NCBI GenBank assembly: GCA_965649825.1
Contig: OZ287699.1
Span: 620,001-684,000 of the forward strand
Reading direction: 5' to 3'
Length of the DNA stretch: 64,000 bases
Source of the DNA: Penicillus capitatus
Lineage: Eukaryota; Plantae; Chlorophyta
In this document: one piece after another, positions 1 to 64,000 of the stretch
How the letters are laid out: every line of letters starts with the position of its first letter
Position numbering within the stretch: position 1 is the stretch's first letter
Notes under the pieces: model-generated
Told to the model about the DNA's origin: nothing
Database searches by the model: none
What the model saw: the letters and a program-made list of their open reading frames with translations, nothing else
Position numbers and translations under genes: made by a program

Positions 1-537
1 TAAGTAGAACAATTGCTTTCGGTATCTGTCGATGTCCGTTGTCGGCATCGTGCCAGTGTTTATCCGTCGCACATGTTATCCGTTTCTGTTTCCAGATACT
101 TAGACAACCAACCAGCCAGGTAGCGCAAAGCTCTCTCATCGACAACTCTTTCTCGGTGCCGCGACTTTCAAGAAATCGCATATCTGTCTGCCACGCGAGA
201 AGGCGTCGCGTACCGTAATGTCACATCGAATAGGCAAGACCCTTTCCTTGCATCTCGGGTCGGCACTTAAACGAATAGGGACGCAGTTTCGCCTCGAATC
301 CGCATATGACGGCAGCCGTCCTCTTAGAGATCTCCCCATACAGCAAACCGTCTATCCTATAGATCCGTCGAATCCCGCGTCGGACAAAAGGGAGCAGGCA
401 CAAATGACCAGTCATCCGTCTTTCGGCGTATTCCTTTTCCCGCCTGTCTGTCGGCATCGCATCGTTGTCATATCAACGCTCTGTATTGTGAGCTGACTGT
501 GATTGTCGTTGTTATTCCTTCTGCCCGTCGTCAAATC

Positions 538-1195
538 ATGTTGCGTCGCGGAGCGCGCGTCTGGCACAGGTTCGTCTGTTCCGTAAGGCATTACTCTCAG
601 ACGGACGTGGGGACCATTAGCGGTGTCCCGACGGATGCCTTGAGCCGAAAGGTGCGACAGCGTTGAGCAAATCGTTGAAGTCACGTTGAAGGACTGTTGC
701 GTTACTATAGGTTTATATCATAACGCCTGCTCGGAGCGCAGCGCAGCATTTGCTTCATGGTACCGTTTGGAGTCCATCTCCTGCCTGGCACATCGAATTG
801 GACGCCCAAGAAAAGTGCGAAGAAACGACGTCCTTCTCTACACGATCGAATGACTGACCGTGGGTGTGTTACTGTCAGATGGGCAAATCCTCTCATCGGG
901 TGGACCTCGACGGCCGATCCTTTGGAGAATGTCTTCCGCTCTGGTAAAGTGCAGTTCTACACGAAAGAGCAAGCCATTCGCTTCTGTGAGCGCCAAGGCA
1001 AGTATTACTTGGTATGGAAATTATGACCAGCTGAGGAGTGGTTGCCGTCGATAAGGATATCGTTACGAAGTCATTGATTACAATGAGCGGACACGTGAAC
1101 GCACTAGGCGCTTTCAGAGCTATGGGGACAACTTCAGCACAAAACGCTGCGGATTGCCCGACTTGACGTCTCTCCGCTCTAACAGAAGCAAATAA
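538..1195 (+). CDS. NDUFS4: NADH:ubiquinone oxidoreductase subunit S4 (18 kDa), mitochondrial; 4 exons (538-651, 711-814, 879-997, 1056-1195)
   Basis: Spliced translation MLRRGARV...GTISGVP...RKVYIITPARSAAQ...KWANPLIGWTSTADPLEN...QFYTKEQAIRFCERQGYRY...YGDNFSTKR matches the ETC_C1_NDUFA4/NDUFS4 family; third intron is GC-AG. Confidence 0.9.
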
Positions 1196-2192
1196 TACCG
1201 TTTCTCTGCTGCCACGTTAATGAAGTCGCCCATCAGGGGAACGGGATCAGTATCCTTTCGCTATAAATGAAGTGCTCGGGAGGGGGAGGGGAGATGAGGT
1301 GAGTTGTGGTGTGACGCACATTGAATAATATTTCGCCCTTTAAGCATTGTTAGAACAAATGGCCGCTTTCACAAGGACTGCAGTGTACGAATTCGGAATA
1401 AGCGCCACGCTTGAGGGTACGTACATAAGTACGTATGCGCAACAAAGAAACAAGGAAGATCAATACATGCCAGACAGAGGAGGAATAGAATTAAACTTCT
1501 CTTCGGTCGAAACAAAGAAACAAGTGAAGAGAGCTGCGAGGTCTTATCCCCAGTCGCTGCTTATTGAGTCATCAAGATCGTCAAAACAAAAAACACGGTC
1601 ACCAGCCGATGATGCAGCATTTGCTCTATACAAGTTCATCCGCGCACGTTAACTGACCCTGTTGCAGATCAGTGAGAGTGGGAGATCGATTTTCTTTATG
1701 AAGAAAGTAAACTCCTTCAAAACACTTTTTCTGATTTCTCTTTCGTTTAAGTTCAGGCCAAACTTTCAGACATACACGCGTATCTACACTTTTTCCAGAG
1801 GGTACAGACTGCACAAAATGAACATTACTGCCTGGGAGTCTAATGTCTCCCACACGCCATTCGGCGACCGTAAGCAACTTGGTTGGGAAGTGAACGGCGA
1901 CGACAATCTCCAGATCGTATCGCCACTTCGAGCTTTGGCTTTGACAAAAAAGAACATCAGTCAGCCTCCGATCTATTGGACTGGAGTCAGGAATGAATGA
2001 AGAAGTAAGAACGAGAGAAAAGAGGTTGGTTGAAAATCTATACAGCAACTAGACATTAAGTGAACAGAGCTCTCTGTCAACAAACCGTAAAAAGGATATT
2101 ATTTATTCGTGATCCCGGAGCATCAGTTATTTACGATGTGCTTCCAGGTTCACAGTGAAACAAGAAAGTAGGAAGGGAAAACGTCGGTGACC

Positions 2193-3413
2193 TCATTTAT
2201 CACTTGGCGGTAGAAGCATGTAAAGTGCGGTCAGAGCCTCGATCGATAGGTACTCGTTTAAGGCTTGTCGGTTAAGTTCTGGCCAGCTAATTTTGCTTCG
2301 TTGATTACTATCTAGATCCGACGTCGGGGATCGCCCTTGACCAGATTCGAAGCTGGATAGGGGATTCCCATGATTCCAGAGAGTCAGCCGAGAGGACAGG
2401 GGTGCCGCTGGAATCACCTCTCCTGTCAGTAACGGAGACGTTCGCGTTGCACCGATGTCCGAAGATATTGTCGACATGCCGCACATGTTACTTGTCCTCG
2501 AAAGATCGCATGGTCCGATAGACCAGATGTTTTGTCCTGTTAATCCCACGTCCATGGCACCGAAAGGATGATTTATCTGTGTCAGACAGACACACACACC
2601 ATTCAGCATTCTGAGAGATCCATCGCGACAAGCGATCGGCTGGCTTACTAGTGGCGTATTGCCTCGGTCGGGCGGCGAAGTATGCCTTCGCTTAAAGTCG
2701 GTGCCCTCAGCGATGCTCAGAGCCTTTCTTGCCATGGGCGAGGAGAGGACACTCGAGTCAAACACCCTTATTTCTGAATCTGAATGTGCGAAAAAACAGA
2801 AAGGACGAGAACAAGAACTGCCTCGACTGCAGAATTCGGTCTTGAATCTAGTCAAACACAGAGAGATGAGTGAGTGAGGGATATAATGGCCGCAGAGCGT
2901 GGTAATGGGCGGACAGTTGTCACCTGGTTGGGTGCAGCCAGTATTCAAAAAGGCTGTGTGTGCATGGACAACTATCTCCCCTCGGACACTTTTCTCCCTG
3001 CAAACCATTCCGTGCTTGCACAATGGACAGGAAACAGAAACTCGAGAATGCTCTGCACTTCGAAGAAACGTGCATCATTGATCTCACGCTGACCTTCTTC
3101 GCCTCTGGGCAGATAACCCCGACGTAAGAATGTATTTTCGGATGTCGACGAGCTGCTGTCTCGCCAACGTGCGCGTAAGGGCACACCCGCCAGTCGTGGC
3201 GATAGGACTTCATGCAGGGCATAACCTTCATAAAAGACCAGCGCCATGTCGACCATCAGTTTCGGGTCGTGTCGATAGGCCATCGCCCACTTTATAGTAA
3301 AACATCATGAACTCGGCGCTGCTAAATATGGGGTGTGAGTAATCAGTTTCAGTCCCGTTCAGCTGAACTTCGGCCATTTCCGTTATTTTATCCGAGTAGA
3401 CGGGTGAGCTCAT
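2193..3413 (-). CDS. Plant-type tandem CCCH zinc-finger (TZF-like) RNA-binding protein, 4 exons
   Basis: Exons give FMMFYYK/VMPCMKSYRHDWRVCPYAHVGETAARRHP...CPEAKK/GEKCPRGDSCPCTHSLFEYWLHPTR/FKTEFCSRGSSCSRPFCFFAH, the RR-TZF signature; GT-AG introns. Confidence 0.85.
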
Positions 3414-4585
3414 CCTGCGCTATACAGTAAGAAGTCACGCACTACGCAGAACTTGGATGACTAAAGCTTGAGAAAATCTGCGCAGACGAACAGCAACTGC
3501 GTTCAATAATAGTTCAAAACGGAACTTCGAAGGCGGCGTCCGTCGATAGCAACAGTCTACGGTCGAAGCGCGAAATCAGGCGGATCAACGCCCAAACTTG
3601 AGTGGATGGGAATGCTTTTGGCAGTAACGACGAGCTCGCATGGCTTTTAATACCGTAGGTGGACCCGCCATGACCTTCATTGGTTGGGGCATCCGACAAC
3701 TGAAAGATGAGTCTGCGAACGCGCCGAAAAGTATTCAGACTAAAATGATCCGACACATGACCACGGCTGATAGTCTAGCTCCTGTCGCTTCCTACGCGAC
3801 GTCGAAAAGCGTTTCTCGGACGTTAAGACCTCGTAGATTCACAGCCGCAATTTTCGAGTGCCGTTCCGTAGGTGTCATCGTAATGCAGGGTCGTTAGTAT
3901 ACTGAAGAGACACATACCTGGAGCACTGAAAGAGTCTAGGGAGGATGAAACAGGAAAATCGTTTGCAAAGCACCGATGCTTGACCGACTGATGTGGGTTT
4001 ATGGCTTCGAAAACCCTGTCGCCGGTGCACAAATCATCTATGAAGGTCGAATTCCGACCAACCGCGACAATGGATGCAGTACGCAGAGCACAGCGTCTTA
4101 CGCTCGACGGTGCTCTGATGCGGACGGAGTCTGACAGCACATGAGTAACAGCGACGACGCGTCGTCGCTCGAATCTCAACGAAAAGCGCAATGCACGGAT
4201 GGTCAGCAAAAGGAGAATCAGACGCTGTGTGTGGCGGCGGCGAGTCTGTGCGTGCTTTTTAGGTCTACGTCTGCTTCCCCGCGTAGACGGGGGGAGAAAA
4301 ATGTAAACACGACTGATTGTCTGTCTTGGAAAAATAGGGATGTCTCGTAATACTATACGACGGTTAAATAACATCGTCAGCAAACAACGCGCCGTGAAAC
4401 GTGTTGTCTTGCTTAATCATGGATTGCGGACTTTAAAGCTTTCCCTGCGTCTCACATTCTCGGCGCTCATATCCGTGAAACACACACGTTTTCTTTCTCT
4501 GTCGAAATGCTGCTGTCTCACAGGTCCAGTGGCAAGCGGATGCTTTTTGTTGAATTCTTCAAGACACGTAATATCAAGATACTCG

Positions 4586-7094
4586 ATGCTGCACTACGCC
4601 TATTGCATCGTTGCGGTGCTGGTCTTAAGCCTAAACAGAGTCCATGGGCAGACAGTGAGTGCTCCCGTGTTTAAAGTCTCATCCTGCAAGGATCTTCACG
4701 ATACCCTCGATACACACAGAGAAGAAAAGCGCATCATTATTACAAAGAATATGAGATGCAGTCAAGGTCATTGGCTCACTCCTGCCTTCGTCTCGCACAA
4801 TACGGTGATAGAGGGGAGCAAATTTGGGAAAGGTGTACCTGTTATTGACTGGGCAGAGACAGCCAATCGTATCATCGTCCAGCAATCTGCGACGCTGACG
4901 TTCCAAAACATCGTCCTGATACAAGACTTTGTGCAGCTGGGTGGACTGCGACTCTCATTTGCTACGGGATCTGGTGACGCCACAGTGCGCATTTTGGGAA
5001 CGGGAGTGGGAATTCGATCCTGTCAACAGGATCTGCGAAATTTGATTCCGGTTTACGAGAGCATTCCGCGGCCACATCAATTCCATGGCCGCCAGAGCGT
5101 CGAGCAGCGTGAGGATATCAATGCTGTCTATGTTAACACCATGGCATTTGTACCCACGCAGCGAGACAACAGCACATGGGTTATCTGCAAGAGTGTTTTT
5201 CAGTGCGGTGTGATCTCTCCTTTTCAAGAGAGTTTTCAAGAAAGCCTCAATCAAGAGACGCTGGAACCGACATGTGGGAATACGGGTGGCTTCCATTCTC
5301 TAAACGACGATGGCTCGAGCATTTCGGGGGGCAGCACCTCGAACAGCACATTCGCTGTCATTGTGGCCCTCTTTACGGCGCTGTGCACCACACTCGTTCT
5401 CATCGTCGTCTTTATCTTGTTTAGAATTTGTGTGATTCCGCTGCTGCGGAAAAAGAGAAAGCAAAAGAAGTCAGATGTCGAGAATCCCACACCTCGAAAG
5501 AAATCTGAACTCAAGAAGCCACAGAAGCCGCATTCCCGTCGAGCAAGTGTCGCACAAACACCAGCGGCCACGGTGCATCTGGCAGACATCGAGTTGGGCC
5601 TTCCTTTGGGCAAAGGATCTATGAGCACCGTTTACAAAGGCTACTACAATGACAAACCGCTAGCGGTCAAGATCTTCGATATGGAGGCGTCTGAGTCCGT
5701 CTCGTTGGATGGCGATCCCATTGGAGCATATCTCGCACAGCGTCTCTATCATGCGAATGTGATCGAGACGTTGCTCTATCAAGCAGATCGCATGGAGGAG
5801 CTCCAAAGATCGCCGGTTGGTGCGGATCCATCGATGCTGACGGGAGGGTCCTATATGGAAACCACGACGCTCTCCAGCATCAGCGAGATTCGCCCAGCAG
5901 AGACGTTTCAATACAGAACGTTCCATGTCATGGAATTCTGTAATCTGGGAACACTGGAGAAAGCAATGACAGACGGACTGTTCTACGGAACGGACCAACA
6001 ACCAAGGGTCCATATGATCCTACGCTCCGCATTGGACATTGCCAAAGGCATGCGGCATCTACACAGTGCTCGGATCATTCACGGACAGTTGAGGCCATCG
6101 AACGTGTTGCTCAAGGGCGATGCCATGGATGCCCGTGGATTCATCTGCAAAGTGTCGGATTTTGGTATGACACATTTACAGGAACAGCAACAGACTCTGG
6201 AGCTCACACAAGGACGCAATCTCTCCTACCGTGCGCCAGAAACGCTACGCAGAGGATTGTCCGAAGCCGGATCCGATGTCTTCTCCTTCGGCATGATTCT
6301 GTGGTCCATGTTGACAGGCAAAATCCCCTTCTCCGAATGCGAACCATCAGAAACCGTATCCACAGTCTTGGAAGGCACGCGGCCAGAGATACCGTCCAGC
6401 ATGCCTCGCAAATATGAGCGATTGATTAAAGACTGTTGGCATGCGGACACATCCGCCCGTCCTCCGTTTGCAAACATTATCGAGAGACTCAGCAAAATCA
6501 TTACAAATGTCGTTCAGACTCCAGAGTCGACGAACGGCAGTTCTCCAAAACACCATCGTGATGCAAAATCATATTGCTCCTCTGACGCTGATACCGTGAT
6601 CCACGGCTACGGCAGCGTCAACGCCGACAACATATTTGACACCGTCGAAATTCACGATTCCAACAGTGCGTGATTTCTTTTTCTCTCTGATTGGCGGCAA
6701 TGTCGTGTGGATGGATGTCTGTTCAGGTCCGATGTCTGATTCTGTTAGTCCAACGAGCAGTGCGCCGTTCTGGGAGCAGTTTCAGACGACGGTCACCAGT
6801 CCCATGTCCACAAGATCGGACGTCGTCTTTCCTTCCTTCGATCCGGCATCCCAAGCCATCCCTCCAAAAAGATTCTGCGTCTCTTGGGACGCATCGAATG
6901 TCGGAGACGTTTCTGAAGAGGCGGAAGAGGAGGAGGGAGGGAGGGACAGCAGAACTGAGCGCCAACATACCGGAGGAGTGGCTTCCAAACCGTCCGAAAC
7001 TGTGTCTCTTCGATATGGTATGGCATCCGACAGCGCGAGTTCCGACGCATTGGATTACCTCTCCGACGATCCTTCGTTTTCACCTGATCAATAA
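4586..7094 (+). CDS. Receptor-like TKL-type protein kinase, probably a pseudokinase: signal peptide, extracellular domain, TM helix, kinase domain; C-terminal exon after intron 6666-6726
   Basis: Signal peptide MLHYAYCIVAVLVLSLNRVHG; TM FAVIVALFTALCTTLVLIVVFILF; motifs LGKGSMSTVY, LAVK, HGQLRPSN, DFG. A phase-1 GTGCGT...TTCAG intron removes the TGA at 6671-6673 and joins the 6727-7094 frame. Confidence 0.8.
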
Positions 7095-7453
7095 TTGCCA
7101 CTTCATTCATCCTTCCAGTTAAGAACCAGGCAACTGACAAGCAAATAAAATTGGCGTCGGTCGATTTCTGAACCTCATTTTCTGACGAGGCACACAATTC
7201 TTCTCACATGAGGATTGGTTCTATGAACGCGTTTTTAACATAATGATTGATTGATTGTTGTTGCTGCTGCCGCATCTTTTCTGAATCTGATCTTTAAGAG
7301 TAGCCCAGCGAAACACCTATCTACTTCTATGAGCTAGCTCAGTGATGTGATGGCGCACGAATGCTCGCAATTCGATCGACCTCGATCGAAGGCGGTGGAA
7401 GGAAAAGTGTCGTGCGTCCGCGATCGAATTTCGTTCTTTCGAGGCCATCAGAG

Positions 7454-8911
7454 ATGCGTCTCTATCGTTATCCTTGTACAGTGACAATCGATGTTCGATG
7501 CCTTTACGATGCACGTGTCCACTTTCGACGATTTCGATGCGAAAAACGAACACGATGTCTCCGAAGAGATCCTCTCATTCCTTCCGCTCTCTCCGATCCA
7601 TCGAGAAATGAATCGCCGCCAGTATTTTGCCCAGCAATGTGGTGGAGTGGCGTTGCCTGGAGCTCTCTTGTCTTTCTCGATGCGGCCGATGCGGCCGATT
7701 CCGCCGCGAAGCGGTACGGCGGTTTCCTGTCTCCTATTTCGGATACTTTGGAAGCGGTACTCAATAGTCTCCAAAATGGATTGGAGTTACTGCATGTACC
7801 TTATTCCTACGGCTTTTCTATCATTCTTCTAACGGTTATCGTCAAAATACTGACCTTCCCTTTTACCAAGAAACAGGTGTAGGACGATCCGTGACGCCAT
7901 CGATGAGATGGCGATCTTTTGATGACCAGGTGGAATCTGCCATGGCGATGCAGAGTCTCAAGCCGCGCATCGACAACATCAAACTACGATACGGCGACGA
8001 CAAAGAGAAAGTCCAACGCGAAACGGCCATCCTCTACGATGAAGCGGGCGTCGATCCTACTGCCGGTTGGAAAACCTTGTACTGGGTTGGATCTTCTGAT
8101 GTATCCTGTAGGTTGTTTTCCGACACTTGCAACGATTCCAATTCTCTGGGGACTTTTCCGTTCGTTGTCGAATGTGGCGACCGAGGGTTTGTTGGATGCA
8201 GAAGGGTTCTTCTGGATTCCATCGTTGGCAGGACCGACGTCGATCTCGGCGAGACAGACAGGAACAGGCTTGGCGTGGCTATACCCTTTAGTCGATGGAG
8301 CGCCTCCGATCGGATGGGAGGATGCAGTCAAGTATCTGATTCTGCCTGTCTTGCTCGTGGCCGCTCAATACTACAGCTCATCGATCATTTCGCCCGTCGA
8401 TCCGAACGACGAAGGATCGAAAAATACGCGATACCTCTTGGCATTCTTGCCTCTGCTTGTGGGGTACTTTGCATTGAATGTGCCATCTGGACTCACACTC
8501 TATTACTTCAGCAACACCATCCTCACAACCGGACAGCAGTTCTGGCTCAGAAAACTCGGAGGCGCAGAGGTGCGTTCTCTTCCCGTATGGATGGCCGAAT
8601 TTGACGTACGTATACGATCGATGGATACGTAGATCGAGATGAAGGATTTGGGACCAGTGACGAAACTAGGAATGGGTCGACGAACAGGAGTGCCCGTCAT
8701 TGACGAGCCGCCACCGTTGAAATCAGCACCGATTTCTGCCGAGGAGAACGGATCGAACGCATATGCAACAGCAGCAACAGGCCAGGATGCCACAGCCGTT
8801 CAATCGGTTCTCGTCCGAACGCGATCGAAACGCAAGAAACGCAACTGGTCAACGCCCAAGGCACTACAGAAGAATCGGAACAGAGAAGAGAAGCCCGAAG
8901 TTGCTGCATAG
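7454..8911 (+). CDS. ALB3: YidC/Oxa1/ALB3 family thylakoid membrane protein insertase, 4 exons
   Basis: HVPYSYGFSIILLTVIVKILTFPFTKKQ/VESAMAMQSLKPRI...GVDPTAG/CFPTLATIPILWGLFRSLSN...FFWIPSLAGP...VPSGLTLYYFSN; N-terminus resembles a transit peptide. Confidence 0.9.
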
Positions 8912-8986
8912 AGGTGAAACGAACAGTGATCGTTGAAAGCGCGTCGATCGCGATGGATTTTTGTTTCTTCTCTTTTTGTTTTGCCA

Positions 8987-9726
8987 TCAAGATTCATTCC
9001 GTCGCGTTTCTGCCGCTTCACGTTCGTCAACATCGACTGGAATGCCATCGAGCTTCTTCAATTGTGGCAGTCTCTTAATCACTTCGATTCGATAATCGGC
9101 GATGTTTTCTTTGAACTCGTTGTAGATCGGATTGCCAATGAGTAGCAGATCACTTAGTTGCTCCAACGGCGCCAATCGTTCGATCTCCGCCCACTCTTTC
9201 AAGCGATTGTTCGATAGATACAGCGTCGTTAAATTCGCCAACTTCTCTACTCCAGCCTACACCGATCATCGTTCGAACGTCGATCGACCCACGTGTCACG
9301 AGACGAGCTTCTCGAGTTGGTTGTACGAGATCCACAGTTCCTCGATCGTTTCGATGACGCCTTCGAGGTTTTCGATTTTCTTGATCACGTTTCGTCCGAG
9401 TGACAAAACGCGAAGCTTCTCCATCCCCGATAGCGAACTGATTTTGTCGATGTTGTTCGATGAGAGCGATAGATATCTAAAGCGTCGTGTGTAGATGACA
9501 TGATGGACATCGGCAATCATCTCACGTGCAGTTCTTAAGCGACGACAACGTGGCATCCATTTTCTCAATCGGCGGAATCTGACCCCATAACTCGATCTAT
9601 TCGCGCGCATGTGCGTCTGAAGACGTGCCGCGTAAACGATCTCACGCTTTCTGCCTCAGTGGCATCGACGCCGTTTGCATCTTCGAATTTCTTGACGGCT
9701 TCTTTGACAGTCGTCGGCTTCGCCAT
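8987..9726 (-). CDS. DNAL1: Axonemal outer-arm dynein light chain 1 (leucine-rich repeat), 4 exons
   Basis: [15 protein letters not shown]...[17 protein letters not shown]...[36 protein letters not shown]...LKKLDGIPV matches LC1. Confidence 0.93.
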
Positions 9727-10187
9727 GTTCGATTGACGATCGGCGTTTCACACGACAAATGATTAACAGAATTGTCACCTTAAATTCATGTCACATTCAC
9801 AAATTGTGAGACAAGAACGAACGAGCTGACGGACGGATAAGGAAACGAACAAACAAGCAAACGAACAAACAATGACATTGTCATAGGTGTATGGATACGC
9901 AGAGACAGATCTTGCTGACTTCGAAAGGCATAAAAGCCATCACAAGAATTTTTCGTTACACAAATCACACCATGAATTCTTCTAGGCAGGCAGGCAGGCA
10001 GGCAAACAGACATTGGCAACCGTCACCGCAGCAGCAGATGCATTGATTCTCTGAATGTAAAGTCGTCGTACAAAATAGTCCCCTATACATGCTTCGAGTT
10101 TTCTCTAAACATGTGTACGTGCGAGCGGTGCATGCAAACACAAAGATAGTGTCTGCAAAGCGTCATCATCAGAATTGAACGGTCTTC

Positions 10188-10958
10188 TTATCCAAGAAAA
10201 GGAGCACCACATGTGCATCGTTTTCTGTTCCCCATACAGACGCCTTCGAATTGTGGATGTAATCTTGCGAAGCTCGCTGCTGGCTCGGTCTTCAACAAGG
10301 CTCTCTGGCTCATTCCCCAAATCTCCTGATTGTGTCCATAGTGGCGATAGAAATTAAACAGGCGCATGCTTTTAATGGCATCATCTACGGCATTGTGCGG
10401 CTGACCGTTGCGAGGCATCCCCAGAATTACATTAGAGAGATGCTCCAGCGAGAAAACGGTCCAGGAACCAAATCGCCCATTCCAGATTTTATACAGTCCC
10501 ATAAGGTCCATCATTGAGTGGAAATCCACACCCTCTTCCAAATCCAGCCACGAGACATCTTGTCTGATATTCTGTCCGACGAGAATTGCCGAAGACGGCA
10601 ACTGACGACGCAGGACGTCGAGGGCCATGGCCAACGGCATTCCATAGTTCTGTAGCGTGTCTCGAGTGAGGCCGGTTAGAGGCGTGAGATAAGAGACGAC
10701 TGGGACGTCGGGTTGAACGTAAAGGTTCAAGATAACGCGCTCATGTTCATCGACGAGGGAGATCTGTCCAACGGCGCGGGCGTCGTGCTGTGTGCCTATC
10801 GCAACACATTCGACGTCGATGGAAAAATAAAGCGATGGGGAAGAATGAGGAGCCTCGAAGGCTGGAGAAAAAGAAATAGACGCAGCTTCGTCAGTTGCAA
10901 CGGCGGTGGATCGGGTCCCGCGACGAACCGCGGAAGAAAACATGCGACCCGAAACCAT
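10188..10958 (-). CDS. DEDDh 3'-5' exonuclease, REX4-like
   Basis: SIDVECVAIG, LVGQNI..D and HNAVDDA motifs; Cys-rich C-terminus; ATG at 10958 chosen because the longer ORF overlaps VTE1. Confidence 0.8.
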   Translation of the reverse strand: MVSGRMFSSAVRRGTRSTAVATDEAASISFSPAFEAPHSSPSLYFSIDVECVAIGTQHDARAVGQISLVDEHERVILNLYVQPDVPVVSYLTPLTGLTRDTLQNYGMPLAMALDVLRRQLPSSAILVGQNIRQDVSWLDLEEGVDFHSMMDLMGLYKIWNGRFGSWTVFSLEHLSNVILGMPRNGQPHNAVDDAIKSMRLFNFYRHYGHNQEIWGMSQRALLKTEPAASFARLHPQFEGVCMGNRKRCTCGAPFLG

Positions 10959-11069
10959 GCCAGCCAAACGTGCATTCGCCACAGATGACCATTTGATGAG
11001 TCGTGCAAGGAAATTACGAACGACTTGAGTCAGCGTTGGCAGATTCGGCGCACGGCACGGCGGTATCGG

Positions 11070-12778
<1,709 letters not shown>

Positions 12779-12826
12779 TGCTCCCCCCTCGTTCTTCGCA
12801 TGTTTCACATCGACGATCGGCGATCG

Positions 12827-14916
12827 ATGACATTGCGCCTTTGTTATAAAATCGTGCGGGATTCGACTCTCTTTTTCTCGCTGATTCGAAAACCACTCGC
12901 GCTGTGGCGTTTGGATCGATCGTTTCGCATCGCGCACAGGTCGGAAAGTATCGATGCGTGCGATCGTGATGAGTTCTTTGCAGGAAGCCTTACGCACCGA
13001 AGGAGCGTTATATTGATCGTCGTCGCGACTTTCCGGCCATCCCGATCGATACAACCTTTTTGGTACGCTCTTTCCAGAGACGCTATTCTCATGAACAAAC
13101 GCAACGTCGTCTGTCGTAGACGCCTCGATCGGAGGGAGCGGGTTCGACGTCATCGCAGCCGAACGACGAGATCGAGATCGAAACAAATGGAAAGCTCCTC
13201 GAAGAGAATTTCCTACAGAAGGAGATCACACTGTCGTTCACGAGATTCCAATTTCACAAGACGGAATCGGGAGAGCAGACGCCAGACCAGTTCAAGTATG
13301 TCATGAACCTCAAAATTGCTCGAATCGAAAGGTATCTCGCCCAAATACAAAAGAGTGAGAATCTCGTACGACCGCTGCCAGAACACATTGTCCACGCCAT
13401 GCGACATCTGACCGAATTCTGTATGCGACATCGAATGCTTCTCTGGTTCAATTTTCGGCATAGCGGGTTCATTCACGAGCTCTGTACGTTCGTTCAGTCC
13501 ATGACAGCCTCCTTCGATGATCGACAGTCTGCTGTCATCATTTGGATGTTGAGCAAATTGGGACGTCTCGCATTCAAGGCCCCTCATGAGAGAAACCCCA
13601 CGAGATCGTTTCTTTCTACGCTGGTGAGACAGCTGTTGGAGAGAAAGAGTTGTCAGCAGATGACCGTGCATGATACCATGCTGCTGATCAACGGATTAGC
13701 AAATCTAGAATGCCGACAGATGCCTTATGTACTGGACGCCTGTTTGCCAAGATTCATGGAAGAGATGTCCGAAATGTCGTCCTCAATCTTTGCGCTCTTG
13801 GTCTGGAGTTATGGAAAACTCGGTTATCTCGCGACAAACGCAGCATTCAATCAGAAATGTTTTACGGAATGTGAGAAGCGAGAGACGGAGATGACGGTGC
13901 AACAGATGGCCAGTGTCGCATGGGGATTGTGTCGCATGGAGCACCCTGATGCAGCCGACTACTTGACAAAATGCATTCGTACAGTACATACCTCACGTGG
14001 AAGCTACATCCCGCTGGGCATGGCACGCCTCATCGAAGCATGTTTGATTCAGAATCGCTATCCAGGAGATGCCGCTTTGAGAGTTCTTTCCAATCGATTT
14101 GCGCACTTTCGTGGATGTGCCACACCTGCACTGTGTGACCAGGCATTACCCGCCTTCGCCTACTTTGTCCAGTTCCCGCAAACTCTGTTCACTTTATCGC
14201 ACGAGGCAATGAACGCACGCTACCGACAGCTGATGGAACCGGAGCAGCGCATTCGCATCCTCGCGGCATACTCTCTGGCAGACACACTGACTCCCTGTTT
14301 CTTTGAAGACACGATCCAAGCGCTGCTCACACAGGGGAGTTACGAGGATCTGCCTCCAGATCTCTTAAGGGAGCTCTGGATTAGCTTCATCACTCACCGG
14401 ATACAACATGGGCACCGAGTGGAAAATGTGGTGCCCAGGAAACTCATGTCGCTGATGAAAGAGGCGTGGATCGATCCAAGGGTAGCACCCTCTCCACATT
14501 CTCTGGCTCAGGAGATCGAATCTGTTTTCAAAGACATGAAAGTGACCTGCAGTTCTGGCTACTCTGAGCCAGGTACTGCCATCCTGGCAGACCTGGTTTG
14601 CCAGTATGGGCACAATCGCGTCGTACTGTTCATTGTGGATACAGCAGACGTCTTTTCAAATCTCGGAAAGCGTTTAAACGGTCGTTACTTGTGGAAAGAG
14701 CGACAATTCCTGAAACTGGGCTACGGCGTCGGAAGAATTCTTGCCGAAAAATGGGAACTTCTAGGCAATAACCCTTCGTCTAGACAAGCATACCTAACCT
14801 ACATTCTGCAACACTATCGTTGCTTAAGAGAAAGTGATCGACCATCGAGAGTCGTGCTCTCGTCCATTCAAGACATTCATGCTAATGTCAATGAATCCAG
14901 TCACAGATTGTTATGA
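12827..14916 (+). CDS. OPR/FASTK-like helical-repeat protein with C-terminal RAP-like domain, probably organelle-targeted; exons 12827-12939, 12984-13062, 13120-14916
   Basis: Repeats such as LLVWSYGKLGY and QQMASVAWGLCRM; C-terminal ILADLV...RVVLFIVD...LNGRYLWKERQFLKLGYGV resembles RAP; both 5' GT-AG introns keep frame. Confidence 0.65.
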
Positions 14917-14988
14917 AGCTTGGGTCTTTGAGACAACATCATGTATACAATCGATTCACTCACTCAGTACAGAAATAGCTCAGGAGTT

Positions 14989-16179
14989 TTATGGCAAAGG
15001 CTCTTGTACATTGCCCAATCGGTTTAAATGCAGATAGGCATCCGTTCCGTATCCTTCCATCGAAATGACTTGCAAATCCCCTCCAAAATAACGAGCGTAC
15101 AATCGACTGATAGGTAGTCCATACCCATATCCTGCCAATACAGACGGTGCCTGACTTCCATCATCTTGCGTGTCCACCAGAGGAGAGCTGGCTGTTGAGT
15201 AGAGATATGTCCAGATTTGGGGAAGACCGCTTCTCGGAATGCCACCCCCTTCGTCCGAGACTTTGATTGTCACATCTTCTGCCCCCTCTGCCACAACAAC
15301 ACGTATACTGGGTGTCGCCACCAGCAATTCTGCATATCTGTCTTGGACAGCTCTGAGAGAATTCTTGACGAGTTCAAAGACCATGTGGTGGATGTGTGAC
15401 GGGACGTAAGCAAAACTGAATTCTTCGGAACCATAGATGTCGACCTTTGGACTGGTCCCAAACTCGACACTGCACACATCACGAGCGTCAGCAATGGCAT
15501 CTCTGCACACTGAGACGGGAGAGCATCGGGTATCAATCAGTCCAATATAGTCTTCCTTAGGCAACGGCTCGTGCAAGGAAATGTGCTGGCCAATAAGAAA
15601 ACGAATTCCAATACGACTCATGTAGAATCCGTCCAGAAATCGGTGAATCTCTGGTAATTGATAGAGGCCTACCTCACTCGATAGCTGCTTCCTAAACTCA
15701 TGGATTCCTTTGGCCAAGAGAGGAACAACATTCACATGGCGATTGTAGATGTGGCGAAGGACGTCTGTAAAGCGCAGATCATCTTCAAATGTCTTTGGCT
15801 TCGGCAATCGTATTAAATCCAGCAAAGACTCCACGTACCAGTCCCTCACTATCATGATATGTTTATTGGTCGACAGACCATACGGCAGATTTTCCAGTTC
15901 CTTTGCTCGATGGGCCAGCCGCACAGGCAATTCGCGATGGAGGAATTGAGCAGAGAGCAAGAGTTGTCGGTCTATTGGGTTCTGTCCAAAGTCTAACATA
16001 TACTTCAAACTCACACCCGTCTGCTTCTTAGATGCATATTCTAGTACACCCTCTCGCGTTTCGTGTGAAAGTCCTTCGCCTGCCAAAGAGGTCGGTGTCC
16101 TCTTAAAAGGACTGCAAACGTACGTCGGTAAGCCTCGTAGGCACTTTGGCCCGAAGCGGCGCGCCCCTTGCCACAACAT
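14989..16179 (-). CDS. PDK: Mitochondrial pyruvate dehydrogenase kinase (intronless, 396 aa)
   Basis: FLHRELPVRLAHR, FYMSRIGIRFLIGQH, ELVKNSLRA, IKVSDEGGGIPRS, AGYGYGLPISRLYARYFGGDL. Confidence 0.95.
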   Translation of the reverse strand: MLWQGARRFGPKCLRGLPTYVCSPFKRTPTSLAGEGLSHETREGVLEYASKKQTGVSLKYMLDFGQNPIDRQLLLSAQFLHRELPVRLAHRAKELENLPYGLSTNKHIMIVRDWYVESLLDLIRLPKPKTFEDDLRFTDVLRHIYNRHVNVVPLLAKGIHEFRKQLSSEVGLYQLPEIHRFLDGFYMSRIGIRFLIGQHISLHEPLPKEDYIGLIDTRCSPVSVCRDAIADARDVCSVEFGTSPKVDIYGSEEFSFAYVPSHIHHMVFELVKNSLRAVQDRYAELLVATPSIRVVVAEGAEDVTIKVSDEGGGIPRSGLPQIWTYLYSTASSPLVDTQDDGSQAPSVLAGYGYGLPISRLYARYFGGDLQVISMEGYGTDAYLHLNRLGNVQEPLP

Positions 16180-16375
16180 GAAAACGAGTAAGACGGCAAG
16201 AGTGGGGAAGAAGATAACGACGGCGACGACAATAAAATATAACAGCTACAGAAGTCGATTTTGCGAATAACAGAAGAGTTGCCAGAGCATCACACCGACG
16301 CAGAGCGATAAAAAAGGATGAAGAATGCGTTCGGATGACATTTCTTATCGAGTGCGGCGCGACTGCTGTCCAGTC

Positions 16376-17713
16376 ATGACGACGACATCAGCGGCGGTGC
16401 TGTGTGTTCTCTGCTGTCTGGTGACGACGGCGGTTGGATTTTATACGGACACGAGTCCAGTGACGCTGTTAAAGGGGTCCAATTTCAAAACGCGGTTGCA
16501 GAAAGGTGGATATTGGATTGTGGAGTTCTATGCGCCCTGGTGCGGTCACTGTCAAAACCTGAAACCCGAATACGAGAAAGCGGCAAAGGCACTCGAAGGC
16601 GTTATCCATGTGGCGGCTGTAGATGCAGATTCGGAGAAGGGCTTGGCTCAGGAGTACAAGGTGCAGGGGTTTCCTACCATTAAACTGTTCTATCTATCAT
16701 CTAAAGGCAATCTCGCACATGCTGAGTACAAAGGCGGCCGTACAGCGAGTGATTTGATCAAATGGTCCATGGAACAAGTGACAAAACTGGCACTGAAGAG
16801 CATCGGTGTGAAGGGCGAGAAGAAACAGAAGGCATCTTCTGGCAATGCTGGATCTGGATTTTACGGAGAATCATCGGACGTTGTGAATCTGGGTGCCGCA
16901 GATTTCGATGAAAAGGTTCGAGGATCTGCAGATCTGTGGTTGGTGGAGTTCTATGCTCCCTGGTGCGGTCATTGCAAAAACCTGAAGCCCGAATGGGAAC
17001 AGGCAGCGACGAAGCTGAAAGGGAAGGTGCACGTGGGCGCCGTGGACTGTACGTCGCACGAATCGCTCTGCGGACAGTTCGGCGTTCAAGGCTTTCCGAC
17101 GATAAAGTTCTTCGGAACGCAAAAACAGGAACCCGAGGATTACAGTGGTGGCAGAGATGCTGCATCCATCGTTGCCTTTGCCACGACAAAGTGGTCGAAG
17201 ATGGCTCCTCCCCCGGAAGTGGTGGAACTGACGGAGACGTTCGTGTTAGAAAAGCACTGCACGGGGTCCGATGACGATCATGTTCCCAAACAGCTCTGTC
17301 TCATTGTCTTTCTCCCACACATCCTCGACAGTCGGGCCGAGGGACGCAAGGCCTATCTCAAGATTCTGCAAAAGGTGTCAGAGAATTACAAAGAGATGTC
17401 GTATGGGTATCTATGGGCAGAGGGAGGAAAGCAGAAAAGGGTGGAAGAAACCTTTGGAATTGGAGGGTTTGGATATCCGGCCGCTCTACTCTACAGTCCA
17501 AGGAAGAACGCTTACTCTGTTTTGAAAGCAGGACTGGATTACAAACACTGTGTCGAGTTCATCGACAGCCTAAGACACGGATTCGAGAAAGTGACTCAGA
17601 TAGATGGACCATTAGCGGACGCGGAGACAACCATCCCGTGGGATGGAAAAGACGCAACAGAAGAGCTGAAAGACGAATTCGACCTAGAAGACATAATGAA
17701 CGAAGAACTCTGA
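16376..17713 (+). CDS. PDIA6: Protein disulfide isomerase, PDIA6/PDIL2 type (a-a'-b), ER
   Basis: Signal peptide, two WCGHC thioredoxin motifs, C-terminal DEFDLEDIMNEEL. Confidence 0.93.
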   Translation: MTTTSAAVLCVLCCLVTTAVGFYTDTSPVTLLKGSNFKTRLQKGGYWIVEFYAPWCGHCQNLKPEYEKAAKALEGVIHVAAVDADSEKGLAQEYKVQGFPTIKLFYLSSKGNLAHAEYKGGRTASDLIKWSMEQVTKLALKSIGVKGEKKQKASSGNAGSGFYGESSDVVNLGAADFDEKVRGSADLWLVEFYAPWCGHCKNLKPEWEQAATKLKGKVHVGAVDCTSHESLCGQFGVQGFPTIKFFGTQKQEPEDYSGGRDAASIVAFATTKWSKMAPPPEVVELTETFVLEKHCTGSDDDHVPKQLCLIVFLPHILDSRAEGRKAYLKILQKVSENYKEMSYGYLWAEGGKQKRVEETFGIGGFGYPAALLYSPRKNAYSVLKAGLDYKHCVEFIDSLRHGFEKVTQIDGPLADAETTIPWDGKDATEELKDEFDLEDIMNEEL

Positions 17714-17810
17714 GATCTACAGGCAGTAGATATAATATCCCGATTTAAGCCCTTGGACTGGGATAGTGCTGTTGACAATGGTGATGATGATGACATCTTA
17801 AACTTTTGAA
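16898..17810 (+). repeat. Left copy of a ~0.91-kb direct duplication (PDI 3' half plus ~100 nt of 3' UTR)
   Basis: Matches 42046-42961 apart from 2 synonymous substitutions, a 2-nt UTR change and a 3-nt GAT indel seen by eye. Confidence 0.95.
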
Positions 17811-18209
17811 GTTCCGCAAACAAACAACTCATAGCTGCAACGTTGTCGCGCTGCGAACCACTGTATCTCTTAAGATAAAGGTTGTTTTTCTAGCGCCTGC
17901 TTAGAGCATGCTATTCATCGAGGAAGCCGTCAAATTCGGGACTCTTGACTAAACAAGGCCCTTCCACAACCTACAACTTGTACCTTTCCATCGCCTCTTC
18001 CGTTCTCTCGATAAGTTTCGAATATCAGCTATAGTCCAACAACGGTTATCGTAGAGATAAAAATTCTTAAATCCAGGAGGGGCGTCGCCAGAGGCATGTT
18101 GCCCTGGTTCTCCTGGTGACTGTCGTACATGGGCTTTTATTCAAATTGTTCTTTGGAATATTGTCGGAGAAAAGAACTCGATCTCCTGGTCACTTAACTC
18201 AGTCTACCC

Positions 18210-19082
18210 TTAGATGTAAACGTTTTCGTTCTGATCTTCTTGGTGCACCTTCCTTCTTAAACAACGACAATGAACAGGATAGTCGATCATGGTTACTTCT
18301 CCCTTCGCACTTGCCTCTGAGATGCTCGTGATTGCGTTATCCTCGAACTGTTGCTCTCTGATCTGTGCGATTTCGTTCTTCTTGACTTCGATAGCATGCT
18401 CGAAGCACCGATTCAAAGCATCGGAGAACCGATTTGCTCACGACGGCCGATATCTCTTTGTCGAATACATTTCCGCAACCCGTTATCAACCAGTCGAACA
18501 GGCTGACGACTTATATCGAATATCGCATGATTCGCTATGAGCATCTGATCGATGCGAGCACAAGCTGCCTCGGAATCCGTCTAGGCCGTGATACCTCGTC
18601 CGATCGTTAGTTTCGTCGTTAACTCTAGAGACCAACAGAAAGCTCTCAATTCTCACAGCCCACGTGATTACAAGTACATCGATCGGCAGCTTTCCACTGC
18701 CAATACAAAACCGCACATGGGATCACCGGCCCACACAATACATAACTATCGTGTTGGCATTGGGCTCAGCTTCGCGCAGCTGACCAAGGAGAGGCGCGTA
18801 GACGTGTTAGTCTGTTCGACGCGACGCGTAAGTTCGTTCTGAGTCCATTTAATCTGGACCAAAAAGGTGTTTTAATACGATAAGCCTTCGTCGTCGTTCG
18901 CGTATTCGCACATCCGAAAGACGTGTACACCATAATAATCTTGCCTTTTGTTCGACCAATGGATCGTGATTTGAAAGGAAATCTTCGCCATCGTTTGCCG
19001 TTAAGCGAGAGAAAGTCGTTCTTATCGAAGCTTCGTCATTTCTACTTGCAAAAAGCATAAAGTGATCTTCAAACTTGGACAC
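18210..19082 (-). CDS. Possible spliced hypothetical gene, unassigned
   Basis: Protein-like stretches (LFDWLITGCGNVFDKEISAV; HAIEVKKNEIAQIREQQFED) separated by GT-AG-like gaps; no family recognised and boundaries uncertain. Confidence 0.25.
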
Positions 19083-19099
19083 GTATCGCGTAACATATT

Positions 19100-21300
19100 G
19101 GCGACCGCAAGGAGGTTACAAATCTGCGTGATGGATACCGTTTCTGGCGAGCGATCGATCTGATTTGCCACGAACGTCGATAAACGAAAACCTCCAGCCA
19201 AATGTCATCTCTGATATCCATCAGTCACTTGTTTGACAGATGAACATTGCAGCATGCTGCACTTCAGGCGCGTAGATCGCTTCCGCTGGCATCGGGCCAC
19301 ACGATCGAGCTCGATAATCTGCATAAATACGTAGCTGGTATACTAAAATGATGATCAATTCTCGATGGAAGTTCGATCGTCGGTCGCGTTCGACGAATCG
19401 ATCTAATATGTATCGTAATCGGATGATCGAAGATTAGCGCAGCTGTCTTCGTGTGCATATGAACGCAAAGAAAGAAACGATCCTTATACTTTCGACAGAT
19501 TGATTGTTGCTGCGTTGCGTTGATCGATCTCGTGTTTGCGACGTGATTTATCGATGTAGAAAGCAAGCAAAGCAATAACAGCTTTTGCATCTTCGTCAAT
19601 TGACTTACGTGTCGGATCAAACTAGAATGGGAATCAGAGTAGAGATCTCGACGACAACATCTGATAGCCGAGGAGCGGCGAAACAAGCGACTAAAACACA
19701 GAAGTTCATGATTGTATGGACTGTCCATCGATCGATGAATTGAAAAGATTGGTTGATCGAAGACAAGATACGATGCGATCTCTCATCTGCGATGTGATTG
19801 AGCGGGCGATGAACGATGATTATGTAACGTGTGCAGCGATTGTCCGACGTATCGATCGATTCTTTACGGCGATCGATTCGAAGTGATAACAGGAAAGCTT
19901 GTTAGTACGTGTAGAAGGCGTATGTCGACCGAGGGAGACAGGGTCACATCATGATCTTAAACGGAGACGCGTGTCTGATCCTAGAGAAGATCTTTTGTCT
20001 TTGACTCTCGAACAACGTTCCTTGTAATACGACCGTTTTCATCGACGATACTTAGGAAACAACAGTGCGATCAAGTTTTAATGCTGCCGCTTACGACGTA
20101 TGGATATGAATTGCTAATCGCGATCTGAACAACATATCAACTCGCCTTTTAAGGACAAGTCTCGGCCGGTAAATGTCGTCATCGAGAACAATCCGTACGC
20201 AGTGTAATGAGCGACAACATGTTTCTCACTATAAAAAGCACACGATGAGCTTTCTTTAAGCTTCGAATCAATCGTTGTCTATGATCGTATCGTATCGGAT
20301 CGATATTTCTACATCCAATGACTTCATTAATGACTGCGAATAGATACCATATCGATCGTTTTTCTACGCGTCAGTTTCCTTGCCTTTCGCGAGATCTCTC
20401 CGATCACGTCGATCAACTACATATCAACTCGTTATGTATGTTGTATTCTTGTCACGAGTTGGACTCGAGAGTTAGATAACGTGGCCTTCTGTGGTTTAGC
20501 CAAATCGCCGACTTTGTTTAGCAGAGTCTAGTTACTCGCCGACTGCGATTATTCGGAGAGAGATCGTCCGAACTGTTCGTGTAGAACAGTAATCGATCGA
20601 AAAACAAGTATCGATTTCACAACTGCATGCAATGCATCTCACCGAACCTTATGACTTTTGATAACCATTACAAATTGTAGATCGATCTGCGATGTTACGA
20701 TTGCATCGCGTTGATCGTCTCGAATAGAGTACGAACATCAAGCTCTAGTCAGCATTTCGATCGTCGATATCTGCTAGCGTCGATCGTGAACCATTCGCAT
20801 CACGCTTTTGATCGACAAACAAAGCTAAACGATCAGGAATCGGTATCTGATTATCACTAAGTCAACTGTCGTACAAATCGGATTGATGGTTCTATCTTCA
20901 ATGAGGTTGTTTCTCCACTAAGTGCAATGACGTATTTGATGACGTCGGATCGCGCATGATCGAATTAGTTGGCAGGACAAAAGAACACTAGTTTACGCTC
21001 GATTCAATCGAAAACGGGATGAATCGATTCTGTGCTGATCGAAATCGATCGCTAGTTGACAAACAGATAGAAATCGATCGTAAGCGTACCAAAGATTCGA
21101 GATCAAATCCATCGACCTCGAAACGCGGCTGTTAACCCGTGCCCATCCCATTTGCAGCATCGCGGTTCGAGTTATTCGTTGCTCGACGGTGTTGGGAATG
21201 TAAGCAACGTCTGATACGATTTGGATGATGTGATTTCAACGTCGAATTAGGATGCTACGAACACTATGGATTACAGACGAGGCAAATTTCATACAGGGGA
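19100..21300. other. Non-coding tract rich in GATC/TCGA/CGATCG
   Basis: Only one ORF of 60 aa or more in 2.2 kb; dense gatcgatc-type words. Confidence 0.5.
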
Positions 21301-22139
21301 CGCGTTTAAGTATCCAGTCGTTGACGTGACCCGGAAGGGGACAGCTGTCCAGATAGTACGACAGCGAAGCTAACAGCTGTCCCTTGACATACGAAGATGT
21401 TAATTGTTGAACATTTGATTGTTTATTTTATATTCCGATGTTCTTCTTTCTTCGCGCACTGTTCCCCCTCGGTGGATTGCACTGCGGCAAAAAAATGCAT
21501 CTTCGGTGATTCTACCTGGCCCGAAGACCTACTGCCTAAGCGAATACATTGAGTTAGATATGGCCCAATGTAAGAGACGCCTTGCGGCCAGTGGCTCTGG
21601 GACTTCAGGCGCTGTGGAGATAGAGCAAAGAACAGAAGAAACGGTGCCCCGGACCTTGTGCAGTGTTCTTGATGTACTTGGATCGACAGGACTGATCGGA
21701 GAGGCTTTCTTTTGTAGACAATTTCCTCTATCTTCGTAAAGAATCTGTGCATGACATTTGTAGTTATGGAATGCGTCACTTGATTGAGGCACAACCGTCT
21801 ATCGAGAAGCTACTTTCTCAAGAGTATCTCTTATCCATGCGAATGCAAGAGATCGTGCTCTAATTCAGATCTATCGGGTTTGGCAATGCGTCGCGAGATC
21901 TTTTGCTTTCTTGGTGGAACTAGGTTTTTTTTTCTGAGGCATATCTCTGGAGCTACCAGACATTCTTCAAGTGAAACGCCACGTAAACACTCGTGTCGGC
22001 CTAATGAGGTCTGAAGATGATTGCAATTAAGGGATTTTATGCTTCACTGTGGATGATTATCCGAATTTAGACTCTCGCATCACCCTTCATTACGTTCATA
22101 TGCTTCTCCGGCCCTGGCGCGAGCGCGAGTCCTACAGCC

Positions 22140-22153
22140 TGGTTTCGGAGCGT
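22140..22153 (+). other. Orphan copy of the retrotransposon PBS motif TGGTTTCGGAGCGT
   Basis: 14/14 identical to the outer element PBS region, opposite orientation. Confidence 0.6.
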
Positions 22154-24443
22154 AGTTTACCCTCTTCATGTCCACTGCGGCAAGCGAGTGCGAGCGCCGG
22201 CCCAGATGAGAGATTAGCCGGAGACATCAAACCTGGTCGATTACGAGATGTGATTGGAAGCTCAGATTAAGCGTCGTCACAGACGTTCTAGTCGTTACGC
22301 TGGCTACCGTGTACAATGATGACGTGATCATCGGCGGAGAAATTCTGTCTGTACATGCTGCAACGTAGATGAAAGTCCTTGATCAGTTTAGACAAAGCAG
22401 AATTCAGATGAGTCGCTCGATGCGACCACATAGGCAGAATTTTGATTTATTCATGCCGTGGTGTCTGTGGTGGTATTTCGAGATTCGATTATGATGAGTT
22501 TGCGCTCTATCGAGCGTTCGAAGTTTGCACGGGAGCATGTGGGCGAATGGGTATTCGGTCAGTCATGACGTAACATCTGCCGCCCTACAAACGGGCGCAT
22601 GACATGTTTAATCATTCCGCTTCGCGCTTCCTGCGTAGACGCGCTGCGCGTCCGCCTCCGATCTCCGGCCTTGCTCGCGCCATCCCGTCCGCTGACGCCC
22701 CTTGGGTCTTCAACGTCACATCACGAATCTCCGCATAGATGAAGCAAACCTCAAAGAGACGGTTGATTCTGACACCTGTCCTTTTCCCTGTATTCGGCGG
22801 GTTGACGCAGCAAGCAGACCATTCCCATCTCCACCCGACATCAAACCCCTTGCGTTCACGCTCCATGTCGACGACGATCTTTCTAGACCGTAAGCGCAAA
22901 GAAAAGAAAAGAGGAAGAGAACGGCAGATAGCACAAGAAACATGTTAAAGAGAGCTGGCTGCGTTTAGAACGCCGTGCTGCTTAGAACATCAAATACGAC
23001 AAAAGCGTCAAAGATGCGATCGCTCAGCAAGATAACAACGATACCGTCACACAAGCTGTATACTTCGAGTGCGGTTCGATCGCGCCATGCTGTTTCTGTG
23101 CGCCTCGCGATTTTTTCGGCATCGATCACTCCTCTCAGCCTTCTCACGCAACCGACGCCAGTCGTCTTGCACAGCATCTGTCCATCCGGCCGAGCGCCGA
23201 ATAGGACTTCTGCCGGTGTCGCGCGCAAGCTAGCGAAGATCTATAAAACAACAAAATAACACCACTAAATTCTGCTCATTATACAAGAAACAAACGAACG
23301 AACATCAGCAGCGTTTCAGGGTAACAGTCTCTGATACTGCCGTAGTGTAAAGCAGTAGCCTAACGTGGCAGTCTGTGCACGTCCCGTGAAGGTAATGATG
23401 TCGCCACTGTCCTCATCAGGCTGACGAAAAGATTACCTAGTTCATACACCAAGTCTAAAGAAATGTGGAAACCAATCGACCAGAGTTTTCACATCGAGGA
23501 CCTATAGAGCAATGATCAGGAATCAAGGATTGATGACCACTTTTGCTGACGGCATTAAGAACAGCGAACAAAATCGAACGACATCTTGCAGAAAGAACTT
23601 CATGGCAGAGGCCCCCGACTAAGTGGCATGATCTTGAAACTGGCAGAGAGTATATTTCCTTAATCAGGTGAGATAGAGTGTTTTTTCGTGCCGACATGAC
23701 CTAAAAAAGCAGTGTGGGATGCAGAGGATGCTGTAGAGAGCGTCTTCAATGCGCAAGAAATTGTTGGCGCAAATGGCGACTTCTGTCGCAGCTGATCGAG
23801 TTCGAGATGGATCCGCAGGTGGTGTTTGGACGATTGCTCGATCTGTGACGCGAAATGATTATCGACGTCGTTGCAGCTCTCCATTTCAAACATTTACCAA
23901 TGCACCGTCTCGCATCACTGGAAGCTGAAGGACGCAGTTTTGCGCTTCATTATTCATGGACTCATGTTGACACGTCGATGGGTCACCGGCAAGAGAGTCG
24001 CATCTCTTATTAGGAGGTTGTACTTCACGTCCGATGACGAAAGCGATACTTGGCAGAAAACACAGCCACCATTTTCAAGCGACGCCGAAGAACATTCCCC
24101 TGACGAGACGGAAGAGGAAGATCTCTCCTTTTTTCAGGGGGGCTCGAGCTATGGTCGTCCTCTTCTATTCTCTCTTTAAGCACCAAATTCGACTTGCATT
24201 TAGAAACACCGCTCCGTGGGAACTCCAAGGAGGACCCTCTAAACATCGAGGACGTCGATGTCCCGTGGGTAGATGACTGGTATCGTACGCGCCAAGGATC
24301 CGCTCGAATTCATCTCTTGGGTCGCAAAACACAACTCTCAGTCGATCAAGTCCAGCGTAATGAACGATTGCAGAGATGAATGATGCACCACCTCTCACTT
24401 TCGAGCGGTTTTTGATGTAGGTCGAATTTCGAAGCTGCTTTCC

Positions 24444-24944
24444 GTGGCTCCTGGTCTGCAAAAATTCATGCCATTGTTGCATCCCGCACTTTTTTCATAC
24501 ATCCTCGGGAATTTTTCTCACAGCCTTGAGATCACGACCATGCTGAAATCGGAATTGCCTGCCATTGACTTGGGCATTGTCATATCTGGATTTCCCCGAG
24601 TTCTCACGTGGGGTATGATATCGCGTTTTTACCGTCGCCAAACGAACGGTGGTGTTTTAGATAAGAAACAGCTCTACGACTGTATGTGCTTCTTGGTTGT
24701 GCATTACAAAGGACGACTGGGCGCCGCCGAGGCATTAAACGCACATCCCTTGCGTTTCAAATTTACTCGTCAACTTTTGCCGGAGCTTTTTGTCGATCAG
24801 CAAAAAATTGAAGATGAAGAACGATATTCCAAGCCACCGCGCGTCTTTGGGCGCCTCTATCAGTTCAACAAGCATCTGAAAAGAAAGAACCCTCCACGGA
24901 GCACGATTATCTTCTTTGAAAATAGTCCAAGGCTGAGAGAATGA
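24444..24944 (+). CDS. Hypothetical protein, possibly the last exon of a spliced gene
   Basis: 166-aa ORF with protein-like composition; no family recognised. Confidence 0.3.
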   Translation: MAPGLQKFMPLLHPALFSYILGNFSHSLEITTMLKSELPAIDLGIVISGFPRVLTWGMISRFYRRQTNGGVLDKKQLYDCMCFLVVHYKGRLGAAEALNAHPLRFKFTRQLLPELFVDQQKIEDEERYSKPPRVFGRLYQFNKHLKRKNPPRSTIIFFENSPRLRE

Positions 24945-26122
24945 CAAGAATTTATTGCTCGACTTCACAGCCACATTATGGCCCATCGCCTTTGTTATTG
25001 AGTCTTGTGAAACAGAAACGAAATCAAAGAATTCAATGGCACATAGACCTTGCGGTTTTCATATTATCACACCGATCGCTCTATAACGCGTCAGTTCCAA
25101 TAACGTCCTCAGTTCGAAGTTGTTTAGAATCGGACGGTACATGCGCTGCCAGTGACTCTTCGAGGGAAATGTCTTAGACACACAGAGTCACACTTCGACT
25201 GTATAATGATGCAGAGTCTCCGAGACATCTCTCTCGCCTCGCCAGATTCGTAGCAGGAATATTCGTTCCGTTGACCATTCGACAGAAAGTTGCTCTGTTC
25301 CTTAGCTCATGCGATCCTCGCGAAATCGTCACGGATAGCGCTACACGTGCTATAGGCTGTTGAACTACAACCGACGTTGCATTTGACAGTTCTGTCTACA
25401 GATCCGTCGCACATTCGCGTTTTGAATCTGCATCTGCTTTTTCTGCGGAAGTTATTGCACCTGAAGATGACCGCACGTGAGGATTCTCCTACGAAGACTG
25501 TACCGTCCTAGGCAGAAAATAAGTTCTGCAAAATAACCTGTCGGCGCGTCGTACAACCTAGGATGTCTTCGCCGGTTGCATGGACGTTTTTTCTTAACCA
25601 TGCAGTTCTGCGAACCCGGCGGCTTTGTCGTCTAAACACAAGTGACTTCGAAAATACCTTTGTCAATCCTGCTTTCCAATACGAGTTTTTCCCTGTGCTT
25701 ACATCACATATCTCTTACATCGTGACTGGTTCGCCATGGCACTAGATACTGTTGTCGATACTAATTTGCTTTGTGTTTTGTAGCTTTTCAGACATCAGCC
25801 CGAGGGAAATGTTGGGTTTGGACGCACCGAGGGCGTTTCGGAACCTCATGGCGAACCACAGGGAACGACTGTTGTTGGGTCATCCGGGACCCAATAACAA
25901 GACAAGAGGAGATGAGTTTCACAGCAGCACCCATCAAACGAGCCTGATCCATCTATTAAACAATTTGGACAGGCTTGTCCTATAAATCGTGCAAAGCGCA
26001 ATGCCCTTTCTATCCAGAGAAGAGAAGATCTTGTTTTTAACATCGATATCAATGTCGATGTCGACGAAGAGGTAAGCATTAACATAGTCACACACATTAA
26101 CTAATTTCTTCAAGGTTTGTAT

Positions 26123-26266
26123 TGTGATCCCATCGCGATGAATTGTATTAAAAAACGAGGTTTGCAGCGTTTTGTTAAAAAGGGCGTTATTCACAGAATC
26201 TAGGATCTTTTGTATGAACAGGTCATTTCATCGTATCAATCAAATCACTGGATCCTCGGCTTGACA
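26123..26266 (-). repeat. 3' LTR of outer element
   Basis: Identical to 35564-35707. Confidence 0.97.
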
Positions 26267-28987
26267 ATCGCTTCCCTGCGCTTTACTCCGGCAGAAAAAA
26301 CGACGCAAGTGATCTCTATGGGCCAAAAAAGGCTTCCTTGATGAAGGCGAGACAAGATAATACAACTGAGGAGAAAATCGCCTCTGAACGATATAAGGTC
26401 CTTGCCACTGAGGTGCTAGTTTATTGCCATGCGTGTGGGCAAGCTGATTGTCAAACAACAGCACCTGTTGTCCCACTGCAAAATCACCAGATCTGCGATG
26501 TAAAGAATCTTGTTTGTTTTGCTGATGCTGCAATTGTGTATCGATAGCTGTCCAACGAGTCGCGAGAATATCTTCATGGCGCGTCGCATTAGGATCTTCA
26601 GAACTCGGAACCGAGACGGATGGTGATTGAACTGAATGTAGGCGTGGTTGGTAGCCAAAGGCCACCTGTACGGCACTGAGATGGGTTACGGAGTTCGGAT
26701 GAGAGTTCAGCAATGCTTGGATCCGTGGGAGGCAGGCTGCCCATTTTCCACTTGTTTGAAGACGCTGCAAGCGTCGGATGATCTCCTGATTAAGGCGTTC
26801 AACCGTTCCATTGCACTGAGGTCGGTATGCAGGGATTGTTCGTCGATTGATGCCGCGATCTGACATCCAATTGGATAGTTGATTTCCAACAAAGGCCGGT
26901 GCGTTATCTGTCTGCAGGCAATCAGGATTGCCAAAGAGTGATGTCCAGCGCTCGAGAAGCTTGATAATTGCCGCCGCGTTTGCCTTGGGCGACGCAGAAA
27001 TCAGACAGAAACGTGTGCAAAGGTCCACTGCTGCGATAATAAATCTCTGTGCTCCGTCTGGCTTCATTGGTCCAATGACATCCAAACCTACGCACTGGTT
27101 CATCTGCTGCCAGGTATTGAATGATTGCGTGACAGGAGGGTCATGTCGCGCAAAATGTTGACATCTTTCGCAACTTCGCACCCAATCTTGCACATGTGAT
27201 GGTGCGTCCGGGAAGTAGATCATCTTCTGCAGGTTCTGGAGGGTGGTTTGGACTCCATAATGTCCGCTCTGCTCATGTGCTCTGCGCAACCACTGAATGA
27301 TTTCACTCCTATCGAGGCAGCACGGTCGCCAATGTATTCCATCGGCAGAGTATTCCATCTTGTTTGCCCGCAGACGAAAAGAACTGCTCCGATGCTTGAT
27401 ACGCGCTCTCTGTTGCGGTGTCGCTTCTTCGAGACATCTCCCAGTTCTCAGATAATCTTCCATTTGCAGATACCATTCCGGCCATTCTTTACTGATCTTG
27501 GCTGCCACCACCTTCGATTCTTCTGCTTTCGAATCCTTTAGCTCTCTCCTCCACCACGGACTCCTGCTGAGTAAGTCGGCCACGATGTTGGCCACTCCGT
27601 CGACGTGCTGCACTCTGCCTGCAGCCAGATTTAGCACGTCCAAATGCTTCTGCACCAAAAAGCTCTGGTCTTTGGTGCCGCTGGCCTGCTTGACAACAGT
27701 CGCGTCTGTAAAGATTGTCAACCGCCTGCCCATGATTAGATGTCTCACTTCCTTCAATGCCCTTTCCATCCCGAGCAGCTCTGCCTTTCCACTTGAATGA
27801 AACTTTTCTCTCTGAAAGCCTCCAGCCCCGAGCCGCATCAATTGTTTCGTTTCTCTGCTGAAGAGAGCGTATCCGAATCCGTCTCTGCTCGCGTCGACGT
27901 AAAGATCGACAGAGATGCCGGATGCATCAGGTCGGTTGTACCACAAGCGGCTCATTGTCTTGATGATAATACTCCAACGATCAGGATCTTCTTGCCAGTA
28001 GTTTCCGATCGTCACTGCGTCAGCGTTGCACAATTTCTGCAAAGCTGCCAGACTTCTGACGTCGCATCGACAGTAGCGCAGTAATGCTCGAATCACCCCC
28101 AGACAAGAACGAACTTCAGTCCGAGTCTGTGGAGGTCTTGCCGAGAGCAGCTTCTGCAACGTCCCCTCGGGTGGGAGAACTCCCTGTGGCGAGAATCTGT
28201 GTCCCAGAAATTCGATCTCCTCGACATCATACAAGCATTTCTTAGGGGATATCGTCCATCCGTACTTCCTGTAAGTCAGCAGCAGACCGTACACTGCCTT
28301 TCCCAAATCTTGCCTGGTACGTGCCCCAATGCAGACATCATCAGCATAACTCTCGATGGCAACGTGAACGCCATTTCTCTTCATCTGGTCACGGGCTTCT
28401 GAAATCGTCATCTGAACTGCAGTATCAAAAAAAGCCATTGAATTGATCCACCCCATTGGCAATCTTGCAAACGAATAGGGTTGTTTGTCAAATACAGTCA
28501 CGAAATAAGGCTGTAAATCAACAGCCAACGGGATTTGATAAAACCCGTGTCGAAAATCAAATTTTGCAAAGTACTTCATACCGGACAGATTCTGCACCGC
28601 GCCTTCTCGATTCATTGGCAAAGCAGGGCTTCTCGCAGTCAGCTTGTTCATGCCTCTAAAATCAAGGACCACTCGACGCTCGAGCGAATCCTTCTTCTCG
28701 ACCGAAAACCATGGGATAAGATGCTTCGGTTTCCCATTGAATCTCTTGACAATCCCGGCATTTATGAGCTGATCGATCTCTCTCCGGCAAGCCGCAGTCT
28801 CGGCAGCAAAAACGTAAGGGATCTTCGTGTAGACGGAGTGAAGCTTCCCTCTGACGTCCTTCAAACTGACCTCCCATCCCGAAAAACGTCCAACTCCATC
28901 ACGGATGACGTCCGGGAATCGTGCCAGTAGCTGTTCTAGGCTGCAGCAGTCAATTGGATCATTCTGCGACAGTAGTCCTGACTGCAA
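26240..28987 (-). CDS. pol: Outer element Pol (RT-RNase H-integrase) in the -1 frame relative to gag-pro
   Basis: AKFDFRHGFYQI, RLPMGWINS, YADD, LYVDASRDGFG, H-H..CERC zinc finger, GLDVIGP, DNAPAF, NGTVERLN, WQGPY; frame open from the TGA at 29129-29131. Confidence 0.95.
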   Translation of the reverse strand: MQSGLLSQNDPIDCCSLEQLLARFPDVIRDGVGRFSGWEVSLKDVRGKLHSVYTKIPYVFAAETAACRREIDQLINAGIVKRFNGKPKHLIPWFSVEKKDSLERRVVLDFRGMNKLTARSPALPMNREGAVQNLSGMKYFAKFDFRHGFYQIPLAVDLQPYFVTVFDKQPYSFARLPMGWINSMAFFDTAVQMTISEARDQMKRNGVHVAIESYADDVCIGARTRQDLGKAVYGLLLTYRKYGWTISPKKCLYDVEEIEFLGHRFSPQGVLPPEGTLQKLLSARPPQTRTEVRSCLGVIRALLRYCRCDVRSLAALQKLCNADAVTIGNYWQEDPDRWSIIIKTMSRLWYNRPDASGISVDLYVDASRDGFGYALFSRETKQLMRLGAGGFQREKFHSSGKAELLGMERALKEVRHLIMGRRLTIFTDATVVKQASGTKDQSFLVQKHLDVLNLAAGRVQHVDGVANIVADLLSRSPWWRRELKDSKAEESKVVAAKISKEWPEWYLQMEDYLRTGRCLEEATPQQRARIKHRSSSFRLRANKMEYSADGIHWRPCCLDRSEIIQWLRRAHEQSGHYGVQTTLQNLQKMIYFPDAPSHVQDWVRSCERCQHFARHDPPVTQSFNTWQQMNQCVGLDVIGPMKPDGAQRFIIAAVDLCTRFCLISASPKANAAAIIKLLERWTSLFGNPDCLQTDNAPAFVGNQLSNWMSDRGINRRTIPAYRPQCNGTVERLNQEIIRRLQRLQTSGKWAACLPRIQALLNSHPNSVTHLSAVQVAFGYQPRLHSVQSPSVSVPSSEDPNATRHEDILATRWTAIDTQLQHQQNKQDSLHRRSGDFAVGQQVLLFDNQLAHTHGNKLAPQWQGPYIVQRRFSPQLYYLVSPSSRKPFLAHRDHLRRFFCRSKAQGSDCQAEDPVI
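26269..26281 (-). other. Polypurine tract of outer element, GCGCAGGGAAGCG
   Basis: 2 nt before the 3' LTR; identical to inner PPT. Confidence 0.85.
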
Positions 28988-28989
28988 GT

Positions 28990-30750
28990 CTACTGTCGCC
29001 TCGGAAAAGATCGTCGATTGCCTCTCAGCTGATGCTTCTTCCCGTTGCAGTCGCTGACCACGTAGTCTACCCCAGTCGGGGCCGGTGCCTCGAAGATTGT
29101 TGTTTTTCCGGTTATGCGGACTGGTTCTTCACGATGATTCGTTAGTGTGAGCGTCGAGAAATCCGCGTACTGAACTCCGAGGTGTACAGAGAAGCTGGGT
29201 GCCACGATCGGCGTTCTCTTGTGTACTAGCGATTTCGGAATGACGATCGGAGTCTTCATCATCTTGCTCTCTTTCGGGCCGAGCACGACTGATCTGTTGA
29301 GTGGCACTTGCATCCTATCACCCTTCAGCCCTGGCAGGTGATCCACCTTTTCTGTGAAGCGAGCAAGTTCCTCAGGCAGTATGGCGTTAGCTGCGTCTTT
29401 ATCCATCTTCGGTCCCGCGAACAAGCAGTCGATCTTTCTTCCTCTGATGCTCACCGAACGACTGTGAGGATGAGCCGAGATCTGATTGTCAGCCATCGTG
29501 TCGAGTCCTAACAGAAGATCATAGCCTGGGTTCGGTAGGACGAGACAGCTCATTTTGAATCTCTGGCAATGAGCCTTTTCCAATGACACTTCGATCTCAC
29601 ACTTTCCAGCAACCTTTGTTGCCTGTCCATGGGCAAGCATCAACCTTGTGCTGTCACTTACGATCCGTGCTCCAAGCTCTTTTGCCAGTGCCAAGGATAT
29701 AATAGAAGACTCTGCCCCCGTGTCGACAAGCGCATCGACCTTTCTTGGGTAGCCCAAGTGACTCTGAGACACTAGGCCCAGTTTCAGTACTCTCCTCCGA
29801 GGCTTGGCTGCCATAGCCTTGGCAGTCTTTGCGTGCAGAGTGTTGGCTTCAGATGACAATCCTCCATCTTCACTCAAGGTCTCCCAGATCTCTTCGTTCT
29901 CAGCCATCTCGCAGGGTGAGTTCTCTGCTACAAAAGCACGTCTGCCTCCGCCTCTTCTCTGGGCAAACTGAGGTCTTCTTTGAATCGTGTCGGCACTGCA
30001 AATCCTCTGAAGAAACCTGAGCATATTCATTGCCTCTCGTCTGGACGTCTTGCATATCTCTCGTGCACCGACCATCAGCCTACCTGCATTAGTGACGGCG
30101 CTGAAATTGATCTTCCCATCACTTCCAACAACTCGTCCATCGGTGGCCACGTTCGCTTGCTCTGTCGCCAGGTCGATATCCATAGCGTCTTCGACAGATT
30201 CGTCCTTCAGTAGCGCGCCAGACTCCCAAAAACTGGCGTTTCTGAGCACTGCAGACATGTCGGCGACCGTCGATTGAGGTGAAAGATGAATGATCAGCTT
30301 CTTCAGATTGGCGGGGAGCTTCTTGAAAAGCGTTTTTACTTGTGTTTCTCTGGACGCCCCATTGGTCCTGCAGGTGGTACAGTAGCGGTCGACGAAATTG
30401 ATCCATGTCTCTCCTTTCGCTTTCGACATCGATGCGAGCTGCTCTTCCGACGATAGTGCCGACTGCGGGCATGATCCGAGAATGAGTTCCTTAAGGATGC
30501 GCCATTTCTGTTCGGTCTCTATCCTGTTGACGGCGGCGCCGAAGAACTGATGCACCGAGGCAGCGTTTCCAGTAAAGGCCGCGTTGAAGGCAGCGGTTGA
30601 GACAAAATGGGGTTCGATCTTGTCGGTTACTTGGCGCAGCAGCTCAAACGCAGGAGAACCGCACTGAAGGCTTTTAACCACCCTCCGTATGCGTGGTCGA
30701 TAATCATCTTCGATGAGCGCGGCAGCGCTGAGGATTGACGCGAATGCTTC
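28990..30750 (-). CDS. gag: Outer element Gag-protease, interrupted by the nested element; N-terminal codons at 35574-35522
   Basis: Retrotransposon Gag-like region, DAMDID, aspartic protease LVDTGA; removing the insert and one TSD copy gives MGSQLVSERLTSKLDREAFASIL... Confidence 0.9.
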   Translation of the reverse strand, partial: EAFASILSAAALIEDDYRPRIRRVVKSLQCGSPAFELLRQVTDKIEPHFVSTAAFNAAFTGNAASVHQFFGAAVNRIETEQKWRILKELILGSCPQSALSSEEQLASMSKAKGETWINFVDRYCTTCRTNGASRETQVKTLFKKLPANLKKLIIHLSPQSTVADMSAVLRNASFWESGALLKDESVEDAMDIDLATEQANVATDGRVVGSDGKINFSAVTNAGRLMVGAREICKTSRREAMNMLRFLQRICSADTIQRRPQFAQRRGGGRRAFVAENSPCEMAENEEIWETLSEDGGLSSEANTLHAKTAKAMAAKPRRRVLKLGLVSQSHLGYPRKVDALVDTGAESSIISLALAKELGARIVSDSTRLMLAHGQATKVAGKCEIEVSLEKAHCQRFKMSCLVLPNPGYDLLLGLDTMADNQISAHPHSRSVSIRGRKIDCLFAGPKMDKDAANAILPEELARFTEKVDHLPGLKGDRMQVPLNRSVVLGPKESKMMKTPIVIPKSLVHKRTPIVAPSFSVHLGVQYADFSTLTLTNHREEPVRITGKTTIFEAPAPTGVDYVVSDCNGKKHQLRGNRRSFPRRQ

Positions 30751-30901
30751 TGTGCTATTTTCACTGCGAACGCGAAAATCGCGGCGAAACACAAAACCCT
30801 ATCGAAACTTTTTTAAAAGGGACGCTCTGTCGTTTTTCGCGACAATTTATCTTCTATCATTATGTCCCATCCGTCTCTGTCGCGAGCGTCTGTCGCTCAC
30901 A
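30751..30901 (-). repeat. 3' LTR of inner element
   Basis: Identical to 35371-35521. Confidence 0.97.
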
Positions 30902-33900
30902 CGCTTCCCTGCGCCAATACTTCACTAAGTCGTCGCCATGCACTACTTGGCTTCTTCCATTCTTAGAAACCAAGTATCGTCGGGAGGAGAGGCGAGCGGT
31001 GATGACGTGCGGACCGCTCCACCAGGGATCCAGTTTGCGACGTCCCTTGTGAAGGTAAATCAACACCTCGGATCCGATCTCTAACGGCATCTGGCGCCTC
31101 CCTTGTCGACGGCTATTTCGATATGCCCTCTGTTGTCGCGTACGAACCACAGCTTGTTGTCGGGCTTTATCCAATGCCATACCCGGATCCCCTTCCGACT
31201 GTCCCAATCCGAACATAAGCTCTTTCGGCCTATATCCAGTCACGGAATGTTTTGTAGTGTTGTATATACCCACAGCTTCGGAAATCGAACGGCGCCAGGG
31301 CGAGTCGCTCGTGCTCATCATTCTCCTTATCCTACGTAGAATGGTCTGGATCGCACGTTCCACTAGTCCGTTCGAAGCTTGGTGATGAGGGGCGGCCATC
31401 ACATGTCGAATCTGATTTCTGCCACAGAAATTATTGAATTCGCTCGAACGCAGCGCGGCTCCAGCATCTGATATGATCGTTTCCGGAGTCGAATGTCGAT
31501 TGATCCAATGTCGAACGAGCTTCATCACGGATCGGATGCTAGTGTCCGGCACATTCACTGTTTCTACGAAACGGGTTAATCCGTCAATCGCCACCCCGAC
31601 GTATCCTCCAGCGCTTCGGCTTTGTGCCGGGAACGGTCCCATAAAATCGATCCCCACGACTTGAGCGGGGCGAATGGCTTCAACGGAACCAAATGACTCC
31701 TGTGGGACTCGCTTCTGCCACTTCTGGCAAGCATCACAAGACTTGAGAATAGTCCTAATGTCCTTGAACATTCCCTTGTATGACTTCCCTCGCCGGCGAA
31801 GCTCATCCGCGACTGCGGCGGGTCCTACATGGCCTCGGTTGTGTACGTCCTCAATGAACCTTCTGCGCTCTAGTGTCAATGTCGGTATCTTTTCCGTCGG
31901 GACCTCGGGGGAATCGATCGCGTGTATCCTTCGTTGGAGATAGGTGGATCGTGACAGAAGGTCCGCAGCAGTGTTCTCAACGCCTGGGATGAACTTGACA
32001 CTCGGGTTAAACTGCAAAATCTGATCCAGTCTGCGGAGGACAATCGGGCTGCAATTGTCAGGAGACATGGCGCGAAAGGCTGCCCAGTTGTCGGTGTATA
32101 CCTCGACGGGGCAGTGTGCGATGTAGCCCTCAAACGCACGGAGGGCTAGCAAGATAGCGTCGATTTCTGCCTCGCTGGAATGTGCCCAAGTCTTTGACGA
32201 AGACTTGCTGAACATCGCCACAGGTTTGTCATCCGATAAAAGAACAGCCCCATACCCCGTTGAGCTAGCATCAGAAATCACGGTCCACTTCCCATTCTTT
32301 TGGGGGAAGCTAAGCACATGCCACTCAGTCTGGGTCCTCTCTATTACTTCATTCCACACTTTGCGAAACTCTTCTGTTCTGAAGGCATCCGGAGGCTTTC
32401 CTTGATACTGTCGCAGCGGGGCGACGATGGCATGCTGATGACCTTGGAATCTGACCAGTTGGTTCAACAGACCAAACACGACCCGCAACTCTTTTGTATT
32501 GTTCGGTATACAGAGGTCTGAGAGCTTTTTAATGAGGCCCGAGGATGGTCGGATGCCGTCGCGCCCGATCTCAATCCCGAGGAACTCGACAGCCGGACGT
32601 TTTAAACGGATTTTCTGCGGGTTGCAACACCATCCGTGAGCCGATAAGGCCTGAAAAATCACCCCCAACGCAGTATCATGAGATTCCTCGGTCTGGGTAC
32701 CCAGTAATATGTCGTCAACATAGGCTCGAATCACTGCATCCGGAGGCAACTTTGGAGCTATTTCGGCCATCGTCATGTTGAGAGCCGTCGTAAAATGCGT
32801 CCCCGAATGAATCCAACCGAACGGTACTCGCTTAAATCTGTACCATTGACCTTGCAGCTCGAAACCGAAATACTGTCGAATTGACTCATCGAGAGGTATC
32901 TGCATATATCCCTTCGCCAGGTCAATTGTACTCCAAACCCCTCGTTCAGGTATTGATTCGATTGTCTTCATTCTGTCTAAAGCGTTGGCTTGTAGTGCGA
33001 GCGAAGCTGCATTCAATAGACGAAAATCATGGACCAAACGGGACTTCCCGTTTGGGGACGTCACTATGATCATCGGGGTGACAACTGTTGGCCGGGTCTT
33101 GACCGTCTCGATAACGTCTAGGTCAAGGAGATCTCTTACCATCGGTCGCATTTTGTCACACTCTGCTTGCGAATGAAATCTCAGCTTAAGTCGGCTCCAA
33201 TCGACATTTTCGCGCAATCCTGCATCTGTGACTGCATAGTGGGTCGTCAATCCGACGCCGTCGCGAAGCACCTCCGGAAACTTCTTCTGCAGCTCTTCCA
33301 TGACCGTACAGGTGGCAATAACCGCCCGCTTTGCTGGGCGATTGCGTTCAATGGGAACTATCTCTCCTGACACTCGGTGTAGGAACACTGACGTCTCTTG
33401 GGGGACTAGAAAGCCGACGGCTCCGTTCTTTGCTCCCAGTTGCTGGGGTTCGCTTGAAAGATTGATGAAATGAACTTTCAAAGGTACCCCTCGCTGTCTC
33501 GTGGCTCCGATGACGGCTATTCCGGCCGGCAGATTTCCGGAACCCGATAGGAGCACCTCTCCGTTCATGACACTATATGGCAACTGCACTGTCGTCATGT
33601 CCATCGGCTTGAGCACTAACGATCGGCCGAGGGGTAAGAAAACAGCGTTTTCCCGTCGGAATGGCTTTGCCGTCCTAGTCTCATCTTCCCGTATCACCAG
33701 ATCATTTTTGTCAGGTCGTCTTTGTCGATCTTCGGATTCCACGTCGACTTGACTCTTAACCGCAGAGCATGGAATAAGTTCCCCATTCTCAATGCGTAAT
33801 GCATCGGATACACAGTCAATGATGGCACCAAATGCAGTGAGAGTTGGTTTCCCAATCAAAGGCTGCGATGCTGAGGATGAGACTTCAAATTGCACCTTTC

Positions 33901-35371
33901 TAGTCTCACGGCCGATCGTAGTCCATAAGTCCGTCACACCCGATGTCCTCTCCACTTGACCATTGAAGGCTTGGAGAGACTTTGCTCCGGAGGGATCGAC
34001 GGGCCACCCTTGCTTTCGAACCAAGCGCAAAGGTATCACACTGCGAGCAGCGCCAGTATCGACCAGCATCCGCGTCTTCCTTTGAGTATCCCGGGTTTGA
34101 CCAAGATTGACGGTGAGATGCAAGAGTGGGAGCCCCTCTTCAACGGCAGAACTCTTCATCATCGCCGCATTAGTCGCCGTATGCGTCGAAGGCATGGTAT
34201 ACTCAGAACCACTCTTCTCCTTACAATCGCGTTTACGATGTCCGTATTTTCCGCATCTAAAACAATGTCCGTGAAACTGCTTTGCTTTGCCGGCAGTATC
34301 GTCCATCTTCTTCGTCATGTTCACAACTTCGCCCTCGCGTTCTTGATACGCTGGATCTTCGGGATCGACCAGATCTGCGTTGTACGGATCGACCACGGAA
34401 TCTTCCTCCTGTCCGATGTGCCCGATGTGATGCCTGTGACCTGATCTTGGTCTCTTCACATTACTCCACGTGTGGTATCGAGTTGCTAAAGCTTGTAGTT
34501 CTTCGAAATCGAGGAGATTGTAATCCGCGTTGTTCCTGAGGTAGCTTACGAACTCTGGTTCGAGCTTCGCCATCACCACATTCATGGCGCGCCTCATGCT
34601 CACTCCTTCACACTGTCCGAAATAGACGACTCTGCAACGGTTGACAAAGGCCAAGGCCGATTCGGTCTCCCCGCGGCGCAACTCAACCAAGTATTGCACG
34701 CGGTCTGGCACGTCCTCCACTCCCCCATGCAGACGCTCCAAGCGCGCGGCTACAGCCTTCCACATCTCCTCACCGCGCGATGCAACGTCAGCTCTTGCTC
34801 CCTTTGTGTTAGGAGGTAAGGGGCCACCTCCTGTATATGCCACACAGACCGAACGAATATCGGCGGTCACTGAGTCGCCAAATGGCGTCGTCTCATCGAA
34901 ATGCGCTGTCAAGGCTCTAACCCGTTGAAATGGGTCCACTATCTCAAATTCCAGCTTCGCGATAGTCTGCCGATGTGTTCGGACTGTCCATTCGCTCAAT
35001 CGTCGGTTCCTACCGACGCGGCGCTCTGAATCATAAGGCCATGGCTGCGATAGTGCAAGCGCGACTCCATCTTCACGATTACAGGTCGCCGGCTCGGAAG
35101 ATAAATCTTTCCGTCTCCATCTCCATATAACAAGCAGTGCGCCTCCGATGGAGAGGCTAGTCATAACCGTCAAAGCGCTAAACACCCAAAGCAGCCATTT
35201 TGCGTTCGCCCAACGAGACGACATAAATTCTTCGTCCTCATCGACCGGGCAGTAGTCTTCGTCGCCGCCTTTAGGACTATCGGCCGGCTCCCAGAGCCAA
35301 CCGACGAAGAGTCTCCCGAGGGTAGTGGCCACTAGAGTGGCCACTACAGTTACAACTCGCTCCGAAACCAT
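30860..35371 (-). CDS. Inner element single-ORF Gag-Pol polyprotein (1503 aa)
   Basis: N-terminal hydrophobic segments, CFRCGKYGHRKRDC knuckle, LVDTGA protease, YVDD RT, ISDASSTG RNase H, H..H..C..C, GIDFMGP, SNGLVER, WWSGPH integrase. Confidence 0.97.
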   Translation of the reverse strand: MVSERVVTVVATLVATTLGRLFVGWLWEPADSPKGGDEDYCPVDEDEEFMSSRWANAKWLLWVFSALTVMTSLSIGGALLVIWRWRRKDLSSEPATCNREDGVALALSQPWPYDSERRVGRNRRLSEWTVRTHRQTIAKLEFEIVDPFQRVRALTAHFDETTPFGDSVTADIRSVCVAYTGGGPLPPNTKGARADVASRGEEMWKAVAARLERLHGGVEDVPDRVQYLVELRRGETESALAFVNRCRVVYFGQCEGVSMRRAMNVVMAKLEPEFVSYLRNNADYNLLDFEELQALATRYHTWSNVKRPRSGHRHHIGHIGQEEDSVVDPYNADLVDPEDPAYQEREGEVVNMTKKMDDTAGKAKQFHGHCFRCGKYGHRKRDCKEKSGSEYTMPSTHTATNAAMMKSSAVEEGLPLLHLTVNLGQTRDTQRKTRMLVDTGAARSVIPLRLVRKQGWPVDPSGAKSLQAFNGQVERTSGVTDLWTTIGRETRKVQFEVSSSASQPLIGKPTLTAFGAIIDCVSDALRIENGELIPCSAVKSQVDVESEDRQRRPDKNDLVIREDETRTAKPFRRENAVFLPLGRSLVLKPMDMTTVQLPYSVMNGEVLLSGSGNLPAGIAVIGATRQRGVPLKVHFINLSSEPQQLGAKNGAVGFLVPQETSVFLHRVSGEIVPIERNRPAKRAVIATCTVMEELQKKFPEVLRDGVGLTTHYAVTDAGLRENVDWSRLKLRFHSQAECDKMRPMVRDLLDLDVIETVKTRPTVVTPMIIVTSPNGKSRLVHDFRLLNAASLALQANALDRMKTIESIPERGVWSTIDLAKGYMQIPLDESIRQYFGFELQGQWYRFKRVPFGWIHSGTHFTTALNMTMAEIAPKLPPDAVIRAYVDDILLGTQTEESHDTALGVIFQALSAHGWCCNPQKIRLKRPAVEFLGIEIGRDGIRPSSGLIKKLSDLCIPNNTKELRVVFGLLNQLVRFQGHQHAIVAPLRQYQGKPPDAFRTEEFRKVWNEVIERTQTEWHVLSFPQKNGKWTVISDASSTGYGAVLLSDDKPVAMFSKSSSKTWAHSSEAEIDAILLALRAFEGYIAHCPVEVYTDNWAAFRAMSPDNCSPIVLRRLDQILQFNPSVKFIPGVENTAADLLSRSTYLQRRIHAIDSPEVPTEKIPTLTLERRRFIEDVHNRGHVGPAAVADELRRRGKSYKGMFKDIRTILKSCDACQKWQKRVPQESFGSVEAIRPAQVVGIDFMGPFPAQSRSAGGYVGVAIDGLTRFVETVNVPDTSIRSVMKLVRHWINRHSTPETIISDAGAALRSSEFNNFCGRNQIRHVMAAPHHQASNGLVERAIQTILRRIRRMMSTSDSPWRRSISEAVGIYNTTKHSVTGYRPKELMFGLGQSEGDPGMALDKARQQAVVRTRQQRAYRNSRRQGRRQMPLEIGSEVLIYLHKGRRKLDPWWSGPHVITARLSSRRYLVSKNGRSQVVHGDDLVKYWRREACERQTLATETDGT
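35358..35370 (-). other. Primer-binding site of inner element, TGGTTTCGGAGCG
   Basis: Directly follows the 5' LTR and begins TGG (complement of tRNA CCA). Confidence 0.9.
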
Positions 35372-35521
35372 GTGCTATTTTCACTGCGAACGCGAAAATC
35401 GCGGCGAAACACAAAACCCTATCGAAACTTTTTTAAAAGGGACGCTCTGTCGTTTTTCGCGACAATTTATCTTCTATCATTATGTCCCATCCGTCTCTGT
35501 CGCGAGCGTCTGTCGCTCACA
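35371..35521 (-). repeat. 5' LTR of inner element
   Basis: Identical to 30751-30901. Confidence 0.97.
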
Positions 35522-35548
35522 GCTTCCCTGTCTAGTTTCGAGGTGAGA

Positions 35549-35561
35549 CGCTCCGAAACCA
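35549..35561 (-). other. Primer-binding site of outer element, TGGTTTCGGAGCG
   Basis: 2 nt after the 5' LTR; identical to inner PBS. Confidence 0.9.
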
Positions 35562-35563
35562 AT

Positions 35564-35707
35564 TGTGATCCCATCGCGATGAATTGTATTAAAAAACGAG
35601 GTTTGCAGCGTTTTGTTAAAAAGGGCGTTATTCACAGAATCTAGGATCTTTTGTATGAACAGGTCATTTCATCGTATCAATCAAATCACTGGATCCTCGG
35701 CTTGACA
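35564..35707 (-). repeat. 5' LTR of outer element
   Basis: Identical to 26123-26266. Confidence 0.97.
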
Positions 35708-35819
35708 GTATCCTTGTGGAACTAGCAGGCAGGGCCTTAGCTTTATTCCTACTTTTCCTGATCGCGCACATGAGGCAGACGGGTGTGCACTGCCGATGAA
35801 AGGGGGTAGGTGTGACTCT

Positions 35820-36085
35820 CAGACATCTTGGACCGTCTTTTCTTTAATTTTTCGGCATCTTTTCCCTCTTAGGCGTCGTCTATTGTCTCTTTCCTTTGTT
35901 TGCTTTCCTTCTGACCGTTGCTTACCTGTTTCCTTTATGTTTTGTGTATCCATTTTGGACTTTCCTTTTCCGGCTTACTCGCTTACTTGCATGTACCTCT
36001 TCAACGGTTTTTGGTTTTTTTTCGTTTTTTCCTTACCTTTTTTCTCGTGTTTTTCTTATCCGGGTCCAGTTTTTTTTGCTTCTTT
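35820..36085 (+). repeat. T-rich low-complexity segment
   Basis: Dense T runs on the plus strand; similar composition to 39030-39480. Confidence 0.7.
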
Positions 36086-36309
36086 CATGTTGTGGACCCC
36101 CACCCTAATGTCCGCACAACGCGCCGTTGTATCGAGAGTCGTACAATTTACCTCCAAGTAGTCGAACACCAATTGCATCTCGTTCTCCTCGCGCACCTTG
36201 ATCGGATCAGGTGTCAGTGCTCGTCAGGGTTACCTCCCGCACCACACTGCAGCGACGTGCGTTGCTGCCTGTCCGATCCACCCGTCTCGCAGAGGGTAGC
36301 GATTCTTGC

Positions 36310-37297
36310 AGTCTGGTCGACGAAGCAGTGACGAACGAGCGTGCGTGGCGAAAGAGCGAGGTGGCCGATCGCAGGCGACAAGCGCTACGAAGTCGTGACG
36401 AATCCGCCTACCGTCAAGAACGTGAGCCAGGCCTGTCCGCGTTTCGTCTCCCATTTCTCCATTCCAGTTGCTGCTGAACGAGAGGCCGATCGCCGGACAC
36501 CCTGTCTTCTCGCTCTGTAAAGTGCGCCGCGTTCGTTTCCGGACTGCTGCCGACCTGCGTCTTGCGCAGCTCGAATTCGCCGACGAATCTGCCTGTCTGT
36601 GGCAGTGGTTCACCAGGACATCGAAAAGTTGCTCGCCGCAGCCGCGCAGTCGGGGAAGAGATCACGTTCTGTTCACAGGAACGTCGTGGACGAAGTTGGA
36701 AGCCGCCACAGAGAGGGTCTACACTTCGGCACCGCCAGACGTGGGTCGATTACTGGGAGTCGAGTGCACGCCGGTCGCCCGAGACGTCGAAGAAGAAGGA
36801 GCAGAAGGAGCGTCTGTCCACGGCGAGTCGCGTTTCGCCGAACAGGGTTCGTTTTCCCCTCGCTGGGTACCGACGCACGTACCGTTCGCCGCAGGTCCCG
36901 TGGCTCCCGGAAGGGAGAAGGCGTCCGGAGACGGCCGACACGAGCTGACGCCTCGGACACTCGAATCCCCGTCCTTCCGCGTGGTCACCTACAACGTCCT
37001 CGCTGACTCCTACGTTTCGAGGCCGAACGCGAAGAGCGTTTTCGGATACTGCAGCCCCAGGCGCGTCTACGCCTCCTGTCTTCTGAAACTGACCCGAGCG
37101 TTCTGCCAGCGATCTCGACATCGACGTGCGGAAGCAGCTTGTGCTCAACTTCTCGGCTACCACGCAGATATTGTCTGCTTGCAGGAGTGCGACCAGAAAG
37201 CCTTCGACACCTACTACTGTCCCCACCTCCAGGCCGAAGGTCACGTCAACGGAAGGGTATCTCTCTCCCATCTATCGTCTCTGTAGGATTTGCCCCC
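36310..37297 (+). pseudogene. Truncated, frameshifted PDE12/CCR4-like (EEP) phosphodiesterase fragment retaining introns
   Basis: VDEAVTNERAW, YEVVTNPPTVK, IAGHPV, FRVVTYNVLADSY, DLDIDVRKQLVL, LGYHADIVCLQE; apparent frameshifts near 36363 and 37148; homology stops ~37297 with no GDFN/SDH motifs. Confidence 0.75.
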
Positions 37298-39029
37298 GCG
37301 ACCGAACGGCATCGACTCGGAACTGTCCAGAACGCGCGTCATGGGCGGCGTGGACTCGACAATGGGATCTGGTGCTGCTGTTCTCTGGACTGCTAGGGGG
37401 CTCGGGGACGCGTGGCATGGGACGGTTGGCGTCTGAATCGACAGATGCAGCGAAGGATGAAGCCTCTGGGAGAATCCAGTGTAAGCCATGCAGGTAACGA
37501 ACTGTCCCCGGCGCGATGGACAAGGGACATTTCAGAAGAGGACAGTGCATTGGGCACCGCATCGTGATCTGACGGTTGACGGACCGCCATGGTAGATGCA
37601 GAGGGTCGCCGTTCATTTTTTAGAACCCCGTTTTTCGATATCGCTATGGACGAGATGATTGGTCGTCCGTTTTGCGTCCAACCGGTTCAGACGACGATTA
37701 CGATGATTCCCCGGATGCAAAATATCCTGTCGCCGGAAACGAGGCCAAGCAAAAAAGGGCAGAGCGCCAAGGTATGTGTTCGCAGGCAAAACGTAAAACG
37801 ACTTGCGTTTCTCTAACGCCGCCCTTAGGTCAAAAGCCACCCAAGAGAAAGACGATTCGCGTTGCGCAGGTGGCGCTTTAGAACAGAAGCCGAGACAACG
37901 AACTTCATCAAGGCCAACGGGTATAACACGACAGGTCAGCAAGAAGCTGCGTCGTTCGATGTTTTTCAAAACGTGTTTTTCGGCAGTGCTACGGGAGCAT
38001 CTGACTCAGGCGGGATTCAATACGACGTGCTGTCACAAGAGAGCATAGAGACGCGAAGCTTTCGGGCGGAGGTCGGTTTGAATGGCGCCCGTCTCAGAAC
38101 TGGATATATACGGTACGAGCTTTGTCATGGATGGCATTCTGGCAAAGGTGTTGTGTGCTGAGTAGACTCTGGACGAGTGCGTTTGTCGCTCAACAACAGC
38201 CTGGGTTCGAATGTGATGAGTATGTGGTGGCTGTGCTGCGCCTTCTGGGTCATCAGCTCGAAGGATGGCCAGAGCTCGTGCGTCGTATGTACGAGAAACT
38301 GCAAGAGCTCGATCTTCGTGCTGTTTTGAGCCCGTCGCGTCGGAGATTGAGTGAACATTTTGGTATTTTGCCGAACACAGCAATGGAAACACCGGCGGGC
38401 ATTACTTCGAGTGGACACACAGGGGGACCTTCAGTGCTGGCGAGCAGCAGACGTCCTGATCAGGACTACCGCAACAGTGGATGGATATTGACGGCCCAGA
38501 AGCTCTCGATGGTTTGATGAGAAGCTACGCCGGCGCCGATCGACACGCCATCGTCAACAGCGACGACGCGCCTGTAGCAGGAGACGATGAACATGATGAC
38601 GATATAGACAAGACGCCACTGGAAAACGGCGACGGGGACGGCGACGAGGAAGATACGCTGTTGCCTCTCCTAATCGACGATGATGATGACCGCGATCTGC
38701 CGCTACTTGGACGGGGCGGAGTCGACGGTGGTAGGGATGGAGCTGTCGTCGGAGTCTCTGCCTTCAGATCGACTCTCCAATCGCCCAGATGGGTCCACTC
38801 AACCTTGTCCTGTTAAGTAAGTCATCCGACGAATTCCTCCGCCCAACTAATCGCCATCTGCCTGCAGGACCAGCTTCCCCCAGTGGGGAGCTGGCGCCCG
38901 GGACACTTCAACGGCATTAGGGGGGTGTGAAACCAGTGCCGAGGGGCGCCTGCGTTGTCCAAGTACCGGAAGCTGTAGGTCGGTACTCTGCGGGCAAGCG
39001 TAGCAAGGCGAGCCCTGCCTGCGGCCTTT

Positions 39030-39480
39030 TTGAATTTTGGCCCGCGCGCGATCGATCGTCTTTTTTGCTGGCCGTTTTTTAGTTTTTTTTTCTATTCTGG
39101 CCGTGGGCAGGGTCATTTTTTTCTGCGGCCATACTCGCGGACGCGCCATTTTATATTTTGTTTTTTCACTTCTCCCTTCTCTGTTTATTTTTCATGCCAC
39201 CGCCGCATTTTTTCGTTACGGTGGTGCCTTCATGACATCTGTTCGCGTTTTTTCTTTGTGTTTTGTGTGTCTGGGATATGGACCTGTCCCTTTTTCTCAC
39301 TTTCTTGCATTTTTTTCCTCGCCCGCGTGATTTGCATTCTCGTTTTTTCTGTTTTTTTTTTCTTTCCTTCTTTTCTCTGTTCTTCTTTCTCTTCCTCCCT
39401 TCTTCATGTCCGGCTTCGCTCTCCGTTGCGTTCTCTACGTTCTGCACGGCACGTTTTTTCTATTTCGCCGAGAGACGGCC
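39030..39480 (+). repeat. T-rich low-complexity segment
   Basis: Dense T runs; the overlapping Phe-rich and Lys-rich ORFs are compositional artefacts. Confidence 0.7.
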
Positions 39481-39739
39481 CCAAGGTGGAAAGCCGTTAG
39501 CGACTTTGTCGAGTGGCACGTGGGATTGTTTCCAGAGCCTGGGGGATCGCTCTCTTGATGCAGTAAGTTCCTAAATCTTTAAATCTCACATCTGCTAACT
39601 ATCTTTGTGTTTCAGATCCACCTAATGGGTCCGGGCTCCTGGGACGGGGTTGAGATGGACCCATCATCTCTTTCAGACCTCATTGAACATCCAGATCTGT
39701 GACACCGACAGGCGAAGACAGAATATCACAAAGCATCCA

Positions 39740-41250
39740 GCAGCTTATGATGAAGACGACAGCAGAAGACAAGCTGGATCATTTGACAGCCGATGATGAA
39801 GATGAAGACGATAAACTACGATCGCGCCGCCAGCAGTCCACGATCGGCCACAGATCTGACATCCGACAGCTGCGATGAACACGATAAAGTACGATCGAGC
39901 CTGCAGAGCATCTGATCGATCGATCGATCGATCGGATCCGACATCCGAAGACGACTAACTATGATCAAGCTCCGGCAGCAACCGATCGAGCCTTATATTT
40001 GACATCCGACAGCTGCGATGAACACGATAAACTACGATCGAGCCTGCAGAGCATCTGATCGATCGATCGATCGGATCCGACATCCGAAGACGACTAACTA
40101 TGATCAAGCTCCTGCAGCAACCGATCGAGCCTTATATTTGACATCCGACAGCTACGATGAAGACGATAAACTACGATCGCGCCTACAGAGCATCCGATCG
40201 ATCGGATCCGACATCCGAAGACGACTAACTATAATCGGGCTCCGGCAGCAACCGATCAAACCTTACATTTGACATTCGACAGCTACGATGAAGACGATAA
40301 ACAACGATCGAGCCTACAGCATCATACGATCGATCTGATTCGACATCTGACATCCGACAGTCTACGATCAAGCCTCTAGGCAGACATCATATGATCTGAG
40401 ATCCGATAGCCCATCGATAAAGACGACAACCCATGATGAAGGATCTGGCAACAGACATCCTATGATCCGAAATTCGGCAGCAGATAACTAATATGATCTG
40501 ACATCTGACGGCAATGATGAAGACGACGGCCTCTGATCTGGAATCCGACAGCCATTGATGAAGCCTGCAACAGTCTATGATGAAGTCTCCGGTAGACAGC
40601 CTATATGATGAAGACGACAACCTATGATGAAGACGACAACCTATGATCTGGAATCTGACAGTCTATGATGAAGACGACAATGTACCATGAAGCCTCCAGC
40701 AGACAGTCTTATGATCCGACATCCGATGGTCTACGATGAATCCGACAATCTATAAGGATGAACAACCGACGATGAAGCCTCCAGCAGCCTCTGATCGGAC
40801 ATTCGACGGCATATGATGAAGACGACATCCTAGATCTGGAATCTGACGGCGTATGATGAAGACAAAAAGCCTACGATCAGGCCTCTAGCAGCAGACATCT
40901 TATATGATCTGAGATCCGAAAAAACTAAGACGAAGACGACAGCCTACAATAAAGCCTCCAGCAGACAGCATATACGATCTGGAATCTGACAGCCATTGAT
41001 GAAGCGTGCAACAGTCTGTGATGGAGCTTCTGACAGCAGAACACTTATATGATCTGGAGTTCGACAACCACTGATGAAGAGGATAAACTACAATGAAGCC
41101 TTTAGCAGCCTCTGATCTAAAATCTGACGGTGTTCGATGAAGACAACAACCGACGATGAAGCAAGCCTCCAGCAGCAGGCAACTTATGATTTGACATCCG
41201 GCAGTCTATGATAAAGAAAGCAGCAGAAAGCCTATTATCAGCCTACAGCA
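39740..41250 (+). repeat. Degenerate tandem-repeat array; core units 143, 139 and 131 bp starting at 39858, 40001 and 40140
   Basis: Unit gacatccgacagct(g/a)cgatgaa(c/g)acgataaa...(gatc)n...cctta(t/c)attt; flanks decay into shorter gatgaagacgac/gacatccgacag subrepeats. Confidence 0.9.
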
Positions 41251-42045
41251 CCATATAATTCCTGATTTGACAGCAGCAGCAGACAGCCTTTTCTAATGCC
41301 GATCGCGTACATTTCAGTTGTTGTGTGATATTCTTAATTACTTCTAGACGAATAATCATATGGCGTTTCTGCATTTCTCTGTGCCAGTTTTTATCTTTTG
41401 AGCATTCAAAATGTTGGACTTGTGTCAACTGGATTTTACAACTTTGATAATGTCGTGCTGAATCGATCACATTCTGCCCGTTAAGCTTCGCTTGCCGACG
41501 GAGTTGCCGGTCTGCCGCGCATCGAGAGCGACAACAACGGAAGGCTTAACAAGTGTTCGGAGCAAGGTGTTTTGCAAGGTACAGATCTTCATTTAATACT
41601 CGCATGGCAAGGTGACTTTCGAGGCAGATGTGTTTAGCAGCCCGCTAGAACCAGAGAAAAGCGCCCGTTTGGAAAATCAAAAGTCCATTCAACCAAACAG
41701 TGAACACACTTTGACGCACTTGATCCTTGTCCAACAAGACAGTCTTGTCGATTAGGGAAACCATGGCGACAGACCGCAAGTCCCTTTTACACAAACTTAC
41801 ACTTCCTCGCTATTCCTTTGCAGACCACAATGCACCGCTATTCTACACTGTCTGGTTATATATTACATTTTTTTCGATAGTGCCACTTGTAAAGACTTCT
41901 CAATTAATCAATAACCAATGTTCATTCAAGCATCTTTTCGCGTGAGGTACCACGTAAGAGCAAGCGCTGAGTAGACGATACCTGACGATTGCTTAGGTGC
42001 AACGAAAAGCAAAAGGAGGAACCCGTTTTTTAGCAGACGATCCGA

Positions 42046-42961
42046 GCAGATTTCGATGAAAAGGTTCGAGGATCTGCAGATCTGTGGTTGGTGGAGTTCT
42101 ATGCTCCCTGGTGCGGTCATTGCAAAAACCTGAAGCCCGAATGGGAACAGGCAGCGACGAAGCTGAAAGGGAAGGTGCACGTGGGCGCCGTGGACTGTAC
42201 GTCACACGAATCGCTCTGCGGACAGTTCGGCGTTCAAGGCTTTCCGACGATAAAGTTCTTCGGAACGCAAAAACAGGAACCCGAGGATTACAGTGGTGGC
42301 AGAGATGCTGCATCCATCGTTGCCTTTGCCACGACAAAGTGGTCGAAGATGGCTCCTCCCCCGGAGGTGGTGGAACTGACGGAGACGTTCGTGTTAGAAA
42401 AGCACTGCACGGGGTCCGATGACGATCATGTTCCCAAACAGCTCTGTCTCATTGTCTTTCTCCCACACATCCTCGACAGTCGGGCCGAGGGACGCAAGGC
42501 CTATCTCAAGATTCTGCAAAAGGTGTCAGAGAATTACAAAGAGATGTCGTATGGGTATCTATGGGCAGAGGGAGGAAAGCAGAAAAGGGTGGAAGAAACC
42601 TTTGGAATTGGAGGGTTTGGATATCCGGCCGCTCTACTCTACAGTCCAAGGAAGAACGCTTACTCTGTTTTGAAAGCAGGACTGGATTACAAACACTGTG
42701 TCGAGTTCATCGACAGCCTAAGACACGGATTCGAGAAAGTGACTCAGATAGATGGACCATTAGCGGACGCGGAGACAACCATCCCGTGGGATGGAAAAGA
42801 CGCAACAGAAGAGCTGAAAGACGAATTCGACCTAGAAGACATAATGAACGAAGAACTCTGAGATCTACAGGCAGTAGATATAATATCCCGATGCAAGCCC
42901 TTGGACTGGGATAGTGCTGTTGACAATGGTGATGATGATGATGACATCTTAAACTTTTGAA
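42046..42961 (+). pseudogene. 5'-truncated duplicate of the PDI gene (second thioredoxin domain to 3' UTR)
   Basis: Encoded protein identical to the C-terminal part of 16376-17713; lacks ATG, signal peptide and first CGHC domain. Confidence 0.9.
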
Positions 42962-43086
42962 ACAAAGAATCTGAGAACATTTTGCGTTCTCCCCCACGAG
43001 TGATGTACCTAACGAACGATAGACGAGTGCCTTTCAAGGCTGCCTTCAATCTGAGTATAAAATGTAAAAACAAACAACTGCTCGCT

Positions 43087-44721
43087 TTATTGAGCATCGT
43101 GATGCATGACCCGACTCCAAAGGCCTGTCTGAGTGTAGGACAAGAAACAGGCGGATCTTCCACAGCTCTCCATCACTTGATTCTGTGTCATGCGACTGAT
43201 GGTATCTGATAGCCGCCACCAAAGTTTTTCATTTTGTCGTAAATACAGAACATAGTATCCTGTCTTGAGAGAATTTCCTTCATGGGCTACAATAGCCGTG
43301 AGTTCATAGTTCAGGTGTGCTGTGGAGGCAGCCATAAAAGGAAACGAGCTGTGATCGAGTTTAAGCTGCATCGGAAAACCAAAGTAATGCAAAAGTTTGA
43401 CATCTTTTCGCTGAAATGCATCGAATTTGAATCGCTTCAGCATCAATCGCAGGACAGGAGGAAAAGATGAAAACTGAGTCGAACGCTGAACACTCAGTGG
43501 CGAGACACTGGCCTTCACTGGTTGCCCGTCTTCTAATGTACAGGCGTTTTTGAGAGCATCAGAGAAACTGGAAACATTCATAGTGTCCAATTGAAGGACA
43601 TCGAAACGACGCAAATGCGCCGTACAGAGATTCTGAAAAGAATGAACATAGCTTCCGACAAAAAGAGAATGAAAGGGAGAGTCTTCTGGCTCCTTCCAGT
43701 ATGACCCCAGACGCCATGTAAAGTACTGAAAGAACTCCCAGAACTCAAACGCCTTGCTCAAATCTTTCAGTTGAGATCCATAGGCTCTGAACACGATCAT
43801 GAGATCCACCGTATCGCATGCGGGATTCTCCATATCGCCAAAGACTTTCTTGACGGCAGAAAGGAGTGCAGCACCTTCCCGTTGGCGATCTTGGATCTTC
43901 GTAGTGGACACGGCCTTCCGGATGCAGCCGAAATGAAAGAGATAACGCAATGCCACTTCGAAGATCGATAGTATGCCGAAACCATAGGTCGCGAAGATCT
44001 TCTTCATAGGCGGCTTCGTCTGATGTCGTATGCTCTCTCGGACGTGGAACATGACGGAAAACCGAGAATCGCGTGTTCGTGTCAGATTTGGATCCAGAAT
44101 CTGATCCATGGGCACAAGGATAGTGAAACTCGAATTAGGAAAATTTACAAAGCGATGTGTGCACTTGTGCTTGATCATCACCATCGTATTCCCAGCGCTC
44201 TGGAGACTGATCTTAAAGTAGACGAGGCGTTCGGTTGTCTCCTGGTCAGGAGAAATCCATTCGACAGAAACGGCAACATAGGACCGAAGCTCGTCGCGTT
44301 GGTGCACCTGAAACAGCTGAGCACACAACCGCCACTTCTCTCCTGCGCATGTGAAGGTGCCGGATTCTGCATGGTCTCTTCCAATCAGACTCAGTCCATT
44401 GGGGACATTCCACTGGAAGAAGTTCTGTGTGGTCTGTGGTAAAGACGAAGACTCTTCGAGAGCGGGAGATAGACAGTTAAAACAACCACAGAAAATAGAA
44501 AGTCGCCGTGAGTGCAACACTTCCTGGTTTCTCTCGGACATGGATGAACCGACCACACAAACCCGTAAACACGGTGATGAACAACCGTCATTCAACGCAT
44601 CGCTAAGTTCGTTCGACATGCGCTCGAGATATGGCACCCACTGTTTGATACCATAGATAGACAACAACAAAGAATCGTCGGTGTCCAAAAAAGAGGAATA
44701 TCTGTTGATACATCCATCCAT
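43087..44721 (-). CDS. MATH plus USP (peptidase C19) domain protein, USP7/UBP12-like, catalytically degenerate
   Basis: MATH-like FQWNVP...FTCAGEKWRL; USP-like LFHFGCIRKAV, FPPVLRLMLKRFKFD, YELTAIVAHEG...GYYV...WWRLSD; first ATG overlaps the IleRS stop. Confidence 0.8.
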   Translation of the reverse strand: MDGCINRYSSFLDTDDSLLLSIYGIKQWVPYLERMSNELSDALNDGCSSPCLRVCVVGSSMSERNQEVLHSRRLSIFCGCFNCLSPALEESSSLPQTTQNFFQWNVPNGLSLIGRDHAESGTFTCAGEKWRLCAQLFQVHQRDELRSYVAVSVEWISPDQETTERLVYFKISLQSAGNTMVMIKHKCTHRFVNFPNSSFTILVPMDQILDPNLTRTRDSRFSVMFHVRESIRHQTKPPMKKIFATYGFGILSIFEVALRYLFHFGCIRKAVSTTKIQDRQREGAALLSAVKKVFGDMENPACDTVDLMIVFRAYGSQLKDLSKAFEFWEFFQYFTWRLGSYWKEPEDSPFHSLFVGSYVHSFQNLCTAHLRRFDVLQLDTMNVSSFSDALKNACTLEDGQPVKASVSPLSVQRSTQFSSFPPVLRLMLKRFKFDAFQRKDVKLLHYFGFPMQLKLDHSSFPFMAASTAHLNYELTAIVAHEGNSLKTGYYVLYLRQNEKLWWRLSDTISRMTQNQVMESCGRSACFLSYTQTGLWSRVMHHDAQ

Positions 44722-47700
44722 CAAGCTTTCTCGGCGAGTAGCTCGTTCGCTGTGGAGCTGGATTTGACGGACTGCGTTTCGACAATGGGTGCACATCGCT
44801 GACAGAGGTCTGGAGTGTCAGGGAAGAGGCCAACAGATGTGCAGTAGTTCCAGCACCGTTCGCATTTCAGCCCCTCTGCCTTTTCCACTCCAATCACCAC
44901 ATCACCCACTCCGTCAACCTGTCCTTCAGTGCAGTATGTCGCTGACTTTGCGGTTGATGTATCCGTCCAGTGGGCTTGGGAAACAATGAAAGTGTATCGC
45001 AACTCATCGACGCCGTTCTCAGCAAACGCAGCTTCAAAAACGGAAGGATCGGGTACATTGATAAGGAGCTTTGCCTCGAGGGAAGATCCGATGAACTTCC
45101 CATCGCGTGCCGTCTCCAGAGCTTTTGTCACGATCTCTCTCAATCGGAGAACGGCATCCCATGATTGCGACTCTTCCTCCAATAACTCCTCTTTCCATTC
45201 TGTCTTTGCCATCAGCCATCCTGCCTGGAAAACTGAAGCGTGATTGCTTGGATACGGTAGATGATTCCAGACATCTTCGGCAAGGTGTGGCAAAACGGGT
45301 GCAATGTAAGATACCAGTCCATGCATCAGCTCATGCAACACCGTCTGACATGCTCTCCTCGAGAACGAATCCGTGCTTTGGATGTAGAGACGATCTTTGG
45401 CCATATCCAAGTAGAAATTGGACAGGTCTGCAGTAACAAAGCGTTGCACCAGAGCATAGAATCGTGAGAACTGAAATGCACTGTAAGCGGCATCAGCTTC
45501 CTGACACACATGGTGCAGTTTGAAGAGGATATAGCGATCGACTTTGGGCAAGCTTCTGATCGGAAGTCCATGCGACGTCGGTTCAAAGTCGTAGAGGTTT
45601 CCCAATAGAAATCGCAGCGTCCCTCGGATCTTCTTGTAAACATCTGCTGTCTGTTTCAAAATGCCTTTGCCAATCATCACATCAGCACTATAGTCGACAC
45701 TTGCTACCCACAATCGCAGAACATCTGCTCCATAAGCTGGATCCTGTTTTTGGTTGTTGCCGCCTTGGATCACAGATCGTGGATCGATCACGTTTCCCAA
45801 ACTCTTCGACATCTTCCTGCCTTTGTCATCCAGCACGAATCCATGAGTCAGCACCTGTTTGTAAGGAGCAATGCCGTTCGTTGCGACACTCGTCAAGAGG
45901 GAGCTCTGAAACCATCCCCTGTGCTGATCCGATCCCTCTAGGTACAGATCCGAAGGATACTGTAGTTGACGATCGTCTTGCAAAACGGCAGCCCAACTCG
46001 TTCCGGAATCAAACCAAACGTCCATTGTATCCTCTCCCTTCCTTAACCTTGGTGCCAGATGGGCCATCTCTTCTGGGAGCAGTTCATCAATCGAGAGTTT
46101 CCACCAAGCATCGGAGCCGTGTTCTGCAACGATTTTTCGGACGTGCTGAATTGTCTGATCCGTCATGAGTGGCTCTCCTGTTTGGATGTCGTAGAAGGCA
46201 GGAATTGGCAGACCCCAACGCCTTTGGCGCGAGATGCACCAGTCTGAACGGCTCTTGGTCATTGCTGTGATTCGATTGATTCCTCCAGCTGGATACCAGG
46301 ATACCGTCTGAATAGCTGACAGAGCTGCTTCCCGAAAACGATCGATCGATGCGAACCACTGATCAGTGGCTCGGAAGATAATGGGCTTCTTCGTGCGCCA
46401 GTCGTAGGGGTATTTGTGTTGGTAAGGCTCCTGCTTCAGCAGCAAGCCACTTTCTTCCAATGCATCCAGCACCGCCTTGTTTCCATCGGAGAGCACTTTC
46501 ATGCCTGAGAACTGCCCGGCCGCTTCTGTGAACGTGCCAGATTCGTCAACAGGCGAGAACACCTCGAGGTCGTACTTCACACCCACCACGAAATCTTCTT
46601 GTCCGTGACCAGGGGCCGTGTGAACCAGCCCTGTTCCGCTCTCTGTGGTAATATAGTCCCCTCCGATGACGACAGGTTGAATCAGATCAGCCTCGAAGGG
46701 GTGCTTATACTTCAGCCCCTCCAGCTGCTCTCCTTTGACAGATGCGACCAGCCGAAAGCTCAGTCCAAATTTCTCCTCTAAGTTTTCTAAGAGATCGCTG
46801 GCAATGACCAGTCGTTGTGGTCGTTTCTCTATCGCGCCCTGCAGCTCGACGATGGCATAGTCCAAGTCTTTGTTGACGGCGACAGCACGATTGGCTGGAA
46901 GCGTCCAAGGAGTGGTTGTCCAAATGGCAAGATGTGTGACATCCTCTCCAAGAATGGCATCCTCGTCGATCGTTTCGAGTGCCACGTAGCAGCTCTGAGA
47001 TGTGTGACCGTCTGGGTATTCGAGCTCAGATTCAGCCAGAGCTGTCCGGGAAGAAGGACTCCAATGCACTGGCTTTCTTCCTCTGTAAATGTTCCCTTCC
47101 TTAACCATTCTGGAAAAGACATCCAACTGAGCCGCTTCGTATTCTGGCGACAGCGTCAAGTATGGCGCCTCCCAGTCAGCCCAGACCCCAAATCGCTTGA
47201 ACTGTTCTCTCTGAGCCTGAACGGCCTCCATCGCAAAGCTGGCTGCCTTCGAACGCAGTTCCAGCGCAGAAATCAAAGCTCTCTCTTTCATGGACAACGT
47301 CTGAAGGACCTTGAGTTCGACAGGAAGTCCATGTGTGTCCCATCCCGGCACGTACTTCGCTTTCTTGCCCTTCATGAGCTGGTACTTGTTGATGAAATCT
47401 TTGAGAATCTTGTTCAATGCATGACCGCAATGCAGATCGCCATTGGCGTAAGGAGGGCCATCGTGAAGCGTAAAGGTGCCCTCTGTATTGCCCTCGACCA
47501 ACGATTCATAGATCTTTAGTTCTTCCCAGAAACTCTGGATCTCCGGCTCGCGGACGAGCGAATTGGCCCGCATGCCGAATTCTGTCTGAGGTAAAGAGAC
47601 TGTGTGTTCGTATTTGTTTGCCTCTCGCCCCTTGCCTTTTCGAGCAGCGACGGTCGAGTTTTTTATCGAATCGACGAAGCGCATCCGAACCGTCTGTTTG

Positions 47701-47750
47701 GAAAACAGCTGGCAGATCATGGGACATGGTGTTACAGATTTGCGCAACAT
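44721..47750 (-). CDS. ileS: Isoleucyl-tRNA synthetase, organellar (bacterial type), intronless
   Basis: LHDGPPYANGDLHCGHALNKILKD, GWDTHGLPVE, EGSDQHRGWF, KMSKSLGN, C-terminal CERC...CQRC zinc finger; first ATG at 47750. Confidence 0.96.
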   Translation of the reverse strand: MLRKSVTPCPMICQLFSKQTVRMRFVDSIKNSTVAARKGKGREANKYEHTVSLPQTEFGMRANSLVREPEIQSFWEELKIYESLVEGNTEGTFTLHDGPPYANGDLHCGHALNKILKDFINKYQLMKGKKAKYVPGWDTHGLPVELKVLQTLSMKERALISALELRSKAASFAMEAVQAQREQFKRFGVWADWEAPYLTLSPEYEAAQLDVFSRMVKEGNIYRGRKPVHWSPSSRTALAESELEYPDGHTSQSCYVALETIDEDAILGEDVTHLAIWTTTPWTLPANRAVAVNKDLDYAIVELQGAIEKRPQRLVIASDLLENLEEKFGLSFRLVASVKGEQLEGLKYKHPFEADLIQPVVIGGDYITTESGTGLVHTAPGHGQEDFVVGVKYDLEVFSPVDESGTFTEAAGQFSGMKVLSDGNKAVLDALEESGLLLKQEPYQHKYPYDWRTKKPIIFRATDQWFASIDRFREAALSAIQTVSWYPAGGINRITAMTKSRSDWCISRQRRWGLPIPAFYDIQTGEPLMTDQTIQHVRKIVAEHGSDAWWKLSIDELLPEEMAHLAPRLRKGEDTMDVWFDSGTSWAAVLQDDRQLQYPSDLYLEGSDQHRGWFQSSLLTSVATNGIAPYKQVLTHGFVLDDKGRKMSKSLGNVIDPRSVIQGGNNQKQDPAYGADVLRLWVASVDYSADVMIGKGILKQTADVYKKIRGTLRFLLGNLYDFEPTSHGLPIRSLPKVDRYILFKLHHVCQEADAAYSAFQFSRFYALVQRFVTADLSNFYLDMAKDRLYIQSTDSFSRRACQTVLHELMHGLVSYIAPVLPHLAEDVWNHLPYPSNHASVFQAGWLMAKTEWKEELLEEESQSWDAVLRLREIVTKALETARDGKFIGSSLEAKLLINVPDPSVFEAAFAENGVDELRYTFIVSQAHWTDTSTAKSATYCTEGQVDGVGDVVIGVEKAEGLKCERCWNYCTSVGLFPDTPDLCQRCAPIVETQSVKSSSTANELLAEKA

Positions 47751-48042
47751 GAAGGGCAACACAGTACTAAACGACACAGGGTACACCAACCGCGTGATCC
47801 TCGTGATGTGACAACGATCTACATGACACCGTAACAGACGAGAATGTTCATCGACCGCGTCGCCATCGACAGCCTTCGATCAACAAAGAACAAGCGATTT
47901 CCAATTTGCAAATCCCAATAAAAAATGGAGTCCGTGTCCGTGTTCCTTCGTCTTTCTGTGGGGTGCGAATGTGACTTCTTCCCTCTACATTTGGTCGATG
48001 ATCGGGGTCAGTTATTGTTTGACCGCTCAGAGATTTTGGCGC

Positions 48043-49489
48043 TCAGAGTCCTGCGATGCACGTCGTGTGTGGATTGAACCATGAAGTGGGCATCGCCGTC
48101 TTGCGGCTGTGGCCATTCAGATGATAAATACGCAACTCGGCGTTGTAGAATTCCTCCTCTTCCGCAAGTGGCAGCTGCAGAAATGCACTCATGAAGTGCC
48201 CATGCGAAACGACAGCGATTCTGGATTCTGGACTGCATTCGATAACCGAATCAAAAAGTCCGTCGTCAGCTTAGAGACACGTACCGGCCGAGGAGGAATC
48301 TCCTGAACCTCATGCAGCGAACGGAGAACTCCATGTCGCTTTCGCCTTCGGGTTGATTGCATTGATCGAAAGGGACGTCCTTATCGTGTTGAACAAGAGA
48401 AAAGTCGATTCCCGGGAATTGACGCTGTGCATCTGTCAATCTTCTTCTCTTGTTCGGCAAGACGCCATCGCCTAAACAGTGCGATTCAGAACGGTTCGTA
48501 TCGACATCGTCGCGTTACCCATTCGCTCGCGACAGTCTTCGTGCGCGATCATAGGAGGCACCGCACCAGACTTCAGAAATCCACGCGAGGCGCTCTGTAG
48601 GTTGTAGACAGACTCCTGCGCTGTCATCAGGATCGAGGCTGTTGCGGGACGCTCGAAAGCGGGAGATGGAACCCCGAAGACACCCACGGCTGTCTCCATG
48701 GCGCGTGACAAAGTCGACGTTACGACAATCTATTGGCACTCAGAGGTGTCAAGAGGGAGGGGAGGATACAAGAACTGGGGGACACACGTCTGGAGGCGGA
48801 AGTGACTGCATATGGCGTCGAAGGGCTGTCACTTGCGACCACCCGCGCGGCGTCAACCGCTGATCCTCTATCCATTGTGCGACGCGGCAGGTGTTGCAGT
48901 AAGCAGTGCCGTGGCGTATAAAGTAGATCACTTTGGCGCCTGGACAGAGGAATCGGCTCGGCGACGGACTCCCTGTGCGCGCAGACTGGACACGACGTCG
49001 CGTTGGCGATTTCGCCGCCTCGGGAACCTCGGGCGACAACTTCGAACTGGACAAGCTGGGTTTCGTTGGAAGATGCGTTCCTGTTTCAGCGTGACCGAAT
49101 GAGAGAAGCTCTTTGAGCAAATCGCGGCATTTACGGGTCCACACTTGGTAACGGTTTCTGAAGACGTCGAACCAGTGGAGTGATGCCTCGGTCGCCTGAG
49201 AATCATCGACATCCTCGACATCGGCCGTTTGCTTCTCTTGGCGAGATGTATCGTGCGCAAGTCCGCGAAGATCGCCGACGCCTATCTTCCATTCTCCTGT
49301 TGATGGTCTTCCGTGACTGGATGTGTTCTTGTGTGTTCCGCCAAGGCTCCACTGTCGCATGGACATCTCATCTGTTGGAAAACATACGCTGACTCGACAT
49401 CGTGTAGATTCAACGTGCCTCGACTGTGGCGCTCGAGATGATGTTATGGTTGGAACACATCGGCGTTTAATATTGGCAGATGATAGCAT
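48043..49489 (-). CDS. Histidine phosphatase / phosphoglycerate-mutase-like protein, multi-exon
   Basis: IYFIRHGTAYCN, SRAMETAVGVFG, EDCRERMG, FPGIDFSL, IAVVSHGHF, FYNAELR. Confidence 0.85.
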
Positions 49490-50124
49490 TGCGGAGAAAG
49501 TGCATCGTTTTTTAGGCGGACAGACAGACAGTCGGGTATGTTCATTGCGTTGTCATTCGCTCACTCTTTCCAAGTCTTTCATCGCTATCCGTCGAAAGAG
49601 TCAACACCAAATGCACGGACGATCGAGTGAGGGCCTTCGCGGGACACGTCGCTTAGAGCGGAGAGAAGAATAACTTCGAGGGTTGGGTATGTATGCAGTT
49701 CTCCCTTATTGTGCGCTCAATTGTGCCGAACAAATACTGGCCAGTGCAGATCGAGCATACTTTTCTCGCTTCATAAAGAAAGCAGAGGCGTTCTTCTCGA
49801 CAATGCTTTCCCTGTCTCAGACGGAGGTTGTTATGAAACCCAACGATTCGACGATATTCAGAGTCGTTTGTCAATTCAGACCTTTTCCTAATAGTTCAAC
49901 AAAACCAACCGCATGTTTACAAGGGATCTGAGTACACATTACCACACAGCTAGCTGCAGACCGCGAATAAGCGCCACAGAAGGTGGGCCCTCAAAAGGGG
50001 ACAGGCCTTCATTACGTCTGCTCTCATCTGTCTTTCGTAAATCCTATCCACTTAGGGACGATAGCCGCCGCTCAAGAATCTTTTACACTGGAAACACTCA
50101 TAAAACCTCGAGCGAGTTCTTTCT

Positions 50125-50478
50125 TCATTTGTCCTTTCGCTGCTTGAACATTGAGCAGTTTCTCACGTACTTTTCGTTTTGCCTGTGGGAATCTTCCAGT
50201 ACATCTCGCCGTATTTCTCGACGCGGTTTCACGTTCTGTATCCTTTTGAGCAGCCTGAGATTCTCCGTTTCAATCTTGACCATTTCCTTTCTCCGATTTG
50301 TCGACGAATGCGAAACAGGCATGCGTTGTCGGTAAACCGAGTGCTGCTCCTTGGGCAGCGTATCCGACGAACGCGACTGAATTCGGCTCAGGCGATCGAT
50401 GAGACTTGCATTTTCGCGAACGATTTCTTGCAGCTCCTTCTTCGAATGGCTGTAATCGGAACGTAATTGCGGCTTTGC
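50125..50478 (-). CDS. CFAP97/KIAA1430-like flagellar coiled-coil protein, last exon (5' exon unresolved)
   Basis: KKELQEIVRENASLIDRLSRI...SSTNRRKEMVKIETENLRLLKRIQNVKP resembles the KIAA1430 domain. Confidence 0.65.
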   Translation of the reverse strand, partial: AKPQLRSDYSHSKKELQEIVRENASLIDRLSRIQSRSSDTLPKEQHSVYRQRMPVSHSSTNRRKEMVKIETENLRLLKRIQNVKPRREIRRDVLEDSHRQNEKYVRNCSMFKQRKDK

Positions 50479-51119
50479 CTAAGAACAGCAGGATATCTGA
50501 AACTGTGTCGTTGTTCACCATCTCTCAGCATTCATTACTCGAGGAATACAAGGAGGCGATGAAAATGTCAAATGCTTGGTGGCATCGCTAGCCGTCGCTC
50601 TTCAAAAGATTCTTGTCGAGCACCCACACGAGCGGTATCGATTCGACGTTACCGTTGGCCAGTCATCTCTAGACCGATGGCGTCGGCGTCGGCGTCGTCG
50701 TTTCTTCCTCGATTTGTCCAAGCAGATTTCTTGCCTCTCAGATTTGCTTTGCAGGCAATATATTGGCGTTCATTTCGACAACATGCACACAGGCAAGCAC
50801 AGAATATCGGTATTGTGAAATCTGCGCAATGTCATACCGACTGTACATTTCTATCATTTTCATGGTCAGCTCAAACGCATCGCCCCAGGCGGTTAGAGGT
50901 GCTTTCCAACGGACGTTTTCTCTTTGAGCGTCTGTATGTGACGGTTGGCAGTTCTTTGCAGCTTGTGTTGACAGTGACCTCATAGAAACAGTCCTGAAGT
51001 TCAACTTTACCTACACAAGCTTTTCTACTGGGCTGCGTTAAGTTGGTGGGCTCTTCTGACGCTTTTTTAACTTACTTCCTTTACACTCGAGCGTCGCTTC
51101 CGGCTAGAGACGTAGCGAT

Positions 51120-52313
51120 ATGGCTCCAGCAGACTATCAGAGCCGAGAGTTTATGATAGGTCTGCTACGCGACGCAAAAGTCGACGAGGAGATAGTGGAA
51201 GATATCGCTGATGCCTGTGAACTGGCTGAGTTCTCTGTTTTCAGTCTTGCCTCAGAAGAGATTCCCGTCAAGACACTTGCGGAAAAGCTGTACCTGACAA
51301 AGCAGGAAGCTTTTGCTCTAAGACATGTCGCTGCGGCACGTCTAGAGATGAACTCCGATCCGTCTGCCACCGCAAAACCGTCTCAAATCCACCCACTGCC
51401 TGATTTCTCGTACCATGCATTCATCCACGTATGGGCTTCGATCCAAGCTTCTTTTTTCCACAGGAAGATGATATCTGTCCATGTTGTTGCATCCCACACG
51501 GACGCGCGTCATGAAAGGGGGAGGTCTATGTTCTCTATTGGTCCGTGACTCTGACGTTCACTCTGTCGAGGAATCACAACGTCTTGTCTGTATCCAGAGA
51601 GTTTTCTTGGGAGGGACTGCGAGAAGAAGAAGGTCTGTACCAGCTCAAGTGGCGGTGGCGAAATGGGATGTCACTGGACGGACAGCGCAACAGATCACGA
51701 AGCATCATCCATAGACAATATGGTGGAGGATGCGCCCAACGACTATATGTGCCCCAGACGACGACCCTTGCGTCTGCCAACAACGAAGCAGGGTATGCAA
51801 AAGAAAGGCACTAGAGTGGGCATTTCTCTAACAGATCAGGCTCTCGCTGATCATGATCGAAGTGCGCACCTGTTATGTCTCACACGTTCCATCAGCTATG
51901 GTCTAGTGTTCCCAGATTGCCGTCCCTTTGTGCCTCGTTTGCAGTTGGAAGATGCTGGTTTGTCTTATGGTCCTCCAAACTCTGTATGTCCATCCTATAC
52001 GACGTTAAATTCCCTGACGCCATCTGAGCTGGAGCAGCTGGCGGATTTGCCTGTGGATTACCAGCATCTGATGTCCAGAAGGGCAAAGTTGGTCAGTGAA
52101 GGAACGGAAAAGGCAAACAATCAAAAGCATCGTGGAGATTTGGGGGAGATAAAGGCGACGAAAGGAAAACATAACAAGAAAGCTCAGGTTTCGGAAATCC
52201 CTCCGCTGCCATCCTACAGAAACGTCAGCCATTGTATTCATAAAACAACAGCTTGCTTCGAGGTAGGCAGACGAACGACATCTCACACAGTCACTTCTGA
52301 AACGTCCTCCTGA
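51120..52313 (+). CDS. Hypothetical spliced protein; exon structure unresolved
   Basis: ATG-initiated protein-like ORF MAPADYQSREF... followed by GT-AG-bounded open segments; no family recognised. Confidence 0.4.
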
Positions 52314-55300
52314 ATCTACAGGCAAGGAAGAAAGCATTGAAAGAACATCAAGAACACAGAGCAAAGATGATGGAGCTTGCAAAGGAACCATCAACGACGG
52401 TTAGTGCCTTTGTCTGTATTGGGTGAAATTGAGTGTTGTGTATGATGTCCAGCAAAAAAACAAATCAAAATTGTCAAAGAGATCAACGTCCAGACTTTGT
52501 AGACACACCAAAGCATCACTGGTGTGTTCTCCCTTGGGGTGTTATTGTCTCCGAAGCACGCTGCTTTTGTAGGCTTGGATGGATATGCGTGTGATCAGGA
52601 AGGAGGACAGCCCTATCCCGCGAAACGCTAACAGCACCTCAACAAGTGCATCATCTCGTGACCACGGTCTTGCGTTTGTTGATAGAAGATTGTGTGTTTC
52701 TATGTCTACAGTCCCCTCCATATTGCAAGTCGTTGTTTTGACGGACCGTTACTAAAGTCTTTTTCCTGACGACCCCATCCATCCTATGCGTTTTTACCAG
52801 CTTTTCTACTTTTGACAACATCGTCCAGCAAATAATCTTCGACTGTAAGGATATTGCGTATCTTTTTTGTTTGTTGTTTCTCTCGGATCTCAGGTCGCTA
52901 AAGGCATTGCTTTTGTTCTTCTACGCTTGTCTGCTGTCAAATCAGACAGTCGATCCAACTATGTTCTTTTCATACCGTGTGGGGATAAATCTTCCATGCA
53001 CTTCTCAGATGCGCCTTATTTTTCGAGCAATAGCCACTGTTTTCTTTGAGAACCGAGGTTTCTATTTGATTTGACCTGTTATACGCCACGCATGGAATAC
53101 AAACAAGTGACAGACATACCGAAAAGAAAATGCGCGACGTCTTGTGACTTAACTCATTCGTTGTCTTGACTAAAATGTGGAAGCCTGCACCGACGACCGT
53201 GTGCGACGATTGTGTCGGAAACGCAAGGAGACGATCGAAGTGGACTGTTGCCCAACTACATTTCTCTCAACATATGCTGTGACCTTCGTGGGCGACAAAT
53301 AAATTACGATCCCAACGTTACACAAGGCAATAATAAAGTCCTTAAAGCCGATGTCAAAGTGCCATCCATCCAAATACGTCGAACGGTGTCATAGATAAGA
53401 CTTCCAGCGTCGTGACGTCCACGCTCGAGAACACAGACGAGTGACGGGGTCAAATCACCTGCGACAAGGGCAGAGGCAAGATGCGCGCTGTCATCGACGG
53501 ATATCGCGGGCATCGCGCTGAATCTCTCGAAGCGCGCGGTCACAGTGTCCGGCAGTATTCCGCCCGCGGTGTTCGGCTCATGATACGTTGCGATGGAATA
53601 TCCTTGCAGGCAGATTCCGAAAACAGAATGGCGCGGGCGACATCCATGATTAACAGAGAACGAAAAGACGTTTCTGTACTTAAGCATACAAATAAACGCA
53701 TAGTGCCTGCTGTGATCGTTCATTGCGCGCAAACCGAAGGATGGCCGATGATCGAAGACCGCGGAGGCGCATGGCGACGGCCAACGCGAACACCCGACCG
53801 ACCGATCCTGCGATCCGACAGCGATCGTCGTGAGATCGATATCTCATGAGAATGAAAAGCGTTCTTTCTCGGGAACGCTGAGAGATGATTTAAACAGACG
53901 GAGACAATGTTCGATCCACCACCACAGAAATCTCGAACTCGATGCCAGAGTAATCCAATCGACCGCCATCTATATCTGCTTTATCGATGATGATCTTTGA
54001 GTGTGTTCTATGTAGATTCTGTCGATTTCTAAAAGACGACTTCATTCTATCTATACTTTCTGGTGCCAGGTCCTGCAACGAAGGATCATCATCTCTAACA
54101 TTCTCGTACAGTGTCACACGATCAGAGCATCGAGTGGATCTGAAATCAGCAAGCAACCTTGATCGCACCCAGAACATGCGTCGTCTTCAGCCCTTACGAT
54201 TCTTGGTAGAGGATCGCCGAAGGAAACATCGTATCGTGAGATTGACGGAAGAGGGGAAGGGTCGGACACAAACAAATGACGGTGTCCTGTGAATCTGCCT
54301 GCCTCTGACCATCATCATCATGAAGCGTCGCCCAGAGATGTTTGTTTGTTGTCCGACAAAGAGCTTTAAACTCAAGACATTCGTTCAATTGACAAAAGGC
54401 ATGAACTGTTTGTTGATTATTGGCATGTTTGGCTTCGGCTTTTTGGATGGATCTAAAAAGGTCCCCCGGCGTTTTGCTTCTGGATTTCTCTTTAGATGTA
54501 TGTATGTATGTATGTACACGCACGCACGTCAACAATCGATAGACATCTGTGAGCATTTGTTTTTTGAGAATCGGCTGTTTTGTGTTCGCATCTGGGCAAT
54601 GACAGAGCGCGTGGATCGATGAGAGATGTGTCCAACACATTGCAAGCAAACCAAGATATCAAACAGATTTCAGCAAAGTCCATACGTATTGAATTGATTC
54701 TGATTTTTAAGCATGCAAACGTTACATAGTTCTCAATGGAGAGAGGTTATTCTCAGAGAGTCAATCAGTCGTCCATCAGTCAGAGTTCTGAAATAGATTC
54801 AACAACAGGCAGCGGGAATGGAAGTGTCCAATTATGAGTAACTGAGACAACTCATTCATGAGGACCCAACGAAATGAATGTATGTACACCACCACTACCA
54901 TCACCACCACCATCACCAACGATGATGCTGATGATGCTGAACGTTATGCAGACTGTAAACAGCAGTGGCAGCAGCAGAAGAAGACGTCGATGTAACCCAC
55001 CAACACAATGAGATCAGACGTCCACCATCGAACGCATCGGATGAGAACATATGAATGTTGTCACTTCTGGAGACTGGCAGGAAAGTGCAGATCATCAAAA
55101 TCAAAGATTAAACAATCCAACCAGAATGATCGTGGGCTGAGATGCAGTGGCACAGTTGAAAAAACGTGGACATAAAACATGAAAAGAAACTCGATTCTGC
55201 TTTTGAGAGTTCGATTGTTGGCTTGGGTGTCGGACAGGCAACCTAGGCAACCTCTTGACTTTCAATTCGCACCTCGGGTACATTCCTGACACAGTGAAGG

Positions 55301-55361
55301 ATTTCAAAAACCGATGGGGAATTAGAAAATATGATGGATGATGATAGATGCGCATGGCCTT

Positions 55362-58565
<3,204 letters not shown>

Positions 58566-59130
58566 CGTGACAACGTCGGTGTCCTGCCTGTATTCCTTAT
58601 TTCTTTGAAGAGAATACGAAACTTTTGTTGTTGCGAACCACCGAACAGGTGAAGCGGCGGTCTGTCAATTCCAACGGCGATTATTCCCGGAAACGTTTTT
58701 ACAAAGCACTCAAAAAGAAAGAGAACAGCAACGGAGACAAAACAACAACGCTTGCGATGAGATGCTGAACAAACGAACGAACGCACGAACGCTCGAAGCG
58801 AGAGAACATGCAATCTGTGGCGAAGTTCGTCAAGAACACGGCGATGGAACCCTCTGAAGCAACTGACACGACTTTGGCTGGACATCACCTCGCGCGGCAC
58901 TCGTCTCTGCCGCTGTGAATTATTAACGCACTCATTCGAAAACGCGTCGTCGCTACCCTCCTCTCCACGAACAATCGTTCTGACGTCTTTTTCTCGCCAC
59001 CTGCTGTGACGCGTGTGTGCGTTCGTTCGTTCGCATCTTTGCCACTTCAGCGGTCTTCGCCTTCCTCGCCGGTTATTGCCTGTCTTGCCGACGGTCCGCA
59101 TCGTCGATCTTTGTATCGAGGCACGTCCAC

Positions 59131-60233
59131 ATGAGTACCACAGACAACAACACACTGCGTCAAGACACTCGACCTTCGGAGTCATTCACTGAAAAGGAAG
59201 CGGTCGTTATTGAAAGGCATGTGACTACGACGTGGACCCCAGCACTGACATTAACTGCGTTGTGCTGTTCTGTCAGACTGGACACCCTGGATTCGCCAAA
59301 CAATAACAACATCTCCTCACAGAGTTCGAGTCCCAAGAATGAACGCGTTGCTTCGGGTCTGCTGAAGATGCTAGAGGATGACTCCATTCTGCAGGGATTT
59401 GAAGATTTGCCTCCAAGCGACAACCTACTGGACGACGACGAGGCAGAAATCTATGGTACGACACACATGAATGGGTATCACGGAAAGAGAATGGGCTCGA
59501 ATGCCTCAGCCAGTGGGGATGGATCCTTCATTCATTCACACAGTGATCTCTCCGACAATGAAGACGGTAAGAGAGCGATTCTTGGGAAGCTGTCTGGCTG
59601 AGGTCGATGGCCTGTCTGCCTCTATGTGGACATCACAGAATCTCCTCTCCAGTTTCACAATGAAAGACAGTTTGAGCTTGAGTTCAAACTACATGAGGCG
59701 GAACAGAAGGTGGAGCAACTGAACCTTCAACTAAAGGGCAAGTCCATGCAGCTTGAACAAGTGCAAGTATGTCCATTGTTCCGCTGGTCAGTAAGTCGGT
59801 CTCTAACGTGATGATGTGACAGGTCGCTCTGATCTCCTACGAAGAAGAAATCATGCAGCTGCGCCAGCAGATGACGCATGCGTCTGATGGATCAGACGAC
59901 GACGACGATGATGATATTGATGAAGATGAAGATGAAGATGGACCGCTGCCCAAGATGAAGCTTTCTCCTGCGCCGCCTGTCCCATCAACGCCTGTAGGAT
60001 CGGTATCTCTTGAAACGGCGGAACAGTTGAGTTCCAAAATCATCAAACTTCAACAACGTGTTGAGGAGCTCGAAGATATCATGGTCTACACAAAATTGGA
60101 TAATGCACAGCTTAGAGAAACGGTGGATTTCCTCAAGTCCAAGCTGAAGCAGTACACGAAAAAACCATCCACTGAAAAGAAATCCGCCACCACTAAGTCA
60201 TCGTCCGTTCGAAACCTTTTCTCCAGGAAATAG
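59131..60233 (+). CDS. Coiled-coil acidic hypothetical protein, multi-exon
   Basis: GT-AG-joined exons with heptads (ELEFKLHEAEQKVEQL, LQQRVEELED) and a poly-Asp tract. Confidence 0.6.
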
Positions 60234-60921
60234 GGAGGCGCTGTCTTTTTATGTTTGGTTTTTCTGACGAGAGTCACTCTCTTTGGCGTCTGTGCGCATA
60301 ATACGTGATTGAACACTGTGCCCTTCCTGGTCTGTGAGGCTGTCCACACATGTCTGTGAATGAATTTGCAAAGGTCGTTGATTCCTTGTTGAGTAAAGGA
60401 TGTGACAGCTGTTGATGTATTGCGCATATCGTGGAGCGATAACTCACAAAAGACTGAAAACAGAATAGCTGTCGCTTGAAATCTGTTTGGGTTCTTTCTG
60501 ATAGAATGACATGCGCCTGTTTCTTTGCTGGGTGGAATTGTTCAGGTGGCATTTCCATCAGAGCTGTGTCAAAGAAGCTTCGTAGATTGAGCATTTCATT
60601 TCTTTCTTCAATCAGCGAAGCAAACTGTTTTGCTCGATTGTTGTAAAAGTCACTTGGCTGTGTGCGTTAGACCCATCACTATGATGCGTCAGGTCAGGTC
60701 ATGTCAACGCCAACCGTGTGTCTCATACACGACGCAAGCAACTTCTCAGTTCTTATTATAGCTGGAATGAGGACCCTAACCATTGTCCGACCTCGTGCTG
60801 TGGTGCTTTGCCCCATCATAATTGACGCGGCAGCTTCTTTCGTCTTTATCTCTTAAAAACCATTAGTGCTGTGTTCCCTCTGCGTTTTTATCACGTTTGA
60901 GAACATTCGTTGGCGGTGCTG

Positions 60922-61761
60922 ATGGCGTTGGCTGAAGTCACCGTGATAGTTGCAGTGTTGTTGGCCGGGTCGACTTCGGTTGTCACTGGGCGTCCGTCGG
61001 AAAACGCATGGACGCTTCAACATGAAGATCGCTCTCCGGAACAGAACGCGATGTGCAAGCCAAAGTTGGCGTGCAAAGGAATGTTCATACTCCTACAACG
61101 CGCATGCAATGACAACGTCACTTCTGCTCAAAAGGAGTCGAATCTATTGTGGAGAGTCCGACAGCCAAAAGGGGTGGTGCATTTCATAGGACGCAAGCTG
61201 TGCAATACATGCTGCAACTGGCAAGAAACTGAGGAACGGCTACCCGTTATTCCTGTCGAATCGTCAAAGCCGAAGCCATCTCCGAGCGAATCCCCGAGCC
61301 CATCGCCGTCTCCGTCTCCGAGCGAATCCCCGAGCCCGTCTCCGTCTCCGTCTCCGAGCGAGTCCCCGAGCCCATCGCCGTCTCCGTCTCCGTCTCCGAG
61401 CGAGTCCCCGAGCCCATCGCCGTCTCCGTCTCCGAGCGAGTCCCCGAGCCCATCGCCGTCTCCGTCTCCGAGCGTGTCCCCGAGCCCATCGGCATCTTTG
61501 GTGCCACCCACTGCTCAGCCTGTGTCTCAAGATTCATCCCCTAATCCCTCGCCGCCGTTGCCATCCAATCGACGGGATGACGATAAAACCGAGTCGATCG
61601 TGACGTGGACAGTGGCAACAAGTTTGCTTGTTGTGTCAGTGATCTGGATTTCCGTTTATTTGTATTTTTACCGCGCCCGCCTTTCTATGCACCATCGCAA
61701 TCGACAGTCAACTTGCGATGCAGCACAATCCGATACTCTCACGGAGAGTCTGAATCCGTAG
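60922..61761 (+). CDS. Type-I membrane Ser-Pro-repeat (hydroxyproline-rich glycoprotein-like) surface protein
   Basis: Signal peptide, Cys-containing N-domain, (SESPSPSPSPSP)n, TM IVTWTVATSLLVVSVIWISVYLYF. Confidence 0.8.
   Translation: MALAEVTVIVAVLLAGSTSVVTGRPSENAWTLQHEDRSPEQNAMCKPKLACKGMFILLQRACNDNVTSAQKESNLLWRVRQPKGVVHFIGRKLCNTCCNWQETEERLPVIPVESSKPKPSPSESPSPSPSPSPSESPSPSPSPSPSESPSPSPSPSPSPSESPSPSPSPSPSESPSPSPSPSPSVSPSPSASLVPPTAQPVSQDSSPNPSPPLPSNRRDDDKTESIVTWTVATSLLVVSVIWISVYLYFYRARLSMHHRNRQSTCDAAQSDTLTESLNP
61276..61490 (+). repeat. Coding tandem repeat, 36-bp unit encoding SESPSPSPSPSP
   Basis: Repeats of gagcga(a/g)tccccgagccc(a/g)tc(g/t)ccgtctccgtctcc, one unit 42 bp. Confidence 0.95.
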
Positions 61762-62290
61762 GAGGAGACTGTCTCCGACCCCCAAGTCCACACACATTAA
61801 CTTAGAACTTGTCCGTCCTATTGACGTTACTTTCGCTAGCACTGCGCATTCTTTCCCAATCGGCGCTTTCTGCCTTCTTTCTAACAGCTTCCTTTAAAAA
61901 ATGACGGTATGTGTTATTTGCAAACAGTCATGTTCCGATCAGGATTATGGCAGCGACTGTAACGGAATGTCATTTCGGACAGACGGACCGCCTGCGTCGG
62001 ACGACACTGCAGCGAAACGCATCGTGGATCATGACAGGACTGTGAATCGAACGCCTTGGTGACTGTCGCTTCAAAGCACCTACATTTGGCAATACTGACG
62101 TGGCTTCTTGTTCTTCAAAAGCTCCAAAGCAGAGCTACGGCCATCCTCACTGACGAGACATCGCTGCAATCCACCTGGTTTTTGCCGTGATATCTGTTTT
62201 CACAAATCGACGTTTCATTCGAAGTTTGACGAACAACCCTTCGGTATGCATCGTATTTCATTCTCGACACAAAGCAATGGTGTTGTAGAG

Positions 62291-63349
62291 ATGAAACTGC
62301 GAAACCCTAGCTTTGTCGTTTTTTGCCTTGTAATTTTCTTCTCAAGTTTCGCGACTGGTGCTGAAAAGATTGCGTCGCGAAAAACGCTTCCTATTGATTC
62401 AGCAGCAGCAGTTCGAGAAATCGCGGGACGTAATGGGCCGCTGAGTTTATTTCGTTTTCCCTTCAGTCGAAAAAAGAGTGGCGATAGTGAGGATGCCTCT
62501 GAAGATGAAACATCGAAAACTGAAGAAGAAGAAGTCATTAGAGAGCAGGACCAGCAAATAGCCGGAGCCATTTTTCAGAAGTTCCAGCAAGAGTTACCGT
62601 TGTTCGCCAGCCCCGATTCGTTGACAACAACAACAACAACAACACCTCAACATGTTGAAGTTGATCCTCCGGCGGCGACCCCATCTCCGACGGTGTCGAA
62701 AGTTCCATCTCCGACGGTGTCGAAAGTTCCATCTCGCTCAGATCCGCCATCAGCGAGTCCAACCGACATCATTCCGTCAGAAGCAATAGAGGAGTTATCC
62801 TCTGTGGCCCCATCATCTGAAGCAGCAGAAGCATCCGAACCTGAAGAACAAGTTGCTGTGCTATCAGAACAGTCAGACATAGAAGCACCTGTCCCAGAAT
62901 CCGTCGAATCTGTAGATTCCACTGAATCTATTGAATCTGTCGAACCCGTAGATTCTTCCGCCCAAACTGTCGAATCTGTTGGATCTTGGCCGGCCCCCGA
63001 GAGGGAGGTGTATGAAGAAGAGCTTCTTGTCGCTGAGCCTCCCGGTAGTGAACCCGCAGTACCCGTGAGAGCCGTCACATCGGCTCAAACGCTGAGCAGA
63101 ACTGCAGAACTGTCGGAAACACTCTCCGCGTCACTGGATACGCATGAACAAGTGGAAGAAGAGGACAGCGAAGCTCCTGCCCCTGAAGATAATAAACATC
63201 GACACCGCATCGGTCGGAAGATGAGGATCGTTTCCTGGACACTGGCTAGCATCTGTATTTCATTGGTTGTTGTGGGGAATTTCCTCGGCATCTATTTTTC
63301 GTATATTCGTCCACGTCTCTCTCGAAGAACTGAATATACAGAGCTTTGA
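62291..63349 (+). CDS. Type-I membrane mucin-like (S/T/P/E-rich) protein
   Basis: Signal peptide MKLRNPSFVVFCLVIFFSSFATG, low-complexity ectodomain, TM IVSWTLASICISLVVVGNFLGIYF, tail ending YTEL. Confidence 0.75.
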   Translation: MKLRNPSFVVFCLVIFFSSFATGAEKIASRKTLPIDSAAAVREIAGRNGPLSLFRFPFSRKKSGDSEDASEDETSKTEEEEVIREQDQQIAGAIFQKFQQELPLFASPDSLTTTTTTTPQHVEVDPPAATPSPTVSKVPSPTVSKVPSRSDPPSASPTDIIPSEAIEELSSVAPSSEAAEASEPEEQVAVLSEQSDIEAPVPESVESVDSTESIESVEPVDSSAQTVESVGSWPAPEREVYEEELLVAEPPGSEPAVPVRAVTSAQTLSRTAELSETLSASLDTHEQVEEEDSEAPAPEDNKHRHRIGRKMRIVSWTLASICISLVVVGNFLGIYFSYIRPRLSRRTEYTEL

Positions 63350-63600
63350 TGATGATGCATTATGTGAAATCGATCTGCAGTAACGTCTTTCTCAATCTCT
63401 GTGTGCGATCTGCAGCAGAACGGAACATATGCGGCACCTTTAAGTCTCACCTCGTTTAGTATGTTGACAGACATTAATTGTATATCTCCTTTACCTGCTT
63501 GTCGAACTGTTGAAGATGAGGCAGCGAAACTAGATCATTCCAAATCATCACCTGTCTGACATTTCAATCCTTCCGTTTAAAGACTCCGTCGTTTTTCGAT

Positions 63601-64000
63601 ATGACATCCATCCAATACACTGAGCTCTTCCTGCGCGACAACGCATGGATAAATGCCCTCGTTCTCGACCGTCTACCTCCTTTCGTTGCGGAATCTCTTC
63701 CGCTCTTCTTTCGAACGTGGCTGCGGAACTTTGTATTCGCTTCTGCCGTCTACTTCGGCGTCGGTGGACTCTGGTGCTACTATGTCTACTACTGCTTCCG
63801 TTTTCGATTCTACAAAGACGGGAAGATCCCGTCGGTCGGAGACGTACTCCAACAAGTCTTCAGGACCTCAACGAAATGGCGCCGATCGACTGATTTCCCT
63901 CCCATATATGTCACTGTAGATTCGTGTGGCTTGCTCGGCCTTGCCTCTGTATTCCCTGCTGCCGACCGTGACAGACTTCATCGTCGAACGAGGATACACA
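63601..64000 (+). CDS. DWF7: Delta7-sterol C5(6)-desaturase (DWF7/STE1/ERG3 family), 5' part; runs off window
   Basis: MTSIQYTELFL...LPLFFRTWLRNFVFASAVYFGVGGLWCYYVY...IP/IRVACSALPLYSLLPTVTDFIVERGYT matches plant STE1 N-terminus. Confidence 0.85.
   Translation, partial: MTSIQYTELFLRDNAWINALVLDRLPPFVAESLPLFFRTWLRNFVFASAVYFGVGGLWCYYVYYCFRFRFYKDGKIPSVGDVLQQVFRTSTKWRRSTDFPPIYVTVDSCGLLGLASVFPAADRDRLHRRTRIH

Follow-up and report, generated by a model that had tools for sequence, protein, structure and literature searches.

An old partial duplicate of a protein disulfide-isomerase gene, probably kept alike by gene conversion, at the two ends of a changing spacer in Penicillus capitatus

Two nearly identical pieces of one gene, lying in the same direction on either side of 24.2 kb of unrelated DNA, raise the question of whether this DNA entered recently as a mobile island or has a longer history. 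Such an arrangement is found in a 64-kb stretch of Penicillus capitatus DNA, hereafter called the window, which is the whole sequence analysed. Self-BLAST and MAFFT applied to this window detect one pair of direct repeats, 16898-17810 and 42046-42961 (E = 0), whose MAFFT alignment of 916 columns contains 4 mismatches and a single (TGA)n indel of 3 nt, or 99.24% identity. The left copy belongs to an intact forward-strand gene (16325-17713) encoding a PDI-A6-like protein of 462 aa, with two thioredoxin CGHC domains (two Pfam Thioredoxin matches, E = 1e-59), a C-terminal NEEL and no intron; its homologues bear the annotation protein disulfide-isomerase A6. From its start at the second thioredoxin domain boundary, the left copy covers PDI codons 192-462 and ends 97 nt past the stop codon. 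The right copy, a PDI 3' fragment on the same strand, ends 125 nt from the ORF of a convergent ubiquitin carboxyl-terminal hydrolase (USP; 43087-44796, reverse strand, Pfam UCH), with 225 nt between the two stops. Pfam also identifies, among the flanking genes, a PDK-like kinase and an isoleucyl-tRNA synthetase of the bacterial/organellar type (IleRS; 44721-47789, reverse strand, with tRNA-synt_1, Anticodon_1 and zf-FPG_IleRS). Two of the differences between the copies are coding (17056 G/A and 17218 A/G), both at third positions and synonymous, and the remaining ones lie in the 3' UTR. An earlier note on this DNA had described the repeat, its synonymous coding differences and the 225-nt spacing as they are found here, and had read them as the trace of an accessory island that entered with a long target duplication.

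Four haplotypes from two samples and two species, all of them metagenome assemblies, were compared. The window haplotype is contig ctg340523_41x of ENA ERZ25074695, and a second haplotig of the same sample is ctg336034_22x; the sister species is represented in sample ERZ26696514 by two haplotype contig sets, about 87% identical to the window. The alternative haplotig of P. capitatus is 98.5% identical to the window and contains both copies and the spacer, without the segment 26123-35707. In the sister species, which is about 12% diverged, both haplotypes carry a full PDI gene and a partial copy adjoining USP. The repeat boundaries match between the species to within 1 nt (query 574/575-1486), and the flanks can be aligned at both junctions, on the spacer side as well as on the outer side. 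On the left, orthology to the post-PDI sequence of the sister species extends over the spacer's initial 213 nt (17811-18023), the junction being crossed by one BLASTN match (window 16000-18023 to relA 9670-11703). On the right, the last 35 nt of the spacer (42011-42045), where a TAG lies in frame, five codons ahead of the right copy, are orthologous too. The duplication is old, because its boundaries and junction flanks are orthologous in a species that is about 12% diverged, and it is fixed in everything sampled, that is in four haplotypes. A recent acquisition is contradicted by this shared duplication with its shared boundaries, and a presence/absence polymorphism finds no support, both copies and a spacer being present in 4/4 haplotypes of the two species. 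The earlier note had taken it as evidence against the island if relatives showed PDI followed by the 17.8-19 kb sequence; this is the case for the 213 nt of the spacer given above.

As the sequences are metagenome assemblies and the organism is apparently diploid (contigs at 41x and 22x), the repeat might in principle have been created by joining in tandem two PDI alleles, or a collapsed or expanded repeat. Such an artefact is extremely improbable. Each of the two haplotigs has both copies with unique flanks, and the haplotype SNPs are common to both copies; an independent assembly, from another sample and species, shows this architecture too, and there the right copy is a diverged pseudogene that cannot be an allele. 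Consensus polishing errors are conceivable in the repeats, and would not yield haplotype-specific variants common to both copies.

How an old duplicate can remain 99.2% identical to its source is indicated by the distribution of differences over the 913-nt core. There are 4 mismatches between the two window copies and 1 between those of the alternative haplotig, against 9-12 between alleles; the two copies of the sister species differ at 68 positions, and copies of different species at 104-110. Among the biallelic sites, 63 (pattern 111100) sort by species, 6 (110000) by window haplotype and 0 (101010) by left versus right position; eight sites of the repeat copies are haplotype-sorted. The 68 differences of the sister species lie far below 109, and unequal rates do not account for this because the PDI proteins of the two species are equally distant from outgroups. 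As the copies group by haplotype or by species and never by copy, their near-identity points to recurrent interlocus gene conversion, not to recency. The positions are orthologous, the paralogues are closer to each other than to their orthologues, and lineage variants are shared. Selection is insufficient to account for the identity, since it extends to synonymous sites and to the 3' UTR, and since the right copy of the sister species is broken.

Two studies of human segmental duplications (PMC3790853, PMC4467073) report the same pattern of concerted evolution by interlocus gene conversion. As in such conversion pairs, the paralogues described here are in cis, are closer within a chromosome than are orthologues between species, share variants and have sharp ends of homology. 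The gene/pseudogene pairs CYP21A2/CYP21A1P and GBA/GBAP1 display this conversion pattern as well. The present case differs in that the duplicate is 5'-truncated and 0.9 kb long, that the host is an intron-poor, alga-like eukaryote, and that the pattern is seen across two haplotypes in each of two species, in metagenome assemblies only.

The state of the right copy bears on whether it could serve a function. In the sister species it contains a premature stop and frameshifts, and its active-site motif is changed from CGHC to RGHY. In both haplotypes of P. capitatus, its frame is open across 271 codons; in the window, no ATG stands ahead of the active site. A pseudogene fragment devoid of a start codon is the best explanation for this copy, even if a frame that is open in the two P. 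capitatus haplotypes means that it may, formally, have a function. Selection could for instance maintain it as one exon of a chimeric gene, whose product would be an ER protein with a single thioredoxin domain, or as a module forming the 3' end or terminator of USP. Besides the open frame, a possible acceptor site 15 nt upstream of the copy and the 125 nt separating it from USP, which are 87% conserved between the two species, would fit this proposal. It is nevertheless very improbable, given the loss of the active-site cysteines and of the frame in the sister species, an identity that includes synonymous sites and UTR and is not explained by selection on a protein, the missing start codon and the in-frame stop just upstream.

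The same junctions were inspected for an origin by way of RNA, of which two forms can be envisaged: (a) an insertion had split PDI, whose second exon survives as the right copy, and the 3' half of the left gene is a cDNA patch that made it uninterrupted again, or (b) PDI mRNA gave rise to the right copy as a 5'-truncated retrocopy. With 97 nt beyond the stop codon, the repeat finishes at a plausible mRNA 3' end, the convergent stops being 225 nt apart, and its start coincides with the second thioredoxin domain boundary. An A-rich sequence is found 3' of each copy (AAACAAAGAA; CAAACAAACAAC). In both species an acceptor-like CAG stands immediately before the right copy, and in P. capitatus a run of T lies 15 nt upstream; reverse transcriptases of LINE-like and LTR types are present in these genomes. 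On the other hand, the search of the repeat junctions for microhomology, a poly(A) tail, a target site duplication (TSD) or element termini returned none; of the hallmarks of a processed pseudogene, the right copy has a short A-rich stretch only, and no TSD. In this clade the parent PDI gene lacks introns, the PDI genes of all relatives being intron-free at the point where the repeat starts, and the introns known here measure 48-64 nt, not kilobases. It would be improbable for a retrocopy to settle 12 kb away from the parent gene, precisely beside the ancestral neighbour and in the parental orientation, and the evidence amounts to a few nucleotides per junction. An RNA-mediated origin is thus judged unlikely. 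A more specific version, that of an RNA-templated rescue, is regarded as improbable: an insertion would have split PDI at the second thioredoxin domain, the insert would have been spliced out, and a cDNA would have rebuilt the gene at exon 1. According to this same improbable version, the right copy would be the original exon 2, stranded beside USP and then kept similar by conversion. The CAG of the right copy, the repeat end at an mRNA 3' end and the A-rich flank of the left copy are compatible with such a rescue but do not demonstrate it.

The gene order before the duplication can be approached through more distant relatives. In L090, whose PDI is about 70% identical, a reverse-strand PDK and a forward-strand PDI are followed after 514 nt by the C-terminus of a convergent USP (FLSYTRVSDWDWVMT*), a match of 15 residues at the end of the contig, with no island and no second piece of PDI. 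This is the only island-less arrangement found, and L090 lies outside the other lineages in 182/200 bootstraps of a single-protein NJ tree of PDI. The order PDK-PDI-USP is therefore probably ancestral, something having been inserted there, as the earlier note had supposed. The polarity rests on this single-protein NJ tree and on the 15-residue USP match because L006 and L089 carry RNase T, not USP, after PDI; relative to these two lineages, the locus is a synteny breakpoint.

The preferred reading is that of an old half-copy of PDI, homogenised by gene conversion and bracketing a slowly accreted spacer, with a probability of roughly 0.75. In the common ancestor of both species, DNA including at least a small spliced gene would have been inserted between the convergent PDI and USP genes, and the same event would have placed a duplicate of the final 913 nt of PDI beside USP. 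The copies being in direct orientation and 12-25 kb apart, repeated non-crossover recombination would then have replaced the sequence of the fragment, and at times probably that of the gene, which would maintain 99-100% identity within a chromosome; in the sister lineage, rarer conversion would have let the fragment decay. So understood, the case is one of ordinary biology, well documented at this locus.

As to the molecular nature of the initial event, duplications at rearrangement or insertion breakpoints arise through the fill-in of staggered breaks, or through replicative template switching (FoSTeS/MMBIR), and they are reportedly found at Drosophila inversion breakpoints, in work attributed to Ranz et al. 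2007. The locus resembles them in having several hundred nucleotides of flank doubled around newly joined DNA at a synteny breakpoint. A staggered-break inversion, however, predicts inverted copies at opposite ends of a block, whereas the copies are direct here, and no PDI fragment was found next to RNase T, where such an inversion would place it.

The content of the spacer departs in several respects from that of an island. The transposons, satellites, gene fragments and unassigned ORFs to which the earlier note had limited it are indeed present, in the form of two nested Ty3/gypsy elements, a 139-nt satellite and a PDE12-like 5' gene fragment, but there is in addition a conserved spliced gene (23964-24944). 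Spacer lengths in three haplotypes are 24.2, 13.8 and 11.2 kb, and about 1.5 of the 24.2 kb is common to both species, consisting of 23840-25114 and junction-proximal bits only. No island-level recombinase was found in the spacer, the integrases being those of the nested LTR elements with their own TSDs; ORFs of at least 70 aa outside these elements have no Pfam match. The two spacer ends share no direct or inverted match longer than 9 nt, and neither TIRs nor att-like ends were detected; inverted repeats of at least 100 nt are absent from the 64-kb window. A mobile unit is thus not what is seen: recombinase, defined termini, segregation of occupied and empty sites and inheritance of the content as a unit are all lacking. 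In bacteria, integrative islands that target tRNA genes or gene 3' ends contain a duplicate of the target gene's 3' end. The likeness to these islands lies in a target gene left intact through its duplicated 3' end and in direct repeats bracketing the spacer; the differences are the eukaryotic host, a 913-nt repeat in place of short att sites, the lack of an integrase, a content that is not conserved as a unit and the lack of an empty/occupied polymorphism.

A recent, dispensable accessory island with a long target duplication, polymorphic by loop-out, is accordingly rather improbable. Its attraction lies in the direct 913-nt repeats, since a right copy that carries the stop and 3' UTR allows a crossover to restore PDK-PDI-USP, in the existence of this island-less order in the distant relative L090, and in gene conversion itself, which proves that the two copies pair and recombine. 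Recency is largely refuted by a duplication that predates the species split of about 12% and has orthologous junctions. All haplotypes (4/4) are occupied, and no full-length PDI lies directly beside USP in the 90% cluster; the spacer content is not conserved as a unit, no island recombinase or termini are found, and one of the spacer genes has a dN/dS of 0.14.

This last gene is on the forward strand, with four exons (23964-24153, 24204-24356, 24421-24612 and 24661-24944) totalling 272 codons and GT-AG introns of 50, 64 and 48 nt. Its spliced ORF is intact in the window, in the alternative haplotig and in the sister species, and its length is the same in all three. The dN is 0.080 and the dS 0.552, hence the dN/dS of 0.14, and the substitutions by codon position (27/17/53) are biased towards the third (p = 2e-5). 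These substitution patterns argue that the gene is under purifying selection, at odds with a dispensable, accessory island. Its product has no Pfam or PDB match, and 4 homologues were found among 1.84 billion representative proteins; the homologue in L091 has a different gene neighbourhood.

A loop-out between the repeats would delete this gene. The geometry does allow a crossover between the copies to leave an intact PDI adjoining USP, as had been suggested, and, like the low-copy direct repeats involved in NAHR, loop-out deletion and solo-LTR formation, repeats of about 1 kb with >99% identity, 14-25 kb from each other, are a competent substrate, on which a crossover would remove the spacer so that a single hybrid copy remained. 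Unlike NAHR loci, this one has no deletion product in the sampled haplotypes, in which only non-crossover (conversion) outcomes are recorded, and the constrained gene of the spacer would select against deletion. Selection on this gene may well be what stops a loop-out deletion from fixing. A rare deletion allele could still occur, the sampling being of four haplotypes in two samples.

The polymorphism actually seen is a very young, heterozygous pair of nested Ty3/gypsy elements. The outer one (26123-35707, reverse strand), identified by Pfam domains and its LTRs and TSD, has 144-nt LTRs (26123-26266 and 35564-35707) that are 100% identical, a GTAT TSD (26119-26122 and 35708-35711) and Pfam PR, RT, RNase H and integrase domains in the ORFs 28990-30792 and 26240-28987. 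It is absent from the alternative haplotig, in which its exact empty site is TTTGTAT|CCTTG. The inner element (30751-35521, reverse strand) has 151-nt LTRs (30751-30901 and 35371-35521), also 100% identical, a GCTTC TSD and one gag-pol ORF of 1503 aa (30860-35371). Both have TG...CA LTR pairs, TSDs and the domain order of Ty3/gypsy elements, and a TGG-starting PBS and a purine tract were found.

Retrotransposon insertion, satellite expansion and gene-fragment capture would thus have made the spacer grow and turn over separately in each lineage and haplotype. The PDE12/CCR4-like 5' gene fragment (36468-37286, forward strand), present in the alternative haplotig and not in the sister species, comprises the N-terminal domain (Pfam PDE12-like_N) and the first ~40 residues only of the EEP nuclease (Exo_endo_phos model positions 14-54 of 225), with no further EEP piece in any forward frame of 37000-38700. 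The satellite (39801-40372; 139-nt period and 73-nt sub-period by TRF) varies in copy number between the haplotigs, and BLAST shows that 40647-41206 is missing from the alternative one.

Self-comparison of the window revealed one long direct repeat, 16898-17810 versus 42046-42961, 99.24% identical over 916 aligned columns; the differences are 4 mismatches and one 3-nt indel, which falls in a (TGA)n run. The left copy forms the 3' part of an intact PDI ORF of 462 codons (16325-17713) with two thioredoxin domains, whose homologues are named protein disulfide-isomerase A6; this copy covers codons 192-462 and 97 nt past the stop. Between the right copy and the convergent ubiquitin hydrolase (USP) ORF there are 125 nt, the two stops being 225 nt apart, and the right copy is preceded by an in-frame TAG five codons upstream, with no ATG before the active site. 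Only two coding differences separate the copies, both synonymous and in third positions, the 3' UTR of the repeat holding the remaining 2 substitutions and the indel. The region is flanked by a PDK-like kinase, USP and IleRS. The geometry of the repeat, its flanking genes and the synonymous nature of the coding differences were correctly described in an earlier note. The very tight convergent spacing of genes in this genome is confirmed by the RAP-like and PDK ORFs (13303-16179), whose ends are 72 nt apart. A tocopherol cyclase gene lies near the locus, and the organism, a eukaryote with a plastid and few introns, has a PDI that groups with unnamed sequences beside green-algal ones in a PDI protein tree.

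The age of the duplication was addressed with comparison loci gathered by exact-protein look-ups. The ENA metagenome assembly ERZ25074695 contains a 1.58 Mb contig matching the window (ctg340523_41x_l) and, from the same sample, an alternative haplotig of 58.6 kb (ctg336034_22x), ~98.5% identical to the window. Two contig sets of a sister species, relA (L004 and L007) and relB (L005 and L008), come from sample ERZ26696514 and are ~87% identical. Three distant relatives, L006, L089 and L090, carry PDI proteins 65-70% identical to that of the window by alignment; a JGI metagenome scan for closer relatives gave a best match of 47% identity. The alternative haplotig is collinear with window 12761-52835 and contains both PDI copies; it lacks 26123-35707 and some satellite DNA. 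In the sister species, a full PDI is followed 11.2 kb downstream by a partial copy adjoining USP, which has the same start and end nucleotides as that of the window within 1 nt. The flanks are also orthologous at both junctions: window 16000-18023 matches relA 9670-11703, extending 213 nt past the left copy, and window 42011-44000 matches relA 22694-24680, starting 35 nt before the right copy. These matching boundaries and orthologous spacer-side flanks indicate that the duplication arose once, before the separation of two species whose dS is ~0.2-0.6. An assembly artefact is ruled out by the same observations, together with the presence of both copies in the alternative haplotig.

A recent origin of the duplication is therefore not retained, and the near-identity of the copies is explained instead by gene conversion. 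Over the 913-nt core, the left and right copies differ by 4 mismatches in the window haplotype, 1 in the alternative haplotig and 68 in the sister species, against 9-12 for allelic copies of the window and alternative haplotypes and 104-110 for all between-species comparisons. Among the biallelic sites, 63 split the species with both copies agreeing and 6 set both copies of the window haplotype apart from all else (pattern 110000), while none splits the left copies from the right copies. Eight sites are haplotype-sorted in both copies and the window haplotype alone deviates at six of them, which points to changes arising on this haplotype and then spreading by conversion, with a tract of at least ~550 nt. 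As the PDI proteins of the two species are equally distant from outgroups, unequal rates cannot explain the 68 mismatches of the sister copies versus the ~109 expected without exchange. In the sister species, the right copy is broken by a premature stop and by frameshifts, and its CGHC site is destroyed; its 3' coding half still has species-specific substitutions in common with the functional gene. This pattern is what interlocus gene conversion classically produces in a gene and a truncated pseudogene; general descriptions can be found in PMC3790853 and PMC4467073. The copies thus clearly appear to pair and recombine, the recorded products being non-crossover only. PDK is nearly invariant between the haplotigs (1/1191 nt), PDI differing at 14/1389 nt. 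The idea that conversion by the fragment raised this allelic divergence is without support: the 5' half, which is not duplicated, shows a divergence (5/573 nt) close to that of the duplicated part (9/816 nt).

The history of the spacer can be outlined as follows. In the common ancestor of both species, DNA would have been inserted between PDI and USP, including at least a gene of ~1.3 kb found elsewhere in a locus of another genome (L091), and this insertion would have left the last 913 nt of PDI on both sides. The present-day island is mostly the product of later, lineage-specific accretion. Spacer lengths are 24.2 kb, 13.8 kb and 11.2 kb for three of the haplotypes, and the spacer of the fourth includes a LINE-like insertion as well as a large array of satellite repeats. 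The entry with a long target duplication suggested by the earlier note probably holds in a limited and ancient sense, not as the arrival of a recent unit. A search of the spacer ends detected neither terminal inverted repeats nor direct repeats, and no mobility genes or termini belonging to the island itself were found. The picture of an excisable accessory cassette, present in some genomes and absent from others, is not supported by this comparison: the island is not a unit, the duplication and spacer are present in all four sampled haplotypes, and the actual polymorphism is a young nested pair of retrotransposons. Moreover, a loop-out would delete a constrained gene.

This gene had been overlooked when the spacer was described as containing only transposons, satellites, gene fragments and unassigned ORFs. 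Between species, the spacer aligns only at 23840-25114 (81% identity) and in pieces close to the junctions, and the former block holds a conserved spliced gene on the + strand (23964-24944; exons 23964-24153, 24204-24356, 24421-24612 and 24661-24944). Its GT-AG introns measure 50, 64 and 48 nt in the window, against 50, 62 and 49 nt for the sister gene, and its 272-codon ORF is intact, with no change in length, in the window, the alternative haplotig and the sister species. Comparison with the sister species gives dN 0.080, dS 0.552 and dN/dS 0.14, and in the largest ORF substitutions fall preferentially in third positions (27/17/53, p = 2e-5). The gene appears to be lineage-restricted, with four homologues among 1.84 billion representative proteins; in L091, it lies beside FAM210-like and aconitase-like ORFs and not beside PDI or USP. 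Its product gave no Pfam match and no PDB sequence match, the single-sequence AlphaFold model is unusable (pLDDT 37), and its arginine-rich N-terminus resembles a targeting peptide. ORF scanning fails to show the gene; the 48-nt intron, a stop-free multiple of three, is simply read through.

The two Ty3/gypsy elements missing from the alternative haplotig are nested, the inner one (30751-35521; identical 151-nt LTRs, TSD GCTTC, 1503-aa gag-pol ORF) sitting in the leader region of the outer, related one (26123-35707; identical 144-nt LTRs, TSD GTAT, exact empty site in the alternative haplotig). Both have a primer-binding site starting with TGG and a purine tract. Identical LTRs and absence from the other haplotig indicate very recent retrotransposition, a process that is probably ongoing in this genome. 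A 139-nt satellite (~39.8-40.4 kb) also varies between haplotigs. The PDE12/CCR4-like ORF at 36468-37286 is regarded as a 5' fragment: the homology search gave distant N-terminal matches only, and three-frame Pfam analysis of 37000-38700 found no further nuclease-domain pieces. Stop-to-stop spacer ORFs of at least 70 aa outside the LTR elements gave no Pfam matches. Mismatch density between haplotigs, computed per kb, is 1.3-2.8% over most of the spacer, 0.5% over the conserved gene and 0-0.9% over the flanking genes. It also falls to 0.6% at 38000-38999, versus ~2.3% on each side, a stretch overlapping ORFs 38122-38517 and 38481-38816, the second of which is very acidic. This stretch, absent from the spacer of the sister species, may be another constrained element or reflect chance. 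The sister spacer itself contains a satellite of ~157-nt period (L005 12300-21200, L004 12300-15850), which in one haplotype extends as an array over many kilobases, at the point where the contig breaks off; on the other side, a LINE-like reverse transcriptase insertion (RVT_1 and zf-RVT; L008 13668-15392) is absent from relA. A Lipase_3-like fragment is likewise found there and not in the window.

Concerning the origin of the duplication, a DNA-level duplication-insertion, via staggered breaks with fill-in or template switching, is taken as the default. An RNA-mediated origin would fit the end of the repeat 97 nt past the stop, the A-rich sequence beyond it and the CAG directly before the right copy in both species; this support amounts, however, to a few nucleotides, PDI is intron-less in every relative and the known introns here are only ~50 nt, making this route quite improbable. 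A remnant of a whole-gene PDI duplicate was rejected, since the spacer holds no trace of a full-length second PDI: TBLASTN with PDI residues 1-195 and sensitive BLASTN with the 5' half and promoter returned nothing beyond the known thioredoxin-domain paralogy. A staggered-break inversion predicts an inverted PDI fragment beside RNase T, and none exists.

The ancestral order PDK-PDI-USP proposed in the earlier note is probably right. In L090, PDK(-) and PDI(+) are followed at the contig end, 514 nt past the PDI stop, by the 15 C-terminal codons of a USP in convergent orientation; their product, FLSYTRVSDWDWVMT*, is identical to the L006 USP at 12 of 15 positions and stops at the same place. L006 and L089 have RNase T after PDI instead, and in L006 (1-21338, compared with window 6300-47800) a block running from tocopherol cyclase to PDI, with RAP-like and PDK between them, lies in inverted orientation with respect to its flanks. 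Because L090 has the PDI-USP arrangement and 182 of 200 bootstraps of a neighbor-joining tree of PDI proteins place it outside L006, L089 and the window lineage, PDK-PDI-USP is probably ancestral and the inversion derived elsewhere, a provisional conclusion based on one gene and a short match. The PDI/USP junction that took the insertion here is an inversion breakpoint in another lineage, and L089 (1-3917) carries two tandem RNase T paralogues.

Known processes explain the locus well: part of PDI was duplicated long ago, gene conversion has recurred between the copies and transposons have accreted in the spacer. The locus opens no new question and its interest is modest. It illustrates a pitfall of genome scanning: transposon-rich DNA between near-identical direct repeats can mimic a recent mobile insertion, and in this case comparative data show the structure to be old and fixed, gene conversion keeping the repeats young-looking. 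In an alga-like eukaryote that is uncultured, it is also a clean natural example of a 0.9-kb gene fragment that has undergone conversion with its parent across 12-25 kb, over a time exceeding the lifetime of a species, of an intergenic insertion site still accreting transposons and satellites, and of a lineage-restricted gene that escapes notice among unassigned ORFs, its reading frame being broken or disguised by introns of 48-64 nt. In practice, it can help to annotate this clade, with its short introns and active Ty3/gypsy elements, and to test methods of conversion detection.

Searches of the window for RNA genes detected no tRNA and nothing reaching the gathering score of any Rfam family. 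The window and its ENA counterpart show exactly two base differences in 21,389 nt, at 11505 (T/A) and 11550 (C/T), both in the tocopherol cyclase region, far from the repeat pair. Finally, the ORF at 60910-61761 (+) contains an imperfect tandem array (61240-61533) of 36-nt (12-codon) periodicity and presumably encodes a repeat protein.
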